Source of the DNA: an uncultured Thermococci archaeon
GTDB taxonomy: Archaea > CAYQAE01 > CAYVLA01
Length of the DNA stretch: 64,000 nt
Reading direction: 5' to 3'
Assembly: GCA_964549615.1 (NCBI GenBank)
Contig: CAZJVP010000101.1
Span: 36,168-100,167, forward strand
The notes beneath the pieces were generated by a model. That model was not told the origin of the DNA. It did not search any database and saw only the letters and a program-made list of their open reading frames with translations. The number at the start of each line of letters is the position of its first letter. The first letter of the stretch is position 1. Below are positions 1 through 64,000 of the stretch, piece by piece. A program made the translations under genes and the position numbers.

Positions 1-2030
1 GCGCAGTCCAACCCTGCGACGGGATCCAAGCGCCACACCACAGCGCCGGGAAAGCTCAACACGCCGCACTCCGCCAAGAACCTCTGTTCCTCTAGATTCC
101 CAGCCACCCCATAGTCCAGCGTCCCCGCAGCCACCGCCAACATCGTCGAGTTAGGTGCCCATGACAGGCATCCAGGCAATGAAAGATGGGAGTGGCGAAG
201 CACAAGCACCGCAAGCCCCTCACCCAACTCAGATTGGCGAAGCACAGACCTCTCCCACAGCTCAGATTGGCGAAGCACAAGCCCCCCACCCAACTCAGAT
301 GCGCTAGGAAGTCCGCCCCCCATATCAACCTCCCAAACCACAACCCTGGCCAACCCGCCGATCTTCGCAATCATATCCCAAACATTGCACAAACCAGCAG
401 GAATCTCTTTATCAGTTTCCCGGTCAAATTCACTCAGACAGGCCAACTTCGAGCCATCATGCGACCAGGCCACAGACAGCACATTCCTCCAAGCCGGCAA
501 AGAAACAAGGAGAAGGGGCCTCCACGGATCCCAGATCTGGACACATGAAGGAAGCCCCACCGCCAAATAAGATCCTTCAGGAGACCAGGCCAGGCAAGCA
601 ACATCCTCTCCTACTGCATGACTTGACAGCGGCCCTCCCCCAACGTTGAGGACATCCCATATCTCAACCCCGCCTAGACCTGCAACTGCGAGGATGCTCG
701 GTTCCGGGCTCCACTGCAGCAGGCTTGCACGCTCAATCCTGGGATATATCCTGTTCACCAAGCTGCCGAACCCTGCGTCCCATATCGACACCTCTCCCCC
801 CTCCGTGCACGTTGCGATCATCCTGGCGTCCGGGGATACGACAGCATGCTTAAAACGGTTCAACCCATCCAGATCAATCCGGAACTTCTCAGAACCACCC
901 CGCGTAAAAACCCGGACCGGCTCGCCCCACCCCTCATGCGTTGCAATGATCAGGTCCCCGTCGGGATACCAGTAGACCGTTTTCACAGCCGAACACCAGC
1001 CCTGAAATCTTCGAATGAGACTCAGCGATCCCGACCCTAAGTCAACCTGCCACAGTTTCACGGTTTGATCCTTGGAACCGGAAACCAGGCGGGATCCGCG
1101 CCACGACAAGGATGAGACGGGAAGAGAATGGGCCGAGATATCCGTGACGACCTCTCGACTTTCGATTCCCCATATCAGGATTCTGCCATCAGAACTGCCC
1201 AGGGCCAGGAAATCTCCACCGGGCGACCAGGCCAGGCTCGTCCCAACAACATCCACAGCACTTAAGGCAATCAGGCTACCGTTGCTGGCGCTGCAAATCC
1301 TCAGCAAGCCATTCGCGGCCGTGGCGATGGCGGTTCCATCAGGCGAGAAGGCTGCCAGCTCTCCGGGAAGCTTGTATACCACTTTTCCTGTGGAGGCGTC
1401 GAAGACCTGCGTGTCCCCACTGCCGCTTGCAAGAATCCTCTTGCCGTCGGCCGACCAATCAACGGTCCCGCCATCGGCGACGCAGAACTGGCCGCCGGTC
1501 TTCGAGAAGCATGCGATATGAGTCCGGTTTGCGATATCGAAGAGGTGTACGCGGCCAGCGCACCAGCCCAACGCTATCATGGAGCCGTCCGGCGACCACC
1601 TTACCGGCCAAGGATCTATGCCCCAGTACGTTCGAGAGTATGGATAGGCGCCATAGTCGTAGTCAAGTTCAGCAACTGTCAAGAGGTCTGGTACGCGGAC
1701 GAGTCTGACCTTGCCCAGAGCATTGACAACCACGATCATGGATCCGTTTGGCGACCAGGCAAAGCCGGAGAAAGGTAGGCCCTCGGAGCCGGGGAGAAAC
1801 GAGGCAAGGCTGCCGTCCAGATGCCATAGGTGCAGCGCTGAATCACTGCAGGTGGCCAAGAAAGGGCCCTGAGGGTCCAGCTCTGCTTTCTGCAGCCAGC
1901 CCAGACCTATGACGATCTCCGGGGCGACGATCTCAGGGGCGGCATATGCGAGAGTGACCTGCATCTCGCGGCCGCTGGAGATGATGAATAGGAAAATCGC
2001 CGCAAGAAGGACCAGACCCATCCGGTGCAT
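1..2030 (-). CDS. Secreted WD40-repeat beta-propeller protein, 3' end runs off the window start
   Basis: Missing from the ORF track because it has no stop in the window. Hand translation from ATG at 2030: MHRMGLVLLAAIFLFIISSG (signal peptide), then repeated WD40 strands (FAWSPNGS, VRWSPDGS, LAWSPGGDFLALGSSDGRILIW, LVSGSKDQTVKLW, LAWSPEGSYLAVG). Frame stays open to position 1. Confidence 0.88.
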   Translation of the reverse strand, partial: MHRMGLVLLAAIFLFIISSGREMQVTLAYAAPEIVAPEIVIGLGWLQKAELDPQGPFLATCSDSALHLWHLDGSLASFLPGSEGLPFSGFAWSPNGSMIVVVNALGKVRLVRVPDLLTVAELDYDYGAYPYSRTYWGIDPWPVRWSPDGSMIALGWCAGRVHLFDIANRTHIACFSKTGGQFCVADGGTVDWSADGKRILASGSGDTQVFDASTGKVVYKLPGELAAFSPDGTAIATAANGLLRICSASNGSLIALSAVDVVGTSLAWSPGGDFLALGSSDGRILIWGIESREVVTDISAHSLPVSSLSWRGSRLVSGSKDQTVKLWQVDLGSGSLSLIRRFQGWCSAVKTVYWYPDGDLIIATHEGWGEPVRVFTRGGSEKFRIDLDGLNRFKHAVVSPDARMIATCTEGGEVSIWDAGFGSLVNRIYPRIERASLLQWSPEPSILAVAGLGGVEIWDVLNVGGGPLSSHAVGEDVACLAWSPEGSYLAVGLPSCVQIWDPWRPLLLVSLPAWRNVLSVAWSHDGSKLACLSEFDRETDKEIPAGLCNVWDMIAKIGGLARVVVWEVDMGGGLPSASELGGGLVLRQSELWERSVLRQSELGEGLAVLVLRHSHLSLPGCLSWAPNSTMLAVAAGTLDYGVAGNLEEQRFLAECGVLSFPGAVVWRLDPVAGLDC
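195..300. repeat. Imperfect 33-bp tandem repeat (about 3 units) inside the WD40 gene
   Basis: CTCAGAT(TGGCGAAGCACA) begins at 228, 261 and 294. Encodes SELGGGLVLRQ / SELWERSVLRQ / SELGEGLAVLVLRH on the minus strand. Confidence 0.8.
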
Positions 2031-2083
2031 GCGATCTCAACCCTTTGTCGTTTGGTTACCACGTAGAGGAGCAGTAGGTTTGT

Positions 2084-2767
2084 TCAATACTCAATCCAGC
2101 AGTAAGCCCACTCGACATATGGGGGATTGCCCCACGAACTCCCTTGCGCGATGGCGTTGGAGTTACTCTGTGACACCCACTTGAACTTCATCCAGATTCT
2201 GTAAGAGTGCTCAGCTATCGAATCAAAGGTTCCGTATCCAGTGACTTGACCCACGTTCCAGATGCCGCCAGGATTGTCCCATCGATAGTAACCTGAGCCA
2301 ACCTGCCCTCCGGTGGTCAGATCGGTCACTATGAGATATACGATGAAACACTGCACAGACCCTGACTCCTCGTACGAGGTGCTGTTGTCAAGGTCGAATG
2401 TGATCTCGAAGTCAACCGATGTGCTGTGATACATCGTGAAATCCCTCCACATAGCAACATCCGCCCACGCTGAATCCCAGACCGCGTCCTTACTCTTCGC
2501 CCCGGCGTAAATCTCAGCCTTCTTGGAACTGGTTTCCTTGGAGTCGTGCCAGATCTCACCCGGGTCCTGGCTGTAGGTGCCTCCGTCGTCAACGCTCATA
2601 TCTGTCGGGTAGTACCATGTCGTTCGACCTGACGGGAAGATAGGCATTTCGAATGGCTTATCGCTCCATGTGATCGTCAACCGCGTCTCTGTTCTTTCTG
2701 CTGGGACTGTCGCTGCCAGTAATACGAGGGCAATGCACCCTGACACAATCGGGAGAAATTCTTTCAT
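2084..2767 (-). CDS. Secreted hypothetical protein, beta-rich and aromatic-rich
   Basis: GGAGGTG SD precedes ATG at 2767. MKEFLPIVSGCIALVLLAATVPA signal peptide. The ORF-track extension to 3061 looks spurious. Confidence 0.7.
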   Translation of the reverse strand: MKEFLPIVSGCIALVLLAATVPAERTETRLTITWSDKPFEMPIFPSGRTTWYYPTDMSVDDGGTYSQDPGEIWHDSKETSSKKAEIYAGAKSKDAVWDSAWADVAMWRDFTMYHSTSVDFEITFDLDNSTSYEESGSVQCFIVYLIVTDLTTGGQVGSGYYRWDNPGGIWNVGQVTGYGTFDSIAEHSYRIWMKFKWVSQSNSNAIAQGSSWGNPPYVEWAYCWIEY

Positions 2768-3229
2768 GTTCTCACCTCCTGTTTGGTGGATATTCATACT
2801 CTCCCTCCCCCAGTGTGGCGGAGGACTCGATCTTGTGGACGTTCCCAGGATGAGTATTTGTACGCTACCGCTGGATAAAATGACTAGGTACGGTGAACGC
2901 CGTCTGTCTGCGTGCGATCGCGACCCTAATCGGACAAGAAGCCTCTCAAATCCAAAGCTTCGGAAATCCATAGGACTACGCGTATCTGGGGGGATGGCTG
3001 AACATCCATGCCAAGACCCTCGGGAGCACACTATCGACCTCTTCCACATACACCTAGCCAACGAAGGCCGTACAGGCGATCCCTACGACAGGCACTTGGG
3101 CAATGGAAACGAAGAGACCTAGGGGAAATCCACAAGCAATGGCGAGACCTGAGAATACGTGGCACTCCATTCCGTATAGCGAGACTGTGCCACAGAAGTG
3201 CGGCTGGCCGTCACGGCCCGTCGTTTGTT

Positions 3230-3928
3230 TCAGGGATCTGCGAGCCAGAAGCTCTCGCCGATACTTCCCGGGCTCGTTTCAACCGTAATACCTACCCGGC
3301 TGGTGCCCATTTTCGTCAACTCGAGCTGTGCGGTCCGCAATCTGCTACTCAGCGTAAGCAGCTGGCTTTTCAGCGTTGCAAGCTCTGAATCTTTCTCTAG
3401 CAAGGTCATGTTGGCTTGGCCAAGCAAATCCTGAACACTCATCAAAGCCTCAGAGGTTGTGGAAAGTCTCTGCTCTGCTTGGAGAAGGCTCTCCGTTGCG
3501 GTCGCCAGTCGCCCGCGGAGGTCCAACAGTTCGGCGTCCTTTCCCAGGATATCTGTTCTAAGAGACCTACATGTCTGTGCCCCCAAGTAGGCCGCGGTCA
3601 ACGCGATGAAGAAACCAACACCTAGGACACCCGACAGGGTCCAAGGCAACCTCCACCCCGCTCGGTACCTCCTAGACGGAGGCCTTGGCGGTTCTCGACC
3701 CTCTTTCCCCATGAGTGAGTACGATGTTGATGGAGGCCAACCGGGTATCACGCTCTTTGTAATGGCTCCGGCCTGGACCAGCCTTTTGAGGCGCCTTGAC
3801 AGCTTCGGTCTGGTCACCTTCAACCCATTCATCTTTAGGGCTTCCAGAATCTCGTTGAAACCCATCTTGGTCCCTTCGCGCAGGATACGAAGGATGGCTA
3901 ACTCCAACTGGTCATATTCGACAGGCAT
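3230..3928 (-). CDS. Membrane-tethered winged-helix (HxlR/ArsR-like) regulator with TM helix and coiled coil
   Basis: N-terminal LAILRILREGTKMGFNEILEAL..TRPKLSRRLKRLVQAGAITKSV..STSYSL wHTH; TM LSGVLGVGFFIALTAAYL; heptad coiled coil. TTTTTA box about 30 nt upstream. Confidence 0.72.
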   Translation of the reverse strand: MPVEYDQLELAILRILREGTKMGFNEILEALKMNGLKVTRPKLSRRLKRLVQAGAITKSVIPGWPPSTSYSLMGKEGREPPRPPSRRYRAGWRLPWTLSGVLGVGFFIALTAAYLGAQTCRSLRTDILGKDAELLDLRGRLATATESLLQAEQRLSTTSEALMSVQDLLGQANMTLLEKDSELATLKSQLLTLSSRLRTAQLELTKMGTSRVGITVETSPGSIGESFWLADP

Positions 3929-4849
3929 GGAGACCTATACGTTCTGGTCACTAATAAAAACTAGGTACGATGCCAATCATCTCATGTAGGGCCTCTTTCG
4001 GACGCTCTGGATCTCACACACCCATCCTTACGAATGCAGACAGGAGCATTGGCTCGACCAAGGAGGGTTTGACTGGATAGCAGATGCTGGAGGGCTAAGG
4101 TCTCTCGGCTTATGCTGACGCTCCCTCCAGGTCTGGAACTCGCCTTGCGATGTCTCTTCCACGCTTTCGGAGCAAGTGTTCCCAGAGGCGCATCCCTTGC
4201 GTGAGCGAACGCTCGGGAGTACATCCCTTGCCCCGCTACTGAAGAAGTAGCTTTGCAAAGAGGCCGCGTATTGTCGTCCGGGTCCTCAAGCGATGGAACG
4301 CAGGATGGCCTTGGATCAGAAGAAATCGAAAAAACGAAAAGAGCATCGAGGACCCAACTGGGTATGTATTCGCTCGCTACAGGCAGTAGGTTCCACCGTG
4401 CCCACATTATTTGCTATCCGAAACCGCTGATCTTTGCAGTGGCGCGAACCACATTGTTCTGTGCCTTCTGCCGCCAAAGACAGAGGAGAACCGAGGCCGT
4501 GGTAAGAGGTACCTTCACCTCTTGGAAGACCCCGATGTGGGCAGGCGGAAACCGAGATTCTGCAAACCTTTAGGGGCATGGAGGTTGACTTGGAGCATAT
4601 CAAGCTTCGGCACAGTGTGGAGCAGGTTCGCCAAGAAGACCTCTTACCTTCGGAAACCCGGAACCTTGAGCAGGCTCCCGAGGAGTTGTCCCACGCTGCC
4701 GGCCCTTATCAGTGCAGCCGCCGTAAGAACCAACCCCCTTGCGGAAACAAGGAGTCTGAGCCAGCAGCAGGGAGCTGGTATCTGAGATCACGACCCGCTT
4801 GACCTTGGGCTGTGACGAGGACGCGAGTTGCAGTGTGGCCCTGGAGAAA

Positions 4850-5185
4850 CTAGGAGCCACGGACCTTCGCTATTTCACTTTTCAGGCGTGGGATGTCCTC
4901 CTCAACGATCTTCCAGATTCTCTCCAGGTTCACGCCGAAATAGGCGTGGATGAGGACATCTCTCATCCCGGCGATCTTTTTCCATGGGATCTCGGGATAC
5001 CTGTTCTTGAACTCGTCCGGAATGTTCTTCGCAGCCTCGCCCATTATCTCCAATCGCCTGAGGACGGCGTCTTGAACCTGGGTATTGCTGAAGAAATCAT
5101 CCCTTGAAACTCCCTTGGTGTATTCCTCGATCTTGGAGATACTCTCCTGGATGTCCTCGATGTATACTTTCACGTCCCTCTTCAC
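4850..5185 (-). CDS. HepT-like HEPN ribonuclease toxin (DUF86)
   Basis: [40 protein letters not shown] with RX4HXY motif; 4-nt overlap with the upstream MNT gene. Confidence 0.93.
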
Positions 5186-5469
5186 AGGATTTCCACCTGC
5201 TCGGCCAGTATTCTCTCCCTGAGAAGGGGCTTGATCGTGCTATACTCAACCAGGTCGACCTCCCGCCCCAAAGCTTGCTCTATCTCCAGCTTGAGCCCGA
5301 TGAAGTCGAGCAGGCTCATGTCGCTCTCGATATCCACCAGGATGTCGATGTCGCTGTCTTCCCTTGCCTCCCCCCTGACCACGGAGCCGAATATCCCCGC
5401 CCTCTTGACCCGATTGCGGCGAAGGATTGGGAGAATCTTCTGTCTTATCTCCTCTACTTGCCCCTCCAT
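5182..5469 (-). CDS. MntA-like minimal nucleotidyltransferase antitoxin
   Basis: [22 protein letters not shown] (GS..DxD motif). Likely start MEGQVEE at 5469. Confidence 0.92.
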
Positions 5470-6257
5470 TTCGATCAATCTTCCATGCTGGTTGTGGTAG
5501 AAAACGCTTTTGCACCTTTCACCCTTCGACGATTCCATGTCCCCATCTCCTAAGCGGAAAGTCCGCCAGAGACCCATCCGTCCCTGCTCGGCCCGCCAGA
5601 GCGACGCATTCTGGACATGGCTGGCCAACCCCCGGGAGCGACCGCAGAATGCTGTGGATAGGAAGAGTCTCTTGGTCTTGGCGCCTAAGGGTCTAACCCT
5701 AACTCCTTGTGGTTCCCCATTCCTGAGAATCCAGGAGCGGAATTTCTTTTTGTGCGGTGTGTGCTGTTTCGATGTGCCTTTTGCCTGATGGGCTTAACGA
5801 TGCCTCGGCGTGGGCCCGTAGGTTTCCTCTCAACAGTCGGGAGATCGTCTCTCCAATACGCATGCAATCTCCTTATCCTAACCTCCGTATCCAGTGCAGA
5901 AGGTCAGATCCCGGATGGTCCCGATGAATGACATGTCGCGGCGCAGGTCAAACAAACCAAAATCGAATCATGGCCACGCCAGATACGAATTCGCTCCCTG
6001 CGGGGGCCGCGCCGCGCCGGGCCCGCCATCTCTCGTTGGCTTCATCGGCCGGAATACTACTTCACAGGACCGAAGAAGGCAGACTAGGTCATGATAGGAG
6101 CTCCCTGGTGAATGTCTTCTTGCCAATCCCTAGGTGGGAGCAAGATCTTCCGGTCGGCAGCGTTCCACGAGGTTGAACGGCTGCGCCGGCCACAAGTTGA
6201 ACCGTTCCATGTTATCTATTAGTATCGTTTCGTGGCATGTAACGGCGAGGCAGCGAG

Positions 6258-7298
6258 ATGAAGCACCTTGTGGGAACATGGATCTGCCTGATATTAGGAC
6301 TGGTCGTCCCCGCCGCACTCTGCCTGCCGCCGGCCGAGGACGTGAACAAGATAGCCCTTGAGTACGTCCGTTCCTCCCAAAACTACCTGGATAACGGGGG
6401 CTTTGGCGAGATCGTGACCGCGACGAGGCTCGGGGAGAAGGTCTGCGTGGTCGTTGTGGAGTACCAGACCAGGCACGTCGGGATGCTCCAGGTCATTGGG
6501 CGGTTCGCCAGTTACATAACCATAGACTCGACCACGCTGCAGGTGGTAGAGGCAACTACCGAGGACATCACCGGCCGGGGCGATGAGCCGGGCTCCGGGT
6601 CGACTGAGCCGGGGAACGTCAGCGGCGACGAGCCGGTCCTCATCTCCCCGGGCGAGGAGGAATCCTACCGCTATAAGATATCCTACACGATCAACGAGAC
6701 GAGGGAGATGATCGCCAAGCAAGGGATGGAAGAAAACCTGTCGGATGTCCTGGCTCTGCTGGACCGGGCCCAAGCCCTGCTCGACGGCGGGGAATACGAC
6801 GAGGCCTTGCAGGTGGTGTTGGATGCGAGGGCGATTGCGGAGGAGTTCATCTACGGCACCCCGGTCGATGAGCCTGGCGAAGAGCCTGGGAGCCCTAGCG
6901 AGGCGGAGATGCCGTGGCTGTACGGATACATCGTGGTCTTCGATCACGAGCCGACAGGAGACGATTGGGAGAGGCTGAGACAGATGTTCAATGCAACCTT
7001 GATCGCCAAGGCAAGCGTCAGCGTCGATGAGAATTACTCCTACTGGGTAAGGGTTTCCGGGGTTTCACCGGACGAGCTCAGGAAGGTGGAGGGCATCAAG
7101 GATGTGCTGGCGTTAAGGGGAGATCTGATCAACCCAGCGGAGGGCCACACGGATGTCCCCGAGCTTCCCGTGCCGGCGTCGGTCATGGCCGGAGCTTTGA
7201 CGATCATGGGATTTCGCAGGCGCTGGGCCGTCCGGTCTCTTAGAGGCCCTGCCGCCTCCCCGGCCTCCGCAGTTGGAGTTGGTCAAAAAGAATTATAA
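6258..7298 (+). CDS. Acidic secreted surface protein with C-terminal VPE-TM-RRR sorting-like signal
   Basis: Signal peptide MKHLVGTWICLILGLVVPAALC; acidic P/G/E linkers; helical module LLDRAQALLDGGEYDEA; ends DVPELPVPASVMAGALTIMGFRRRW. Confidence 0.75.
   Translation: MKHLVGTWICLILGLVVPAALCLPPAEDVNKIALEYVRSSQNYLDNGGFGEIVTATRLGEKVCVVVVEYQTRHVGMLQVIGRFASYITIDSTTLQVVEATTEDITGRGDEPGSGSTEPGNVSGDEPVLISPGEEESYRYKISYTINETREMIAKQGMEENLSDVLALLDRAQALLDGGEYDEALQVVLDARAIAEEFIYGTPVDEPGEEPGSPSEAEMPWLYGYIVVFDHEPTGDDWERLRQMFNATLIAKASVSVDENYSYWVRVSGVSPDELRKVEGIKDVLALRGDLINPAEGHTDVPELPVPASVMAGALTIMGFRRRWAVRSLRGPAASPASAVGVGQKEL
7287..7298 (+). promoter_or_regulatory. BRE/TATA-like promoter of the 7323 gene
   Basis: Purine run followed by TTATAA (7293-7298), 30 nt before ATG 7323. 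Confidence 0.55.
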
Positions 7299-7322
7299 CG
7301 ACCGCCGAGGCCGGTTAGGTCG

Positions 7323-8522
7323 ATGAGCCGAAGGTTCGAGGCGTCCCTCCTTTTGATTTTGTTGGCGATGCTGACACTTCGACCCGGCTTAGGCAGGCAA
7401 GCCGCCACCGATCCGGACAGCGGGCGCATCCGGGTGATCTACTTCGGCGACTCATGGGGGGTGTTAAGCCCCTACCAGTACCTCGTCCGCGACCCGATGC
7501 TTGCGGTGACGCCGGTGCCGGCGTCCTCAACCCACCTCGGAGGCGTGCCTAATGCCTCCCGGTACATAAGGCTACACATGCCTAGGACGTTCGAGCTTCT
7601 GACATCTAGGTTCGACGTCATCATCCTGAGCGACACCGTCAAGGCCTACTACACCCCGACGCAGCTGAACTGGTTCAGGGACGCGGTGAAGGATCGCGGC
7701 CGGGGTCTGCTGATGGTGGGCGGAAGGGAGGTGCAGACGGGTGAATGGTGGGCCAACCCTGTCGAGGAAGCCCTGCCGGTGGACTGGGTTCCGGGACAGA
7801 CCTACGAGAAGCTCTTCAGGGCCTACCCAACGGACCTTGATAGCGCGTTCCTCAAGTCGCTGCCGTGGGACAGCCTGCCGCCCTACCTTGGCATGAACCT
7901 TGCCAAGCTTAAGTCCGGGGCAAGCCTCCTTTTGCGATCCGACGTGCAGGACTACCCGGTCTTGGCTTTCTGGGAGTATGGAAGCGGTGCCGGCGTGGCC
8001 CACACCCCGGACTGGACCCCTGCTTGGGGTGGGCAGATCTGGCAGTGGGAGTTCTACGGCGATTTCGTGGCAAACCTCATGTATCTCGCTTCCGGCGCAG
8101 AGATCCCGGCGGATCCTTTGATGATGCGGGACATCAGGGAGGAGTTCTACCGCTTCGACATACAGCGCGGGATAATTACAGGGATGCTGGAGTTCGTCGA
8201 GAAGTTTGGGGCAAACGTCGGCCCCCTCGAGGACAAGCTCTTGGAGATCGACGCCGCGAAACAGGAAGCGACGCGCCTCTACGTGAAACAGGAGTACGGA
8301 CAGGTTCTGGAAACGATGAGGGCCGCCAGAGCCGAGCTTGACGGCGTTCTCGACCTTGCGCTTATGACCAAGGACAGAGCCCTGCTCTGGATCTACATCT
8401 CGGAGGCGATGGCCGTGACCGGCACTTCCTTGGTCTGCGGCATCGCGATATGGCTTCTCATGGTCAGGCGTAGGCTCTACAAAGCCGTGGGGACTACCCG
8501 TATGCTCGGCCGGGCCAGTTGA
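7323..8522 (+). CDS. Membrane-anchored GATase-like (DUF1355-like) protein, paralogue 1 of 5
   Basis: Signal peptide, GRIRVIYFGD, RLHMPRT, FDVIILSD, GRGLLMVGG, PVLAFWEYGSG, FGAN stalk, KDRALLWIY..E..TM..LMVRRRLY tail. Confidence 0.8.
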   Translation: MSRRFEASLLLILLAMLTLRPGLGRQAATDPDSGRIRVIYFGDSWGVLSPYQYLVRDPMLAVTPVPASSTHLGGVPNASRYIRLHMPRTFELLTSRFDVIILSDTVKAYYTPTQLNWFRDAVKDRGRGLLMVGGREVQTGEWWANPVEEALPVDWVPGQTYEKLFRAYPTDLDSAFLKSLPWDSLPPYLGMNLAKLKSGASLLLRSDVQDYPVLAFWEYGSGAGVAHTPDWTPAWGGQIWQWEFYGDFVANLMYLASGAEIPADPLMMRDIREEFYRFDIQRGIITGMLEFVEKFGANVGPLEDKLLEIDAAKQEATRLYVKQEYGQVLETMRAARAELDGVLDLALMTKDRALLWIYISEAMAVTGTSLVCGIAIWLLMVRRRLYKAVGTTRMLGRAS

Positions 8523-9174
8523 GCGCGGTCCAGACGGCGCTTTTGCCTCCGGTTCATGCGCCGGATAAGTGTCCTGAACCCGGCGGAGGCCTCGGTTGGA
8601 GTCGGGTGGGAAAGCCATCGACCCTGCCTTTCGCGTGGGGACGTCAGGGTGCATTGGGCCTGCCCTGCGGCCAGCGGGCCGAGCGCTCAGGTCACGCACT
8701 CCCGTGCATCTACCTCTTGGTCTTCAGGTTGGATATCGCCACGGGCCCAGCGACAAGCAAAGGCAGGCAGGCCGCAGGCACGCGGGCGCATGGGTCAAGG
8801 GATATCACGGACCATGATCCCTTCAAATCTTCTAGGGAGTCCATCGGCGCTCCGGCCACGACCGGCGGTAGAGCACCATGTACCCCGTTCGCTTGCCGGA
8901 GGAACGACGTCCACGTGCAGAAGGCGGATGTCCCCCACAGCCCTGCCTGCTGATGCCACGCCGATCAGGGTCGTCCCAACCGCTGCAAGCACGAAGCTGG
9001 CGGGCTGTGGCGGGGCATCACCATGTAGATGAGGGTCGGCGGAATCATGAGGTAGATCGTGGTGAGCGCCACGGACTTGCTGCTCGCCCGGTCAGCCGTC
9101 CATCCCCAAAGGTATGCGGAGAGCAGCCCAGCCTTTCGACGCGTCGGCGTTCGATCTTGGCCAGATGGCGCTGG

Positions 9175-9420
9175 TCAATCCCATCTTTCCGGATACAGAG
9201 TCCTATAGCCCGGGAGAAGGATGCTTGCGACGAATCCAAGCTCGCCGATGTGCTGACAGATCCTGTCGGCCCATATGCGCTTCCTCTCCGGGTTGCCGTT
9301 GGCGGCAACATCGAGCACGTAGGTTCTGTGTCTGGGGGACTCGCCCGCTATCCTTCCGTAGCCTTGCAGGGCGCTCCTGACATGCGGGCCCATTTCGCGG
9401 ACCTCGACGATGATTCTCAA
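9175..9420 (-). CDS. Small hypothetical protein
   Basis: 81-aa ORF with protein-like alpha/beta composition, co-oriented 37 nt downstream of the nitroreductase. Confidence 0.35.
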   Translation of the reverse strand: MRIIVEVREMGPHVRSALQGYGRIAGESPRHRTYVLDVAANGNPERKRIWADRICQHIGELGFVASILLPGYRTLYPERWD

Positions 9421-9457
9421 GCCAACCGCCGACCCTGAGAAATCGATCTGGCGGGGA

Positions 9458-9952
9458 TCATTTGACCGTCTCGAAGCTTACGACCTGATCAAAAGGCCTG
9501 CGCTCCGGGGCATCCGGCTTCTCCGCGGCATACCCGACCGATATGACCGCGACCGGCTTCCAGCCATCCGGGGCCTTCAAAAGCCGGCAGATTGCCTCGT
9601 CGTCGAAGGATCCGTTCCAGCAGGTCGCTAGGCCCTCCTCGTGCGCGGTCAGGAGCATGTTCTGTATGGCGGCGGCCGTCTCTTGGATCGAGTATAGCTC
9701 CGCGTCGCGCCTGCTCGCCCCCTTCAGGTCGGCGAAGACCACGATGTTGACCGGCGCCTGCGCGATGTGGCGCTGACTGGAGATCGCCCTCTTGGTGTCC
9801 CCATTCCTTACCACCACGAATCTCCACCTCTCATTTGCGCAAGGGGCCCAAAGCCCTGCGTCGATGATTCGCTTGATCTTCTCGTCCTCGACCGGGGCAT
9901 CCCTGTATTTCCTCACGGATCTCCTGTTCCTTATAGCATCCTGCAGCTCCAT
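9458..9952 (-). CDS. Nitroreductase family protein
   Basis: MELQDAIRNRRSVRKY, WAP..WRFVVV, AAAIQNMLLTAHEEGLATCW, ISVGY. Confidence 0.92.
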   Translation of the reverse strand: MELQDAIRNRRSVRKYRDAPVEDEKIKRIIDAGLWAPCANERWRFVVVRNGDTKRAISSQRHIAQAPVNIVVFADLKGASRRDAELYSIQETAAAIQNMLLTAHEEGLATCWNGSFDDEAICRLLKAPDGWKPVAVISVGYAAEKPDAPERRPFDQVVSFETVK

Positions 9953-10228
9953 CCCTTCACGCCTCCGAAGCTCGTGCGTTATGGCCTCCTCGTCGGGTGT
10001 AGATCTCGCCGTCACACGGTCGTCGTTGCGGCACGCAACCTATCGTTTCCGTCTCTTAAAACTGATTGCGGAGGGGCTCGCCTTATCGGGCCGGTCCTAG
10101 CGCCTAGGCTTGAGCTCACCTTGCAAAAGCAGTTCATCGCGCAACACGGATTCCTACCTCTCACTCCTTGGGGACGGGCAATTCCTGGGTCGAGGAAGAT
10201 TTAAGATGCCGCTGACGACTGGCTTAAC

Positions 10229-10987
10229 ATGCCAGCCGTAGTTGGAGTTATACCTGCCAGATACGGATCGACCCGGCTGGAGGGCAAGGTCCTTGCCGAG
10301 ATCGGCGGAAAGCCGATGATCCAACATGTATGGGAGAGGGCAGGGAGGGCCAAGCTGATCGATGAGCTCATCATCGCGGTGGACCACGCCCGGGTGTACG
10401 AAGCGGCTAAGAGGTTTGGGGCGCATGTCGTGATGACCTCTACCTCCCATACCTGCGGGACGGAGAGGGTGGAGGAGGCCGTCAGGAAGCTCGACTGTGA
10501 GATCGCCGTTAACATACAGGGCGATGAGCCGTTCATCCAGCCGGTGACCATAGACGAGGCCGTTCAGCCTCTCATCCAGGATCCGAGCCTTCCCATGGCC
10601 ACGGTCATGAGGAAGATAACGTCTGAGGAAGATCTGCAGGACCCGGGCGTGGTGAAGGTGGTCACCGATCTCAACGGCATGGCATTGTACTTCTCCAGAT
10701 CCCTCATACCGTACCCGAGGCGGAGGGAGAACCTTCAGGCATTCGAGCACATCGGTATCTACAGCTTCCGAAAGGACTTCTTATCCAAGTTCGTCAGGAT
10801 GAAGCCGACGCCCTTGGAACAAACCGAGCTCCTCGAGATGCTCAGGGTGCTTGAGAACGGCTACCGGATCAAGGTCGTGCTCACGAGTTACGAGGGCGAG
10901 ACCTTGAGCGTGGATACGCCCCAGGACCTCGAGAAGGCAAGGGCGCTGTACGAGAGGATGGTCCATGGCGAGCGAAAGCGAGATTAG
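10229..10987 (+). CDS. kdsB: 3-deoxy-manno-octulosonate cytidylyltransferase (CMP-Kdo synthetase)
   Basis: IPARYGSTRLEGK, GTERV, VNIQGDEP, VKVV, ALYFSRSLIPY, HIGIY, LEMLRVLENG, SVDTPQDL. Confidence 0.92.
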   Translation: MPAVVGVIPARYGSTRLEGKVLAEIGGKPMIQHVWERAGRAKLIDELIIAVDHARVYEAAKRFGAHVVMTSTSHTCGTERVEEAVRKLDCEIAVNIQGDEPFIQPVTIDEAVQPLIQDPSLPMATVMRKITSEEDLQDPGVVKVVTDLNGMALYFSRSLIPYPRRRENLQAFEHIGIYSFRKDFLSKFVRMKPTPLEQTELLEMLRVLENGYRIKVVLTSYEGETLSVDTPQDLEKARALYERMVHGERKRD

Positions 10988-12206
10988 GGCGCTGTACGAA
11001 GGCCTAGCAGTGGAGACCAGGGAACGTCTGGACGCCGTCACGGAGAGGATCTGCCGGGTGAAGGAGGACGGCGGCAAGCTCTGCGTCGTGACGGGGAGCG
11101 GCCCGAACCTTCACGAGGGCGTTACCACGCTCATCGCGGAGTTGATACGCAAGGGCGTGGTGGATGGCGTTCTCACCAGCTCGGCCGTCGTCGCGCACGA
11201 AATGGCCGGCACTTTGGAGAAGGTGTACAGGGTGGATGGAAAGGAGCTTGGCGTGGATGTCGACCTGCTGCCGGCGGACGGAAGGTTCGAGATATCCCTG
11301 TGCGGCGACGAGGTCTTGCGAAGGTTGGAGGGCGAGATGAAGGTCGACCGCGACCTAATCTCCAGGGCCCTCGCGATCCCTGGGGACACGATCATCAAGG
11401 CTGCAGGGAACATGTCGTACCCCCTCGGGCTGAGAACGGAGCTCATATCGCACGAGATCCGCGATCTCGCCAGATCCCGGGGGCTGAGCTTTGAGGGGGT
11501 CGCGGGGCTCGGAGCTGATCCAAGGACGATGATCGGGGCCGCAGCCGAGACGGGCATCCCGCTCGTGGTGACGGTGCCTCAGCTAGTCGGCGGGGGGTCG
11601 GTGGGGATGGACATAGCCGACTCCACCTCGATGAGGGACAGAAGCCAGAGGGTTGCGAAGGTCCTGAGCTCATGCGACGTAATCCTGGAGTCGGCCCTTG
11701 CCCTGGCACAGGAGGTCCACGACGGCCCGTTCGAGACCTATACGGGCCACGGGATATGGTCTCGCTGGGTCGGGGATTGGACCTACAGACTCAAGGACAA
11801 GTATCTCGTGAGGATCGACCTCGACCCGAACCTTGAACTGGCGTGGAGAAAGGAGAAGGAGTCGGGGGGCGTCAAGGAGGCCGTGGCCAAGGGCCTGCCG
11901 AAGACGAAGATTCTCGGCATACCTTTTAGGATGGAGATGTCGGGATTCGCCCGCCTCCCGAATAGCGTTCCGATCGTGGGCGACATCGGGCGGATCTGGC
12001 CGGTGATCGCGCACGAGGTGACGAGGCGCCTGGGCATCAAGCTCGACTTCATCTCCCATCCGCAGGAGACGGACTTGGGCAGGGAGATGCGGGAATGGAT
12101 CGTGAAGGAGGTTCGCATCCTGGATAGGGAGAAGATGTACGAGGCGCTCGGGCTTTCTTCCCGCTCGGCGCGCCGTCGGATGAAAGTCTCTACCCCGACC
12201 GCCTGA
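10965..12206 (+). CDS. Hypothetical protein, probable deoxyhypusine-synthase-like (DHS-like NAD/FAD-binding) fold
   Basis: VVTGSGPNLHEGVTTLIAELIRKGVVDGVLTSSAVVAHE and IGAAAETGIPLVV resemble DHS-like segments; overlaps kdsB by 23 nt. Confidence 0.55.
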   Translation: MASESEIRALYEGLAVETRERLDAVTERICRVKEDGGKLCVVTGSGPNLHEGVTTLIAELIRKGVVDGVLTSSAVVAHEMAGTLEKVYRVDGKELGVDVDLLPADGRFEISLCGDEVLRRLEGEMKVDRDLISRALAIPGDTIIKAAGNMSYPLGLRTELISHEIRDLARSRGLSFEGVAGLGADPRTMIGAAAETGIPLVVTVPQLVGGGSVGMDIADSTSMRDRSQRVAKVLSSCDVILESALALAQEVHDGPFETYTGHGIWSRWVGDWTYRLKDKYLVRIDLDPNLELAWRKEKESGGVKEAVAKGLPKTKILGIPFRMEMSGFARLPNSVPIVGDIGRIWPVIAHEVTRRLGIKLDFISHPQETDLGREMREWIVKEVRILDREKMYEALGLSSRSARRRMKVSTPTA

Positions 12207-12330
12207 TGGATCGGGTCGCCCTCTTTGTGGAGACGGCGAGCAAGGGCGCGAAGCTTTTCGTTGCGTACTTGGGAGATCTGACGGGAAAAATGGGGGCACG
12301 CCGTCGCGCGGCGTGCCTTTGATCATCTTC

Positions 12331-13701
12331 TCAGTTTCTTCTGCACACCAATCTTGCGCATACCAGCAGCAAGGGAGCGATCCAGAGCAGCTCGGGGATG
12401 GGAATGACGCACCAGTTCTGCGAGTTGTGCTGCATCTGTGGCCAAGGCATCTTGGTGGCGTCGTACTTGCCGCCAAGAGTTACGCAGTAGAAGTCGTCGC
12501 CGTCGAACTTGAACAGGATCTCGGTCTTGCCGTCCTTATCGACATCCGCAAGACAGACCCCGCTCTCGGCCCTGTCGTTCTGGCGTAGCTTGGTCGTGTT
12601 GAATATCGCTTGGACGTTGCCTCTGTTGTCTAGGACATACAGGCAAGGAGCGACCATGACGACGTCCACCTGTCCGTCGCCCGTCACATCCCCAAACACC
12701 TGGTAGTTGCCCCAGTGCGCGGGATAGGCGGGTTTGAACTTCCACTTGGTCTTCCCCGTGAAGCAGTCCACGCAGTAGGCCATGTAGTTGCTCATGAGTA
12801 CGGTTTCCATGTGTCCGTCGTTGTCGATGTCTCCCAGCGGGATGTCGAATCTGAACTTCTCGTCTCCGGGCATTGTGTCCGCTGTCCAGTGCCACAGCTC
12901 GGTTCCGAAGTAGGAAACGCAGTAGAGCCTCCCCTCGTCGTTGGGGGCCAGGATCTCGTACTCACCGTCATTGTTCACATCGGCCACGACTGCGGTGTTG
13001 CTCTGGAACTTCCCGCCGGTGGGGAACCTCCACTTCTCCTGCCCCGTTGCGGCGTTGTAACAGTAGATATTGGTGTCTTGGCACAGGGCGATCAGCTCGA
13101 CCTGCCCGTCCCGATCGACATCGACCACGGTCGGGTGGCATTCGAACGATCCCCCCGCCTCGGGAGACTTCCAGAAAAGGCTGCCAGTGTGGGTCAGCGC
13201 ATAGATGTGTCTATCGTCCTCCGGGAAGAAGACCTCCATATATCCGTCGCCGTTTACGTCGTAGGCCTCTGGCGTATCCTCTATGGAGTCCCCGGTGGGG
13301 CCGTACTTCCAGATGAGCTGCCCCGTGTTGCTGATGCAGTAGACCATCCTGTCCCTCGCCCCGATCAGTATCTCGACCTTGCCGTCCTTGTTGATGTCGG
13401 CTATGGTTGGCTTGGCCAGGGACTGTCCGATCGGGTCTGTGCCAAGGGGCGGATACAGCCACTTGATCGATCCGTCGTCCTTGAAGCAGGCAAGCCTGCC
13501 CTCGTTCTTCCTGTAGCAGAACAATATCTCGTTCCTGCCATCGTTGTCTATGTCGTATACGTTCGGCGAGGAGTGATGGGACTGTACCAAGTTCTGGGCT
13601 GTCAGGTCAACCGACCATTTCACCGTAACATCCAGAGCTGCTGCCATCGCCAGACATGCGAACAGAACTGTTCCCAGCGCTGCGATTGCCAGTTTCCTCA
13701 T
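12331..13701 (-). CDS. Secreted FG-GAP/VCBS (DxDxDG)-repeat beta-propeller with IPE-TM-RR tail
   Basis: Signal peptide MRKLAIAALGTVLFACLAMAA; repeats DIDNDGRNEI, DINKDGKVEI, DVNGDGYMEV, DVDRDGQVEL, DVNNDGEYEI; ends VIPIPELLWIAPLLLVCARLVCRRN. Confidence 0.85.
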   Translation of the reverse strand: MRKLAIAALGTVLFACLAMAAALDVTVKWSVDLTAQNLVQSHHSSPNVYDIDNDGRNEILFCYRKNEGRLACFKDDGSIKWLYPPLGTDPIGQSLAKPTIADINKDGKVEILIGARDRMVYCISNTGQLIWKYGPTGDSIEDTPEAYDVNGDGYMEVFFPEDDRHIYALTHTGSLFWKSPEAGGSFECHPTVVDVDRDGQVELIALCQDTNIYCYNAATGQEKWRFPTGGKFQSNTAVVADVNNDGEYEILAPNDEGRLYCVSYFGTELWHWTADTMPGDEKFRFDIPLGDIDNDGHMETVLMSNYMAYCVDCFTGKTKWKFKPAYPAHWGNYQVFGDVTGDGQVDVVMVAPCLYVLDNRGNVQAIFNTTKLRQNDRAESGVCLADVDKDGKTEILFKFDGDDFYCVTLGGKYDATKMPWPQMQHNSQNWCVIPIPELLWIAPLLLVCARLVCRRN

Positions 13702-13763
13702 TTTACACACCCTTAGCCGCCCTCACGCTGGTAGCAGCGAGAGAGCAAGCCCGGCGGTAAGGC

Positions 13764-13991
13764 TTAGCTCGGCTGAAATATCTTGCGTCGCCCGTCGCTT
13801 TCCCAGGCGCTTCCACGGCAGGCTCCCTCGAGCACGTCTGTGCGTGGTGCTGGCCCCGCCCCCATCTTCACAAGAACGAGTGCGCCCCCTTTTCTCGCAA
13901 ACGAGACGCCGTCATCAATACCTTTCCGGAGAGCATTGCCACCATATCTTGGGATGACGATCCTCCTCTTCGCATCCACACCCTGGGTCAT
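13764..13991 (-). pseudogene. Degenerate AbrB/MazE/SpoVT-type DNA-binding gene
   Basis: MTQGVDAKRRIVIP...GIDDGVSFARKGGALVLVK resembles the AbrB swapped-hairpin pattern; no partner toxin downstream. Confidence 0.4.
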
Positions 13992-14166
13992 TCCCCACAC
14001 AGCCGTGCGGGAAGGATCATTACCGTCTTGCTACCTCCTTTCCGATCCATCATTTCAGGTCGCCTCCCGATTGCATAATGCTTTGCCGGAAGCGGGGCCT
14101 TGCCATGAAGGACGCTGCGACACGGATTCAAAGCCAGGGAAATGGGTGAGGGGCATCCATAGCCGT

Positions 14167-14970
14167 CTAGAGACGGGCGGCCGTCGTCGGCGCGACGAGG
14201 TGCTGGTTGTTGGTCTTTTCCAGAATGTCCATCACCTCATCGACGTGCCTGAAGTACACCTCTTCCCTAAGATAATTTACGCGCGGCCGCGGAATGTCGA
14301 TCTTGACCTCGCCCACGATCCTGCCCGGCCTTGGCGACATGACCACAACTCGGTCTGCCATGTACACGGCCTCCTCAACGTTATGGCTGACCATCAGGAA
14401 GCTGTTGGTCGGCAGGTTTGGGTCCCTCCAGATCTCCAGAACCAACGCGCGGAGGCTCTTGGCCGTCAGCTCGTCCAGGGAGGAGAAGGGCTCGTCCATG
14501 AGGAGCACCTCGGGGTGAAGCGAAAGCGCCCTAGCGATTCCGACCCTCTGTTTCATCCCGCCGGAGAGGTCATGCGGATAGGTGTTCTCAAAACCCTCCA
14601 AACCGACCATCTTGATGTGCGCCTTTGCGCGTTCCCTCCTAGCTTCCTTTCCCAGCCCAAGGACCTCTAGGGGCAGCTCAACGTTCTCGATCGCGGTCTT
14701 CCATGGAAGGAGCCCGAACAGCTGGAAGATTATCGTTATCGCGGGGCTCGGCGCCGTGTAGGGCCTGTCGTGGAAAAGTACCTGTCCGGAGTCGGGTTGT
14801 TCAAGGCCGGCTATGATCCTGAGCAGCGTCGACTTTCCACATCCAGACGGGCCGACGACGCACACGAATTCATCCACATTGAGCGAGAGGCTCACGTCCT
14901 CAAGGACCTGGATCGTGCCCTTCTCAAACGGGTAAGACTTGCTCACATTCCTTACCTCAAGTAAAGCCAT
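14167..14970 (-). CDS. NitT/TauT-family ABC transporter ATP-binding subunit
   Basis: GPSGCGKST Walker A, LSGGMKQRVGIARAL signature, LLMDEPF Walker B, SHNVEEA. Confidence 0.93.
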   Translation of the reverse strand: MALLEVRNVSKSYPFEKGTIQVLEDVSLSLNVDEFVCVVGPSGCGKSTLLRIIAGLEQPDSGQVLFHDRPYTAPSPAITIIFQLFGLLPWKTAIENVELPLEVLGLGKEARRERAKAHIKMVGLEGFENTYPHDLSGGMKQRVGIARALSLHPEVLLMDEPFSSLDELTAKSLRALVLEIWRDPNLPTNSFLMVSHNVEEAVYMADRVVVMSPRPGRIVGEVKIDIPRPRVNYLREEVYFRHVDEVMDILEKTNNQHLVAPTTAARL

Positions 14971-14972
14971 CT

Positions 14973-16652
14973 TCAGGCCTCCATCCGGTATCTTTCGAAC
15001 TTCCTTAGAAGCCTCCTCCAGACCAATCCCTCCATCGACAGGACTATGGCCGCCATGATGCCAAGGAGCAGGACGAGGAGCACGGTGTTTCCGTACTCGT
15101 ACCCGGCCCTGGACAGGTAGGAGCCCAAGCCGGCCACAGCGAGCGGCTTGCCGTTCTCGGCCGATTCATACGGCATGTACTCGGAGTAGATTATGGTGTT
15201 CCAGCCAGTCCCCCAGGAGAGCAGGCTGCCCGTGACGATTGCCGGCAGGATCGCGGGGATGACGAGGTGGGTAACCTTCCTGAGACCCCTGAGGCCGAAG
15301 ATGAGCCCGACCTCGTTCAGCTCGCTCGGGATGTTCTTCACCGCGCTGACGACGTTGAGGAACATATACCATATCATGTCCAAAACGAGGACTGTTATCG
15401 CCGTGAGCTCAAGCCCCACGGTCCGGCCGAAGATGCCGCTCAGGATCTTGAACATAACAGGGAAAAGGGCAAGTATGGGGACTGCCTGTCCAACATCGTA
15501 CATCGGGTAGAATATCGCGGCGAACTTCTTGTTCTCGGCGGCCAGTACTCCCATCGCGAGCGCCAGAACCAGGGAGACCACGTAGGCAATTCCCAGCCGG
15601 CCCATGGTCAGCGCAACGTACATGGGAAGCCTGCCTAGCTCGTCGGCGGGCGGATCGGACAAGCCCTTTCGAATCGTGTCAAGGCTCGGCAGCCTCCTGG
15701 ACGCCGCGACAATTCCAGAAGCCACGATCGACATGACGAGGACGACCGCGATGGCCTTCTCCAGCCTCGAGTATCTCCTTAGCCTTTGGGACGCAGCAGA
15801 CAGCGAGCGAGGCCAGTGGATCCTATCCCCGACGTGCAACCATCTCCTAACCCCGAGGTTCTTCACGATCCCGAGCTGCCCGACGCCTGAGAGATCCAGC
15901 CTAACCAGTGGCTTGTACGTGCCCCTAGTTGCCCGATCCATCAATGTGTGCCAAGTGAAGGAGTTGATGTAGAGGACGAGCGCGGTGATCAGGGCCAGGA
16001 GCACAACCGCAAGCGTCAGATCGTTGTAGACGTAGGAGGCCTTTGCAAGATACATCCCGAGGCCCGGCACGGAGTAGGCTGTGCCCGCATATTGTATGTA
16101 CTCAGCTGCTATCATGAAGAACCAGCCGTCGCACCAGGCTAGGCATGCACCCGCGACCACGGCTGGCGCGATCGCAGGCAGGATCACGTGCCTTACGTAG
16201 CTGTAGCCTTTCAGCCCGAAGGTCTTGGACGATTCGACCACGTTTGCCGGTATTGCCTTCACGGCCCCGACCACGCCGAAGAAGATGGCCCACGCCATGG
16301 AAGTGAAGAGCAGCACGATCGCCGCCAGCTCAATCGCCAGCTCGCTGGCCTTGAACATCGATATGAGTAACATGATGACCGCGGGGAAGTATCCAAGGAT
16401 GGGGATTGATTGGAGGAGGTCTATGAAGGGTATGAGGACGAGGGAGGCGATCCTGTTTGTGGAGGCCAGGATCCCGAAAGTTATCCCCCAGACGAGCGAG
16501 ATAGCCAAGGTCAAGGTTATCCTTAAGAGCGTCCTGAACGTGTAGTAGGGAAGGGAATCGATCTCCGGGTTCTGGATGAACCTCATCACTAGCCAGTACG
16601 CAAGGACTATGCCGACGAATCCGAGCAGGAATCCCGCAACTCGTCTGTTCAT
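14973..16652 (-). CDS. NitT/TauT-family ABC transporter permease with two fused TM domains
   Basis: Two BPD_transp_1-like halves (LQSIPILGYFP and GQAVPILALFP) with EAA-like loops (VKAIPANVVESSKTFG, VKNIPSELNEVGLIFG). Confidence 0.9.
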   Translation of the reverse strand: MNRRVAGFLLGFVGIVLAYWLVMRFIQNPEIDSLPYYTFRTLLRITLTLAISLVWGITFGILASTNRIASLVLIPFIDLLQSIPILGYFPAVIMLLISMFKASELAIELAAIVLLFTSMAWAIFFGVVGAVKAIPANVVESSKTFGLKGYSYVRHVILPAIAPAVVAGACLAWCDGWFFMIAAEYIQYAGTAYSVPGLGMYLAKASYVYNDLTLAVVLLALITALVLYINSFTWHTLMDRATRGTYKPLVRLDLSGVGQLGIVKNLGVRRWLHVGDRIHWPRSLSAASQRLRRYSRLEKAIAVVLVMSIVASGIVAASRRLPSLDTIRKGLSDPPADELGRLPMYVALTMGRLGIAYVVSLVLALAMGVLAAENKKFAAIFYPMYDVGQAVPILALFPVMFKILSGIFGRTVGLELTAITVLVLDMIWYMFLNVVSAVKNIPSELNEVGLIFGLRGLRKVTHLVIPAILPAIVTGSLLSWGTGWNTIIYSEYMPYESAENGKPLAVAGLGSYLSRAGYEYGNTVLLVLLLGIMAAIVLSMEGLVWRRLLRKFERYRMEA

Positions 16653-16819
16653 GGATCAAGCGACATAGATGACCATCGCCTATAATGCTTTCCAGGCGAG
16701 GGCCTGCGCATCGGTGGCGGATCCCTCCAAGCATCGACGGGGCATCTCTGCCGGGCTCACGCCTGCAGAGCCAAACCTAGTGCGCAGGAACGATGCCCGC
16801 CATATGCTGCGAGGCCCGG

Positions 16820-17638
16820 TTATCCTCCGGCCCTGGCAAATCTTCGTGCCACATCCGCGATGGCGAGTCCCTGAACCGTTATCTTTGAGGGGTCTGCCCA
16901 ACCGAATCCATTCTTCTCCGCAAGGGCGATGTGTTCGACCTCGCCGTATCGGAAGCCCATGAGCCTGCTGCAGACCGAGTCGACGGCGACAAAATCATCC
17001 CCTGCCACAAGTACGTTGGCACCCACGGCTTTGCCGTAGATCTCATGGCCCTCCATAGCCACGATCCCGTCGACTATGTTCAAGTCCGGCTTCACGATCT
17101 TCAGAAGATCGATTATCTTGGTGTTGAAGTCTGCATGCATGAAGCTTTTCTCGCCCGCGATGCACCCCATCATGTTCTTGGCGCAGAGCGTGACCTTGCT
17201 CTCCCCCTGGTGGATCTTCAGCACAGGCATGTTGAGGATGAGGTCCGAGTCAAGGACCGTCCTCGCTATCTGGAACGCCTCAACCGCCAAAGGCTCGGGG
17301 ACCTCGACGCGCACGCATTCGTCGTCCCAGAAATCCACGATCCTGATCCCCAGCCCATCGGCCATCCTTCGGAACCCCAGATCCTCGAAGGCCGCCGCAA
17401 CCCTGGTTGCCGAGCTCTCCCCGATCACGACCTCCCTAGCTCCCGAGTTGATCAGATACCTTGCGGCGTCGAATACCAGTCGGGGATGGGTTGTGACGCC
17501 CGTCTCAGCCGGCATGTTGACGGTGAGGTTTGGCTTGATGAGGACTCTCCTGCCCTTTGCCCGGCGGGAGGTGTTCATGAAGTCGAGGCACCTCTTCACG
17601 TCGCCCGGTCCGGGGCGGAGCACCATTACGCTTGGCAC
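16820..17638 (-). CDS. DUF362 domain protein
   Basis: VLIKPNL..GVTTHP, VVIGES, NMPVLKIH, TLCAKNMMG, IVDGIVAMEG, DFVAVD. Start placed at GTG 17638 (uncertain). Confidence 0.82.
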   Translation of the reverse strand: MPSVMVLRPGPGDVKRCLDFMNTSRRAKGRRVLIKPNLTVNMPAETGVTTHPRLVFDAARYLINSGAREVVIGESSATRVAAAFEDLGFRRMADGLGIRIVDFWDDECVRVEVPEPLAVEAFQIARTVLDSDLILNMPVLKIHQGESKVTLCAKNMMGCIAGEKSFMHADFNTKIIDLLKIVKPDLNIVDGIVAMEGHEIYGKAVGANVLVAGDDFVAVDSVCSRLMGFRYGEVEHIALAEKNGFGWADPSKITVQGLAIADVARRFARAGG

Positions 17639-17786
17639 GGATCGGTCGTCGGCCGCCGGCGGAAATAGGTTTCCCTCACAGTGCTTGCGCCTGCTGTGCC
17701 TGCCCAAGAGATGGCCAAGCTTGGCGGCCGTGAGGGTGCACAAGAATGAGGTTACCATTAATAGTCGGTTTGTCTCGCGCCGTTAT

Positions 17787-18896
17787 ATGAGACCCCGTCT
17801 ATCCGTAGACGTCATCAAGATGCCGGTCCCCGGGGCGCTGGAGGTGGTGTCGCTCGCCGCTGCTGAGACCGGCGTGATATACGGTGGAGTGACTGGGGCA
17901 AAGGGGCACCTCTTCTTCGAGTACGATCCCGACACGGGCCGTGCCAGGGACCTTGGCCACTTGGTCCGGTCGGGAACCCAGATCGTGAGGCGGGATGGCA
18001 GGAAGGTGGAGCAGAAGATTCACAAGTCTCTTTCTGCCCTTCCCGACGGACGCATCGTCGGAGCCACCGGCCAGAACATCGTCGTCATGGATCCCGACTA
18101 CAGGATGGAGGACGATGAAGGCGGCCACGTTTTCGTCTACGATCCCGATTCAGGGTCGTGTTCCGATCTTGCCGTCCCCGTGCCGCACGAATGGATCATC
18201 AACTGCACGGTCTCCCCCGATCTGAGGTACGCCTATGGGATGACCTATCCTCTGAATCACATCTTCCAGGTCGACCTGAAGTCCGGGCAGGCAAGGATAC
18301 TGGGTGAGGTGCATGGCCAGACGACCGCGGACAGCGCGTGCAGCCATGAATGCATCTGCGATATGGATGGCAATCTCTACGGTTCCTGTTGGCGTGGCCA
18401 GATATTCCGCTACGACGTTGGAGAGGACAGGCTCATCGAGACAGACCTCAGCCTCCCAGGCGGCGACCTGCGCATCGACTCCCTTGCCTTGGAAAGGTCC
18501 AGCGGCATGATATACGGAGGAACCTGGGAGGGAGGACACCTCTTCCGGCTTGATCCAGATGCGATGACGATCGAGACGATCGGGACTCCCCATCCCGGCC
18601 CGAGGCTGCCCGCCCTGAAGTTCTCAAGGGAAGGGATCCTCTTTGGCTCGGCGGGCGGCGGCTTCCAGTACAAGACGAGGTCGGCCTTCCTCTTCAGCTA
18701 CGACCCCTCATCTGAAGAACTCGCCGAGATCGGCGATATCGTTGCGCAGGAAAGCGGGATACGTGGGCAACGGATGCACACCATGGCGATCGGCAGGGAT
18801 GGTAGGATCTACCTGGGAGAGACCGGGATGATGACGGGTGAGGCCGGCGAGGTTGGGGTTAACCCGTACGTGTTCGTCTGCCGCCTTGAGGATTGA
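17787..18896 (+). CDS. Cytoplasmic beta-propeller protein
   Basis: Repeated GxxYG..GHLF/YDP blades. ATG at 17787 lies 29 nt after TTAATA. The ORF-track extension to 17076 is antisense to DUF362. Confidence 0.75.
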   Translation: MRPRLSVDVIKMPVPGALEVVSLAAAETGVIYGGVTGAKGHLFFEYDPDTGRARDLGHLVRSGTQIVRRDGRKVEQKIHKSLSALPDGRIVGATGQNIVVMDPDYRMEDDEGGHVFVYDPDSGSCSDLAVPVPHEWIINCTVSPDLRYAYGMTYPLNHIFQVDLKSGQARILGEVHGQTTADSACSHECICDMDGNLYGSCWRGQIFRYDVGEDRLIETDLSLPGGDLRIDSLALERSSGMIYGGTWEGGHLFRLDPDAMTIETIGTPHPGPRLPALKFSREGILFGSAGGGFQYKTRSAFLFSYDPSSEELAEIGDIVAQESGIRGQRMHTMAIGRDGRIYLGETGMMTGEAGEVGVNPYVFVCRLED

Positions 18897-20968
18897 GCAG
18901 TTCGGGTGGTGTTGCCATCACCGCGCCTCGCGTGCTGCCTCGGGTTTGGGTTTCGCCTGTGAACCCTGAGGACTATCCAGGATTCGGCGAAAGGAAGACC
19001 AAGCCCGTGACCCGGAAGGACCTGGACCACCAGTTCCACACAACCGCCCTTCGGTACTTCTCGTACGACCGCCCGCCATCCCAACCGCCCCACAGCTACA
19101 GGTTGGTCGGCGTCCGCGAGACCTTGGATCTTTATACGAAGATCTACGATTTTGGGCGAGTGGTCTGGCCCATGTGGCCTTTTCTCTTCGCGCAGAACTG
19201 GAAGGAGGCGATAGACGAACTCGCGGCCCGCAAGCTCTACCTCTTCGACATCTGGGCATACTGTCCATCCGGACCGTTCGAGCGGTTTGAATGGTCGGAG
19301 TACCGTGTGACGGACGAGATGCACCGCTACATCCTGGACAAGCTCGGCCCACGCTTCCTCGGGTACGACAACGGCGAGCAGGACGGCCGTTACATCGGCG
19401 GCTACGCAAGACTCGTCTGCCCCGCGCCCGCGACCCGCAGGCAGGCCCATGACGCGTTCTTCCAGTACTTCCGCCAGCTAGGCCGGGATCTACAGAACTA
19501 TCTCGTGGCCCTGAACAGCCTAACCTTTCCGCACTACTTCGCCGCGATGGGCAACCACCGGCTACTGGGCGCCGAGACCGCGCAAGGCTTGCCCAGCGTC
19601 CCGATGTGGTATGCGTTCATCCGCGGCGCGGGCAAGCAGTACGGCCTGCTCTGGTACGGCAACTCCAGCGTTTTCAACAGGTGGGGTTGGAAGTCGTTGG
19701 ACGACCCCAGCGCCGAGGACAGGCGCGTCGGCGGGTATCTGTGCGGCCCCACGGCCGGAACCAGCATGAGCCTGCTCCGGCGGCTGTGGTACGTCTTGGT
19801 CATGTACGGAAGCGTCATGATGAGCTTTGAGACCGGCCACCTGGGCACGAGGAAGATGGAGCGCATCGTGAACGGCGCAAGGCTTGAGGTCCCCGAACTG
19901 ACCGAGATTGGACGCGAACAGCTCAAGGGCAAGAAGTGGTGTGAGGACCACCCTGATAGGGGCGAGCTCCACACGCCGGTGGCGCTGACCTGGGACTACT
20001 ACTCGGGTTGGGCCCCGCCTCGCCACCTGTACACCAGTGACACCTACCTAGTCTGGGGAAACATGCCCTATGAGAAGGGCGACCACCAGATCGACCTCGT
20101 CTTTCGGGAGCTGTACCCCGGCTACGAGGATGCAAGCTTCTACCACAGCGAGCGCGGCTTTCTGACGCCCACCCCTTGCGGCGATATCTTCGACGTCATA
20201 TTGTCCAATGCCTCGATCGATGTCCTGAATCGTTACGAGTGCGTCTTGGTCCTCGGTGAGACGCGGATCGAGGGTGATCTTCTGGCAAAGCTTTCCCGCT
20301 TCGTGGCGATGGGCGGACATCTGGTCGCTTGCGCGAACCAGATTTCGGAGGATGCCGAGGAGCTCTTCGGGGTCAGGGTCGGCCCGACGGAGGAGGCGTA
20401 CCATGCGATCATCCCGGGGCAGGCACAGCCGATCAACGAGGCCATGTTCAGAATGCATCGCCTAAGCCTTGACTCGGATGTTGCCGTCCTCGCAAGGACC
20501 AGGCAGGGCCTCCCCCTTGCCGCAGAAAAAGACCACCCGGATGGCGGCTCGACCCTCCTCTTTGCCTCGGAGTTCTTCTTGACCAACCCCTTGATCGATC
20601 GAGGCAGAATCCGGAACGACCTGGACCAACCACTCCCGTCCCCCTACGCGATCCTTGAGCATGCGAAGGCGGTGCTGCTTCCCTTCCTGCGCTCGTTTGG
20701 CCTCGTGACGATAGAGGGAAAGCCCATCCAGTATCTCGTCAACGTCACATCCCGCACGGACCGGCTGGTCGTCACGCTCTGCAACAACGCGCCTGAAGCG
20801 TGGGAAGGGGCGATTCGACCCCGGCGGGAGCGGATCGTGAAGGCCGTGAACTGGATGACCGACCGGGAGATTGCGGCAGGGGAAGCGGTCCGCACTGAGG
20901 TTCCGCCGCTCGATGTCGTGGTCTTGGAGCTTCTGCTTTCGGGTCCCGTCTTCGAGGTGAAGGGATGA
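18893..20968 (+). CDS. Hypothetical glycoside-hydrolase-like protein (TIM barrel plus GATase-like trimerisation domain)
   Basis: Aromatic-rich N-terminal domain (GYDNGEQDGRY, GAETAQG); GH42-like middle domain (LNRYECVLVLG..LSRFVAMGGHLV). 4-nt overlaps with both neighbours. Confidence 0.6.
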   Translation: MSSSGGVAITAPRVLPRVWVSPVNPEDYPGFGERKTKPVTRKDLDHQFHTTALRYFSYDRPPSQPPHSYRLVGVRETLDLYTKIYDFGRVVWPMWPFLFAQNWKEAIDELAARKLYLFDIWAYCPSGPFERFEWSEYRVTDEMHRYILDKLGPRFLGYDNGEQDGRYIGGYARLVCPAPATRRQAHDAFFQYFRQLGRDLQNYLVALNSLTFPHYFAAMGNHRLLGAETAQGLPSVPMWYAFIRGAGKQYGLLWYGNSSVFNRWGWKSLDDPSAEDRRVGGYLCGPTAGTSMSLLRRLWYVLVMYGSVMMSFETGHLGTRKMERIVNGARLEVPELTEIGREQLKGKKWCEDHPDRGELHTPVALTWDYYSGWAPPRHLYTSDTYLVWGNMPYEKGDHQIDLVFRELYPGYEDASFYHSERGFLTPTPCGDIFDVILSNASIDVLNRYECVLVLGETRIEGDLLAKLSRFVAMGGHLVACANQISEDAEELFGVRVGPTEEAYHAIIPGQAQPINEAMFRMHRLSLDSDVAVLARTRQGLPLAAEKDHPDGGSTLLFASEFFLTNPLIDRGRIRNDLDQPLPSPYAILEHAKAVLLPFLRSFGLVTIEGKPIQYLVNVTSRTDRLVVTLCNNAPEAWEGAIRPRRERIVKAVNWMTDREIAAGEAVRTEVPPLDVVVLELLLSGPVFEVKG

Positions 20969-21753
20969 TGGACTACCCCCCGGCAATCAACCCGGCATAC
21001 CTGACCGGCTCGCTCGACTGCTGGCATCTTGCCGAGCTTTCGGCAATGGGGTACCGTGGGCTGGAGGTCACCCCTGCTTGTATCCGCACTGAGCCGAGTT
21101 GGGAACGAGAGGCCGAAGAGGCGGGAATGGAAGTTGTGTGCGTCAACGCGATCCCCGAGCTGACGCCCTATCTTACGGGAAGCCTCTCCGACGCGGTCGA
21201 GTGGCGCAGACGGGATACCCTGGAGAGGCTGGGCCGCGTCGTCGACTGGATGGATCGACGGGGGATACGGTACATGGTCGTCGCACCCAGCCGCCTTGCG
21301 GAGAACTATCAGTCAGTGAATGAGGCAGGGGCGCTGCTCGTGTCAAGCCTCCGAGAGCTGGCCTCCTTCGGGAACGCCAACATCCTGGTAGAGTCGGCGC
21401 CTTTTCGCCTCTTTGCGTCGTCAAAGGATATCGTTCGCATCGTTTCGGAGGTGGACATGTCCAATGTGGGAGCCGCGTTGGACGTCGGCCATGCGCTGAT
21501 CCAGGGGGAGAACCCTTCGGAGTCAGCAGCGGTCCTCGGCGGCATCCTGAAGTATGTTCAGGTTCATGATGCGGATCTACGTCCCGGGTTCCCCAAGCTT
21601 GATGCGCATCTCCCGCTGGGGAAAGGTTCCGCGAAGGCGGAAGATCTCCGTCCGGTCATCGGCAGGACCCCATGGGCAATCAACATCGCGGCCCCGACCG
21701 ATCCGGTCCGGGCGGCAGGGTCAGCACTGCAATGGCTTCGGTGGCATGACTAG
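20965..21753 (+). CDS. Sugar phosphate isomerase/epimerase (xylose-isomerase-like TIM barrel)
   Basis: GYRGLEV, ILVES, LDVGH, YVQVHD, HLPLGKG. Confidence 0.8.
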   Translation: MMDYPPAINPAYLTGSLDCWHLAELSAMGYRGLEVTPACIRTEPSWEREAEEAGMEVVCVNAIPELTPYLTGSLSDAVEWRRRDTLERLGRVVDWMDRRGIRYMVVAPSRLAENYQSVNEAGALLVSSLRELASFGNANILVESAPFRLFASSKDIVRIVSEVDMSNVGAALDVGHALIQGENPSESAAVLGGILKYVQVHDADLRPGFPKLDAHLPLGKGSAKAEDLRPVIGRTPWAINIAAPTDPVRAAGSALQWLRWHD

Positions 21754-21827
21754 GTGGAAAGCAGCTTTCGGCAGCATCTTGCCAAGGGCAAGATCAGTTG
21801 CCTTCTCCTGCCCTCGAGCGCCAGCCG

Positions 21828-23087
21828 TTAGTCGCGCTCCACCAGCTTTGTCGTTGCGACCTCCCTGTAAAGCTTCCTCTTGACCATCAGGGTCCAGAGG
21901 ACGAAGCCCACCGCCATGCTCGTGCCGGAAACCACCAACCATTCCACCGCGAATATCCAAAGAAGTGCCCTATCCTTTGCGTCGATGGCTTGCTTGGTTA
22001 GGAGGTCCAGCTCGCTTATCAGCTGTTCTAGTCGATTGCGGCATCCGTCCAGATCCTGGACCAAATACTCACTATCGGCGATCTCCTTTCCTTCCACAAC
22101 CTTGGAGAAGCGGAGTTCCACCTGTCTGAGGTTTGCCCCAAACCTGTCCGCGAACTCCATGGTCGATGTGAGATAGCCGCGCCTGTAGTCGAATGCGCCA
22201 AACAGGGTGCGGATCGAATGAACCAGCTCGAGATCCTCCGGTATGTCGACGCGGGCGACTAGGTAGATCAGATGGGATAGCACGTCGACGTGCCACTTCC
22301 ACCGGTAGAATTCAGGGGCTCCCGGGATGTCGCCGACGGGCGAATCGGGGATCCCGTGCCATTTGAAGACGAAAGCCATGGACCTGCCCGCGCCGAAATC
22401 CCAGTAGACGATGACGGGCTTGTTGTTGTTCCACGCGAACCCTGGAGACATCCTCGCCAGCACGATGGCTCCCTCCTTCTCGGTAGGCCTGTTATGCGCC
22501 CAGATCCTAGGCATTGTTTCCCATGGTATATTGCGCATGAGCGGATGATCTCGGTTCTCCTCCTCCACGACTATCCAGTATCCGTGCTCCGGATAGAATA
22601 TCTGCTCAACAGAGGTCACCGGCAAAACATCGCCGATGGGGAAGAGGTACCAGGACGTGTGCCTGCCGCTCGTGGCAAAGCTCGAGGAATCATCGGCCAT
22701 CAGGAAGCCCAGGCCCTCCTCCTCCACGGTGGTCTTCATCCAGTGATGGAAATGCTCGGGCAGGTGGGCGGCGTCCATCCCGTCCTCGACGATGACGTCG
22801 AAATCTTGGCGCAGCCTGTCCTCGGTCCTTGGAAGGTAGAGCCGGAGCATCCGGAAGGCCTCCTCGCCCATAGACCATGCATGGCTAGGAACCGGGTACC
22901 AGTCTATGCGGGGGTCGTTGACCCAAACGGTCGCGGGATGGTTGGGACGCACCCATGCCTTGCCTATGTGCAGGAGCCGTATGACCCCTCTCTGATCCGT
23001 CCTCGCCGTGGGCTCCATTGGCAGCGCGGTGCCGGATAAGACCTGGATCCATGCGAGGAAGAGGCAAAGGGCGCACCAGCCACGCAT
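21828..23087 (-). CDS. Membrane-anchored GATase-like (DUF1355-like) protein, paralogue 2 of 5
   Basis: Signal peptide from ATG 23087; GVIRLLHIG, RLYLPRT, FDVIVED, PVIVYWDFGAG, FGAN, KDRALLWIFAVEW..LMVKRKLY. Confidence 0.8.
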   Translation of the reverse strand: MRGWCALCLFLAWIQVLSGTALPMEPTARTDQRGVIRLLHIGKAWVRPNHPATVWVNDPRIDWYPVPSHAWSMGEEAFRMLRLYLPRTEDRLRQDFDVIVEDGMDAAHLPEHFHHWMKTTVEEEGLGFLMADDSSSFATSGRHTSWYLFPIGDVLPVTSVEQIFYPEHGYWIVVEEENRDHPLMRNIPWETMPRIWAHNRPTEKEGAIVLARMSPGFAWNNNKPVIVYWDFGAGRSMAFVFKWHGIPDSPVGDIPGAPEFYRWKWHVDVLSHLIYLVARVDIPEDLELVHSIRTLFGAFDYRRGYLTSTMEFADRFGANLRQVELRFSKVVEGKEIADSEYLVQDLDGCRNRLEQLISELDLLTKQAIDAKDRALLWIFAVEWLVVSGTSMAVGFVLWTLMVKRKLYREVATTKLVERD

Positions 23088-23166
23088 GCCATGGCAAAGC
23101 GTTTCTAACCCCTTATATGTTCCGGCCTTCGCGCACCCGAGTCGTGTCCCTGAGCTGGCGGAATCA

Positions 23167-24384
23167 TCACCGCAATCGGATTTCCGCCCGAAGTTCACCC
23201 GGTCCGGGGGCGAGGTGGAATTTGCTCCGGGTTTCGCTGCCCCTAGCTCTGACCGCTATGCGGTAGGTGCCGTGGAATCCCCTGAACCGGAAATTGCCCG
23301 ATGCATCGGTTCTGCCCTTTGCACAGGTCTTCCACCGGCCGTGAATGAGCCGACGAAGGGCGTCGTAGACGGGTTTGGGACTGAGGTCCTCGCGAAGCAT
23401 CCCGCCGCCCTTGAGCCACGAGCCGCGATCACACAGGTCCCACCACGTGATCGCCACGACGGCAGGGTGTGCAAAACAGACGGTGTAGAACTTGACCGCG
23501 TAGTCGGCCTGGGCGGCCTCGTCCCACCTTCCCCTAAGGTGTGATCCGGTTATCAGCTCCCCTCCCGAGGTCGGCGTGAACTCGGTTATGTGAAGATCCT
23601 TGCCCAAGGCTGCATACTGGTCCAGGACGCTCTGCACCTGATCTAGGGGAAAGCGCATCGTCCGCGGCTCGTGAGCCTGTATGCCGATTCCGTCGAAGGG
23701 GACTCCCCTTTGCATGGCCTCCTTGAGCATCTGCAGGAAGGGTGGAAACCCGTTCGCCATAACCTCGAAGTCGTTGACGATGAGATGTGCCTTGGGGTCG
23801 GCCTCCCGCGCCCAGCGATACGGCTCGTCGATCTGAATTCCTCTGCAGTGGGAGGGCTCGTTCACGACCTCCCAGAATCCTATCTTCCCGGCGAACCGCT
23901 TGATGATCTCTGTGACGCGCCTTCTCTGGACATCCTCGGGGGGTTGGCCCGAAGCCCAGGTCGGCCGGCCGGCCTCGTGGTCCCACAGCAGCGGATGGCC
24001 CTTGAGGTGGATGCCGTTTCGCCTGCACCAGGAGACGACCTTGTCGGTGTAGGCATAGTTCGGTTTCCCCTGTTCGGGCTCGTACCACCTCCAGTAGAAG
24101 CCCACCGTCGCGTAGTTGAACAGCTCCTTGAACAGCTTCTTGTAGAGCCGGTTCTCGCGGGTTGTGTTGAACCGATCGAACATGTAGATGTTGCATCCGA
24201 AAAGGAAATCGTGGCTGAGCTGCTCGATGTCTATCGAGGCGTCGGCGACAGGTTGCCCCGTTTCATCCAATACTATCACCGAGGCGTTCCTCTTGCGGTT
24301 CCTCTCGATCGCCCTAGCTGCTCTTCTGAGGATCCGATCCTCGACGTCCTGCGCCCTTCGCGCCGCATCATTGCTCGACCCCAT
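23167..24384 (-). CDS. GH10 endo-1,4-beta-xylanase-like enzyme, no signal peptide
   Basis: LKGHPLLW, WEVVNEP (acid/base), DGIGIQAH, LHITEF (nucleophile), PKPVY. Confidence 0.88.
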   Translation of the reverse strand: MGSSNDAARRAQDVEDRILRRAARAIERNRKRNASVIVLDETGQPVADASIDIEQLSHDFLFGCNIYMFDRFNTTRENRLYKKLFKELFNYATVGFYWRWYEPEQGKPNYAYTDKVVSWCRRNGIHLKGHPLLWDHEAGRPTWASGQPPEDVQRRRVTEIIKRFAGKIGFWEVVNEPSHCRGIQIDEPYRWAREADPKAHLIVNDFEVMANGFPPFLQMLKEAMQRGVPFDGIGIQAHEPRTMRFPLDQVQSVLDQYAALGKDLHITEFTPTSGGELITGSHLRGRWDEAAQADYAVKFYTVCFAHPAVVAITWWDLCDRGSWLKGGGMLREDLSPKPVYDALRRLIHGRWKTCAKGRTDASGNFRFRGFHGTYRIAVRARGSETRSKFHLAPGPGELRAEIRLR

Positions 24385-24848
24385 CGCCAACCACCGCGGT
24401 GCAACCCTTACGCAGAGAAATGCCATTCACTGGCGATTGCTGCCATGTATGGGCCAGAGATAAGTTTACTCCAAGGGGCCGATTAGCAGGAACTGCATCG
24501 ATTGGACTGCACAGCGGTCTAGGTCCAAATACGGCAAGACGGCGGCTGATGTCCAGACACCGAGGGAAGGCACCGGCCTCCCGCCGAATGCGTCAACTGG
24601 CTGACCGCTTCATCTTGGTCCGTTCGGGCTCCGGCTATGGGGGATCGCGGCGTCCCATCGGACGGCAGAACGACAAAAGCACAACCGCTCGAATCCTGTG
24701 GAAGGAGGCCATTGGTGTTGTTATGTGGCCCGTCCCATCCGCCTAAGCCATCCATGGAACCTTTACATATCCTTGGGTCAGCGTCGCGTGATGCTGTCGG
24801 CATGGGAAGACAGGCTCACACGCGTCTTGGTCACGTGGGTGGGTCGGA

Positions 24849-26918
24849 ATGGGAATCGAGATCTCCGAGGACAAGGTGCAGCTGTCGGGCAGAGGCATCC
24901 GGGTTGCCCTCCGCAGCCATGAGGGTAGTTGGTATCTCTCTTGCCTTGAGGACGGGTCTGGCAGGCTGCTGGTGAGCGGTTCGCACAGTGGGTCCCTCTG
25001 GGCGTTGAGGGCCAACACGGAGGGAAAGCTCGTCGAGGCAACCAGCCAAGGCCTAACCTCAAGCGTTCGACCGGCCGGAGCGTCGTCCATGGAGATAGCC
25101 TGGCCCGCCTTCAATTTCATGGGCTCTGAGTGCAACGCCCGGCTCAGGCTGTCCTTGGTCTCATCGGTATTGATCTGTGCCAAGCTGGGCTTCCGTTTCA
25201 ACCCGGCGATCGCTCTCTGGGAGGTAGACTTCCCCATACTCGAGGGCCTGAACCCCGAGAATGCAACGCTTTACGCCCCCTACGGCTACGGGAAGGCGAT
25301 CCCTTACGGAGGGGGCACGCGGTACAGGGGCACCTATCCAAGCCATCACTGCGCCATGCAGTTTCTGGCTTGGAACACCGGCCCGGCCAGCCTCTACGTT
25401 GGCTGCCACGACCCGTGTGCCTCGACGAAGACGTTGGAGTTTTCGCCCCAGCCTCCCACGTTGCGCTGTACGCTTCCGGTTGCCGGCATGGGGGACGATT
25501 TTGCGCGTTACGAAGTTCCATATCCCGTAGCGGTGGGAGCCATTCCGGGGGACTGGTATGATGTGGCGCTTTTCTACAGGAGGTGGGCGATGAGGCAGTC
25601 ATGGTCCAGGGCTCGTCCCCTTGCGTCCAGGCCAACGCCCAGGGCTTTGAAGGACGTTGCGCTGTGGTGCTGCGCATCCGGAGCCCCGGGCGAAGTGGTG
25701 CCAAAGGCCTTGCAGTTTGCACGCTACTTCGGGGTGGCCACCGCCCTGCACTGGTACGTCTGGCACGAGATACCCTTTGACGATCATTACCCCGAATACT
25801 TCCCCGCCAAGGAAGGGTTCAAGGAGGCAATCGCAAAGCTTGGCGCAGCTGGGATCCTCGTGATGCCCTACATCAACGCGCGGCTCTGGGACCCTGCAAC
25901 CGAGAGCTGGAGCCGGGAAGGGGCCGAAAGCGCCGCAGCGAAGGATGCCGACCTCAAGAAGTATACTGAGGTCTACGGCTCGAAGGTGCCGCTATCGCCC
26001 ATGTGCCCCACAACCCAGCTTTGGGGCCGGAAGATCAGAAGCATAGTGAAGAGACTTGCGTCGGAGTACCGGGTCCACGGGGTCTATCTCGACCAGATAG
26101 GCGCCGCTGCGCCGAAGCTCTGCTTCGACCGCGGCCACGGGCACCCGGTCGGAGGCGGCGATTGGTGGGTCAGGGGGTACAGGGATATCCTGGAGAAGGT
26201 GCGCAGAGATGTCCAAGGCATCAACCCCGAGTTCTTCATCACGACCGAGTCGAATGCCGAGCCATGGAACGATCTGCTTGACGCCTTGCTCATGTGCAAC
26301 TCCACCGAAGGGGAGCTCGCACCGATCTACCCGGCCGTCTATGCCGATCGGGTCCTGATCTTCGGCGCGTACATATTCCGCCGGGACCTAGAGGACTCTT
26401 GGGCGTTCAGGGTGAAGGTTTCACAGATGTTCCTGTGGGGCACCCAGCTCGGTTGGCTGGGGTTCGACGTCTTGGAGCCGAGGTTTCAACGGGAAGCCGA
26501 GTACCTCAGGTGTCTGGCACACGCCAGATCGTCGACAAGCCTCCTTTCCGGCGGCGAACTGCTCAGGCCGCCACGACCGGACCCGGAGGTGGACATGGTC
26601 GAGGCAAGCTGGGAGCTTTGGGGAAGGACGTGGAACGTCCGCTTGCCCGCGGCGCAGGCGACCGCGTGGCGCGGCCCGGACGGCTCCGTCGGGGTTGTGG
26701 CCTGCAACATGGGGGATGCCAGCACCGATCTGCGGGTTAGTTTGGACATCGCAGAGCTTGGTTGGACCAAGGCGAAGGCATTCCGCATGATGGAGCGCAC
26801 GCAGCTTGGATCGGCCAATCCGTCCCTTGACGGAAAGGCTCTTTGCCTAAGGCTGGAGCTGCCGCCTAGGTGTGCTCGACTGGTGAGCTCAACGGACGCT
26901 CAAGCCGAAGGCGCGTGA
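24849..26918 (+). CDS. DUF6259-like glycoside-hydrolase-like protein
   Basis: GDWYD..YRRW, HWYVWHEIPFDDHYPEYFP, MPYINARLWD, MCP, GVYLDQI, TESNAEP. Confidence 0.7.
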   Translation: MGIEISEDKVQLSGRGIRVALRSHEGSWYLSCLEDGSGRLLVSGSHSGSLWALRANTEGKLVEATSQGLTSSVRPAGASSMEIAWPAFNFMGSECNARLRLSLVSSVLICAKLGFRFNPAIALWEVDFPILEGLNPENATLYAPYGYGKAIPYGGGTRYRGTYPSHHCAMQFLAWNTGPASLYVGCHDPCASTKTLEFSPQPPTLRCTLPVAGMGDDFARYEVPYPVAVGAIPGDWYDVALFYRRWAMRQSWSRARPLASRPTPRALKDVALWCCASGAPGEVVPKALQFARYFGVATALHWYVWHEIPFDDHYPEYFPAKEGFKEAIAKLGAAGILVMPYINARLWDPATESWSREGAESAAAKDADLKKYTEVYGSKVPLSPMCPTTQLWGRKIRSIVKRLASEYRVHGVYLDQIGAAAPKLCFDRGHGHPVGGGDWWVRGYRDILEKVRRDVQGINPEFFITTESNAEPWNDLLDALLMCNSTEGELAPIYPAVYADRVLIFGAYIFRRDLEDSWAFRVKVSQMFLWGTQLGWLGFDVLEPRFQREAEYLRCLAHARSSTSLLSGGELLRPPRPDPEVDMVEASWELWGRTWNVRLPAAQATAWRGPDGSVGVVACNMGDASTDLRVSLDIAELGWTKAKAFRMMERTQLGSANPSLDGKALCLRLELPPRCARLVSSTDAQAEGA

Positions 26919-27152
26919 TGGTGGTTGGACGGCCAGGGCGATCTTAGGCCCATCAGCTCCGCCCCCCATAGCTTCAAAGGAGGCTTTGCGGCGGTCAAGC
27001 GCCGGCCCTCTCACCGCGGTTAAGCCTTTCTCCTGCCACCTACGCGTTTGGCCTCGGTCAAGGGGAATCCTGGAAGGAGGCGTCCGTGCAGCGCGAGGAC
27101 GGGACTGTCTGGGAATCATTGATATGCGGCACGATGCCCGGAAAATGCCGGC

Positions 27153-28397
27153 ATGACTTCACTGGTGTGCGGCCTTTCCCGGTTGGAGCTTGCCGCTGCT
27201 ATCATGGCGCTGGGTCTCTTCGCCGTTCCTCCGGCGATCGCGCCCGAACCCAGACAGGGCCCGGACGGCAGGGTGCGCGTCCTTTACATGGGGGATGCGA
27301 TATCGCTCCGATACCTCACCCCGTACGCCTACATGCGGATTGAGCCGCTCATCGACGTCACGGCCGTGATCTCCTCGCTCATCGTCGCCCAGGACTCGTT
27401 CGGCATGGAGGGCATCGAGATGGTCAAGAGGTCCGTCAGGCTCTACATTCCGAGGAACTACCGCAGCTTGGTGGACACGAAAGATGTGCTGATCCTGAGC
27501 GACGCAACCCTTCCGGCTTTCAGCACCGATCACCTTGCATGGTTCGTCCGGGCGGTGAAGGAGGACGGCTTGGCCATGGTGATGGCCGGCGGCGTTGAAA
27601 GTTTCCACCAGGGCGGCTGGTCCTCGACGGTTATCCCTGAAGCGCTGCCCGTCGATTTCCCTGAGGACGGGACGGGTCCCGGCTACGGCAAGATCGTGAA
27701 ATACGACGACGAGCTCATCAGGAGCATACCTTGGAATGAGGGATTCGAGCAGATCTACTTCGGAGGGGCCAACCGCGTTGAGGTGAAGCCAGGAGGGGTG
27801 GAGCTCGCAAAGTTCAGACCGATATCGGGGACCGAGACTCCGATGATGGTTGTCGGGGACGTCGGGAAAGGCAGGGGATTTGCCTTCGCTCCGGACTGGA
27901 CCTGGGGCTGGGGCGCGAACTTCGCCGAGTGGGAATACTACGGCGATTTCTGCTGCAACCTGATGCTATACGTTGCGCGGCAGGAGGTTCCCCAGGACCT
28001 AGACACACTGCACAAGGCCAGGAAACAACTGCTCAGCCTGGACATATCTCGCGGCTTGCTTGTCTCCCTCTTTGACTTCATCGAAAAGCTCGGGGCCAAT
28101 CCGCGTTCGCTGGAGAAGATGATGGACGAATTGGACGCTTTTCGGAAGGAGGCCGAGAGCCTGTACATGAAGCACGATTTCGCCCAGGCTCTGGAGGTCA
28201 TAGGGCGTGCCATGGAGCGGGCCGCGGCAATGGAGAAGGAGGGCATGAGGCTGAAGGACGCGGCCCTTTTCTGGATCTACCTCGTCGAGTGGCTCGTGGT
28301 GAGCGCCACGGCCATGATCTCGGGGATGGCCGTGTGGGGCCTGATGGTTAGGAGAAGGTTCTTCAAGGAAGTGGGTTCCACCAGGTTCGCGGCCTAG
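27153..28397 (+). CDS. Membrane-anchored GATase-like (DUF1355-like) protein, paralogue 3 of 5
   Basis: Signal peptide, DGRVRVLYMGD, RLYIPRN, DVLILSD, MAGG, APDWTWGWG..WEYYGDF, LGAN, KDAALFWIYLVEW..LMVRRRFF. Confidence 0.8.
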   Translation: MTSLVCGLSRLELAAAIMALGLFAVPPAIAPEPRQGPDGRVRVLYMGDAISLRYLTPYAYMRIEPLIDVTAVISSLIVAQDSFGMEGIEMVKRSVRLYIPRNYRSLVDTKDVLILSDATLPAFSTDHLAWFVRAVKEDGLAMVMAGGVESFHQGGWSSTVIPEALPVDFPEDGTGPGYGKIVKYDDELIRSIPWNEGFEQIYFGGANRVEVKPGGVELAKFRPISGTETPMMVVGDVGKGRGFAFAPDWTWGWGANFAEWEYYGDFCCNLMLYVARQEVPQDLDTLHKARKQLLSLDISRGLLVSLFDFIEKLGANPRSLEKMMDELDAFRKEAESLYMKHDFAQALEVIGRAMERAAAMEKEGMRLKDAALFWIYLVEWLVVSATAMISGMAVWGLMVRRRFFKEVGSTRFAA

Positions 28398-28656
28398 CGA
28401 ACGTGAGTTTCTCGTCCTCTAGGTCTGAAGCTCGCAGACCTCCCTAACATCCTTGAGAAGCTCTCCAAAAAGGGGTGTCTGAGTGCCCTCTGCCTGCAAA
28501 CCGGTACCGCCGGGAGGATTGGTCTATTCCCATGACCTCGAGCGCCTGCCTAGTTGGAAGCAGCTATCGGGTAGCTTCGCCTGCCCCCATGCGTCGCCCC
28601 ATCGTCCCATCCCGCGTTCCTAGGTCGAGCCGCTGCAGTGGATGTTGCCGGCAGGT

Positions 28657-31299
28657 CTACTCGGCTTCGATCACCACGACCGCATCCTCTAAGGGCAGCG
28701 CTTCAACCGCCCTGCCGTGTGACACCCAGCCCGACTCGATGGCGACGTCCTCCTTTGTGAGAGATGCGATCTGCCCGTTGCTCAGGCGGACCCGCCACTC
28801 ACCCTCGCGGAGTGCCTTGACGGCTGCGGCCGGGTCGGCGGACGCAATGAGTTCGGCGACCTCCCTTGCCGCCCCCTTAAACCTTGGGCCCAATCTTGAA
28901 TGGATCGGCTTGAGGGCTCGCGGCTCCTCGTGAAGCGTCGGGTCTGACTCCACGATGGAAAGCCGCTCCGCAACCATTGCCGCCTTCAGATCACCCGAGA
29001 TCGCCTCGACGCCCTTGACCTTGGTTATGATCTGAACCGACCGCAGGGCCTTGTTGAGCGCCATCCCCTTGCCCGATTTCCAGTTCCGGACAGCAGCCGC
29101 GATCCGCTTGGCGAACTCGCCGAGCATCTTGGCCTCCTCGTCCCGCCTCGGGGGCTGGGGGAAGGGCGACAGATGCACGCTCTTGATGCCCTCGCGTAAG
29201 CGGTACAGCTGCTGGTAGACCTCCTCCGTGACGTGTGGCATGATCGGGGCGAGGAGCTTGGTGAGCGCGAGTCCGACGGTCATGAGGACCTCTCGAACCT
29301 CAGGGTCGTCGCGGGCATACACCCGGGGCTTGACGAGTTCGATGTAGTGGTCGGCCAGCTCGTGCCAGAGGAAGTACTGGACGTCCCTGATCACCGACGC
29401 GAAGTCGAAGCTCTGATAGTGCCGCCGGGCATCCTCCACGAGCTCGGCCAGAAGGTGGAGGATCCAGCGGTCTAGGACGTTCTTGGGCGTGCGCTTCATG
29501 CCGGCCGGGGCTGGGCGTTCATTTGCGATCCGGATGAACTGCTGAACGTTCCAGAACTTCTCGACGAACCTTCGGCCTCTCACCAGGTCCTGGGGCCTGA
29601 AGTTACTGTCCTGCCCTAGGGCACAGAGCGCGCCCTGGTACCTCATGACATCAGCCCCGTACTCCCGAAGGGTCTCGAGGGGATCGATCACGTTTCCAAG
29701 GGAGGCGTGCATCGGAGTGCCGTCGGGAGAGAGTATGAAGCCGTCTATGAAGATGTCCTTCCAGGGCTTGCTGTTGAAGAGTAGGTGGCTGCGGAGAAGC
29801 GAGTAGAAGGCCCAGGTGCGTATGATGTCGCTTGACTGCGGACGGAGCCCCGTGGGGAAGAGCCTTCGGAACTTCTCGTCGTCCCGCTTCCAGAAGGCGA
29901 TGTAGGGCGCCGAGATCGAGCTATCCATCCATGTATCGAAGACATCCTCGCATCCTTTCAAGCGCCCGCCGCACTTGGGGCAGCTGTCCAAGGGAGCCGG
30001 ATCCGTGATGGGGTCGACGTAGCACTGTTGCTCATTTGCCGGGACCACCTCGCCACAGCTCTCGCACTCCCAGACGGGTATCGCGGTCCCGAAGTATCGT
30101 TGTCTTGATATGACCCAGTCCCATTCCAGGGAGTTCACCCAGTCATCCAGCCGTTTCCGCATGTGTTGGGGGTACCAGTTCAGCTCGTCCGCGTGCTTCA
30201 GGACAGCCTCCTTGAACGGCACGGACTTGAGGAACCACTGGGGCCTGCGAAGGAACTCGACTGTGGTCTTGCACCTCCAGCAGCAACCAACCGATTGCGT
30301 CGTCGGCGTCTGGCCGCGAAGCAGGCCGGCTGCCTTGAGGTCTTCGATGACCGCCTCGCGCGCTTCCTGCACCTTCATCCCGGCGTACTTCCCGGCCAGG
30401 TCGGTCATTCGTCCTTGCTCGTCTATCGCCATCTGGAACTCGAGGTGATGTTTGAGTATCCAGTGAAGGTCGTCCTTGTCCCCTATGGAGCATATCATCA
30501 CCACGCCGGTTCCCTTTGCCGGGTCCACGGCCTCGTCCGCCACGACGGGAACCCTCCTGTTGTACAGCGGCGTGATCATGTGCTTGCCTACGAGCTCCCT
30601 TGCCCTGGGATCAGACGGGTGCACGCCGACCAGCTGGCAGGTGCAAAGCAGCTCGGGCCTCGTCGTCGCGATGACGATCTCCTCGCCAGTCTCCTCCACG
30701 CGGAAGACGATGTTGTTGTACCGGCTTTCCCGGTCCTTATATTCCACCTCCGCGTCCGCTAGGGCGGTCATGCACCTGGGACACCAGTTGACGGGGAAGG
30801 TGCCCTTGTAGGCCAGATTGCGCTTGAGCATCTCAAGGAAGCTGATCTGCGTGACGCGACGATAGTACGGCGCATCCGTCTGGTAGTAGACGGAGCTATC
30901 CATCGAGCAGCCGAGGATCGCGAACTGCCGCGTCATTTCCTCGATGTTCCGGTTCGCGAACTTGCGGCATTTCTCTATGAAGTCCTGCCGGTCCACCTCC
31001 ACCCTCGTCACGCCGAGCTCCCGCTCGACCTTCTCCTCGATGGGGATGCCGTTCGTGTCGAAACACAGCGGGAACATCACGTTGAACCCCGTCATCCGCT
31101 TATATCGGGCCGCCATGTCGATGTGCGTGTAGTGTATCGCGTGCCCTACATGTAGGGGACCTGAGGCATATCGAGGCGGGTTGTCGATGAGGTAGGCGCG
31201 TGAGGCGGCTTCGGGGCTCTCGTCGAACTGGTAGATCTTCTCCTTCTGCCACCATTCCTGCCATTTCGGCTCGACCTTTCGCCAGTCGTAGGCGGGCAT
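28657..31299 (-). CDS. valS: Valine--tRNA ligase, archaeal type
   Basis: DNPPRYASGPLHVGH (HIGH), ATTRPEL, GTGVVMIC, WDWVISRQRYFG, DVFDTWMDSS, DIIRTW, LADHYIELVK. KMSKS position reads PMHAS. Confidence 0.95.
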   Translation of the reverse strand: MPAYDWRKVEPKWQEWWQKEKIYQFDESPEAASRAYLIDNPPRYASGPLHVGHAIHYTHIDMAARYKRMTGFNVMFPLCFDTNGIPIEEKVERELGVTRVEVDRQDFIEKCRKFANRNIEEMTRQFAILGCSMDSSVYYQTDAPYYRRVTQISFLEMLKRNLAYKGTFPVNWCPRCMTALADAEVEYKDRESRYNNIVFRVEETGEEIVIATTRPELLCTCQLVGVHPSDPRARELVGKHMITPLYNRRVPVVADEAVDPAKGTGVVMICSIGDKDDLHWILKHHLEFQMAIDEQGRMTDLAGKYAGMKVQEAREAVIEDLKAAGLLRGQTPTTQSVGCCWRCKTTVEFLRRPQWFLKSVPFKEAVLKHADELNWYPQHMRKRLDDWVNSLEWDWVISRQRYFGTAIPVWECESCGEVVPANEQQCYVDPITDPAPLDSCPKCGGRLKGCEDVFDTWMDSSISAPYIAFWKRDDEKFRRLFPTGLRPQSSDIIRTWAFYSLLRSHLLFNSKPWKDIFIDGFILSPDGTPMHASLGNVIDPLETLREYGADVMRYQGALCALGQDSNFRPQDLVRGRRFVEKFWNVQQFIRIANERPAPAGMKRTPKNVLDRWILHLLAELVEDARRHYQSFDFASVIRDVQYFLWHELADHYIELVKPRVYARDDPEVREVLMTVGLALTKLLAPIMPHVTEEVYQQLYRLREGIKSVHLSPFPQPPRRDEEAKMLGEFAKRIAAAVRNWKSGKGMALNKALRSVQIITKVKGVEAISGDLKAAMVAERLSIVESDPTLHEEPRALKPIHSRLGPRFKGAAREVAELIASADPAAAVKALREGEWRVRLSNGQIASLTKEDVAIESGWVSHGRAVEALPLEDAVVVIEAE

Positions 31300-31496
31300 T
31301 GGCAAACCCTCAGCTTGGCGTGTTCCCATCACTCCAGGTGACGGGTTTTCTTAACGCTTTTCTCGAAGGAGGAGAAGGAGGAGATGTCCCTGGCCGACTC
31401 GCCGCTTCGGAGGGGAGCATCTAGATGCCGTTGTCCTGCCAGCATTCACGGACACGGACGGGAGCCTTTTTATTCGCCGACGGAATGCTTGGAGTT

Positions 31497-32105
31497 ATGG
31501 CGTGGAAGGGAGACGAGGAGTTCAAGCCGCACCCCAACATGGTGAAGCTCTACCGCATCTACCTTTGTCTAGCGGTCATGCCGGTGGTGATCGCGGGCAT
31601 CCTGGTGACCTGGGGAGTGTTGATCGTTGATCCGTCCCTGGCCTACATCCCCGCCATTGTCTTCTTCCTGCCAGTCGCGGTGGCGGCCGGCTTCGTTCTT
31701 TACTGGTCCTCGAGGTACTACAGATCGATAACCTATCGGCTCACGCAGGACGAGGTCATTGTCGAGCGCGGCGTTTGGTGGAAGGTGAGGAGCACCGTGC
31801 CGTACTCGAGGGTCATGTCGGTTGAGACGCTGCAGGGGCCGATATCGCGCATGCTGGGGATAGCCACCGTGGACGTTTACACTGCCGGGTTCACCGGCGT
31901 TTCGGGCGGCACCGGGGGGCCGAGGGCTAAGAGGGCGGAGGCTTCGCTGATCCACATCCCCAACTTTCTGGAGGTGCGAGAGAAGGTGCTTAGCATAGTA
32001 AGGGGGAGGCCGCTTTTCGGCGCCGCTGGCAGCGATATCGGTGCGGAGATGCTCTCGGAGTTGCGGCGGGTCAGGGAACTCCTGGAGAAGACCAAGCCTG
32101 GGTGA
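31497..32105 (+). CDS. Bacterial PH-domain (bPH_2/YdbS-like) membrane protein
   Basis: Two N-terminal TM helices, then YRLTQDEVIVERGVWW..TVPYSRV..QGPISRMLGIATVDVYTAG. TTTTTAT box about 29 nt upstream. Confidence 0.85.
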   Translation: MAWKGDEEFKPHPNMVKLYRIYLCLAVMPVVIAGILVTWGVLIVDPSLAYIPAIVFFLPVAVAAGFVLYWSSRYYRSITYRLTQDEVIVERGVWWKVRSTVPYSRVMSVETLQGPISRMLGIATVDVYTAGFTGVSGGTGGPRAKRAEASLIHIPNFLEVREKVLSIVRGRPLFGAAGSDIGAEMLSELRRVRELLEKTKPG

Positions 32106-32167
32106 GGAATGAATCGCAGCCCAGCGAGCGGCCTGTTGCGCGAAGCGTTCGGCTTCGGCCCGGACCC

Positions 32168-33595
32168 CTAGGTTGGGGGCGTTGGAAACATCTCACGCAG
32201 TAGTTCCGTGGCGGATTCGACGACCAAGTCGAGGGCCTCTGGGACGAGGCGCGACCAGTTGCCGGTCACCGTCTCGTGTCCCCCGCGGAGGAATGCTTGG
32301 CTGGTGGGAAGGTACCCGACGTAGTGGTTCACGCAGTGCACGATGTAAGTGGGATACGTGGGAGAGCCGAGCTTTATCTGGAGCCCCCCTTCCACGAACG
32401 GTTCTCCGGGCAGGCCGACCAGGGCGACGTCGCCGATCCGGAAGACTTGGATCTCGTACTCGTGCTCCGGGCTCCGCTGTCGGAGGTTGTTGAGGTCAAT
32501 CAGCCCGGCAGCCATGCACCACGCCTGGTCGACCGCTCGGCCCCGCTTCCCGGTCCAGGACGGCTCCGGGTGATCCTTCAGAAAGGCCCGCGCGTTCTCC
32601 AGTTCCTGGGCATCTATCTGCCTGATGGGGATCTTCAGTTGCCTGACCCTCCAGTCCAGGGCGGCCTCCCGTTTGAACTCAATCGACTCAACCACCCTCT
32701 CGACGGTGCGAGCAAGCGCGCTGCCCATCCTGCGGTGGTCCAAGACGTAGTCCGGGTCGAAGGGGGGCCAGGGGTTGATGTTGCCGCAGGCACCATTGAG
32801 CACCAGCGGCACGCACGTTGGGCCGTAGATCAGTCCAAGTTCGCTCGCAAGCGCGCCGGGCCAGTCGGCCGAGACTATCGGCTTTGGAAACACGTGGACT
32901 GGATGGCAGGTGTAGTTAACTAGGATCGCTGATATCCGCAACGAGCTGCCGCGGAAACAGACCACGCCGACCTCGGGGTCGATGGGGCCTTCAAGGTAAC
33001 GTATGTCCGTCGGGCCCAGGGGCGTCTTCCAGCCGGGCGGGGGCATGCCAACCTTGCCGTTTCGCATGACGGCGCGGCGGTTGAAGGCGAACCTGCCCTC
33101 GATCCCGCTCGCTGCTCCCACCTCAACGGGTTCCAATGAATCGTTCGCGAGCCTGATCGCCTCCACTATGCGTTCCTCTGCAAACTCGTTGTAGCGTTTG
33201 TCGCCGCCCCTGAGCCAATCGAACTCCTCAGGGATTCCCTCGAATTCATCGCTCAACATGAAGTGGCCGAGAGAAGGCGCTGAGTGGGTCTGGGTTGCGT
33301 GGACCATGACAGCGTCACGGTCGAATTCGAACTCCTTCTCGGCGACGCGGCGGATTCGGTCTGAGTGCTGCTTCGTAACTATGGTGAGGTCCAGAGCAAC
33401 GAGGCAGAGCTTGCGCTTTGCGCCCTGGACGACGACGGCCCTTGCGTAAAGCGGATCGGCGACGAACTTCGCAGGCCTGTGAAGGCCGACGGCGCCGGCT
33501 AAATGTATGCTTTCCCTCGGCGTGATGTCAACGCACGCTGCGCCGACCTGCACGCATGCGTCAGTTTGGCTTTGTCCCTGGGCGGACATGTCCAT
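32168..33595 (-). CDS. Neutral/alkaline ceramidase-like amidohydrolase
   Basis: VGAACVDITP, DPLYARAVV, ATQTHSAP, NYTCHP, SADWPG, NGACGNINP, GLPGEPF, GYLPT. Confidence 0.78.
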   Translation of the reverse strand: MDMSAQGQSQTDACVQVGAACVDITPRESIHLAGAVGLHRPAKFVADPLYARAVVVQGAKRKLCLVALDLTIVTKQHSDRIRRVAEKEFEFDRDAVMVHATQTHSAPSLGHFMLSDEFEGIPEEFDWLRGGDKRYNEFAEERIVEAIRLANDSLEPVEVGAASGIEGRFAFNRRAVMRNGKVGMPPPGWKTPLGPTDIRYLEGPIDPEVGVVCFRGSSLRISAILVNYTCHPVHVFPKPIVSADWPGALASELGLIYGPTCVPLVLNGACGNINPWPPFDPDYVLDHRRMGSALARTVERVVESIEFKREAALDWRVRQLKIPIRQIDAQELENARAFLKDHPEPSWTGKRGRAVDQAWCMAAGLIDLNNLRQRSPEHEYEIQVFRIGDVALVGLPGEPFVEGGLQIKLGSPTYPTYIVHCVNHYVGYLPTSQAFLRGGHETVTGNWSRLVPEALDLVVESATELLREMFPTPPT

Positions 33596-33758
33596 CTCGC
33601 CTCGTCCGAGGGAACGTGGCCGGCTTATTAGTGTGAGATGTTGCTTGGGCCGGGCGAGGTTTCGCCTTCACGCGAGCCGCCGAGCCGCGGTGTGCCACAG
33701 AATGTTTGGACGCGTGCCGCCTTGGAGCGGTTCACTCGGTCCGTGCCCCGCTCAACTC

Positions 33759-34529
33759 CTACGACCGAAGCCGCACGGCTACGCCGCGTCCGTGCAGGTA
33801 TTCCTTGACCTGCCTTATCGTCAGAATCCCGAAGTGGAAAACCGAGGCCGCCAACAGGCCGCTTGCATGTCCCTCAACCGCAGCTTGGTAAAAATGCTCC
33901 AGTGCCCCGGCGCCGCCGCTCGCGATGACCGGTAGGCCCGTGGATTCGGCGATCGCTCGTGTGAGGGGGATGTCGTAACCCCCCTTCGTGCCGTCGGTCG
34001 CCCTGCTGGTAGGAAGGAGCCGGCCTACCCCCATCTCAGCCATCTCCACTGCAAACTCGACGGCATCCCTGCCCGTTGGCGTGCGTCCGCCGTCGATGTA
34101 GACCTCGCGCCCGGAGGGGCAGGATGCGTTCGCGTCCGCGTCGATGGCAACGGTGATCTTGTCGGATCCGAAGCGCTTCACTGCATCCCTGACCATCGCT
34201 GGGTTACGAAATGCGGCACTGGATATCGAGACGGACGTAGCTCCCGATCTCAGTGCAGAGGCGATGTCGCTGCACGACCTGATCCCCCCTCCGACCGTGA
34301 GGGGCACATCAACTACGGCTGCAACCTTCCTGACGACCTCGAATGCAGTCCTTCGTTTCTCCACGGTGGCCGTGATGTCGAGGAAGGCGATCTCGTCGGC
34401 GCCGCCGTCGCAGTATGCCTTGGCGGCCTCCACGGGATCCGCCGCATCGCGCAAGTGTGCAAAGTGAACTCCCTTGACGACCCTGCCGTCCTTGATGTCC
34501 AAGCAGGGGATGATGGCAACCTCGGCCAT
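33759..34529 (-). CDS. hisF: Imidazole glycerol phosphate synthase cyclase subunit, stand-alone copy
   Basis: IIPCLDIKDGRVVKGV, GADEIAFLDITAT, PLTVGGGI, VAIDA, DGTKGGYD, PVIASGGAG, LAASVFH. Confidence 0.9.
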   Translation of the reverse strand: MAEVAIIPCLDIKDGRVVKGVHFAHLRDAADPVEAAKAYCDGGADEIAFLDITATVEKRRTAFEVVRKVAAVVDVPLTVGGGIRSCSDIASALRSGATSVSISSAAFRNPAMVRDAVKRFGSDKITVAIDADANASCPSGREVYIDGGRTPTGRDAVEFAVEMAEMGVGRLLPTSRATDGTKGGYDIPLTRAIAESTGLPVIASGGAGALEHFYQAAVEGHASGLLAASVFHFGILTIRQVKEYLHGRGVAVRLRS

Positions 34530-34622
34530 GAGACCTGGCTCCTCAGCCGGCCTTGGGCACACGCTACGCCATATTAAGATTTTCTCGGGTTGGGTTGGGT
34601 TAGGTCTCAGGGCAGGACCTCG

Positions 34623-35480
34623 TCAGCGCAGGTTGTACCTGATCTTTCCTCGTCTTTCGATGAAGCAGTCCGCGCAGACCTTGTAGCCGTGGAGCATCTC
34701 GAAGTGGTCTTCGCAGATCGGCCGGTGGCACCTGTTGCACTCTTCGACCGTGAGCCGGCGGCAGTAGAAGCATGGCTTCATTCTCTTGCGGCTGAGATTG
34801 AGGAAGAAGAGAGGGAACCTGAAGAAACGCCTTCGCGGCGCGCCGTGGTTCAGATAGTCGACTAGGGCAACGGCGGCGGGGTTCTCCGTGAGCGCCTCGA
34901 ATCTTGAGGACCCGTCGTCGAGCCTGAGCCGGTAACGGATCATCGTCTGGCTGATCATGCGCCTGAGCAGTATGGGGAGGATCGCCGCAAAGATGACAAA
35001 GGCCTCAACGTTGCCTTTGCCAACGGACTTCTCCACGGCCTCGAATGCTATCGCAAGAGGCTGTGTTTCGGACAGCGAGAACAGCACGACGAAGAAGGCC
35101 GCCGTCGCGATAAGGAAGGGTTTGGTCGGCAGGAGGAGTTCAAAGATGAGTGGCATGAACATCACGAAGAGCGCAAGTGCAAAGATGGAGACCTGCGTGA
35201 CCGCGCTTATGCCGCTCGTGACAAAGAACATCAGGAAGCCGTAGGCGTAGACCGCGTAGACAAGGTAGAAGATGTACAGGGGCGTTCTTGACTCAGTGGC
35301 GATCGAGGCTTGGGTCTTTGCGGGGTCAAGCACGAGATCCTTGCCCCAGGACGCCGGATCCTTGCCCTTGATCGTTATCAGATCCGGGGTGACCCTGACG
35401 TTGAAATCCCCGAGGTTGAAGGTCCTCTTGCTCCGCTCCCTCTCCAACCACTCGAGGTGCTCGTCCTCAAACCCCGCCAT
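34623..35480 (-). CDS. Multi-pass membrane protein with C-terminal B-box-like zinc finger
   Basis: About 4 hydrophobic helices, then CFYC..CNRCHRPICEDH..CADC. Likely start MAGFEDE at 35480. Confidence 0.65.
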   Translation of the reverse strand: MAGFEDEHLEWLERERSKRTFNLGDFNVRVTPDLITIKGKDPASWGKDLVLDPAKTQASIATESRTPLYIFYLVYAVYAYGFLMFFVTSGISAVTQVSIFALALFVMFMPLIFELLLPTKPFLIATAAFFVVLFSLSETQPLAIAFEAVEKSVGKGNVEAFVIFAAILPILLRRMISQTMIRYRLRLDDGSSRFEALTENPAAVALVDYLNHGAPRRRFFRFPLFFLNLSRKRMKPCFYCRRLTVEECNRCHRPICEDHFEMLHGYKVCADCFIERRGKIRYNLR

Positions 35481-35744
35481 GGCCAACCAGTTCCAAGGGG
35501 GACAGCCAGAATTCACAAATGTTTCTTCAGCGCAGTCCGGTCGTGCTCCGGAGGTGCGGACTTGTGTTGCGCCGGGTGAGGTTGGAGAAAGTTGGAGAAG
35601 CTTCCGCGAGTCTTTCAACGAGCTCGGGTCATGGCGATCACCGATGTGGTGGCCGGGGCTTGGCGTTTGAGCAGCCGGGCGGAAATGGGCCAACATTTTT
35701 CTGGTCGAACGGCATCTATTAGCTGCAGGGCGGGATCGAGATTG

Positions 35745-36239
35745 ATGGTCGTCTATGCGCTAGTTCTTCTGGTCCTTGGGGCATTCCTAGCGATCGTCGT
35801 GGTCACCGCCGCACGGAGGGTGTGGCTCTCCGACTTCGAGGCAAGGCAGAGGGGAATCGTGAGGACCAGCGAGGGAGAGGTAGTCGTTCCTGCCCGTCCG
35901 CAAGGGAGGCCTATGGGTCAGCGCGTCAGGGAGAGCGTCGGGATGGCGATGGATCTTCGGTACCTCTCCGAGAGCGTGGGCGGCTTCGGTGAGATGAGGG
36001 GGACTCTCTACATCGGGGTCCGGCCCCAGGCGGGGGCGACCAGGGTCAGGACCTCTGGCGGAGTCGTGGTGTGTCCGCTATGTGGCATGCCGATGGAAAG
36101 GATAGGCGCTCGAAGCGCGGAGGAACTCCATGGTATCTTGCCCAGGCCCGAACCGAACCAAGACATCTGGCGGTGCATGCATGAGTACCCGGTCTTCTTC
36201 GTGCCTTCGCTTGAGCCCGGGCGCCCGGCCCCAAGTTGA
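35745..36239 (+). CDS. Membrane-anchored hypothetical protein with zinc-ribbon-like motif
   Basis: N-terminal TM MVVYALVLLVLGAFLAIVVV; CPLCG ... WRCMH. Confidence 0.5.
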   Translation: MVVYALVLLVLGAFLAIVVVTAARRVWLSDFEARQRGIVRTSEGEVVVPARPQGRPMGQRVRESVGMAMDLRYLSESVGGFGEMRGTLYIGVRPQAGATRVRTSGGVVVCPLCGMPMERIGARSAEELHGILPRPEPNQDIWRCMHEYPVFFVPSLEPGRPAPS

Positions 36240-36344
36240 TCGCCTCAAGGCTTTGCGATCGGAAGGCTCTTTGGGCACAGAACCCCCAATCGCCTCGCAC
36301 GCGCTTACTCGAGCACCCCGCAAAAGCGTCCTCAGTGGGCCCCG

Positions 36345-37505
36345 TCACGCCGGATCGAAGATGGCAACTCCCGCATGGTTCGATTCGGTGTCGGCCACGT
36401 AGACCCGCCCGCTGGGGGCTATGGCGGCTGCCTGTCCCCCCATCCTACGGTTCTCGTTTGGAGGCAGCGCAAGCCTCGCAACGAAGTCGCCGTTATTGTT
36501 ATACTTGTCTATGCTGACGGCGGAGTCCTTCCTCGTGTCTCGGGCCATGAGGTAGACGTCCCCCCAGCGGTCCGAGGCTATCGTGTGGTAGCGAAGATAG
36601 CCGTGGTTGGAGCCATCCTGAGCGGGCACGTTGGCAAACGCGAGAAGGAACTCTCCGCTGGCCGTGAACTTCTGGCAGCGGCCGTCGTACTCGACGACGA
36701 AGACGTCTCCGTTGGGGTCGGTCGCCACTCCGTGTGGGGCTAGGAACTCGCCTTGGCGGTTTCCCCTCCTGCCCCATGCGCGCATGAATCCGCCATTCGA
36801 ATCGAACGCAACGACCCTGGAGTTGTCGACGTCCGCAACGAATATCGTCCCGTTTCTTCCGATGGCAAGTGAATGGGGGCGCTTGAGTTCCCCAGCCGAT
36901 GAGCCCTTCCTGCCCCAGGCCCGCAGCGGCTCTCCCTTCTGGGAGAACACGTGTATTCGGTCGTTGTTTCCGTCGGCTACGAATATCGTGCCAAGATCGT
37001 CGGCCTTGACGTCCCGCGGACCGTCAAGCTCGCCTAGGCCAGGCCCACGGCCCCGCCCGATGCTACACAAGAATCGACCGTCGGGGGTGAAGCGCAGCAC
37101 CGCCGACCGAATCGGATCTGCGATCAGGAGAGTGCCTCCCGGCTCGAGCGCGATGCCGTGGGCCTCCAGGAGCATTCCCTGGCCATCTCCCTTCCTGTCC
37201 CAGAAACCGACGTACTCGTACCGCGGACGCTCAGGTCCGATGACGACGGTTGCCCAGGCGTACCGGACGTCTTGCCCTAGCAGCTTGGCCTGTATGTGGA
37301 TCTGATTGGGCCGAGGCGTCTTTCGAGGTGCCTTGTACCTGCCGTCCGGGGTGATGGTCCCGACCTCATCGTTGCCGCCCGGGATTGCCTCCACGGACCA
37401 CTGCAGCATGCCTCCCGGGACCGGAGGCTTCAGGCAGAAATTCTGCGTTGAGCCAGGGTCGAGATGGGCGATGCTTGGGAAGATGCTCGGCCGCACGAGG
37501 TCCAT
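36345..37505 (-). CDS. NHL-repeat beta-propeller protein with N-terminal Ig-like domain
   Basis: GELDGPRDV, IFVADGNNDRIHVF, LKRPHSLAI, FLAPHGVATD, VYVADTE. Confidence 0.85.
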   Translation of the reverse strand: MDLVRPSIFPSIAHLDPGSTQNFCLKPPVPGGMLQWSVEAIPGGNDEVGTITPDGRYKAPRKTPRPNQIHIQAKLLGQDVRYAWATVVIGPERPRYEYVGFWDRKGDGQGMLLEAHGIALEPGGTLLIADPIRSAVLRFTPDGRFLCSIGRGRGPGLGELDGPRDVKADDLGTIFVADGNNDRIHVFSQKGEPLRAWGRKGSSAGELKRPHSLAIGRNGTIFVADVDNSRVVAFDSNGGFMRAWGRRGNRQGEFLAPHGVATDPNGDVFVVEYDGRCQKFTASGEFLLAFANVPAQDGSNHGYLRYHTIASDRWGDVYLMARDTRKDSAVSIDKYNNNGDFVARLALPPNENRRMGGQAAAIAPSGRVYVADTESNHAGVAIFDPA

Positions 37506-37624
37506 ATATCCGGGCCATCCTGCCGCCTGATAAATAGCAAAGCCAACGGCCGGACCGGCGGACGCCCCACGAATTCCACGGAAAACGTTTTCTGCGTGCG
37601 CCCGCTCGCTTCGGCGGGAGTCCG

Positions 37625-39055
37625 ATGGACGGAAGGGATCTTGCCGAGTACGCCGTGGAACTCGGTCAAAGCCTGGGCGCCAGTTACACGGAGGCCAGAT
37701 TCGTCAGGGAGGTAACCGAGGGTTTTTCGACGCGAAACGGCAGCTTGCTTTCGGCCGGAAAGCAGGAACGTGCAGGACTGGGGATCCGGGTCCTTGTAGA
37801 CGGCAGTTTCGCATTCTGTTCGACGGACGAACTGACCAAAGCCTCCCTCAGGCGTTCCCTCGGTGCTGCTGTCAGGGCGGCGCGGGCCAGCAAGAGGAGG
37901 GATCCTGTGGTGCTCTCGGAGGAAGAGGTCCACGAAGACCGCTGGGCGACGCCGGTGAAGCAGAATTTCGACGACGTGGACCGGGACGCCAAGATCGAGC
38001 TGCTCAGGGGGCTGGACAAGGATCTCTCCTCGCTGCCCGGCAAGATCCCTGTCAGGAACCTGTCGCTTGATCTTGTGCAATGGGACAAACAGGTTCTGAC
38101 GAGCGACGGGACCGTGGTCGACGGGTTCTACTCGCTTTTTTCCCTTTACGTCATGTTCCAGGCCGAGGCTGACGGGCGCTCCGAGCAGAGGCGTCTGGGC
38201 ATCGGCGGCACGGGGGGATGGGAGTGGGCAACCGAGAGGGGCATCCGTGAGAAGGTGGTCTCCGATGCTTCGAGAACTCTCAGGGTCGTGTCGGAAGCCA
38301 AGCGGGTTAATCTCGGGAAGGCCGACGTGATCATCGGGCCAGAGGTCGCTGGCATCGTGGCTCACGAGAACTGCGGGCATCCCTCGGAGGGGGACAGGAT
38401 CTTGGGGCGCGAGGCTGCCCAGGCGGGGGAATCCTGGTACCAGGACCTGGTGGTGGGTGAGTCGAGGATAGGCAGCGAGGCCCTGACCATAATTGACGAT
38501 CCGACGATTCCGGGCAGCGCGGGCTACTACCTTTACGACGACGAAGGGGTGAAGGCTAGGCCTAGGTACCTCATCAAGAACGGGATTCTGAACGAGCTTC
38601 TCCTGAATAGGCAGTATGCACGAAGGTTCGGCACCCACTCCACGGCCGCGGCCAGGGCCATCGGCTACGACCGCGAGCCGATCATCAGGATGGCGAACAC
38701 CTACATTGCCGAGGGCGACCACTCTGAGGAAGAGCTTGTGGAGGGGGTAAAGCGCGGGCTGCTGATGAACAGCTTCACCGAGTGGAACATCGATGATCGC
38801 CGTTTCCAGTCCAAGTACGTCGGCTCGGAGGCCATTCTCATCCGGAACGGCAGGCTCACCGACACCTACGTCCGGAGGCCGGTCCTGGAGCTGACGACGA
38901 CCGCCCTCTTCAGGAGCGTCGACGCCTGCGCCAAGGGATTTGCCGCCGACTTGGCGTCGTGCGGGAAGTCGGAGCCGATGCAGGCTGCCCCGGTGTGGAC
39001 CGCGGGGCCCTCAGCGGTGAGGCTGAGAGGGGTCAGGGTGGGGGTGGGGCTATGA
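37625..39055 (+). CDS. tldD: TldD-family metalloprotease, catalytic subunit
   Basis: GLGIRVL, HENCGHPSEGDR (HExxxH), DDPT..YDDEG, IIRMANTY, CGK..Q..PV. Confidence 0.9.
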   Translation: MDGRDLAEYAVELGQSLGASYTEARFVREVTEGFSTRNGSLLSAGKQERAGLGIRVLVDGSFAFCSTDELTKASLRRSLGAAVRAARASKRRDPVVLSEEEVHEDRWATPVKQNFDDVDRDAKIELLRGLDKDLSSLPGKIPVRNLSLDLVQWDKQVLTSDGTVVDGFYSLFSLYVMFQAEADGRSEQRRLGIGGTGGWEWATERGIREKVVSDASRTLRVVSEAKRVNLGKADVIIGPEVAGIVAHENCGHPSEGDRILGREAAQAGESWYQDLVVGESRIGSEALTIIDDPTIPGSAGYYLYDDEGVKARPRYLIKNGILNELLLNRQYARRFGTHSTAAARAIGYDREPIIRMANTYIAEGDHSEEELVEGVKRGLLMNSFTEWNIDDRRFQSKYVGSEAILIRNGRLTDTYVRRPVLELTTTALFRSVDACAKGFAADLASCGKSEPMQAAPVWTAGPSAVRLRGVRVGVGL

Positions 39056-40416
39056 AGGACTTGGATGGGCTGATCGATGCCGCGCTCCGTGCTGCCGGCT
39101 CAGCGACGGATGTCATCGTCAAGTGCACGACCTCAAGGGATTGGCAGATCAGGTTCTGCAACAGCCAGATAGAGATCTCGAACCAGTGGGTCTCCACAAA
39201 GATGGACGTGTTCGTAGCGGTCGGACGCAGGGTGGGCTCGACCGAGATCGAGGCGCCGACCGCAAAAAAGGTGAGGACGAGGGTGGCCGAGCTCGTCGCC
39301 TGGACTTCGAGCATGGCAGAGAGCCAACTTTACGGTGGGATATCGGACAAATCCTACAGACACCGAACCCTAAAAGATCTGATCGATCCCGAGATCGACG
39401 GCTTCGCGGAACAGGCGCCTTTTATGGTTCGTCTGGCGGTAGAGGCTGCCGAGGAGCAGGGCGCAAGAAAGGTCGCCGGGTCCCTTATGTTCGGCAGGCG
39501 CCGGCACGATCTGGCGACCAACCATGGGGTTCGGGCAACCTACGAGGAGTCGTCGTACGACCTGAACATCAGGAGCTTTGCGGACTCCGAGAGTTCGGGC
39601 CAGGGCCTGGCCAGCGGCCGGAAGATATCGAGGGCGGAGGAAAGATTCGTCCGGGCCGCCCGTGAGTCAGGAAGGATCGCGAGGATGTCGATGGGAGGAA
39701 CCCAGGGCCGCCCCGGCAAGTACGATCTCTTGATGGGCCCGACCGTTGCGGCCAACCTGCTGGGACAGCTGGCCGAGTCGGCCAACCCCCTTCTGATGAT
39801 GCTGGGTTCAAGCCCGCTGAAGGGACGCCTCGGGGCGCAGCTTGGTCCAGAGGTCCTGTCCGTTGTGGACGATCCGAGCATTGCCGAGGGGTTGGGGTCA
39901 AGGCCGTTTGACGACGAAGGCGTCCCATGTCGGCGTGTTAAGGTTTTCGACCGGGGCAGGTTCGTCGGACTCCTGCACAGCACGACGAGTGCAAGGCAAG
40001 CCGGCACCCGGACGACCGGGAGCAGCCGGCTGCTCAGCCTGGGACGGTCGAAGATCCCGGCCCCGTGGGCGAGCAACCTGGTCTTCGCCGCCGGGGGGGC
40101 CCGGACGGAGGAGATGGTGGAGGAGTGCAGGAGGCCGACGATCTACGTGACATCGAACTGGTATACGCGGTTCTCAAACTACGAAGAGGGCACCTTCTCG
40201 ACGATTCCCAGGGACGGCATCTTCCTCATCGAGGGGGGCCAGATCAAGAAGCCCCTGCGCAGGATCAGGATCTCCGACAACATCGTCGGGCTTCTCTCTC
40301 GGATCGAGCAGGTCGGAAGCGACGTCACGCAGGTCCACTGGTGGGAGGTTGAGACACCCACGTTCATCCCTCACATTAAATTCTCGGACGTCAACGTAAC
40401 GGCGGCCACGATGTAG
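39052..40416 (+). CDS. PmbA/TldE-family partner subunit
   Basis: ATGA overlap with the tldD stop; PGKYDLL, DDP..PFDDEG, no HExxxH. Confidence 0.85.
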   Translation: MKDLDGLIDAALRAAGSATDVIVKCTTSRDWQIRFCNSQIEISNQWVSTKMDVFVAVGRRVGSTEIEAPTAKKVRTRVAELVAWTSSMAESQLYGGISDKSYRHRTLKDLIDPEIDGFAEQAPFMVRLAVEAAEEQGARKVAGSLMFGRRRHDLATNHGVRATYEESSYDLNIRSFADSESSGQGLASGRKISRAEERFVRAARESGRIARMSMGGTQGRPGKYDLLMGPTVAANLLGQLAESANPLLMMLGSSPLKGRLGAQLGPEVLSVVDDPSIAEGLGSRPFDDEGVPCRRVKVFDRGRFVGLLHSTTSARQAGTRTTGSSRLLSLGRSKIPAPWASNLVFAAGGARTEEMVEECRRPTIYVTSNWYTRFSNYEEGTFSTIPRDGIFLIEGGQIKKPLRRIRISDNIVGLLSRIEQVGSDVTQVHWWEVETPTFIPHIKFSDVNVTAATM

Positions 40417-40552
40417 TGCCGGCCTGAAAGGATACGCGTCGGAGCACGAACTCGTCGCAGGCGTGGCCGCGGTTCTGCCGATGCCCGATGAGCCGGTCCT
40501 AGGCGGCGCTGGTCGGCTTCCGGCAAGAGCACCGTGGAGCTTACAGAATTGG

Positions 40553-40586
40553 TGCAAAAAATTTGCAGCATAGTCCTTAGCTGCAA
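40553..40586. promoter_or_regulatory. Two overlapping inverted repeats (possible operator) upstream of the heparinase-like gene
   Basis: TGCAAA-AAA-TTTGCA (40553-40567) and TTGCAGC-N10-GCTGCAA (40563-40586). Confidence 0.35.
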
Positions 40587-40672
40587 GGCACTCCTCCCGG
40601 CACACGGGCGCGTGTTGCCCAGAAACGGCTGACGCGATGAGATTATTGAGGTCCAGATGAGCGTGGCACTGC

Positions 40673-42637
40673 ATGCACCCGGGAGTGGCCGACCGCGGAC
40701 ACCCTACCTACGCCCTCGATCCATCACGCCTCGGGCCCCTCGTCGAGGACGCGTGGCCTTGCCTCTTCTTCGGCAGGGAAAGGATGGCCGAGATCAGGCG
40801 AAAGATTGCCCTCCTGGGATGGGCCCGGTCTCTTTACGGCAGGATGCTAAGCGAGGCAAGGCAGTTGTTGGAATCTCCCTGCCTGTTGTATCCGGGCCGG
40901 CCCGGATGGAGGCATGATTTCTATTCACCGCGCACCGGGGCCCACTTGGTCTTTGATCCAAGACAGCCCGAGGCCTTCAGGGATCCCGCAGACGGGTCGC
41001 TCGTGACGGGCGAGACCCACAGGGCGGCCTGGGTTCTCCTTGAGCACGAAAGGCTGTACCGTCTCATGCGCAGCGTTGCAGTGCTCTACCGACTGACCGG
41101 CAAGCAGCAGTACTCGGACTGGGTTGCCGAGGGAATTCTGGGTGCTGCGGACTTCTTCCAACACGCAGAAAGAAGGGGTCGCTACGGCACGGTCTATTTC
41201 CAACCGCTGTACGACGCCCAGGTGATCACCCTTCTGGCAAATGCGTACGACCTGATCCGGGATAGCTGGTCTCTGGAGGCTTGGGCCCACGAACACATAA
41301 GGAAGGCGCTGTTTCAGTCAGGCTCATCCGGCTTGCTCAAATACCTGCGCGGGGCGAGGGCACACAACATAACCTGCTACGTTGCCGCAGCGGTCGGGAC
41401 CTTGGGCGCCATCCTCGATGAGCCTGACCTCTTGTGGATGGCGCTATCGGAGGAGGAGACCGGTTTGCAGGGCCTGCTCAGAAAGGGTTTGCGCAGGGAC
41501 GGGCAGGGCCGCACGGATGGCACCTGGTATGAGGGTACAACCTTCTATCACCTGTACGCCATGTGCCCGCTTTTCTGTCTCTACGAGCTTGCGAAGCGAT
41601 GGGGCTTGGACGGTGCCGCCCTCTCGGAGATACACGACGCCCTGATAGCAATGGCGAGGGTCCCGGTCCTTCTTGCGGATGAGCGCCTGCGGCTACCTTG
41701 GCTTGGAGATCTGGGCTTCCCGGAGCATCCCGGCTTGACAAGCTTCGCCCACCTTTACGAGTACGCCGCAGGGATGCTTGACAGGACATTCCTTGCCGTT
41801 CTTCGCGCGTGCGAGGCTGGTCAAGGCCGGGCCGGCTTGGCCGCTCTAAGCTTTGGTCCCGACCGTCTCTCCAGTCCTTTACGGCACGAGCCATCCTCGC
41901 TCTTGGGCCAGGGCGGAATCGCGGTCCTAAGGGCGGCCACTAGACGGGGGCACTACTACGCGTTGCTCAAGGCCGGGACGCACGGCGGGGGCCATGACCA
42001 TCGCGACAAGCTACAGGTGGTCTTCCACGCGATGGGGGAGGTCATCGCTCCAGACCTTGGGACGGCGGGATACTCGTTGGAGGATTTCAAGCTCTACTGC
42101 GCCAGCACCCTTGCGCACAACGCTCTGCTGGTCGATGAGTTAGATCAATCCCCCGTTGCCGATGCGGGCGTTTCGATGGACTCCGCGTCTTCGGCCAGCG
42201 GCGTGGTCCGCGACGCCTACCCCGGGGTTTGCCTGGAGAGGAGGGTCATGCTTGATCCGCCCCGCATCTTGGTCGATGACGCGTTCTCCTCGGCCGCGGG
42301 ACACCGCTATTGTTGGGTCTTCCATGCCAAGGGCAAACTTGACGTAGAAGTCCATAGGGCCCGCACGCCATTGGAGCTTCCTCCGCTCCCCTGTGAGGGA
42401 CCCTTCCGGTTCTTCCGTAGCCGGGTGGAGATGGGGACGGTTCGAAGGGCGTCGGCGAGGTGGACGATTAGGAGAGATCTGAGTCTTCTTTGCGATGTCC
42501 GGTGGGATGGACCGTTCGAGTGCACGATCGGAACGACGCCTAGCAACCCGATGACCTCTTCTCTCGGGACGATGTTTCTGCGTTGCCCCGGGAGGCGAAG
42601 GCGGGCACGGGCGGCATTCAGGCTCGCCTTTCACTGA
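40673..42637 (+). CDS. Heparinase II/III-family polysaccharide lyase-like protein
   Basis: AHNI, DGTWYEG..YH, HGGGHDHRDKL, DLGTAGY, STLAHNALLVD. No signal peptide. Confidence 0.8.
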   Translation: MHPGVADRGHPTYALDPSRLGPLVEDAWPCLFFGRERMAEIRRKIALLGWARSLYGRMLSEARQLLESPCLLYPGRPGWRHDFYSPRTGAHLVFDPRQPEAFRDPADGSLVTGETHRAAWVLLEHERLYRLMRSVAVLYRLTGKQQYSDWVAEGILGAADFFQHAERRGRYGTVYFQPLYDAQVITLLANAYDLIRDSWSLEAWAHEHIRKALFQSGSSGLLKYLRGARAHNITCYVAAAVGTLGAILDEPDLLWMALSEEETGLQGLLRKGLRRDGQGRTDGTWYEGTTFYHLYAMCPLFCLYELAKRWGLDGAALSEIHDALIAMARVPVLLADERLRLPWLGDLGFPEHPGLTSFAHLYEYAAGMLDRTFLAVLRACEAGQGRAGLAALSFGPDRLSSPLRHEPSSLLGQGGIAVLRAATRRGHYYALLKAGTHGGGHDHRDKLQVVFHAMGEVIAPDLGTAGYSLEDFKLYCASTLAHNALLVDELDQSPVADAGVSMDSASSASGVVRDAYPGVCLERRVMLDPPRILVDDAFSSAAGHRYCWVFHAKGKLDVEVHRARTPLELPPLPCEGPFRFFRSRVEMGTVRRASARWTIRRDLSLLCDVRWDGPFECTIGTTPSNPMTSSLGTMFLRCPGRRRRARAAFRLAFH

Positions 42638-42716
42638 TATGCCTCTGCGTCTCCATTCGGCGTGCGGAACCTTTTTCACCATTCGTCCCAATCCGCGGGG
42701 CACGGGCGAAGCTGGT

Positions 42717-43916
42717 TTGAGGGAGTCCCTGAAGTTGGTCCTTATCGGCCTTCTTGCATGCTTGGCCGCGCTCGGTCCAACGCAGGCGAGAACCGGACCC
42801 GACGGCAGAATCCGGGCGATATGCTTCGGGGATGTCATCGACCAGTATGGGGGGTTCAACAGCTTCGTCGTCATGAGGACGGACCCGGCGATCCAGACGA
42901 CGCTCGTCCCGTCCAGGCCCGATTACTTGGGTTCCTACGAGGATGCATGGCGGAACATGAGGATGTATGTGCCGCGGACCTATTCGCTTCTCGTCCGGGA
43001 ATACGATCTGTTGGTGACCAGCGACGCGGACAGCACGGTGTTCAGGCCGGAATGGATCGACTGGATGACGAGATCCGTCGTGGACGGGGGTCTGGGGCTC
43101 GAGTGGCTGGGGAGCATCCAGAGCTCGAGCTTCCCGAGCTGGGAGGGAACAACCCTTGCTGGCATCGCCCCGGTCGAGCCGGCCCCGGAGTTGGATGTCA
43201 GCAGCAGCTTGAGGGTCAAGATCCTCGACCCAAACGAACCCCTCATGACCGCGGTCCCTTGGCAGCAGGCACCACCCCTTGCCAATATCAATTCGCAGGT
43301 TCCTAGGGAGGGTGCCAAGGTCTGGGCAATCACCGACCACCCAAAGGCCTACCCGTTGATGACCTACTGGCGGGTGGGGCAGGGTTCCGTACTATGCTTT
43401 GCAAGCAAGTTCCCCAACGGGGTTCGAGCATGGTCGAGGGACTGGCCATTCTTCACCCAGGCCATGATCTACCTCAGCTACAGGTCAGTCGAGCGGGAGA
43501 TCCCCCAGGATGCCCTGCTTTTTAAGCAAATATTTACGGAGTTCGCCGAGTACGGACAGAGGAATTCGCTGGTGGGCTCGGTCCTGGAGTTTGCCGAGAG
43601 GTTCGGTGCAAGGGTGGACGGCCTCTTCCGCAGACTCGACGGGGTGGCTGATATCAAGGCGATGGCGGACGCCGCATACCTTCGGGGCGATCTGGAGGAG
43701 TGCATGGAACTGATGGCGAGGATCAGGGCCGATCAGAAGTCCATCATGACAGATTCCGTTAGGGCAAAGGACGCCGCCCTTGCGTGGGTCTACATCACGG
43801 AATGGTGCGCCCTGACGGCAACCCTCCTCTTCTCCGGCGGCTTGGTGTGGCATCTGATGGTCCGGCGGAGGCTGTACAGGGATGCAGGGGCGTCGCGCCA
43901 CCTTCGGGTTTGGTGA
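42717..43916 (+). CDS. Membrane-anchored GATase-like (DUF1355-like) protein, paralogue 4 of 5
   Basis: Signal-peptide-like segment (start TTG 42717 or ATG 42639), DGRIRAICFGD, RMYVPRT, YDLLVTSD, PLMTYWRVGQG, FGAR, KDAALAWVYITEW..LMVRRRLY. Confidence 0.78.
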   Translation: MRESLKLVLIGLLACLAALGPTQARTGPDGRIRAICFGDVIDQYGGFNSFVVMRTDPAIQTTLVPSRPDYLGSYEDAWRNMRMYVPRTYSLLVREYDLLVTSDADSTVFRPEWIDWMTRSVVDGGLGLEWLGSIQSSSFPSWEGTTLAGIAPVEPAPELDVSSSLRVKILDPNEPLMTAVPWQQAPPLANINSQVPREGAKVWAITDHPKAYPLMTYWRVGQGSVLCFASKFPNGVRAWSRDWPFFTQAMIYLSYRSVEREIPQDALLFKQIFTEFAEYGQRNSLVGSVLEFAERFGARVDGLFRRLDGVADIKAMADAAYLRGDLEECMELMARIRADQKSIMTDSVRAKDAALAWVYITEWCALTATLLFSGGLVWHLMVRRRLYRDAGASRHLRVW

Positions 43917-44051
43917 GGGCCTAGCTTCTGCCCCGATGACGTGGGCGAAGGTAAAGCTTTCCTGCGTACTGGAGCCCGCCACATGGAGGGTTCCACTCCG
44001 TTCCAAACAACACATAAGAACCGTTCCGGGGCAACTTAAGGCGGTGATCAC

Positions 44052-44891
44052 TTGAGGATCTCCAGGAAGCTTGTGCTCGCGTGCGCTCTAGCCGCAGCGG
44101 TCTTCATACCCCTTGCGGTTATGGGTCAGTCTTGGTTTATCGAACGGCCGAGGGCTCAATACAGGGCCCTCCTACGCGGGTTGGGATTTGGGCCTTGCGT
44201 GAAGGCGGGGAGCATCACGGAGGCGGATGTGGAAAAGGTTGCGCAGGAGCTGGGTCTAACCGAGGAAGAGACGGAGAAGCTGAAGACCCTGATTGCAGAG
44301 ACGGAGCCCCTGAAAGAGGAACTCAGGGAGAAGATGGAGGAGATACGGGCGATAGTCGGCCCCAAGATACAGGAGAAGATCCAAGAGACCCGGGAGGAAT
44401 GTAAGGGGGTCCTTGACGAGGCCAAGGAGATCGTGGCCGAGATCAGAACTCTCTGCTCGGAGCTTAAGAAGGCCCAGGAGGAGGGCAACGCCGAGGAGGC
44501 CGAGCAGCTGAAGTCCCAGATCGAAGACAAGAGGGAGCAGCTCAAGGAGCTCTGCACCCAGCTTCGGGAGTCTGGCTGCGGCCCGATGGTTGGAAGATGT
44601 GTCAGAGGCCGGGTGATGGCGCGCTGGGGCATGAGGGGAGGCATGGGCCCGATGGGCTTCGGCCCGTTTGGAGGTTGGTGGCAGGACCTATCTGAGGAGG
44701 ACCGCAACACGCTCAAGTCGCTTTGGGAGGATCTGAGGGAAGCGGGCCAGGACCTGCGGGGCCTCATGGGAAAGGGAACGCAGGAAGACTTCAAGGCCAT
44801 CGCGGATAGGCTGGCGGATTTGATGTACCAGATCTCGGAATTCATGAAGGAGAAGGGGATCGCCCTGCCCAAAGGCGTCGGATGCCCTTAG
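44052..44891 (+). CDS. Secreted coiled-coil protein, possibly Spy/CpxP-like
   Basis: TTG start after GGTGA SD; signal peptide; LGLTEEETEKL and DLSEEDRNTL motifs; Gly/Met-rich linker. Confidence 0.6.
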   Translation: MRISRKLVLACALAAAVFIPLAVMGQSWFIERPRAQYRALLRGLGFGPCVKAGSITEADVEKVAQELGLTEEETEKLKTLIAETEPLKEELREKMEEIRAIVGPKIQEKIQETREECKGVLDEAKEIVAEIRTLCSELKKAQEEGNAEEAEQLKSQIEDKREQLKELCTQLRESGCGPMVGRCVRGRVMARWGMRGGMGPMGFGPFGGWWQDLSEEDRNTLKSLWEDLREAGQDLRGLMGKGTQEDFKAIADRLADLMYQISEFMKEKGIALPKGVGCP

Positions 44892-44921
44892 CTGAGTCGC
44901 ACGGATGGATAGGAAGGCGAC

Positions 44922-45608
44922 ATGATCTCAGAACGTGCTAGAGCCGCACTCATCTTCGTATCGGTTGTCATAGCCGGGAGTGTAGCGGCCGCCAGCCTCA
45001 TATCGACCATAAGGGAGCGGCGGTTGCAGAGGCAGGGTGACGACCCCGAAGCCTTCCTGCGCGACTTTCCTCAGCAGGATGCGAGCCAAAGCTTCCTGGG
45101 CGCCCCTGCCCTCCTGTTCGAACGGGCGGGCGAGTCGGTTTACGTGAACGAGCCGCCGGAGGAGGTCAAGGTTACCATCTTCACCAGGAAGGTCCCGGAG
45201 ACGGGCGTCCTAAGGAGAGTCCTAGAAAATCGGCCATACAGGACTTGGAGAACTGCAAGGGGCAGCCTTGTGACGCGGTCCGAGGGGACCATCGCCGTTG
45301 GGGACAGGCTACTGGTGGTGAGGTCCTTCAGGATCGACAACGGAAACCCCAAGGCGGACCTCTGGAGCACTGGGCCGCGTGCGGAGAAGATAGGTTCTAT
45401 TGAGTTCCAGGCTGTTGACGACAAGGTCGTCCAGGGCACGATCCAGCTGGAACGGACTGGACAGGAATACGACGTCATAATCCCCAGGGGTCACCCCAAC
45501 ATGACCGGCCTCTTGGAGAGTATTCGGGCGGTCAGGCCTCTGACGCGGGCGGAAGTCATGGCTTTGGTGAAGAGTTCCTACAACGCGTCAAGTCCGGCCG
45601 GCGGATAG
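44922..45608 (+). CDS. Membrane-anchored hypothetical protein
   Basis: Single N-terminal TM followed by a beta-rich domain; co-oriented 30 nt after the previous gene. Confidence 0.6.
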   Translation: MISERARAALIFVSVVIAGSVAAASLISTIRERRLQRQGDDPEAFLRDFPQQDASQSFLGAPALLFERAGESVYVNEPPEEVKVTIFTRKVPETGVLRRVLENRPYRTWRTARGSLVTRSEGTIAVGDRLLVVRSFRIDNGNPKADLWSTGPRAEKIGSIEFQAVDDKVVQGTIQLERTGQEYDVIIPRGHPNMTGLLESIRAVRPLTRAEVMALVKSSYNASSPAGG

Positions 45609-45698
45609 GCCCGGTCCGAGATGCAGGTTTGGGCAAGCCTCGTCGACCCCGTGGTAACACTATTCTGCTTCGATTTCCCGCGACGGTTGGGCGAGTGT

Positions 45699-46310
45699 GT
45701 GGCAGCCCCAACGATCGGAATCCTAGACTGCGGCTCGGGTAACCTTCGCAGCGTTCACAAAGCAATCGCCCACGAGGAGGGTTCGCCCAGGGTATCGACC
45801 CGGATAGACCCAGACTGGGATGGTTTGGTCCTCCCAGGGGTCGGGGCGTTTGGCCATGCGATGAGGGCGGTTCGCCCCGTTAGGGACGACCTCGCTGCTT
45901 TCCTAGAAGCGGGCAAGCCCTTCCTTGGCATCTGCCTAGGTCTGCAGATCCTTTTCGAGTCGAGCGAGGAGAACCCGGAGGAGCCGGGCCTGGGAATCCT
46001 GAAAGGCAGGATCGTCCGAATACGGGCGGCAAAGGTCCCGCACATTGGATGGAATTCCGTGGAGCTGAGTCGGGAATCCCGACTTTTCGAAGGCGTTGGG
46101 AGCGGCCAGCACCTGTACTTCGTTCATTCATACGCGGCAAGGCCGGAGGAGGATGTCGTGATCGCTACTTGTGAGCACGAGGGAGAACCAATCGTATCCG
46201 CCGTGGAGAGGGATAACATCTACGCCTGCCAGTTCCACCCGGAAAAGAGCGGCCGGGCAGGGCTGAGGATCGTTCGGAACTTCGTCGAGATGTCAAGGGG
46301 CGGTCGGTAG
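45699..46310 (+). CDS. hisH: Imidazole glycerol phosphate synthase glutaminase subunit
   Basis: DCGSGNLRSV, LPGVGAF, GICLGLQ, VPHIGWN, YFVHSY, QFHPEKS. Confidence 0.95.
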   Translation: MAAPTIGILDCGSGNLRSVHKAIAHEEGSPRVSTRIDPDWDGLVLPGVGAFGHAMRAVRPVRDDLAAFLEAGKPFLGICLGLQILFESSEENPEEPGLGILKGRIVRIRAAKVPHIGWNSVELSRESRLFEGVGSGQHLYFVHSYAARPEEDVVIATCEHEGEPIVSAVERDNIYACQFHPEKSGRAGLRIVRNFVEMSRGGR

Positions 46311-47137
46311 TGGCGCTGGCGAAACGTATCATTCCATGCCTTGACTGCGACCTCGCCATTCCCCAGGGCAGGGTGATCAAGGGCGTGAGGTTCAAGCGCC
46401 ATGTCTATGCGGGCGATCCCGCCGAGAGGGCAAGGGAGTACGAGGAGCAGGGGGCGGATGAGATCGTCTTCCTCGACGTCACCGCTTCCCAGGAGAGAAG
46501 GGAAACCATGACCAACGTTGTCGAGCGGACGACCGACGAGGTTTTCATTCCAGTGACGGTTGGCGGCGGGATCAGGAAGGTAGAGGACTTCGTGAGGATG
46601 CTCAGGGCCGGGGCGGACAAGTGCTCCGTCACCACCCACGCACTGCTGGACCCGGACCTGATCTCCCGAGCGGCGAGGGTGGTGGGGTCCCAAGCGGTGG
46701 TCGTTTCCATAGATGCCCAAAGGCACGCGGCCGACGGTTCCCCCGGAAGGAACGTGGTGGATACGCCGATGGGCCCGTCCTGGTACGAGTGTTGGGCTTA
46801 CGGGGGTGCCCAGGGGACCGGCCGAGATGTCATAGCGTGGGCCGTGGAGGCCGAAAGGAGGGGCGCGGGAGAGATCCTGCTCAACAGCATTGAGGCAGAT
46901 GGCATGCAGGTGGGCTATGACTGGGCCCTGACGAAGGCGGTCTCCGAGCGCGTGAGCATCCCCGTCATTGCATCCGGCGGGTGCGGGCGACCCGAACACT
47001 TCTTGGAGGTCTTCACGAAGGGCCGGGCGGACGCTGCCCTAGCGGCCAGCATATTCCACTTTGGCAAGTACAGCGTGGGCGAGGTCAAGCGTTACCTGGC
47101 GGAGCACGGCATCCCTGTGCGTCTGGCAGGCGATTAG
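46310..47137 (+). CDS. hisF: Imidazole glycerol phosphate synthase cyclase subunit, coupled to hisH
   Basis: LAKRIIPCLD, GADEIVFLDVTAS, IPVTVGGGI, VVSIDA, GAGEILL, PVIASGG, ALAASIFH. Confidence 0.95.
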   Translation: MALAKRIIPCLDCDLAIPQGRVIKGVRFKRHVYAGDPAERAREYEEQGADEIVFLDVTASQERRETMTNVVERTTDEVFIPVTVGGGIRKVEDFVRMLRAGADKCSVTTHALLDPDLISRAARVVGSQAVVVSIDAQRHAADGSPGRNVVDTPMGPSWYECWAYGGAQGTGRDVIAWAVEAERRGAGEILLNSIEADGMQVGYDWALTKAVSERVSIPVIASGGCGRPEHFLEVFTKGRADAALAASIFHFGKYSVGEVKRYLAEHGIPVRLAGD

Positions 47138-47165
47138 GACCGTCGCATTTCCGCGTGCCGGCCGG

Positions 47166-48314
47166 CTATGCGAGGGATTTGATGAATTCGTCGAACAGGA
47201 ACGTGGCATCAAGCGGCCCGGGCGTTGCCTCGGGGTGAAACTGCGTGGTCATTATGCGGTAGTCCTGATGGTCCAGACCCTCGACGCTGCCGTCGTTGAG
47301 GTTCTTCATCGTGATGCGCAGGCCGGTGTTAGCAAGCGAGTCGGGATTGACTGCGTACCCGTGGTTCTGGGTCGTGATGTATACCCTGTTGCGATCGAGG
47401 TCCTTGACCGGGTGGTTTCCGCCCCTGTGGCCGAACTTCATCTTGTAGGTGCTCGCTCCGAGGGCGAGGGCCGCTATCTGGTGTCCCAGGCAGATGCACA
47501 TCAGGGGAAAGTCTGGTGCGAGGCGCCTAACGGTCTCCTGTGGTTGGGTCGCCCTGGCCGGGTCCCCGGGGCCGTTGCTGACGATGATGAACCTTGGTTC
47601 GTAGGATGCAACTTCGTCCGCGTTGCAGCTGTACGGGAGCACGACGACGTCGAACCCTCTCTGGGCCACGTTGCGGGCGATGCTCCTCTTCATTCCGCAG
47701 TCGACTATGACGCACCTTTTTTCTGATCGGAGGTCCGCCACGCTCGCGACCTCCCTCGCGTCAGGCGCACGCAGGAAGCGAGGCGCCTTGGTCGAGGCCA
47801 GATGGATAAGGTCGAGCTCGGACAGCTCGGGTGTCTCCCTCGCTTCCCTAACCAGTTCATCCCTGTCGATCCTGCCTTTGCCGACCTCCATTGCGGCGTT
47901 CATGGCACCCTCGGTTCTAATCTTGATCGTGATCTCCCTGGTGTCGACCTGCTCGATCCCGGGGACGCCGTTCTTCTGCAGGTACTCGTGTATGGTCATC
48001 ACAGCATCCCGGTGGCTGGTGACCGGGGATGCCTCCCTGACGACGAACCCGCTGGGCTGGATGCGGTCCGACTCGAACCTTTCCGGGTGCTTAACGGGGT
48101 CCGAGACGCCATAGTTCCCGATGAGCGGGTAGGTCATGAGCAGGATGTGGCCGATGAAGCTTGGATCGGTCAGGGTCTCCTCATACCCAGTCATCGAAGT
48201 ATCGAAGACAAGTTCACCTGCCGCGTGCCCGGGCGCCCCGAATCCCCTGCCCTCGTAGACGGAGCCGTCCGCAAGAGCCAGGACCGCCTTGAGCTTGGGC
48301 ATCTCCTTTTCCAC
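47166..48314 (-). CDS. carA: Carbamoyl-phosphate synthase small subunit
   Basis: GELVF.TSMTGY.E.LTDPS, YPLIGNYG, SNGPGDP, ICLGHQ, FGHRGGNHPV, TQNHGYAV, QFHPE. Confidence 0.95.
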   Translation of the reverse strand: MEKEMPKLKAVLALADGSVYEGRGFGAPGHAAGELVFDTSMTGYEETLTDPSFIGHILLMTYPLIGNYGVSDPVKHPERFESDRIQPSGFVVREASPVTSHRDAVMTIHEYLQKNGVPGIEQVDTREITIKIRTEGAMNAAMEVGKGRIDRDELVREARETPELSELDLIHLASTKAPRFLRAPDAREVASVADLRSEKRCVIVDCGMKRSIARNVAQRGFDVVVLPYSCNADEVASYEPRFIIVSNGPGDPARATQPQETVRRLAPDFPLMCICLGHQIAALALGASTYKMKFGHRGGNHPVKDLDRNRVYITTQNHGYAVNPDSLANTGLRITMKNLNDGSVEGLDHQDYRIMTTQFHPEATPGPLDATFLFDEFIKSLA

Positions 48315-48469
48315 CGACCTTGCGCGATCGGTGAGCGTGCCTTATTTGTCTTTTTGCGGGAAGGAAGTGCCCGAGGCGCGCTGAGGGGATTCGGAGCAAC
48401 GATGCGTGTGCCTGCATCGGGCGGGTCACCGAGAAGCCTTGCGTCGGGCGCCCGATCAGGTCGACGGGT

Positions 48470-48482
48470 AAAGCTTTTTATC
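48470..48482 (+). promoter_or_regulatory. BRE/TATA-like promoter of the 48506 gene
   Basis: AAAGCTTTTTATC, about 29 nt before ATG 48506. Confidence 0.55.
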
Positions 48483-48505
48483 GGTACGTTTCGCCGCGAA
48501 CAACG

Positions 48506-48733
48506 ATGAAGACATACCTTCTCGTCTTCCATTCAAGCGAGGGCGCGCCGCCCTCCGAGGTCGTGGAGCGCATAAAGTCGGTCGGATTCAAGGTGATGAA
48601 GGGTTACTATGATTTTGTTTACGAGTGGGAGGAGCAGGAAAACGTGGAGGAGGTCGTGAAGATCGCAGACGTGCTCCACACGGTGCTCAAGGGGACCGGC
48701 ACGACCTTCAAGCTCGAGACGACTCCGGACTAG
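48506..48733 (+). CDS. Small conserved-looking archaeal hypothetical protein (ferredoxin-like alpha/beta pattern)
   Basis: MKTYLLVFHSSEGAPPSEVVERIKSVGF..GYYDFVYEW; own TATA box; typical codon usage. Confidence 0.7.
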   Translation: MKTYLLVFHSSEGAPPSEVVERIKSVGFKVMKGYYDFVYEWEEQENVEEVVKIADVLHTVLKGTGTTFKLETTPD

Positions 48734-49407
48734 GCCTCGAAGGTGCGGTCGAGCAGATCAACGATTTTCCTTGCCTTACGGGAGCCTACTCCCCTGACCC
48801 TGGATATCGAATGTTCAGGGGCCTGAAGGATCGAGCGAAGGCTCTTGAATTCGTGCAGTAGCCTTCTGGAGAGAACGGGCCCGATGCCGGGAAGGGCCTC
48901 CAACAGGAGTAGGGCGGTCTCCATGTCGTCACGCGCCTTGCTCGGTCTAAGGCGAGGGTTGGATGGGGAGGTGCCTATCTTCTGTGACATGAGCCAGATG
49001 AGGAGCGCGGAGGTCGCCATGTCGGGCGTCTGGAGGACGCCGATTGGGCTGGAAAGCACGAGCCTGGAGACGTAGCCGTAGAAGGACCTCATGTTCACCG
49101 TCCTGGGGCGATTTTCTGGCCTGCCCTCGATGAGCAAGAACGGCATCTTGAACGCCGCAGAGAGGTGTTGGAGCTGGTAGCCAAGCCTTCCGGAATACAT
49201 CGAGGATAGGAAGTCCGATATCGTTTTCCTCTCGATGCACACCGAGTCGGAGAGGATGTAGTCCCCGATGCCGAGATACGCTACGGTCACCCGTGCGCCC
49301 AGCTTGACGAGGGCCATTCTCATCTCGGCTGGCTCATATATGTCCATCGAGATCCTGCCGGCGGATACCGTGTTGAGGGGCGGCACCTCCCCCGCGTAGG
49401 AGCCCAA
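48730..49407 (-). CDS. Short ERCC4/XPF-family endonuclease with tandem HhH, no helicase domain
   Basis: GDYILSDSVCIERKTISD (GDxnERKx3D), LPGIGP and VRGVGSRKA HhH motifs. Confidence 0.85.
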   Translation of the reverse strand: MGSYAGEVPPLNTVSAGRISMDIYEPAEMRMALVKLGARVTVAYLGIGDYILSDSVCIERKTISDFLSSMYSGRLGYQLQHLSAAFKMPFLLIEGRPENRPRTVNMRSFYGYVSRLVLSSPIGVLQTPDMATSALLIWLMSQKIGTSPSNPRLRPSKARDDMETALLLLEALPGIGPVLSRRLLHEFKSLRSILQAPEHSISRVRGVGSRKARKIVDLLDRTFEA

Positions 49408-49877
49408 GATGCCTTGATCTCGCGAGCAATCAGACTTAAGGCAATCCTATCGCCCCGCGATAGGATTGTAAAAGCGACGCTGCTGGGAAGCAATCCACAG
49501 ATCGCCTGGCGGGGGATCTCGGGCCCATTGATTGATCTGGGTGACCGGTCGGTTCGGCGCGATAAGGGTTATAAGAGGGCGGAGAATCCGGGATGAGGAG
49601 ACCTACAGCATGGCGGACAGGGGCAGCAACATGGAAAGGATCATGCATGGCCAGAAACTCATCGTGAGGACGCAAACATGCTGGTCAGCCTGGGCGGGAT
49701 GGACGTACTCAACGCAAGGAAGGTCACCGTCGTACCTAACATGATCGCCAACGCGGGCGCGCGATGGGTTCGATGGAGGAAGTACTTACGTTTCCTTTCC
49801 AGGATAAGGGTCGACAAATCCCAAACAGTCGACCTGATCTTGAGATGGAATGGACAGCTTGAAGGGAGGTTGTTGCA

Positions 49878-50978
49878 ATGATATACAGACGGCTGGGAAG
49901 GACCGGCATCAAGGTCTCGGTCATCGGGTACGGGGCCATCAAGCTTCCGCTTCTGTCCGAAGCGGCGGCCACTGCGACGATCAGCCGGGCACTTGACCTG
50001 GGCGTCAATTTCATCGACACGGCGAGGAACTACGGGGACAGCGAACGGAAGATCGGTGTTGCCACCCGCGGCCGCAGGGACGAGTTTTTCATAGCGACGA
50101 AGACGTCGCAAAGGACAGCCAGAGGTGCAAAGGACGATCTGAGAACGAGCCTGATGGAACTGGGCATGGATAGGATCGATCTATGGCAGCTTCACACCGT
50201 GAGCGATCCATCGTCCTACGCGCAGGTCATGGGCCCCGGCGGCGCGCTTGAGGCCATGCGGTGGGCCCAAGAGGAGGGCCTCGTCGACCACGTCGGGATC
50301 ACCATCCACCGCGACCGCAACGTGATGAAACTCGCCATAGAATCGGGGGAGTTTGAGACCATCATGCTTGCCTACTCCGTCATCGACCAGGAACACGTGG
50401 AACGGGAGATCCTGCCCCTCTGCGGAAGGAGGAAGCTTGGGGTCATCGTGATGAAACCCCTTTGCGGCGGCGCGCTGGCCACGCCTCGAACGCAAGATGA
50501 GGCGGGGCGCAAGCCGGATCCGATCGTGCGTGGGAGCCTCCGATACGTGATATCGAACAGATGGGTTTCCACAGCCATTCCGGGGATCCAGTCGGTCCGG
50601 GAGGTGGAGGAGAACTGTGCCGTGGGGCGCAGCGTTCGTCCCGTCTCGCCGAGGGAGAAGAGACGCCTGCTGCGGCTCATAGGCTCCTTGGGCGTTTCGT
50701 TCCGCTACGGCCAGAGATGCCTAAGGTGCGGGTACTGCCTGCCGTGTCCGAACGGGATAATGATCCCGGACGTGTTCAGGGCCTTGGATGAGTACCAAGG
50801 GTACCCGGAGGAGATAAGGTCCATCGGCCTGGAAACCTACAGGTCCCTGAAGGTGAAGCCAGATGCCTGCACCGAGTGCAGGAGGTGCGCCAGGAGGTGC
50901 CCCGGCGGGATAGACATACCCGCAAAGCTCAAGGAGGCGCGGATGGTCTTGGAGCAAGCCCTGCGCGATGCGGGCTGA
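49878..50978 (+). CDS. Aldo/keto reductase with C-terminal 4Fe-4S dicluster
   Basis: YRRLGRTG, NFIDTARNYG.SE, IATK, IDLWQLH, IVMKPL; CLRCGYCLPCP and CTECRRCARRCP. Confidence 0.9.
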   Translation: MIYRRLGRTGIKVSVIGYGAIKLPLLSEAAATATISRALDLGVNFIDTARNYGDSERKIGVATRGRRDEFFIATKTSQRTARGAKDDLRTSLMELGMDRIDLWQLHTVSDPSSYAQVMGPGGALEAMRWAQEEGLVDHVGITIHRDRNVMKLAIESGEFETIMLAYSVIDQEHVEREILPLCGRRKLGVIVMKPLCGGALATPRTQDEAGRKPDPIVRGSLRYVISNRWVSTAIPGIQSVREVEENCAVGRSVRPVSPREKRRLLRLIGSLGVSFRYGQRCLRCGYCLPCPNGIMIPDVFRALDEYQGYPEEIRSIGLETYRSLKVKPDACTECRRCARRCPGGIDIPAKLKEARMVLEQALRDAG

Positions 50979-51061
50979 TGGGTCGGGCCTTTTGTTGGGT
51001 TTGCCTGCCCTAGGCTCGATGGGCCAGCGACAACGAAGGCTTTATCCACCCGGCCATCATC

Positions 51062-51853
51062 GTGGCAACGGGTGTCGATGTGAAGATTTCCATATCGGCA
51101 TACAGCCTGCACCGAGAGATAGGGCAAGGCAACATATCGATGTTGGACTTCATCGGAATCGCCTCGGAAAGGTACGGGGTGCACGCCGTCGAGCTGAACT
51201 CCCCGTTTTTCGAGAGTACGCCCGGCTACCTCACGCGGCTCAAGCAAGCTCTGGACGAGCACGGCGTGGCGGTTCAGAACATTGCCGTTGATCTCGGCAA
51301 CATCGCTGACCCGGACGAGTCCAAGAGGATCGACTGGGTGAACAAGAACGCTGCCTGGCTGGACGTTGCCAGGAGGATAGGGTGTCGGTCCATAAGGGTC
51401 AATGCTGGGCATGCCGAGGACGGGGAGGCCGGCCTGATGCGGTCGATCGACAGCTACAGGAGGATCGTGCGGCGGGCCAAGAGGCTGGGGATGACGGTCC
51501 TCTTGGAGAACCATGGCGGGTACAGCTCGGATCCCGACAGCATCCTGAAATACGTGTCGGTCCTTGGCACTGCGAACTTCGGCGTCTGCCCGGACTTCGG
51601 CAACTTCGAGCCCGGCATTAGGTACGAGGCCTTGGAGAAGATCGCGCCGTACGCGAAGTTCGTCCACGGGAAGACCTACGAGTTCGACGCCGAGGGAAAC
51701 GAGACGACCCTAGACATACCGAAGATCATCAAGATCCTGGAGCGCGCCCGCTACAACGGATATGTATCGGTCGAGTACGAGGGCCGCGGAGATGAGTACG
51801 AGGGAATAGCATCGACGATCGCGCTTCTGCGCAGGTGTGGGCTGGAACTCTGA
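51062..51853 (+). CDS. Sugar phosphate isomerase/epimerase (TIM barrel)
   Basis: AYSL, AVEL, LLENHGG, PDFGNF, VHGK, VSVEYEG. Confidence 0.85.
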   Translation: MATGVDVKISISAYSLHREIGQGNISMLDFIGIASERYGVHAVELNSPFFESTPGYLTRLKQALDEHGVAVQNIAVDLGNIADPDESKRIDWVNKNAAWLDVARRIGCRSIRVNAGHAEDGEAGLMRSIDSYRRIVRRAKRLGMTVLLENHGGYSSDPDSILKYVSVLGTANFGVCPDFGNFEPGIRYEALEKIAPYAKFVHGKTYEFDAEGNETTLDIPKIIKILERARYNGYVSVEYEGRGDEYEGIASTIALLRRCGLEL

Positions 51854-51892
51854 GGGACGAGCAAGCCCGAGCACGCATCGGGGCGCTGGGAA

Positions 51893-53101
51893 TCAGTAGG
51901 CCCTCGTTGTCGTGACTTCCTTGTATAGCCTTCTCCTGATCATGAGCGAGTATAGGGCGAAACCGGCTAGGACCGACGTGCCGCTCACCACTGACCACTC
52001 CGTGAGGTAGACCCAGAAGAGGGCCCTCTCCTTGAGGACAATCGCCTCCTCGTTGAGCTTGGCCAGGCCGTCGGCCATTCCCCTTATCTCTTCGTAACAG
52101 GCCTCGTAATCGCCCTCCATGTAGAGCCGCTCGGCCTCCTCCTTTCCATCATCGGCCTGTGCGATCTTCCTTTCAAGCCCGGCGGTGTTTGCCCCAAACC
52201 GGTCGACGAACTCAAGGACCGCGAGGACCAGCTTCTTCTCGACGTTAAACCGGAAGAAAGCATCCCTTACGGAGTGGATGAGCTCGATGCTTGTCGGAAG
52301 CGTCTTGCCGACGGAATAGTAGAAGATGTTGAGGATTATGTCGCCTCCGTATCGGTTGCCCACGCCCATGCTGAACCATTGTTCGTCAACATCCACCCCC
52401 ACTACCCAGGTCTCGGCCCCCCTTTCGCCGAATGTCCAGGAGATCATGTACTCGTCCTCCATGGAACCCAGAACGCCACTCTTTACCGCCCATGCCCAGA
52501 CCTTGCTTCCCTGCTTGGGGTGCATTGGCCTGGTCTTGGAACCCGCGAACCTTTCGATCCCGAGCGGTATGAATGGGGTCAGGACGGGCGGGTTGCTCCT
52601 CTCCACGCGGATGCGATAGGCTAGGTTGTCGGACGACTCGAAGCTGGGCGAAAACTCCTGAGGGTAGACCTCTGCAAGCTCCGACTCGACCAGCGACAGA
52701 TATCCTTCGCTGTCTGGCCAAAGCGTGAGCAGGGAGGAGACGCCCAGCTCGACGGAATCCCTGAACCTTCGCATCTCCGCGCCGCTGAACCACTCCATCC
52801 GGGGCTCAAGGAGCAGGAGGACGTCGTAAGCCTGCAGGAGCCTGTCAAGTGTTCGAGGGGTGTAAATTCGGGTGATCTTCTTGGCCGCCTCGTCGCTCAT
52901 CACGCCGCCGACATCGGTCGGGAGTTCCTGCCACTGAACCGCAAAGTCCAAGGACAGCCAGCCAAGTATGGGCGATTCCCCGTAGCTTGTGTCCCCGATG
53001 CAGAGGACGCCGATCTTCCCCGTGGAGGCGAAGTGGGGCGGCTTGGCAAGGCAGGCTGGGGCGACAAAAAAGACGCAGACGAGAAAGGCCAGAGCCCGCA
53101 T
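51893..53101 (-). CDS. Membrane-anchored GATase-like (DUF1355-like) protein, paralogue 5 of 5
   Basis: Signal peptide MRALAFLVCVFFVAPACLA, GKIGVLCIGD, RIYTPRT, YDVLLL, FGAN, KERALFWVYLTEW..LMIRRRLY. Confidence 0.8.
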   Translation of the reverse strand: MRALAFLVCVFFVAPACLAKPPHFASTGKIGVLCIGDTSYGESPILGWLSLDFAVQWQELPTDVGGVMSDEAAKKITRIYTPRTLDRLLQAYDVLLLLEPRMEWFSGAEMRRFRDSVELGVSSLLTLWPDSEGYLSLVESELAEVYPQEFSPSFESSDNLAYRIRVERSNPPVLTPFIPLGIERFAGSKTRPMHPKQGSKVWAWAVKSGVLGSMEDEYMISWTFGERGAETWVVGVDVDEQWFSMGVGNRYGGDIILNIFYYSVGKTLPTSIELIHSVRDAFFRFNVEKKLVLAVLEFVDRFGANTAGLERKIAQADDGKEEAERLYMEGDYEACYEEIRGMADGLAKLNEEAIVLKERALFWVYLTEWSVVSGTSVLAGFALYSLMIRRRLYKEVTTTRAY

Positions 53102-53191
53102 GATCCCGGTGCTCAGGTCACATTTCGTCTATTTAAGTGCGAAGGTCTTAGCTGGCCTTTGCTGGGCCAAACATGCGCCTTCCTCCTCTCG

Positions 53192-55813
53192 TTACGGAAG
53201 GGATCGGCCCCGATCCCTAGAATTACTCGGTCGGGGTCCCCGGAGTTGGCCCCGGCTGGCGCTGATTACTAGGACCGAGATCGCCGAAATCCAAAGCGGC
53301 TCGCCCACCGCTGCCCTCTTCTGGGAGATCTGCGCTAGGGCCCTGGTGCAGTAGTCCTCTGCTGAGAGGTAGTTCCTGGCCTCGAGCATCTTGCCCGCAA
53401 TGTAGATGAGGCGTTCCTCTGCCGAGACGTCGATTCCCAGGGCCTTCGCCGATTCGGCCTCAGTTGATGAAATCCCTAGCAGTTGACCAACGTATTTCAT
53501 CCCGGCTGGATCCGTCTGGCCTTCGATAAGATCCAGGCAGGCAGGATAGTCGCGGGCCAGGTACTTCGACCATCCCGATGCGAGGAGGGCCTCGTAGAAC
53601 GACATATCCGCGCCACAGGATTTCCCTTTCTGCACAACTCGGTCAAGTTCGGCCAGGAGGCCGGATGCGTACCCGGTGGAGACTATCCTCCAGCCCTTTC
53701 CGCCGTTGTCGTCCCAGTTGCTTCCCCATTCCGGTTCGTCTCTGAACTTGAACTCCAATGTTCGCACGTTCTGGTTGGGGATGATGACGTACCAGAGCCC
53801 GTCCAGCCCCCTGAGCATGGGGGTTTCACACACCTTCTCCACCGCGCGGCTGTTGCGCGGCCTAGAGGACGGGAACGACCAGCCGTTGACGCCCCAGACG
53901 AGGGTACAGGACTCGGACCCGTGTGGCAGGCACCCGCTTTGGGGGTCGTACTTTATGATCCAGAGGTTGGACGAGTTGAGCCCGCGGACGTGGATAGCTG
54001 GTCCCTCCACGACGACATCCTCGATGAACACGGTCGCGGCGGCCTCGTTGTTGCCTTCCAGCAGCTCGTCGATCATGCCGGACGGGTCTACGGCGATCTC
54101 ACAGATCAACGATCCGGTGGCGTTCGCTGGGATCGACCAGCGGAGTATGCTCGATTCGCCGGCCGGGATGTGGGGCAGGATTGCGTCCGCCAGTCGGCGT
54201 CCGCCCACCGAGCAGGATACCACGCAATCGTGCGCGTCGGAGAATCCTTGGTTCAGGACATATGCACAGAGCTGATCCTGACTGTTCAGGGAGATGTTGA
54301 CGGGCAAGAGGTCCGGCTTCGCACCGCCGACCAGAGCTGTGAATACATGGACGTTGTTGGTGCGTGTCAGTTCGTCCACCCCCATGCTTGGGTCCGCTAC
54401 CACGGCGAAGGTCACGTTGCCGGTCACGTTCGGCACCCACGCCAGCTCCACCGTCTGGGACGCCATGGGGCCGAGGCTTGCCACGGTCTTGGTCGCGACG
54501 ACGTCGCCGAGGCACAGGAGGGTCGTGGTGAAGGAGGTGGCCGCGGAGGCGCCACGGTTGGCCAGCTTCACCTGCAAAGAAGCCCCTTCCTTGCACAGCA
54601 CGGCCGGGTTCTGGACGCGGACCGTTATGTCCGGACGCACGTCGTCGGTGTATATGTGCACCTCGTATGGCTCGAAATCATCCGATACCCAACCCTGGAC
54701 GGGTTCGATCGATCTGTCCTCGAAGAGGACCCGCGCCTTGCTTTCAGCCCATCCAGCAGGAAGTTGGATCTTTCTGGCACCGAGCCGCTGCCTCTGGGTG
54801 TTGAGAACGAAAAGATAGTTCCGGCCATCGTGCCTTTTCAGGTGGATCTCTAGGGCCGGATCCGGAGATGCGAGCCTCTGGAATGACCCGTCGAGCAAAA
54901 CCGGGGTTAGGTCTCTCAGTTCGGAGGCGATCCTTTTCAGGTTCTGCCAGATCTCATCTTCGACCTTGGCGTACGCCATCCCCCAATAGATGATCCCGTT
55001 GGCGCCGTGGCACACCGCATCGTAGGCCATGAACCTCGTCTCAAGCCAGCTTGGCTGAGGAGTTGCCCAAGATGTCCTCTCGTGCCCGGGGAGGGCGTCC
55101 CACTCGAATCCCTGGAGAACCATGTAGATCGGCTTTCCTCCGCCGACCTGATCCAGCTTCTCTGTGTACTGGGCCACGCAGTTCAGCGACTTGTCCATGT
55201 CGGAATGGCCGTAGCCCTCCGGAACCGGGTAGATGTCGGTTCCCAGTATGTCGCCCGCCTCGGAGTAGGACTTCAGGTAGTCCACGGAGTTCCTTGGTGC
55301 ATGGTTCATCCAGATGGGGTGGAGAGGATCCAGAGACTTTATGTACAGGTATCCTCGAATCACGGCTTCCCTGCTCTTACCGGGCTGTTTCTCGTACTCG
55401 TAGTCGTTCCACGCGATCTCATCGGGGGCTTCGTACCCAAGGAGCGCCGGGTGGCCTTTCAGCCTTTCCACGTTTTCCCTCAGGATCGCCGTCTTGGGAT
55501 CATCCGCTGAGGACAGAAGCATTGTCCCGCCTAGGGTCACGATGACTCCGATGCCGTACTTGTCTGCAGCGTCCATGAACTCAAGCGACGTTGCCAGAGG
55601 GCTCAGGACGGTGTTGAAGCCGGCCGCCGCAAGCTCCTCGAGCCTGGGCTGCAAGGGCAACCCCTCCGGATAGTGGTATATCCCTATCGGGAAGAAGGGT
55701 TTGCCGTTTCGGGTCACGACGGAGCCGGCGAAAGCGGCCGAGGAGAGGAACGTGACTAGAGCGAACCATATCAAGGGCCCAACCGCCCGAACTTGGCTGT
55801 ACTCTAGGCACAT
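53192..55813 (-). CDS. Secreted multidomain glycoside-hydrolase-like protein (GH-like barrel, 2 CARDB, CBM-like, helical stalk, GEP-TM tail)
   Basis: NGKPFFPIGIY, AGFNTV, HPALLGY..PDE, TDIYP, VLQGF, HGANGIIYW; CARDB (VDELTRTNN, IDELLEGNN); WGVNGW..LEFKF..WDDNGG (CBM25/53-like); ends VGEPLWISAISVLVISASR. Confidence 0.75.
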   Translation of the reverse strand: MCLEYSQVRAVGPLIWFALVTFLSSAAFAGSVVTRNGKPFFPIGIYHYPEGLPLQPRLEELAAAGFNTVLSPLATSLEFMDAADKYGIGVIVTLGGTMLLSSADDPKTAILRENVERLKGHPALLGYEAPDEIAWNDYEYEKQPGKSREAVIRGYLYIKSLDPLHPIWMNHAPRNSVDYLKSYSEAGDILGTDIYPVPEGYGHSDMDKSLNCVAQYTEKLDQVGGGKPIYMVLQGFEWDALPGHERTSWATPQPSWLETRFMAYDAVCHGANGIIYWGMAYAKVEDEIWQNLKRIASELRDLTPVLLDGSFQRLASPDPALEIHLKRHDGRNYLFVLNTQRQRLGARKIQLPAGWAESKARVLFEDRSIEPVQGWVSDDFEPYEVHIYTDDVRPDITVRVQNPAVLCKEGASLQVKLANRGASAATSFTTTLLCLGDVVATKTVASLGPMASQTVELAWVPNVTGNVTFAVVADPSMGVDELTRTNNVHVFTALVGGAKPDLLPVNISLNSQDQLCAYVLNQGFSDAHDCVVSCSVGGRRLADAILPHIPAGESSILRWSIPANATGSLICEIAVDPSGMIDELLEGNNEAAATVFIEDVVVEGPAIHVRGLNSSNLWIIKYDPQSGCLPHGSESCTLVWGVNGWSFPSSRPRNSRAVEKVCETPMLRGLDGLWYVIIPNQNVRTLEFKFRDEPEWGSNWDDNGGKGWRIVSTGYASGLLAELDRVVQKGKSCGADMSFYEALLASGWSKYLARDYPACLDLIEGQTDPAGMKYVGQLLGISSTEAESAKALGIDVSAEERLIYIAGKMLEARNYLSAEDYCTRALAQISQKRAAVGEPLWISAISVLVISASRGQLRGPRPSNSRDRGRSLP

Positions 55814-56088
55814 GCGTGTCGGGTCTCCACTTCTTGCTATAAAGATTGTTGTCCATGTTGATCGTGCGTCTACTCCCCGCGCCGTTTCTCCTCTCCTGGC
55901 TCGGGTTTCGCTTCCCGCCGATGCGCAGAGTCGGCGTTGGATCGTTCCTCGGACATCCTTCCTTATTCGGACGAAGGAAGCCTCTGAAAACCCCCGATTC
56001 CAACCTAACCGCTTGCCGAAAGTGCACGTCCCTAAGATTTAAATGAGGAGAGGCGCTGGTGTTATCGCCCTTCTAAGAGGGATAGACG

Positions 56089-57600
56089 TTGAAGAAAGAG
56101 ACTATCTTTGCAGCCCTGGGCTTCGCGCTTGTCGCGATGCTTGGGTCTGCAATGGGAGCAAGACAGTTCGTGGGACCAGCGCCGCAGATGAAGATCGAGT
56201 GGAGTTGGAACGTCTCAAAGTACCCGAGCCTGATCGCCAAGCTGGGTGCATCGCCCGACGTGACGCTTGGCGCGGTCATAACCGACGACATCGACAAGGA
56301 TGGCGCAGTCGAGATCCTGTGGTCGTACAGGAAGGCCGAAGACCGGGTCATATGCTTGGACTCAAAGACCAAGGACCTTCAGTGGGTCTACCCGTCCCTC
56401 GATAAGGATCCCTTCCTTCAGGGTGACCCCTGGGGGATAGCATCGATCGAGGACATCGACAATGACGGAAACAAGGAGATACTGATCATCGCTAGGGACA
56501 AGAATCTCCATTGCATCACGCCGGCCGGCCAGCTGAAGTGGATGTATGAGTGCGGAGGCAGCGAGATAGCGCCGGCCCTGTATGATATCAACAAGGATGG
56601 GAAGCTGGAGATAATCATCGGACCTTTGAAGACGAGCATGATCACCGCGCTGGACAACACGGGCAAGAAGATCTGGGACTTCCCCATCAACAGCTACGTG
56701 AACTGCGGATCGACGGCGTTTGACGTCGACCGCGACGGTGAAGTCGAGATACTGACCGTGGATGGCGCAGGCAACTTCTATTGCGTCAGCTCGACCGGCT
56801 CCGAGAAATGGAGGTTCGAAATGGGGAACAGGCCCAACCAGCTGAAGCCCGTGGTCGCGGACGTCAACAACGACGGCGAGTACGAGATACTGGTGCACTC
56901 TAGGAACAGAATACTTTACTGCCTCACCTTCTTCGGCACCGAGGTGTGGCGGTTCGAGGTCGGCAAGATCCGCGTCAACGCCACGCACACTCACTGGGAT
57001 CTTTCCACCGATGCAGGGATCAGCGAAGGCGGCATAGTGGTTGCTGATGTTGACCAAGACGGAGTCCTTGAGGTCCTCGTTGGAGACTGGATCGGTAACT
57101 TCCATTGCATCAACGGTATCACCGGCACAGAGGAGTGGTATACCCACTTCCCATCCGAGATGTGGACGGGCATCACAGTCGGCGATGTCAATGGAGACGG
57201 CACGATAGACGTAGTCTCGGCGGGCGAGGGGGACGAGGACCCCGAGATATACCGGTTCTTCGGGCATACGGCACCAACCTACCCGGCGGGCGTATTGGCA
57301 GCTGTGGACGGAAAGACCGGGGCAACGGTCGGAGTCTATCCCACGTCCGTGGGTTGCTGCCAGGCGATGGGCGACTTCGATGCCGATGGCAAGCTAGAGA
57401 TAGCAGCGTACGTTTGGGAAGGCAAAGGGCTGTTGGCCGTCCTGACCATGGACGGGAAGTACGACCCCAAGCTCGTGCCCTGGCCGCTCAGGTTCCTGAA
57501 CCTGCACAATAATCCAGTTGTGGTGATAGCGGAGCCTGCATTCGTAGCAGTGATGCTGGCCTTTGCGCTGGCGCACGTTCTGAACAGGCGGAGCAGATAG
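56089..57600 (+). CDS. Secreted FG-GAP/VCBS-repeat beta-propeller with AEP-TM-RR tail, paralogue of 12331-13701
   Basis: Signal peptide; DIDKDG, DIDNDG, DINKDG, DVDRDG, DVNNDG, DVDQDG, DVNGDG, DFDADG repeats; ends VIAEPAFVAVMLAFALAHVLNRRSR. Confidence 0.85.
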   Translation: MKKETIFAALGFALVAMLGSAMGARQFVGPAPQMKIEWSWNVSKYPSLIAKLGASPDVTLGAVITDDIDKDGAVEILWSYRKAEDRVICLDSKTKDLQWVYPSLDKDPFLQGDPWGIASIEDIDNDGNKEILIIARDKNLHCITPAGQLKWMYECGGSEIAPALYDINKDGKLEIIIGPLKTSMITALDNTGKKIWDFPINSYVNCGSTAFDVDRDGEVEILTVDGAGNFYCVSSTGSEKWRFEMGNRPNQLKPVVADVNNDGEYEILVHSRNRILYCLTFFGTEVWRFEVGKIRVNATHTHWDLSTDAGISEGGIVVADVDQDGVLEVLVGDWIGNFHCINGITGTEEWYTHFPSEMWTGITVGDVNGDGTIDVVSAGEGDEDPEIYRFFGHTAPTYPAGVLAAVDGKTGATVGVYPTSVGCCQAMGDFDADGKLEIAAYVWEGKGLLAVLTMDGKYDPKLVPWPLRFLNLHNNPVVVIAEPAFVAVMLAFALAHVLNRRSR

Positions 57601-57612
57601 CCTCGCCTCCCG

Positions 57613-57628
57613 CTTTTCTTTTTTTTTC
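57613..57628 (+). terminator. Archaeal oligo(T) terminator
   Basis: CTTTTC followed by a long T run, starting 13 nt after the stop at 57600. Confidence 0.65.
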
Positions 57629-57712
57629 ATCTCGAAGGCGAGCGGCAGCTAGCGACTCGGACGGGCTCCAGCGCGACCTGGCTCTCGTCTTCAGGGCACG
57701 GGCGGCGGGGCT

Positions 57713-58531
57713 ATGCGGGAGTGCGTGGATGAAAGACGGCGGTCCGAAAAAGAACGGGACAGCGTGAACGTGGCCATGAAGGTTGATCGTATGAACAGCG
57801 TAACGAGCCGCATGATGCCTTTGGACTATGGCCTCTCCTACATTCACTCCGCGGAGTTCAACTCCGTCAGGTTCTTGGTGGAGAGCAGGACCCGGCTGAT
57901 GGATGAACGCTCGGGCAGGTGGATCGACTATCATCAGTGTGCCTCATGCAAGAGCGAGAACACGTTCGCGGAAAGGGATCTTTTCCGCAAGGATAACTAT
58001 GACTTCCTTCCGATCTTCGGCGAGGGGTATGTGCTGATCTTTCGCCGACCCGCTGGGCTGAGCGACCGGTACAGGCAGGTTTGCAGATACGAGGATCTAT
58101 GGGGGCAGCCAATCCTGAAGCTCAGGGAAGCGAGGGGCGCAAGGATTCTGGACGCTTGGCAAGCCGTCCTGGATGCCACCTCCGACGGATTGCCGATCGT
58201 GGCACAAACCGAGGTATGGGATGCCCAGACGAGGCTGCGGGCCATAATGGAATACCCCGTGAAGACCATGAACATCTCGCGCGGCCGCAGAATGTATCAG
58301 GTTGACACCGGTCCCGTTGCCCTGCCCGATCTGACCAAGAGATACCAACGACAGATCGAGTGTCTGAGCCTTGCCTATGTCGCCTTCAACGCCCCGACAT
58401 TCTCCGATTTCGTCGTTGAGCAGCCCACGCCGGTCACGGGCACGGAGGGGTGCAGGGTGTACCATTACTCGAATCCATTCAGCCTGCGCGCCGAGAACAG
58501 GCTCTTTGCCCTCGATCGTCCGGGGGACTAG
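57713..58531 (+). CDS. Hypothetical protein
   Basis: Long ORF with conserved-looking motifs (LDYGLS, CASCKSENTF, YDFLPIF, EYPVKTMN, YQVDTGP). Start may be 57776 or later. Confidence 0.65.
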   Translation: MRECVDERRRSEKERDSVNVAMKVDRMNSVTSRMMPLDYGLSYIHSAEFNSVRFLVESRTRLMDERSGRWIDYHQCASCKSENTFAERDLFRKDNYDFLPIFGEGYVLIFRRPAGLSDRYRQVCRYEDLWGQPILKLREARGARILDAWQAVLDATSDGLPIVAQTEVWDAQTRLRAIMEYPVKTMNISRGRRMYQVDTGPVALPDLTKRYQRQIECLSLAYVAFNAPTFSDFVVEQPTPVTGTEGCRVYHYSNPFSLRAENRLFALDRPGD

Positions 58532-58658
58532 CGGTTCCGATCAGGGCGGGATGAAGGCTTTTTAACGTGCGGCCCTGCAGAGGCGGTGCCTGGAGGTCTA
58601 GCATACGGCGACCCGGGGATGTGCGTGACGCCCCTCTGCGATCGAAGGAGGTTCGCGC

Positions 58659-59306
58659 CTGTCAGATTGGGATGAGCTTCTGAGGCGAGAGGAGTACCGC
58701 TGGAAGGACCCTCATCCCAGCGTTTCGGAGCTGGCTCAGGAACTCAAGGATAGGCGCTGGGCCAGGGTCCTAGATCTTGGCTGCGGCGCGGGTCGCCACA
58801 CCGTCTACCTTTCACGACTTGGCCTCACTGTGGTGGGGATGGACCCAGCGTTGAGCGGGCTGGCCTACGCCGCGGTTTGGCTCAGGTCGGAGGGATTGCC
58901 GAGGCTGCTCTTGCGATCGGACATGAGGGCCGTGCCGCTCAAGAGTGGAACCTTTGACTGCGTGATCTCGACATACGTGCTCCACCACGGAACGTTGGCG
59001 ATGATAGACAGGGCCTTCCAAGAGGTTCGGCGCCTTCTGGTGCGTGGCGGGATCCTTCTCGCCCTGGTGCAATCCAAGCAGGACTGGAAGTACAGGATCG
59101 GAAGGCAAGTGGAGACCGATACATTCGTGCCCGACGTTGGCGATGAGGCCGGCCTGCTTCACCACTTCTTTGACCGGCGGGGCATCGAGGATCTGCTCCG
59201 CGGATTCTCGATCCTCAGGATCGCACCGGAAGAGTGGTACGAAAAACTGCCCAGCGGCCGAACGATCCGCCACGGGCACTGGGATGTGCTTGCCGAGAAG
59301 GAATGA
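58659..59306 (+). CDS. Class I SAM-dependent methyltransferase, apparent CTG start
   Basis: Motif I VLDLGCGAGRH lies upstream of the track's 58830 start; in-frame TGA at 58626; SD GGAGGT at 58647-58652, then CTG at 58659. Confidence 0.8.
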   Translation: MSDWDELLRREEYRWKDPHPSVSELAQELKDRRWARVLDLGCGAGRHTVYLSRLGLTVVGMDPALSGLAYAAVWLRSEGLPRLLLRSDMRAVPLKSGTFDCVISTYVLHHGTLAMIDRAFQEVRRLLVRGGILLALVQSKQDWKYRIGRQVETDTFVPDVGDEAGLLHHFFDRRGIEDLLRGFSILRIAPEEWYEKLPSGRTIRHGHWDVLAEKE

Positions 59307-59308
59307 CC

Positions 59309-60100
59309 TCAACGGCCTGCTTTGCCAGTGGGTTTCTGCGACGAGCCAGACGGCCTTCCAATCCTCTCCTGCCTGAGCTTCTCGTAGACCAACACGGAAC
59401 ACGCGACGCTCAGGTTCAGGGAGGAGACCATGCCGGACATCGGGATGCTGACGATCTCGTCGCACCTTCGGACGATGGGCTCGGGCAGGCGTCGGTCCTC
59501 CCCTCCCAGGACGAAGGCGATGCCTCCCCTCAGGTCGGCCTCATGGTAGAGCTTGGGTGCCTCCATGTCTGCCCCGACGATGCGCAGGCCCTCGGACTTG
59601 AGCAGCTTGAGGGCCGAGTAGGGGCTCTCCCTGATGACCGGGGTGAAGAGGGCGGCACCCATCGATATTCTTATCACGTCCGGCGTGACGGGGTCCCTGC
59701 GGGTTCTGGGCACGATGATTCCCTGCACGCCCGCTGCATTGGCCGTCCGCGCGATGGCGCCTAGGTTCTGTCTGTAGTCCACCTGGCCAAGCATCAGCAG
59801 GAATGGGTTCGTGCCCGTCTCCCTGCACTGCCTCAGAAGCTGCGGCAGGGTCCTCGGCAGAGTGGGGGGCTCGACGAGGGCGATGACGGGGATGTTCCGC
59901 GCCCCGAAGGGGCAGATCTTCTGAAGCGTTGCCCCGTCGACCCTATTGAGTGGAATGCGCTTGGAGCCTGCAGTCGAGACGATCTCCGCGATCTTTTCGT
60001 CCCTGCATGCAGCGGAATCAAGATAGATGGCGCGGACCCTCACTTTGCGGCGGAGGATCTCCAGGACAGCGTTCTTTCCTTGCACAGGGGTCTCCGTCAA
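59309..60100 (-). CDS. TrmH/SpoU-family RNA 2'-O-methyltransferase (RlmB-like)
   Basis: GKNAVLE, QNLGAIARTA, VLGGED, IPMSGMVSSLNLSVA. Confidence 0.88.
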   Translation of the reverse strand: MTETPVQGKNAVLEILRRKVRVRAIYLDSAACRDEKIAEIVSTAGSKRIPLNRVDGATLQKICPFGARNIPVIALVEPPTLPRTLPQLLRQCRETGTNPFLLMLGQVDYRQNLGAIARTANAAGVQGIIVPRTRRDPVTPDVIRISMGAALFTPVIRESPYSALKLLKSEGLRIVGADMEAPKLYHEADLRGGIAFVLGGEDRRLPEPIVRRCDEIVSIPMSGMVSSLNLSVACSVLVYEKLRQERIGRPSGSSQKPTGKAGR

Positions 60101-60282
60101 TTCGTCTCACCGTCCTTTCGCAGGGACCTCCGCTTACGTTGGTTCTCGAACGGGCGGGCAGGCCTGACTGGTCGGCAAGCTTCCGTGCTTAATGCTTTTC
60201 CTGCTGGGATCTCAAGCGCCAGGTCGGTCGCGATCGATCCTCCTGCTGCCCGGTTGTGGCAGCGGTCCTGCTCAAGGGCAAC

Positions 60283-62406
60283 CTACACCAGACGGGCGTT
60301 CAATGGCTCCAGCGATATGACCTCATATTCCTCCAGTCGAGGAATCGAGAGGAGAGCGTCACTTCCGAACCTGCGAAGCCGGAGGTCTCTGCCGAGGTGC
60401 AGGGCCCTTGCCTTCCGAAGGCCTGCGAAGTCGTGTAGGGTGAGCTCTAGGTTTCTGATGCTGACCACCCTTTCCATGGGTCGGGTCATCTCGCCGGTGA
60501 AGTTGATGAGGTGTACAAGCAACCTTGCGTTCCCCGGCTGCGCCCGCAAGACCACTTCCACGCTGGACGGGCAGTCGCGGAGCGACACGAGGGGTTTCGC
60601 CATTGCCTGAGCGGAGTTCGAGACGATCCTCCGGTAGTCCGGGTTGTGATAGCCATGGTAATGCTCGAAGAAGTTGCCCGCGATGTAGAGGCAACGGCCC
60701 TTCCCGTATTTGTTCGACACGATGGCCGGCTTGTCCGACACGGGCGGCAGCTTCGCATACCGCGCGGGCATCTTCTCGCGGTACATCGCGAGGGGAATTG
60801 CGCTCCTTACCAGGACCTCCATGCCGTATGTAGGGCAAGGCAGGAGCGAGGAACTCAGGTCCTGGGTTATGGGCGATCCTAGATCGGTGATCGACATGTA
60901 ATCGAGCTTTAGGGGACCGAAGGTGCCCTTGCCCGCTTCCACCCCGAAGACTCTGGAAAGCGAGAAATCCTCAAGGAGGATTCCGTTTTCGTCGTACCGC
61001 GAGGTCTCGAAGCTGGCAATCAGGTTACCTCCCTCCCGGACGTACCTGTCTATCGCTTTGGCCTTTTTCTGCGAAAGGCAGGCACAGTTGGGCGCAACCA
61101 GGAGGTCGAAGGCGTCAAGGGCCTTAGGGGTGACGGCATCCTCGTCCAGGATGCGGAAGGGGATGTGCGAACGAGCCATAGCCTCGTAGCAGCCCAGGAA
61201 CCCGCTATAGAAGTTGCCGGCCGCCTCGCGCTTCTCCAGGCGTTCGCCTTGCGGCGTGAAGTCGGTGACGGGCACCGTTGCTCGATAATAGTCGGCGGTC
61301 CTGTCCGACCAGAGCAGCGCTACATTGGCCAGCGGCACAGTCGACTCGAAGTACTCGGCGTTGCGCAGGATGAAGTGGTTCATCTCTGCTGCGGCACGGG
61401 CGCCGGCTGCACCGACGCAGTGCAGGGGGATTCCATACCAGGGACTCGCGCCATTGGCGATGGTGTCCGCATACAGCAGCTTGGTCTCGGCCGGGGTTAG
61501 CAGGTACTCATCCCACCCCTTGTTGGCCCCGGCTATGAAGATCACCGTGGGCTTGCCGGCGGCTTGGGTTTCGAGCAGCTTGGCCGTCATCCCGGGCTTC
61601 CAAAGCGGACTTGTTCTGAGGTCGTAGTAAAGGAAGCCGCCCTCAGCACCCAGCATATCTTGGTGGGGGACGAGCCTCCTATTGCTCCTGGCGGCGGGCC
61701 ATGCCGGCCACAGCCCCGTGCAGTTCATGTAGATGATGCAGCCGGGCTTGGCGCTTTTGAGGACGTTTGCGGCGTCGCGCAGGTACTCGGCTATCGAGGC
61801 GTAGCGGAACTCTAGGAACTTCCTCCAAACCGGGTCTTGCCAATCTTCCTTTGCTGGGATCTCTGCGCCGAATCTGGCCCGAAATAGCCTGCGGCAGGAT
61901 TCGCAGTAGCAACCGGCTGGGGCGAATATGGGGCCGTCTAGGAAGATGCCGTCTATGTCGTAGGCCGCCATATCCCTGATCCCCTGAAACGACCAATCCC
62001 GCCACGGGCTGTTGACGCACGGCGCACAGCCGGAGCCGTAGAGATCGTCGATGATGTGACCCCGGCTGTCAACCTGCAGCCAGTCCCGGTGCTTCATGCC
62101 GAACTCAAGCTGCAGCCAGTGAACGTTGTAGTAGATGAGGCTTCTAATCCCCCTCCTCTTCGCCTCGGGCAGGTACTCGCCAAGGAAGTCCCTGGGCACG
62201 CTCTCCGCTATCTTCGTCTTGAAGTAGAATACTCCCTTCTCCCCGCCATACACGTCGCTGCAGCTCAGGTGTTCGGCGTTGAAGCCGAGCCTCCTCTTCA
62301 TCTCAGCCAGTTCCGCGGCGTCCAGGCGCAACACCTCGTCGACCGCATACACGCCGATGTCCGCTATCGTCAGGACCCGCCGCCACCAGGGTTTTTCCTC
62401 GCTCAT
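60283..62406 (-). CDS. GHL6/GH42-like glycoside hydrolase with beta-galactosidase trimerisation domain
   Basis: RDFLGEY, CVNSPW, YDIDGIFLDG, CYCESC zinc-like motif, FDLLVAPN..YVREGGNLIAS, LVHLIN. Confidence 0.75.
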   Translation of the reverse strand: MSEEKPWWRRVLTIADIGVYAVDEVLRLDAAELAEMKRRLGFNAEHLSCSDVYGGEKGVFYFKTKIAESVPRDFLGEYLPEAKRRGIRSLIYYNVHWLQLEFGMKHRDWLQVDSRGHIIDDLYGSGCAPCVNSPWRDWSFQGIRDMAAYDIDGIFLDGPIFAPAGCYCESCRRLFRARFGAEIPAKEDWQDPVWRKFLEFRYASIAEYLRDAANVLKSAKPGCIIYMNCTGLWPAWPAARSNRRLVPHQDMLGAEGGFLYYDLRTSPLWKPGMTAKLLETQAAGKPTVIFIAGANKGWDEYLLTPAETKLLYADTIANGASPWYGIPLHCVGAAGARAAAEMNHFILRNAEYFESTVPLANVALLWSDRTADYYRATVPVTDFTPQGERLEKREAAGNFYSGFLGCYEAMARSHIPFRILDEDAVTPKALDAFDLLVAPNCACLSQKKAKAIDRYVREGGNLIASFETSRYDENGILLEDFSLSRVFGVEAGKGTFGPLKLDYMSITDLGSPITQDLSSSLLPCPTYGMEVLVRSAIPLAMYREKMPARYAKLPPVSDKPAIVSNKYGKGRCLYIAGNFFEHYHGYHNPDYRRIVSNSAQAMAKPLVSLRDCPSSVEVVLRAQPGNARLLVHLINFTGEMTRPMERVVSIRNLELTLHDFAGLRKARALHLGRDLRLRRFGSDALLSIPRLEEYEVISLEPLNARLV

Positions 62407-62550
62407 GCGATGACCTTCTTCAGCTTCCGGAGTTCAGGAGCTCGTCCGCATGCTCGGTGGAAATGGTTTTCGGACGAGGCAATCACTAGGAGATGGGCGA
62501 CTACAGCCTGCCACGTCGGATTTATCAGGACCTTACGCCGAGCATGGTGC

Positions 62551-63966
62551 ATGCACGCAGAGAAGACGAAGTTCGCACTCTGCTTCGCAAACCGGGGCTT
62601 CTTTCCAGCATCCCTCATCGCGGAGGCGAGGGATGAGCTTCCAAGGGTGCTCAAGGGACTTGGCCACGAGGTCCTGATGCTTGAGAAGGACGCCACCCGC
62701 TACGGCGCAGTTGAGACCACGGAGGAAGGAAAAAGATACGCCGAGTTCCTTGCGCGCAACAGGGGCAGTTACGGCGGCGTGATCCTTTGCCTTCCCAACT
62801 TCGGGGACGAGTCTGGGGCGGTAACGGCCCTGAAGGACTGCGGAGTGCCCGTCTTGGTCCAGGCCTACCCGGACGATCTTTCCCGGATGGCGCCCGAGCT
62901 GAGAAGGGACGCGTTCTGCGGCAAGATCTCCATCATGGACGTTTTCCACCAGTACGGGGTCAAGTTCACCGCCCTCAAACCCCATGTGGTGCGGCCCACG
63001 AGCGATCGGTTCAGGGAGAACGTTGACCACTTCGACAGGGTCTGCAGGGTCGTCAACGGGGTCCGGGGCATGATCGTCGGTGCGATCGGCGCTCGTACGA
63101 CGCCCTTCAAGACGGTGCGTGTGGACGAACTAGCGCTGCAGCGCAGCGGGATAACCGTCGAGACATTGGACCTTTCCGACGTGATTTCCCGGGCGAGGGC
63201 AGTCTCGCCTAAATCAACCCCCTACAGGGCGAAGGCCAAGGTGCTAAAAAGCTACGCATCGTGGGAAGGTGTTCCGCACAGGGCATTCGACGGCCTCGTC
63301 AAGCTTGGCGTGGTGCTGGATCAGACCGTCGAGGAATTCGGCATGGATGCGCTGGCCGTCAGGTGCTGGACCGAGCTGCAGAGGGAGCTGGGCATCTCGC
63401 CCTGCGTGCTCCTTGCTGAGATGAACGAGCGCGGCGTGACCGCGGCCTGCGAGGTGGACGTGGGAAGCGCCATAGCCATGCGGGCCCTAAGCCTTGCCTC
63501 CGGGCGCCCGGCGGCCTGCCTTGACTGGAATAACAACTATGGCGATGAGGAGGACAAGTGCATACTCTTCCACTGCGGCCCTGTGCCAGCCTCGCTCATG
63601 GCTGAGAAGGGGCGGATCACAGACCATGCCATCCTGGGGGGCACGGTCGGAAGGGAGCGCAGCTACGGCTGCAATGTGGGTCGCATCGCGCCGGGTGAGT
63701 TCACGTTCGGCAACATGGTGACCGAGGCCGGGCGACTGAAGTTCTACCTCGGCCAGGGCAGGTTCACCAGGGATCCCATACCGGAGGATTTCTTTGGGTG
63801 CGCAGGGGTGGCAGAAATCCAGGGGCTGCAGGACGTGCTGATCCACATCGGGGAAGAAGGCCACAGGCACCACGTTGCCGTCACTCCGGGGTTGGTGTTG
63901 GAGCCCCTTCGGGAGGCCCTTGAGCGGTACCTTGGCTTTCAAGTTGTCGTGCCCCAGCATGGCTAG
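62551..63966 (+). CDS. L-fucose/L-arabinose isomerase family protein
   Basis: NRGFFP, GAVET, LPNFGDE, RRDAFCGKIS, VRCW, ACEVD, LDWNNN, FHCG, HHVA. ATG 62551 lies 30 nt after TTTATC. Confidence 0.85.
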   Translation: MHAEKTKFALCFANRGFFPASLIAEARDELPRVLKGLGHEVLMLEKDATRYGAVETTEEGKRYAEFLARNRGSYGGVILCLPNFGDESGAVTALKDCGVPVLVQAYPDDLSRMAPELRRDAFCGKISIMDVFHQYGVKFTALKPHVVRPTSDRFRENVDHFDRVCRVVNGVRGMIVGAIGARTTPFKTVRVDELALQRSGITVETLDLSDVISRARAVSPKSTPYRAKAKVLKSYASWEGVPHRAFDGLVKLGVVLDQTVEEFGMDALAVRCWTELQRELGISPCVLLAEMNERGVTAACEVDVGSAIAMRALSLASGRPAACLDWNNNYGDEEDKCILFHCGPVPASLMAEKGRITDHAILGGTVGRERSYGCNVGRIAPGEFTFGNMVTEAGRLKFYLGQGRFTRDPIPEDFFGCAGVAEIQGLQDVLIHIGEEGHRHHVAVTPGLVLEPLREALERYLGFQVVVPQHG

Positions 63967-64000
63967 TGCCCCTGGCCAACCGCGGCGGGCCCTGGCTCAC

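Follow-up and report, generated by a model that had tools for sequence, protein, structure and literature searches.

The window, i.e. the whole 64,000-nucleotide stretch of DNA analysed here, carries five copies of a gene family that we call F. The initial annotation had proposed five paralogues of about 400 aa, and the open reading frames are present, encoding proteins of 399-425 aa that align to copy 1 over their full length at 27-36% identity and contain each of the motifs it listed. Copy 1 (P0001, 399 aa; 7323..8522, + strand) was recognised by its ORF, its motifs and a PF07090 match of 44.9 bits, and is made up, all on the + strand, of a signal peptide (~7323-7400), a GATase1-like head (residues 34-259; 7422-8099), a three-helix stalk (residues 260-349; 8100-8369), a membrane helix with Glu361 (residues 356-381; 8388-8465) and a basic tail (residues 382-399; 8466-8519). 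Its single N-x-S/T sequon is N77-A-S; copies 2, 3, 4 and 5 have none. Copy 2 (P0002, 419 aa if started at the ATG at 23087; 21828..23087, - strand; PF07090, 31.4 bits), whose reading frame remains open up to a GTG at 23198, has a co-directional GH10 glycoside hydrolase gene upstream of it (419 aa; 23167..24426, - strand; PF00331, 139 bits), and its nearest paralogue is on contig C48 (65% identity). Copy 3 (P0003, 414 aa; 27153..28397, + strand; PF07090, 42.6 bits) starts 234 nt downstream of a gene for a DUF6259 protein (689 aa; 24849..26918, + strand; 305 bits), and its orthologue in L043, at 58% identity, has different neighbours. Copy 4 (P0004; 42639..43916, + strand) is immediately 3' of a gene for a heparinase II/III-like protein (Hepar_II_III_C, 654 aa; 40673..42637, + strand; 72.8 bits) and starts either at the ATG at 42639 (425 aa) or at ~42717 (399 aa, a better fit to the family alignment); its PF07090 score of 18.4 bits is below the cut-off, and it is the best match of the family profile. 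Copy 5 (P0005, 402 aa; 51893..53101, - strand) matches nothing in Pfam on its own and was identified by the family profile (E 4e-152); it lies 90 nt downstream of a gene for a CARDB-domain surface protein (873 aa; 53192..55813, - strand) and adjoins a gene with a Pfam AP_endonuc_2 domain (51062-51853).

The GH10, DUF6259, heparinase-like and sugar-isomerase neighbours named in the initial annotation were recovered as GH10, DUF6259, Hepar_II_III_C and AP_endonuc_2 domains. The gene at 53192-55813 had been called a CBM-GH; the domain search gave CARDB domains only, and its product has a signal-like N-terminus and five sequons. By a crude hydrophobicity test, such an N-terminus is absent from the GH10, DUF6259, heparinase-like and both AP_endonuc_2 genes; three of the four glycan-gene neighbours cited earlier lack a signal peptide, and most of the glycan-gene products encoded beside F in the window seem, from their sequences, to be cytoplasmic.

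Architecture and fold of family F

Family F consists of type I membrane proteins with a signal peptide, a PF07090 head, a stalk, one membrane helix and a basic tail. Using crude in-house ORF and hydrophobicity rules for gene calls, signal peptides and membrane helices, we found an N-terminal hydrophobic region in 122 of 126 copies, a C-terminal helix in 113 (KD threshold) and an internal hydrophobic helix in none; the tail after the helix has a median length of 16 aa. The AF2 model of copy 1 (pLDDT 93.2) comprises a head (residues 36-257) and helices at 265-294, 300-321 and 325-388, the last stalk helix running on through the membrane into the conserved basic cytoplasmic tail of ~16 residues.

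The head had been described as GATase/DUF1355-like, and this holds: PF07090 (GATase1_like, formerly DUF1355) exceeds its cut-off of 27 bits in three of the five window copies, and the family profile matches three PF07090 members of solved structure (2gk3, 3rht and 3soz) with E-values of 2.9e-22 to 1.1e-19. VIA-align of the model gave Z 26.3 to 2gk3 and 25.9 to 3rht (rmsd 1.9 A over ~205 residues), followed by a ThuA-like protein (Z 15.9), the human OST complex chain 6s7o_G (Z 15.2) and IFT52 (Z 14.7); there were also matches to 6c26_B from a yeast OST structure (Z 12.6) and to auxiliary domains from carbohydrate enzymes, GH42 among them. As modelled, the head fold is a GATase1-like alpha/beta domain and not that of SusD, which is all-helical; nothing SusD-like appeared among the fold matches. 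The solved PF07090 members, STM3548 (2gk3), STM1381 (3soz) and a Planctomyces limnophilus protein (3rht), have the same head domain and share with F a G-G-L-L-M-x-G-G elbow without Cys, an L-P-V motif and a W-x-[FY]-Y-x-D-x-x-x-N helix. However, they are cytoplasmic proteins of ~250 aa with no assigned function, present in single or few copies, whereas F is exported, carries an R-x-x-R-x-Y-x-P-R motif, is fused to the stalk, helix and tail, and occurs in more than 100 copies per genome.

The chains 6s7o_G and 6c26_B are presumably OST48 and Wbp1, and F resembles these in outline, as type I proteins with a GATase1/GIFT-like domain outside and a single C-terminal membrane helix, although at ~9% sequence identity the similarity is at the level of fold only. 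OST48, unlike F, has a second luminal domain, lacks the three-helix stalk and is single-copy. In archaea, AglB is a single-subunit enzyme. A precedent is given in PMC7226087, where Wbp1/OST48 is described as a non-catalytic OST subunit: its luminal domain is of the GIFT type, helices of Ost2 and Swp1 clasp its one membrane helix, and a role in binding sugar or lipid-linked oligosaccharide has been proposed.

Copy number, distribution and conservation

The initial annotation had predicted a genome-wide, lineage-specific expansion, and the profile count yielded 126 full-length copies in the 3.2-Mb genome of this uncultured hot-spring archaeon, ~4% of its gene set. The largest paralogue cluster of the genome, with 129 members, is family F, and the runner-up has 43. 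Both F and its anchor are restricted to one family-level lineage of uncultured archaea, held in public records under Candidatus Hadarchaeota, and occur in four of the five genomes of its GTDB phylum: the four lineage genomes yield 140, at least 150, 149 and 98 anchor-profile matches, and the sister family yields zero. A scan of 185,579 species gave 79 loci, all from 3 MAGs, and searching 1.84 billion proteins with the anchor profile gave only 458 representatives; among the best 150 of these, the full-length ones have the anchor at the C-terminus of proteins of ~380-470 aa, and the rest are shorter fragments. Within the source genome 127 of 138 anchor hits come with a head and the remaining 11 are fragments of family F; the anchor is private to the family.

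Divergent heads above a nearly fixed stalk, membrane helix and tail had been claimed for the five copies. Across the 126 copies, mean pairwise identity is 24.7% in the head and 48.8% in the juxtamembrane region, helix and tail, as claimed, but only 26.9% in the stalk, where conservation is limited to an F-x-E-x-F-G-A-N motif and one Tyr. The helix has an invariant face, W..E-W..V..T....G...W..M, the tail consensus is R-R-R-L-Y-R-E-V-x-x-T-R, and single positions of helix and tail are held in nearly all of the 126 copies (E 121, W 119, M 123, R 119, Y 119, T 122). A C-terminal motif, one helix and an Arg cluster are also what the archaeosortase/exosortase domains (PGF-CTERM, PEP-CTERM) place on many exported proteins, and the C-terminus could accordingly be read as a sorting signal, cleaved by an archaeosortase-like enzyme or an intramembrane protease so that the head is lipid-anchored or released. 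The genome does have two exosortase/archaeosortase-family genes, and there is a very weak match to the NCBIfam model PVV-CTERM (E 0.069, 13 bits). Nevertheless, we regard this as highly improbable: no curated CTERM model passes, no PrsW-type hit was found among 239 neighbours of F genes, and the module is longer than those domains, with a conserved tail that continues for a median of 16 residues past the helix rather than ending at the basic cluster. Moreover, it is found on one head type only, and the genome has its own, different classical short tags ([IV]-P-E, helix and terminal RR) on FG-GAP and other proteins.

In the head, the nucleophile elbow has the consensus G-[LM]-G-L-L-M-x-G-G. No Cys column is conserved there, in agreement with the earlier remark that a nucleophile Cys is absent, and Cys occurs anywhere in the seven elbow columns in just 7 of 126 copies; neither a Cys/His/Glu triad nor a conserved polar residue at the elbow is present in the alignment. 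Of the head positions with at least 80% conservation, most are Gly, Pro or Trp; the others are R83, Y/H85, R88, D98, D247 and N251. R83 (121/126), Y/H85 (118), R88 (119) and D98 (106) form a polar cluster that could be a catalytic or common-ligand site. The R-x-Y-x-P-R motif is family-specific and absent from the solved bacterial members. As for the age of the copies, nearest-paralogue identity has a median of 52%, and only 4 of the 126 copies have that paralogue within 10 kb. For 30 putative orthologue pairs (15 syntenic), median dN was 0.25 (head), 0.37 (stalk) and 0.24 (helix plus tail), with omega at ~0.15-0.21, values that are rough because dS is saturated. By these estimates orthologous heads are under purifying selection, and the paralogues appear to be old and individually conserved.

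These observations bear on the idea that the heads are undescribed GATase1-scaffold enzymes, e.g. hydrolases or transferases for polymers at the surface or in solution, with paralogues differing in substrate and the R-x-x-R-x-Y-x-P-R...D cluster as an active or co-substrate site. Many enzymes use the same fold, the cluster is conserved in F and missing from the solved bacterial members, the heads are under purifying selection, and the genes are modestly enriched beside those of glycoside hydrolases and sulfatases. Even so, we consider it unlikely, although the first alternative to be kept in mind: in addition to the elbow lacking the residues named above, the cluster comes before strand 3 in the sequence, which by the secondary structure would put it at the N-terminal side of the sheet, away from the usual substrate site of the fold, and a literature search on PF07090, which gave the Pfam paper only, turned up no member of known activity.

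Genomic context

An association with glycan genes had been noted in the window, and genome-wide it is non-random, with GH, PL or sulfatase genes making up 13 of 239 neighbours compared with 3 of 211 controls (Fisher p 0.023). With a broader glycan set the counts are 24/239 and 4/211 (p 3e-4), a value that is indicative only because the category was fixed after the first neighbour list had been viewed. The association is nonetheless weak: 90% or more of the neighbours are genes of other kinds, and the pairing is not conserved, orthologues of four window copies having different neighbours in related genomes (for the fifth no orthologue was sampled). A signal-like N-terminus is found in 26% of neighbours and in 15% of genes far away (p 5e-4). 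F genes are weakly but genuinely enriched next to glycan and secretome genes. Neither orientation nor operon arrangement follows a rule: of 119 upstream genes, 71 are co-directional, against a background of 58%.

The initial annotation had suggested an analogue of SusD or of transporter/receptor subunits. In this version the copies would be glycan receptors that serve the adjoining carbohydrate-active genes and hand substrate to a transporter. F and the SusD proteins of Bacteroidota polysaccharide utilisation loci would be alike in idea, as many paralogous surface glycan binders among carbohydrate-active genes; four of the five window copies adjoin glycan-related genes, the genome-wide enrichment is 4- to 6-fold, and the neighbours include GH38, GH20, GH29, GH116, GH9, GH10 and sulfatase genes. 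F differs in having neither a SusC partner nor an outer membrane, and glycan genes are just 5-10% of its neighbours (13 by the strict, 24 by the broad count). No ABC importer permease occurs among the 239 neighbours, which include two ABC-2 permeases and four ABC ATPases, and for 126 F copies the genome has only ~7 importers of the BPD type (13 BPD_transp_1 domain hits at 7 loci). Together with gene pairings that are not kept, GH10, DUF6259 and heparinase-like neighbours that lack signal peptides, and a fold unlike that of SusD or periplasmic binding proteins, this makes such a receptor role improbable in our judgement.

Sequon avoidance and a proposed function

The ectodomains of the 126 copies contain 15 N-x-S/T sequons where 117-119 are expected (z -10.3, ~8-fold depletion), and 111 have none at all. 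Control tripeptides (reversed and look-alike) are just 13-19% low, other secreted proteins are enriched (217 sequons vs 116 expected), and a cytoplasmic sample is close to expectation (214 vs 223). A further 63 copies, including some from other MAGs, have 10 sequons against 68 expected, and the depletion spans the whole ectodomain. AglB/STT3 genes are present in the genome. The near-absence of sequons implies that the ectodomains are exposed to the oligosaccharyltransferase and would be harmed by a glycan at any position. One F copy adjoins AglB on contig C61; otherwise nothing ties F to AglB. A second lineage-specific family, 'B', sequon-rich and Ig-like, is encoded directly downstream of about ten F copies.

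Depletion over the entire ectodomain could also be explained structurally, if F self-assembles, by way of its conserved helix and stalk, into oligomers or into a lattice, organising the sub-S-layer space or tethering the S-layer, since glycans would block close packing. The conserved helix positions recur every 3-4 residues and would fall on one face, small helix residues are conserved (G 116/126; T/S), between 3 and 6 chains are present in the solved PF07090 entries, and Pfam names the related GH42 domain a trimerisation domain. A scaffold, however, should not require as many as 126 heads that are old, individually conserved and 25% identical, and we hold a structural role to be unlikely.

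The reading that we favour, tentatively and at somewhat less than even chance, is that F proteins are recognition modules of a non-enzymatic kind, all linked to one membrane function; since PF07090 has no member of known function, 'non-enzymatic' here reflects an absence of evidence. We infer binding rather than catalysis, and likewise the nature of the ligands. A similar layout of signal peptide, globular head, helical stalk, C-terminal membrane helix and short conserved cytoplasmic tail is known from ERGIC-53-type cargo lectins and SlaB-type archaeal stalk proteins, and ERGIC-53 itself is non-glycosylated; neither fold nor sequence relates them to F, and the likeness is by analogy only. What is new here is the purifying selection on orthologous heads, the ectodomain sequon depletion and family B downstream. 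An N-terminal signal peptide exports each F protein; in the favoured reading, the heads would sit between the membrane and the S-layer, where sequon avoidance is as expected for lectin-like or closely packing receptors. The heads would have diversified long ago, each paralogue now being conserved for its own ligand, and the invariant helix face and tail would serve as the shared element linking all heads to a single membrane or cytoplasmic function, which could be self-assembly or, as the conservation suggests, a shared membrane partner.

Size and distribution of the family

The five paralogous genes that the initial annotation had proposed in the window, P0001 to P0005, are real and lie at 7323-8522(+), 21828-23087(-), 27153-28397(+), 42639/42717-43916(+) and 51893-53101(-); they align end to end, the other four being 27-36% identical to the first, and every motif listed for them was found in all five. 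We refer to this family, with its signal peptide, head, helical stalk, single membrane helix and basic tail, as F. Three copies score above the 27-bit gathering cut-off of PF07090, GATase1_like (P0001 44.9, P0002 31.4 and P0003 42.6 bits); P0004 falls under it at 18.4 bits, and P0005 gave no PF07090 match when the single protein was searched against Pfam. The family profile recovers all five at E 4e-152 or better, and a profile built from 68 family sequences matches the solved PF07090 proteins 2gk3, 3rht and 3soz at E 2.9e-22 to 1.1e-19. A search of NCBIfam with F gave no significant match.

It had also been supposed that the family was expanded genome-wide, and the expansion is far larger than was guessed. 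A family profile search of the window's genome returned 148 matches and our own ORF scan 147, of which 126 are full length (median 414 aa). When the 3,101 gene calls were clustered all against all, F formed the largest paralogue cluster with 129 members, the next having 43, 33 and 32. Nearest paralogues share a median identity of 52%, only 11 of the 126 copies have a paralogue at 70% identity or more, and only four have their nearest paralogue less than 10 kb away; the expansion is therefore old and dispersed. Frameshifted or truncated remnants on contigs of the same genome (C11:125012-126180, C90:77279-78422, C52:38716-39899, C20:118392-118740, C16:8966-9100 and C64:14423-14551) imply that there has been some gene death alongside old retention.

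The GTDB phylum consists of five species genomes, four of one family and one of a sister family. A profile of the last 140 residues of F, the anchor profile, matched 140, at least 150 (from 234 candidates), 149 and 98 times in the four genomes of the first family and not once in the sister genome (98% complete), where only weak head matches were found. Among 36 further archaeal genomes, 33 yielded nothing and three only weak head matches; relatives in loci of the genomes G004, G011 and G028 are weak partial head matches within ORFs of 517-964 aa, and G034 has two similarly weak ones (E 4.9e-6). Among 185,579 species genomes scanned, F turned up at 79 loci, and these all belong to three MAGs titled Candidatus Hadarchaeota archaeon. 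Searched against 1.84 billion representative proteins, the anchor profile gave 458 matches at E 0.001 or better; in the best 150 of these, the full-length proteins (about 380-470 aa) carry the anchor at the C-terminus, and the rest are shorter fragments. Within the window's genome it matched 138 times, with the head present in 127 and the other 11 being contig-edge or frameshifted pieces of F. The anchor is therefore private to F. On PF07090, DUF1355, GATase1_like and COG5426 we found nothing beyond the Pfam database paper, and among the papers listed for Hadarchaeota glycoside hydrolases and polysaccharides none was on F.

Head fold, membrane helix and tail

The AlphaFold2 model of copy 1, computed from the family alignment (pLDDT 93.2, pTM 0.87), has a signal-peptide helix followed by an alpha/beta head at residues 36-257 and helices at 265-294, 300-321 and 325-388, the last of which crosses the membrane unbroken; the end of the tail is disordered. 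Foldseek matches the model to the PF07090 fold at E 3.8e-13, and the head superimposes on 2gk3 with Z 26.3 and on 3rht with Z 25.9 (rmsd 1.9 A over 204-205 aligned residues). The remoter matches are ThuA-like proteins (Z 15.9), the human oligosaccharyltransferase complex chain 6s7o_G (Z 15.2), the N-terminal domain of IFT52 (Z 14.7) and the yeast oligosaccharyltransferase chain 6c26_B (Z 12.6), together with non-catalytic domains from several carbohydrate-active enzymes, GH42 among them. We take 6s7o_G and 6c26_B to be OST48 and Wbp1. The likeness of F to them is one of fold and topology only, and the F genome has AglB genes of its own. In a review, Wbp1/OST48 is described as a non-catalytic subunit with a GIFT domain, whose single membrane helix is ringed by helices of Ost2 and Swp1 (PMC7226087). 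For the docking of such a head through one helix, this subunit is a precedent.

The nucleophile elbow had been described as lacking Cys, and this holds for the whole family: its consensus is G-[LM]-G-L-L-M-x-G-G, no column is Cys-conserved, and only seven of 126 copies have a Cys anywhere within the seven elbow columns. The window copies read, in order, MVGG, MADD, MAGG, WLGS and TLWP. The head lacks the Cys that catalytic class I glutamine amidotransferases have at the elbow after strand 4, as part of a Cys-His-Glu triad. The solved bacterial PF07090 members have the Cys-less G-G elbow in common with F and lack its R-x-Y-x-P-R motif. The head residues conserved in at least 80% of copies are mainly Gly, Pro and Trp, with R83, Y/H85, R88, D98, D247 and N251 in addition. 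That the heads form a new enzyme family we regard as unlikely.

The heads had been called very divergent, and the stalk, membrane helix and tail nearly fixed. Mean pairwise identity among the 126 copies is 24.7% for the head, 26.9% for the stalk, 48.8% for the juxtamembrane segment, helix and tail together and 55% for the tail alone, so that the heads are indeed divergent and the helix and tail are the conserved part, but the stalk, apart from F-x-E-x-F-G-A-N, is as divergent as the head. The intramembrane Glu, noted from the five copies, is present in 121 of 126 (the rest being three Gln, one Asp and one Asn), about five residues in from the outer end of the helix and flanked by Trp and Tyr. 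Seven further helix and tail positions (W, W, G, M, R, Y and T) are kept in at least 116 copies, and the conserved helix positions, being spaced every three to four residues, would therefore share one face.

From the related MAGs, 79 loci gave 30 putative orthologue pairs, 15 of them backed by a syntenic flank, and the similarity of the syntenic F orthologues is about equal to that of their flanking genes. Median dN is 0.25 for the head, 0.37 for the stalk and 0.24 for helix and tail, with omega about 0.15-0.21, a rough value as dS is saturated. Heads that diverge among paralogues and are conserved among orthologues show the pattern expected of many old, distinct specificities and not of ongoing diversification.

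A hydrophobic helix followed by basic residues could also be a cleaved sorting signal. The tripartite signals of archaeosortases and exosortases end soon after the basic cluster and are common to unrelated exported proteins; the tail of F does not end there. Counted from its first basic residue it is 12-27 aa long (median 16); of the 126 copies, 119 keep its Y, 122 its T and 101 its R, and the module occurs on one head family only. A sorting signal is for these reasons highly improbable. The genome has two exosortase/archaeosortase-family PF09721 genes (C88:53688-54371 and C51:56558-57319). Classical short tags ([IV]-P-E, helix, terminal RR) occur elsewhere in this genome, and the proteins bearing them could be substrates of these two enzymes. 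They include the two FG-GAP propeller proteins of the window, at 12331-13710(-) and 56089-57600(+), with a C-terminal [IV]-P-E or A-E-P, hydrophobic helix and RR. The 346-aa protein encoded upstream of copy 1, at 6258-7298(+), ends in VPELPVP, a helix and RRR; by their sequence, all three tags look like the archaeosortase type. Tagged proteins are not preferred neighbours of F (two of 16 regex matches, p 0.37), the regex being strict enough to miss the window's own FG-GAP tags.

Avoidance of sequons and the companion family B

Across 42,160 residues, the ectodomains of the 126 F copies have 15 N-x-S/T sequons, against 117-119 predicted when each protein is shuffled (sd 10; z -10.3); 111 of the 126, and four of the five window copies, have none. 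Control tripeptides in the same ectodomains are just 13-19% low (S/T-x-N 95 observed vs 117 expected, N-x-A/G 153 vs 175, D-x-S/T 226 vs 273, Q-x-S/T 104 vs 127), and 63 more copies, other MAGs' included, repeat the deficit with 10 sequons vs 68 expected. Among the other proteins of the window's genome, 55 that are putatively secreted have 217 sequons vs 116 expected, and 200 sampled cytoplasmic proteins have 214 vs 223. Because the cytoplasmic proteins are neutral, the deficit in F reflects selection. Two clear AglB/STT3 genes are present, as divergent neighbours on contig C43. On the 3.3-kb contig C61 of the same genome, a third STT3/AglB-like ORF, weak at 25 bits (2353-3120), lies downstream of an F copy (298-1527) at a distance of about 0.8 kb.

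Judged from these counts, the F ectodomains must be exposed to the oligosaccharyltransferase, and glycosylation at almost any point of their surface must do harm. We also take the deficit as independent support for an extracytoplasmic location, and it hints at recognition or close packing across the whole surface of the protein. Close packing would suit a structural assembly, which we consider unlikely. Our preferred reading, held tentatively and a little short of even probability, is that the F heads serve recognition and not catalysis, are kept free of glycans and together make up a repertoire, all mounted on one shared module for docking or assembly. Among the papers listed by a literature search on sequon-poor protein families in archaea, none was relevant.

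A second lineage-specific family, B, has 24 members by clustering of neighbours and 27 by HMM; they are about 280 aa long, with a membrane helix at the N-terminus and an ectodomain that is modelled as an Ig-like sandwich (pLDDT 85.5). It matched no Pfam family, its fold matches generic Ig-like sandwiches only (best Z 8.9; Foldseek TM 0.24 or less), and its scores against the ESM Atlas were 0.82 or less. Fifteen of the 24 clustered members adjoin an F gene (hypergeometric p 1.8e-11; 15-16 copies in all), and about ten B genes lie directly downstream of F on the same strand, overlapping or at most 12 nt apart. B genes are absent from the window; examples elsewhere in the genome are L137:2061-2900 (C20:191719-192561), L154:7619-8443 and L174:17764-18534. 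B shares the phyletic pattern of F, with 41, 17 and 23 matches in three related genomes, where F-to-B gene pairs also recur, and none in the sister genome. In B, sequons are threefold enriched (72 vs 24 expected). Over ten pairs, the identity matrix of the F heads correlates with that of the B proteins (r 0.51, Mantel p 0.007). That the B-linked F copies form one clade was unsupported (12 Fitch changes vs 14.3 in shuffles). A complex prediction for one operonic full-length F copy and its downstream B gave no answer (score 0.00), which bears neither way on binding.

Genomic neighbours and the place of carbohydrate genes

All 239 nearest non-family genes were compared, by Pfam at E 1e-6 or better, with 211 random genes at least four genes from any F copy, drawn from 38 random 20-kb tiles. 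Glycoside hydrolase, polysaccharide lyase and sulfatase genes make up 13 of 239 neighbours vs three of 211 controls (odds ratio 4.0, p 0.023); with DUF6259, DUF4838, BNR_2, FG-GAP/lambda-carrageenase-type propellers and HGSNAT added, a wider set picked after sight of the first neighbour list, the counts are 24 and four (p 3e-4). The placement beside carbohydrate genes proposed earlier is thus non-random, but at least nine in ten neighbours have no relation to glycans. Pfam annotates neighbours less often than controls (108 of 239 vs 133 of 211), and a signal-like N-terminus is found in 26% of neighbours, 19% of genes at distance 2-3 and 15% far off (p 5e-4).

The initial annotation had gone further and suggested that F could be an analogue of SusD-like or transporter subunits beside glycan genes, a version akin to a polysaccharide utilization locus. 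BPD-type permeases (BPD_transp_1) are absent from the 239 neighbours, as are TonB-dependent receptor families; for copies 1, 3, 4 and 5, the genes that flank the orthologue in a related MAG are not those of the window; and the GH10, DUF6259, heparinase-like and both AP_endonuc_2 genes of the window have no signal-like N-terminus. No SusD entry appears among the structural matches listed for the F model, an alpha/beta GATase1-like domain. Such a role is not supported, and in spite of the enrichment in glycan genes we judge it very unlikely. The genome has 13 BPD_transp_1 domains at seven loci, or about seven importers, and three ABC substrate-binding proteins of the two families searched. In the window, 14973-16652(-) encodes a 559-aa fused ABC importer permease with two BPD_transp_1 domains, and no gene for a substrate-binding protein of those two families lies beside it.

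No PrsW-type protease was found among the immediate neighbours at the same threshold. An operon rule, by which every F gene would follow a gene for a variable secreted protein, was rejected: the upstream gene is co-directional in 71 of 119 cases vs a background of 58%, and the median same-strand gap is 99 nt vs 36. No rule was found for gene orientation around F copies. URO-D-like (PF01208) proteins are unusually frequent genome-wide (four of 239 neighbours, five of 211 controls); the 33-member paralogue cluster (about 366 aa) could consist of them, and their abundance may reflect an expansion of methyltransferase type that has nothing to do with F. Elsewhere in the window, 37625-39055(+) and 38959-40416(+) encode a TldD/PmbA metallopeptidase pair with overlapping ORFs, opposite which the 430-aa ORF at 37430-38722 is probably spurious. 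A large WD40 beta-propeller protein at 3-2030(-) runs past the window edge (761 aa in the genome) and adjoins a family-less 325-aa ORF.

The recognition-head repertoire can be extended into a more speculative scheme, to which we assign a low probability. In it the glycan-free heads, over 100 in number, would be lectin-like, each with a different polymer or glycoprotein to recognize in the space beneath the S-layer. A single machine for signalling or uptake would serve them all, with the shared helix and its Glu, and the tail with its Y and T, as the plug; the B proteins, Ig-like and rich in sequons, would be glycosylated co-receptors or ligands where their genes directly follow an F copy. The logic would be like that of receptors that join a common signalling chain via charged intramembrane residues. 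If true, this would be a modular receptor system without a described archaeal counterpart.

What this analysis adds is the full count of F, the statistics on its neighbours, the comparison of orthologues, the finding that sequons are depleted, and family B. With 126 of some 3,100 called genes, F accounts for about 4% of the gene set in a polymer-degrading archaeal lineage. PF07090 has three solved structures and no function, and the old, conserved archaeal paralogues of F may be the best handle on it. Next to sequon-rich neighbours, F avoids N-glycosylation sites almost totally. This signature is strong and simple to test, and if it marks surface proteins that recognize glycans or assemble tightly, the same statistic could find such proteins in other archaea. 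Finally, with one helix and tail shared by over 100 different heads, a testable question arises, namely what reads that module in an archaeal membrane.
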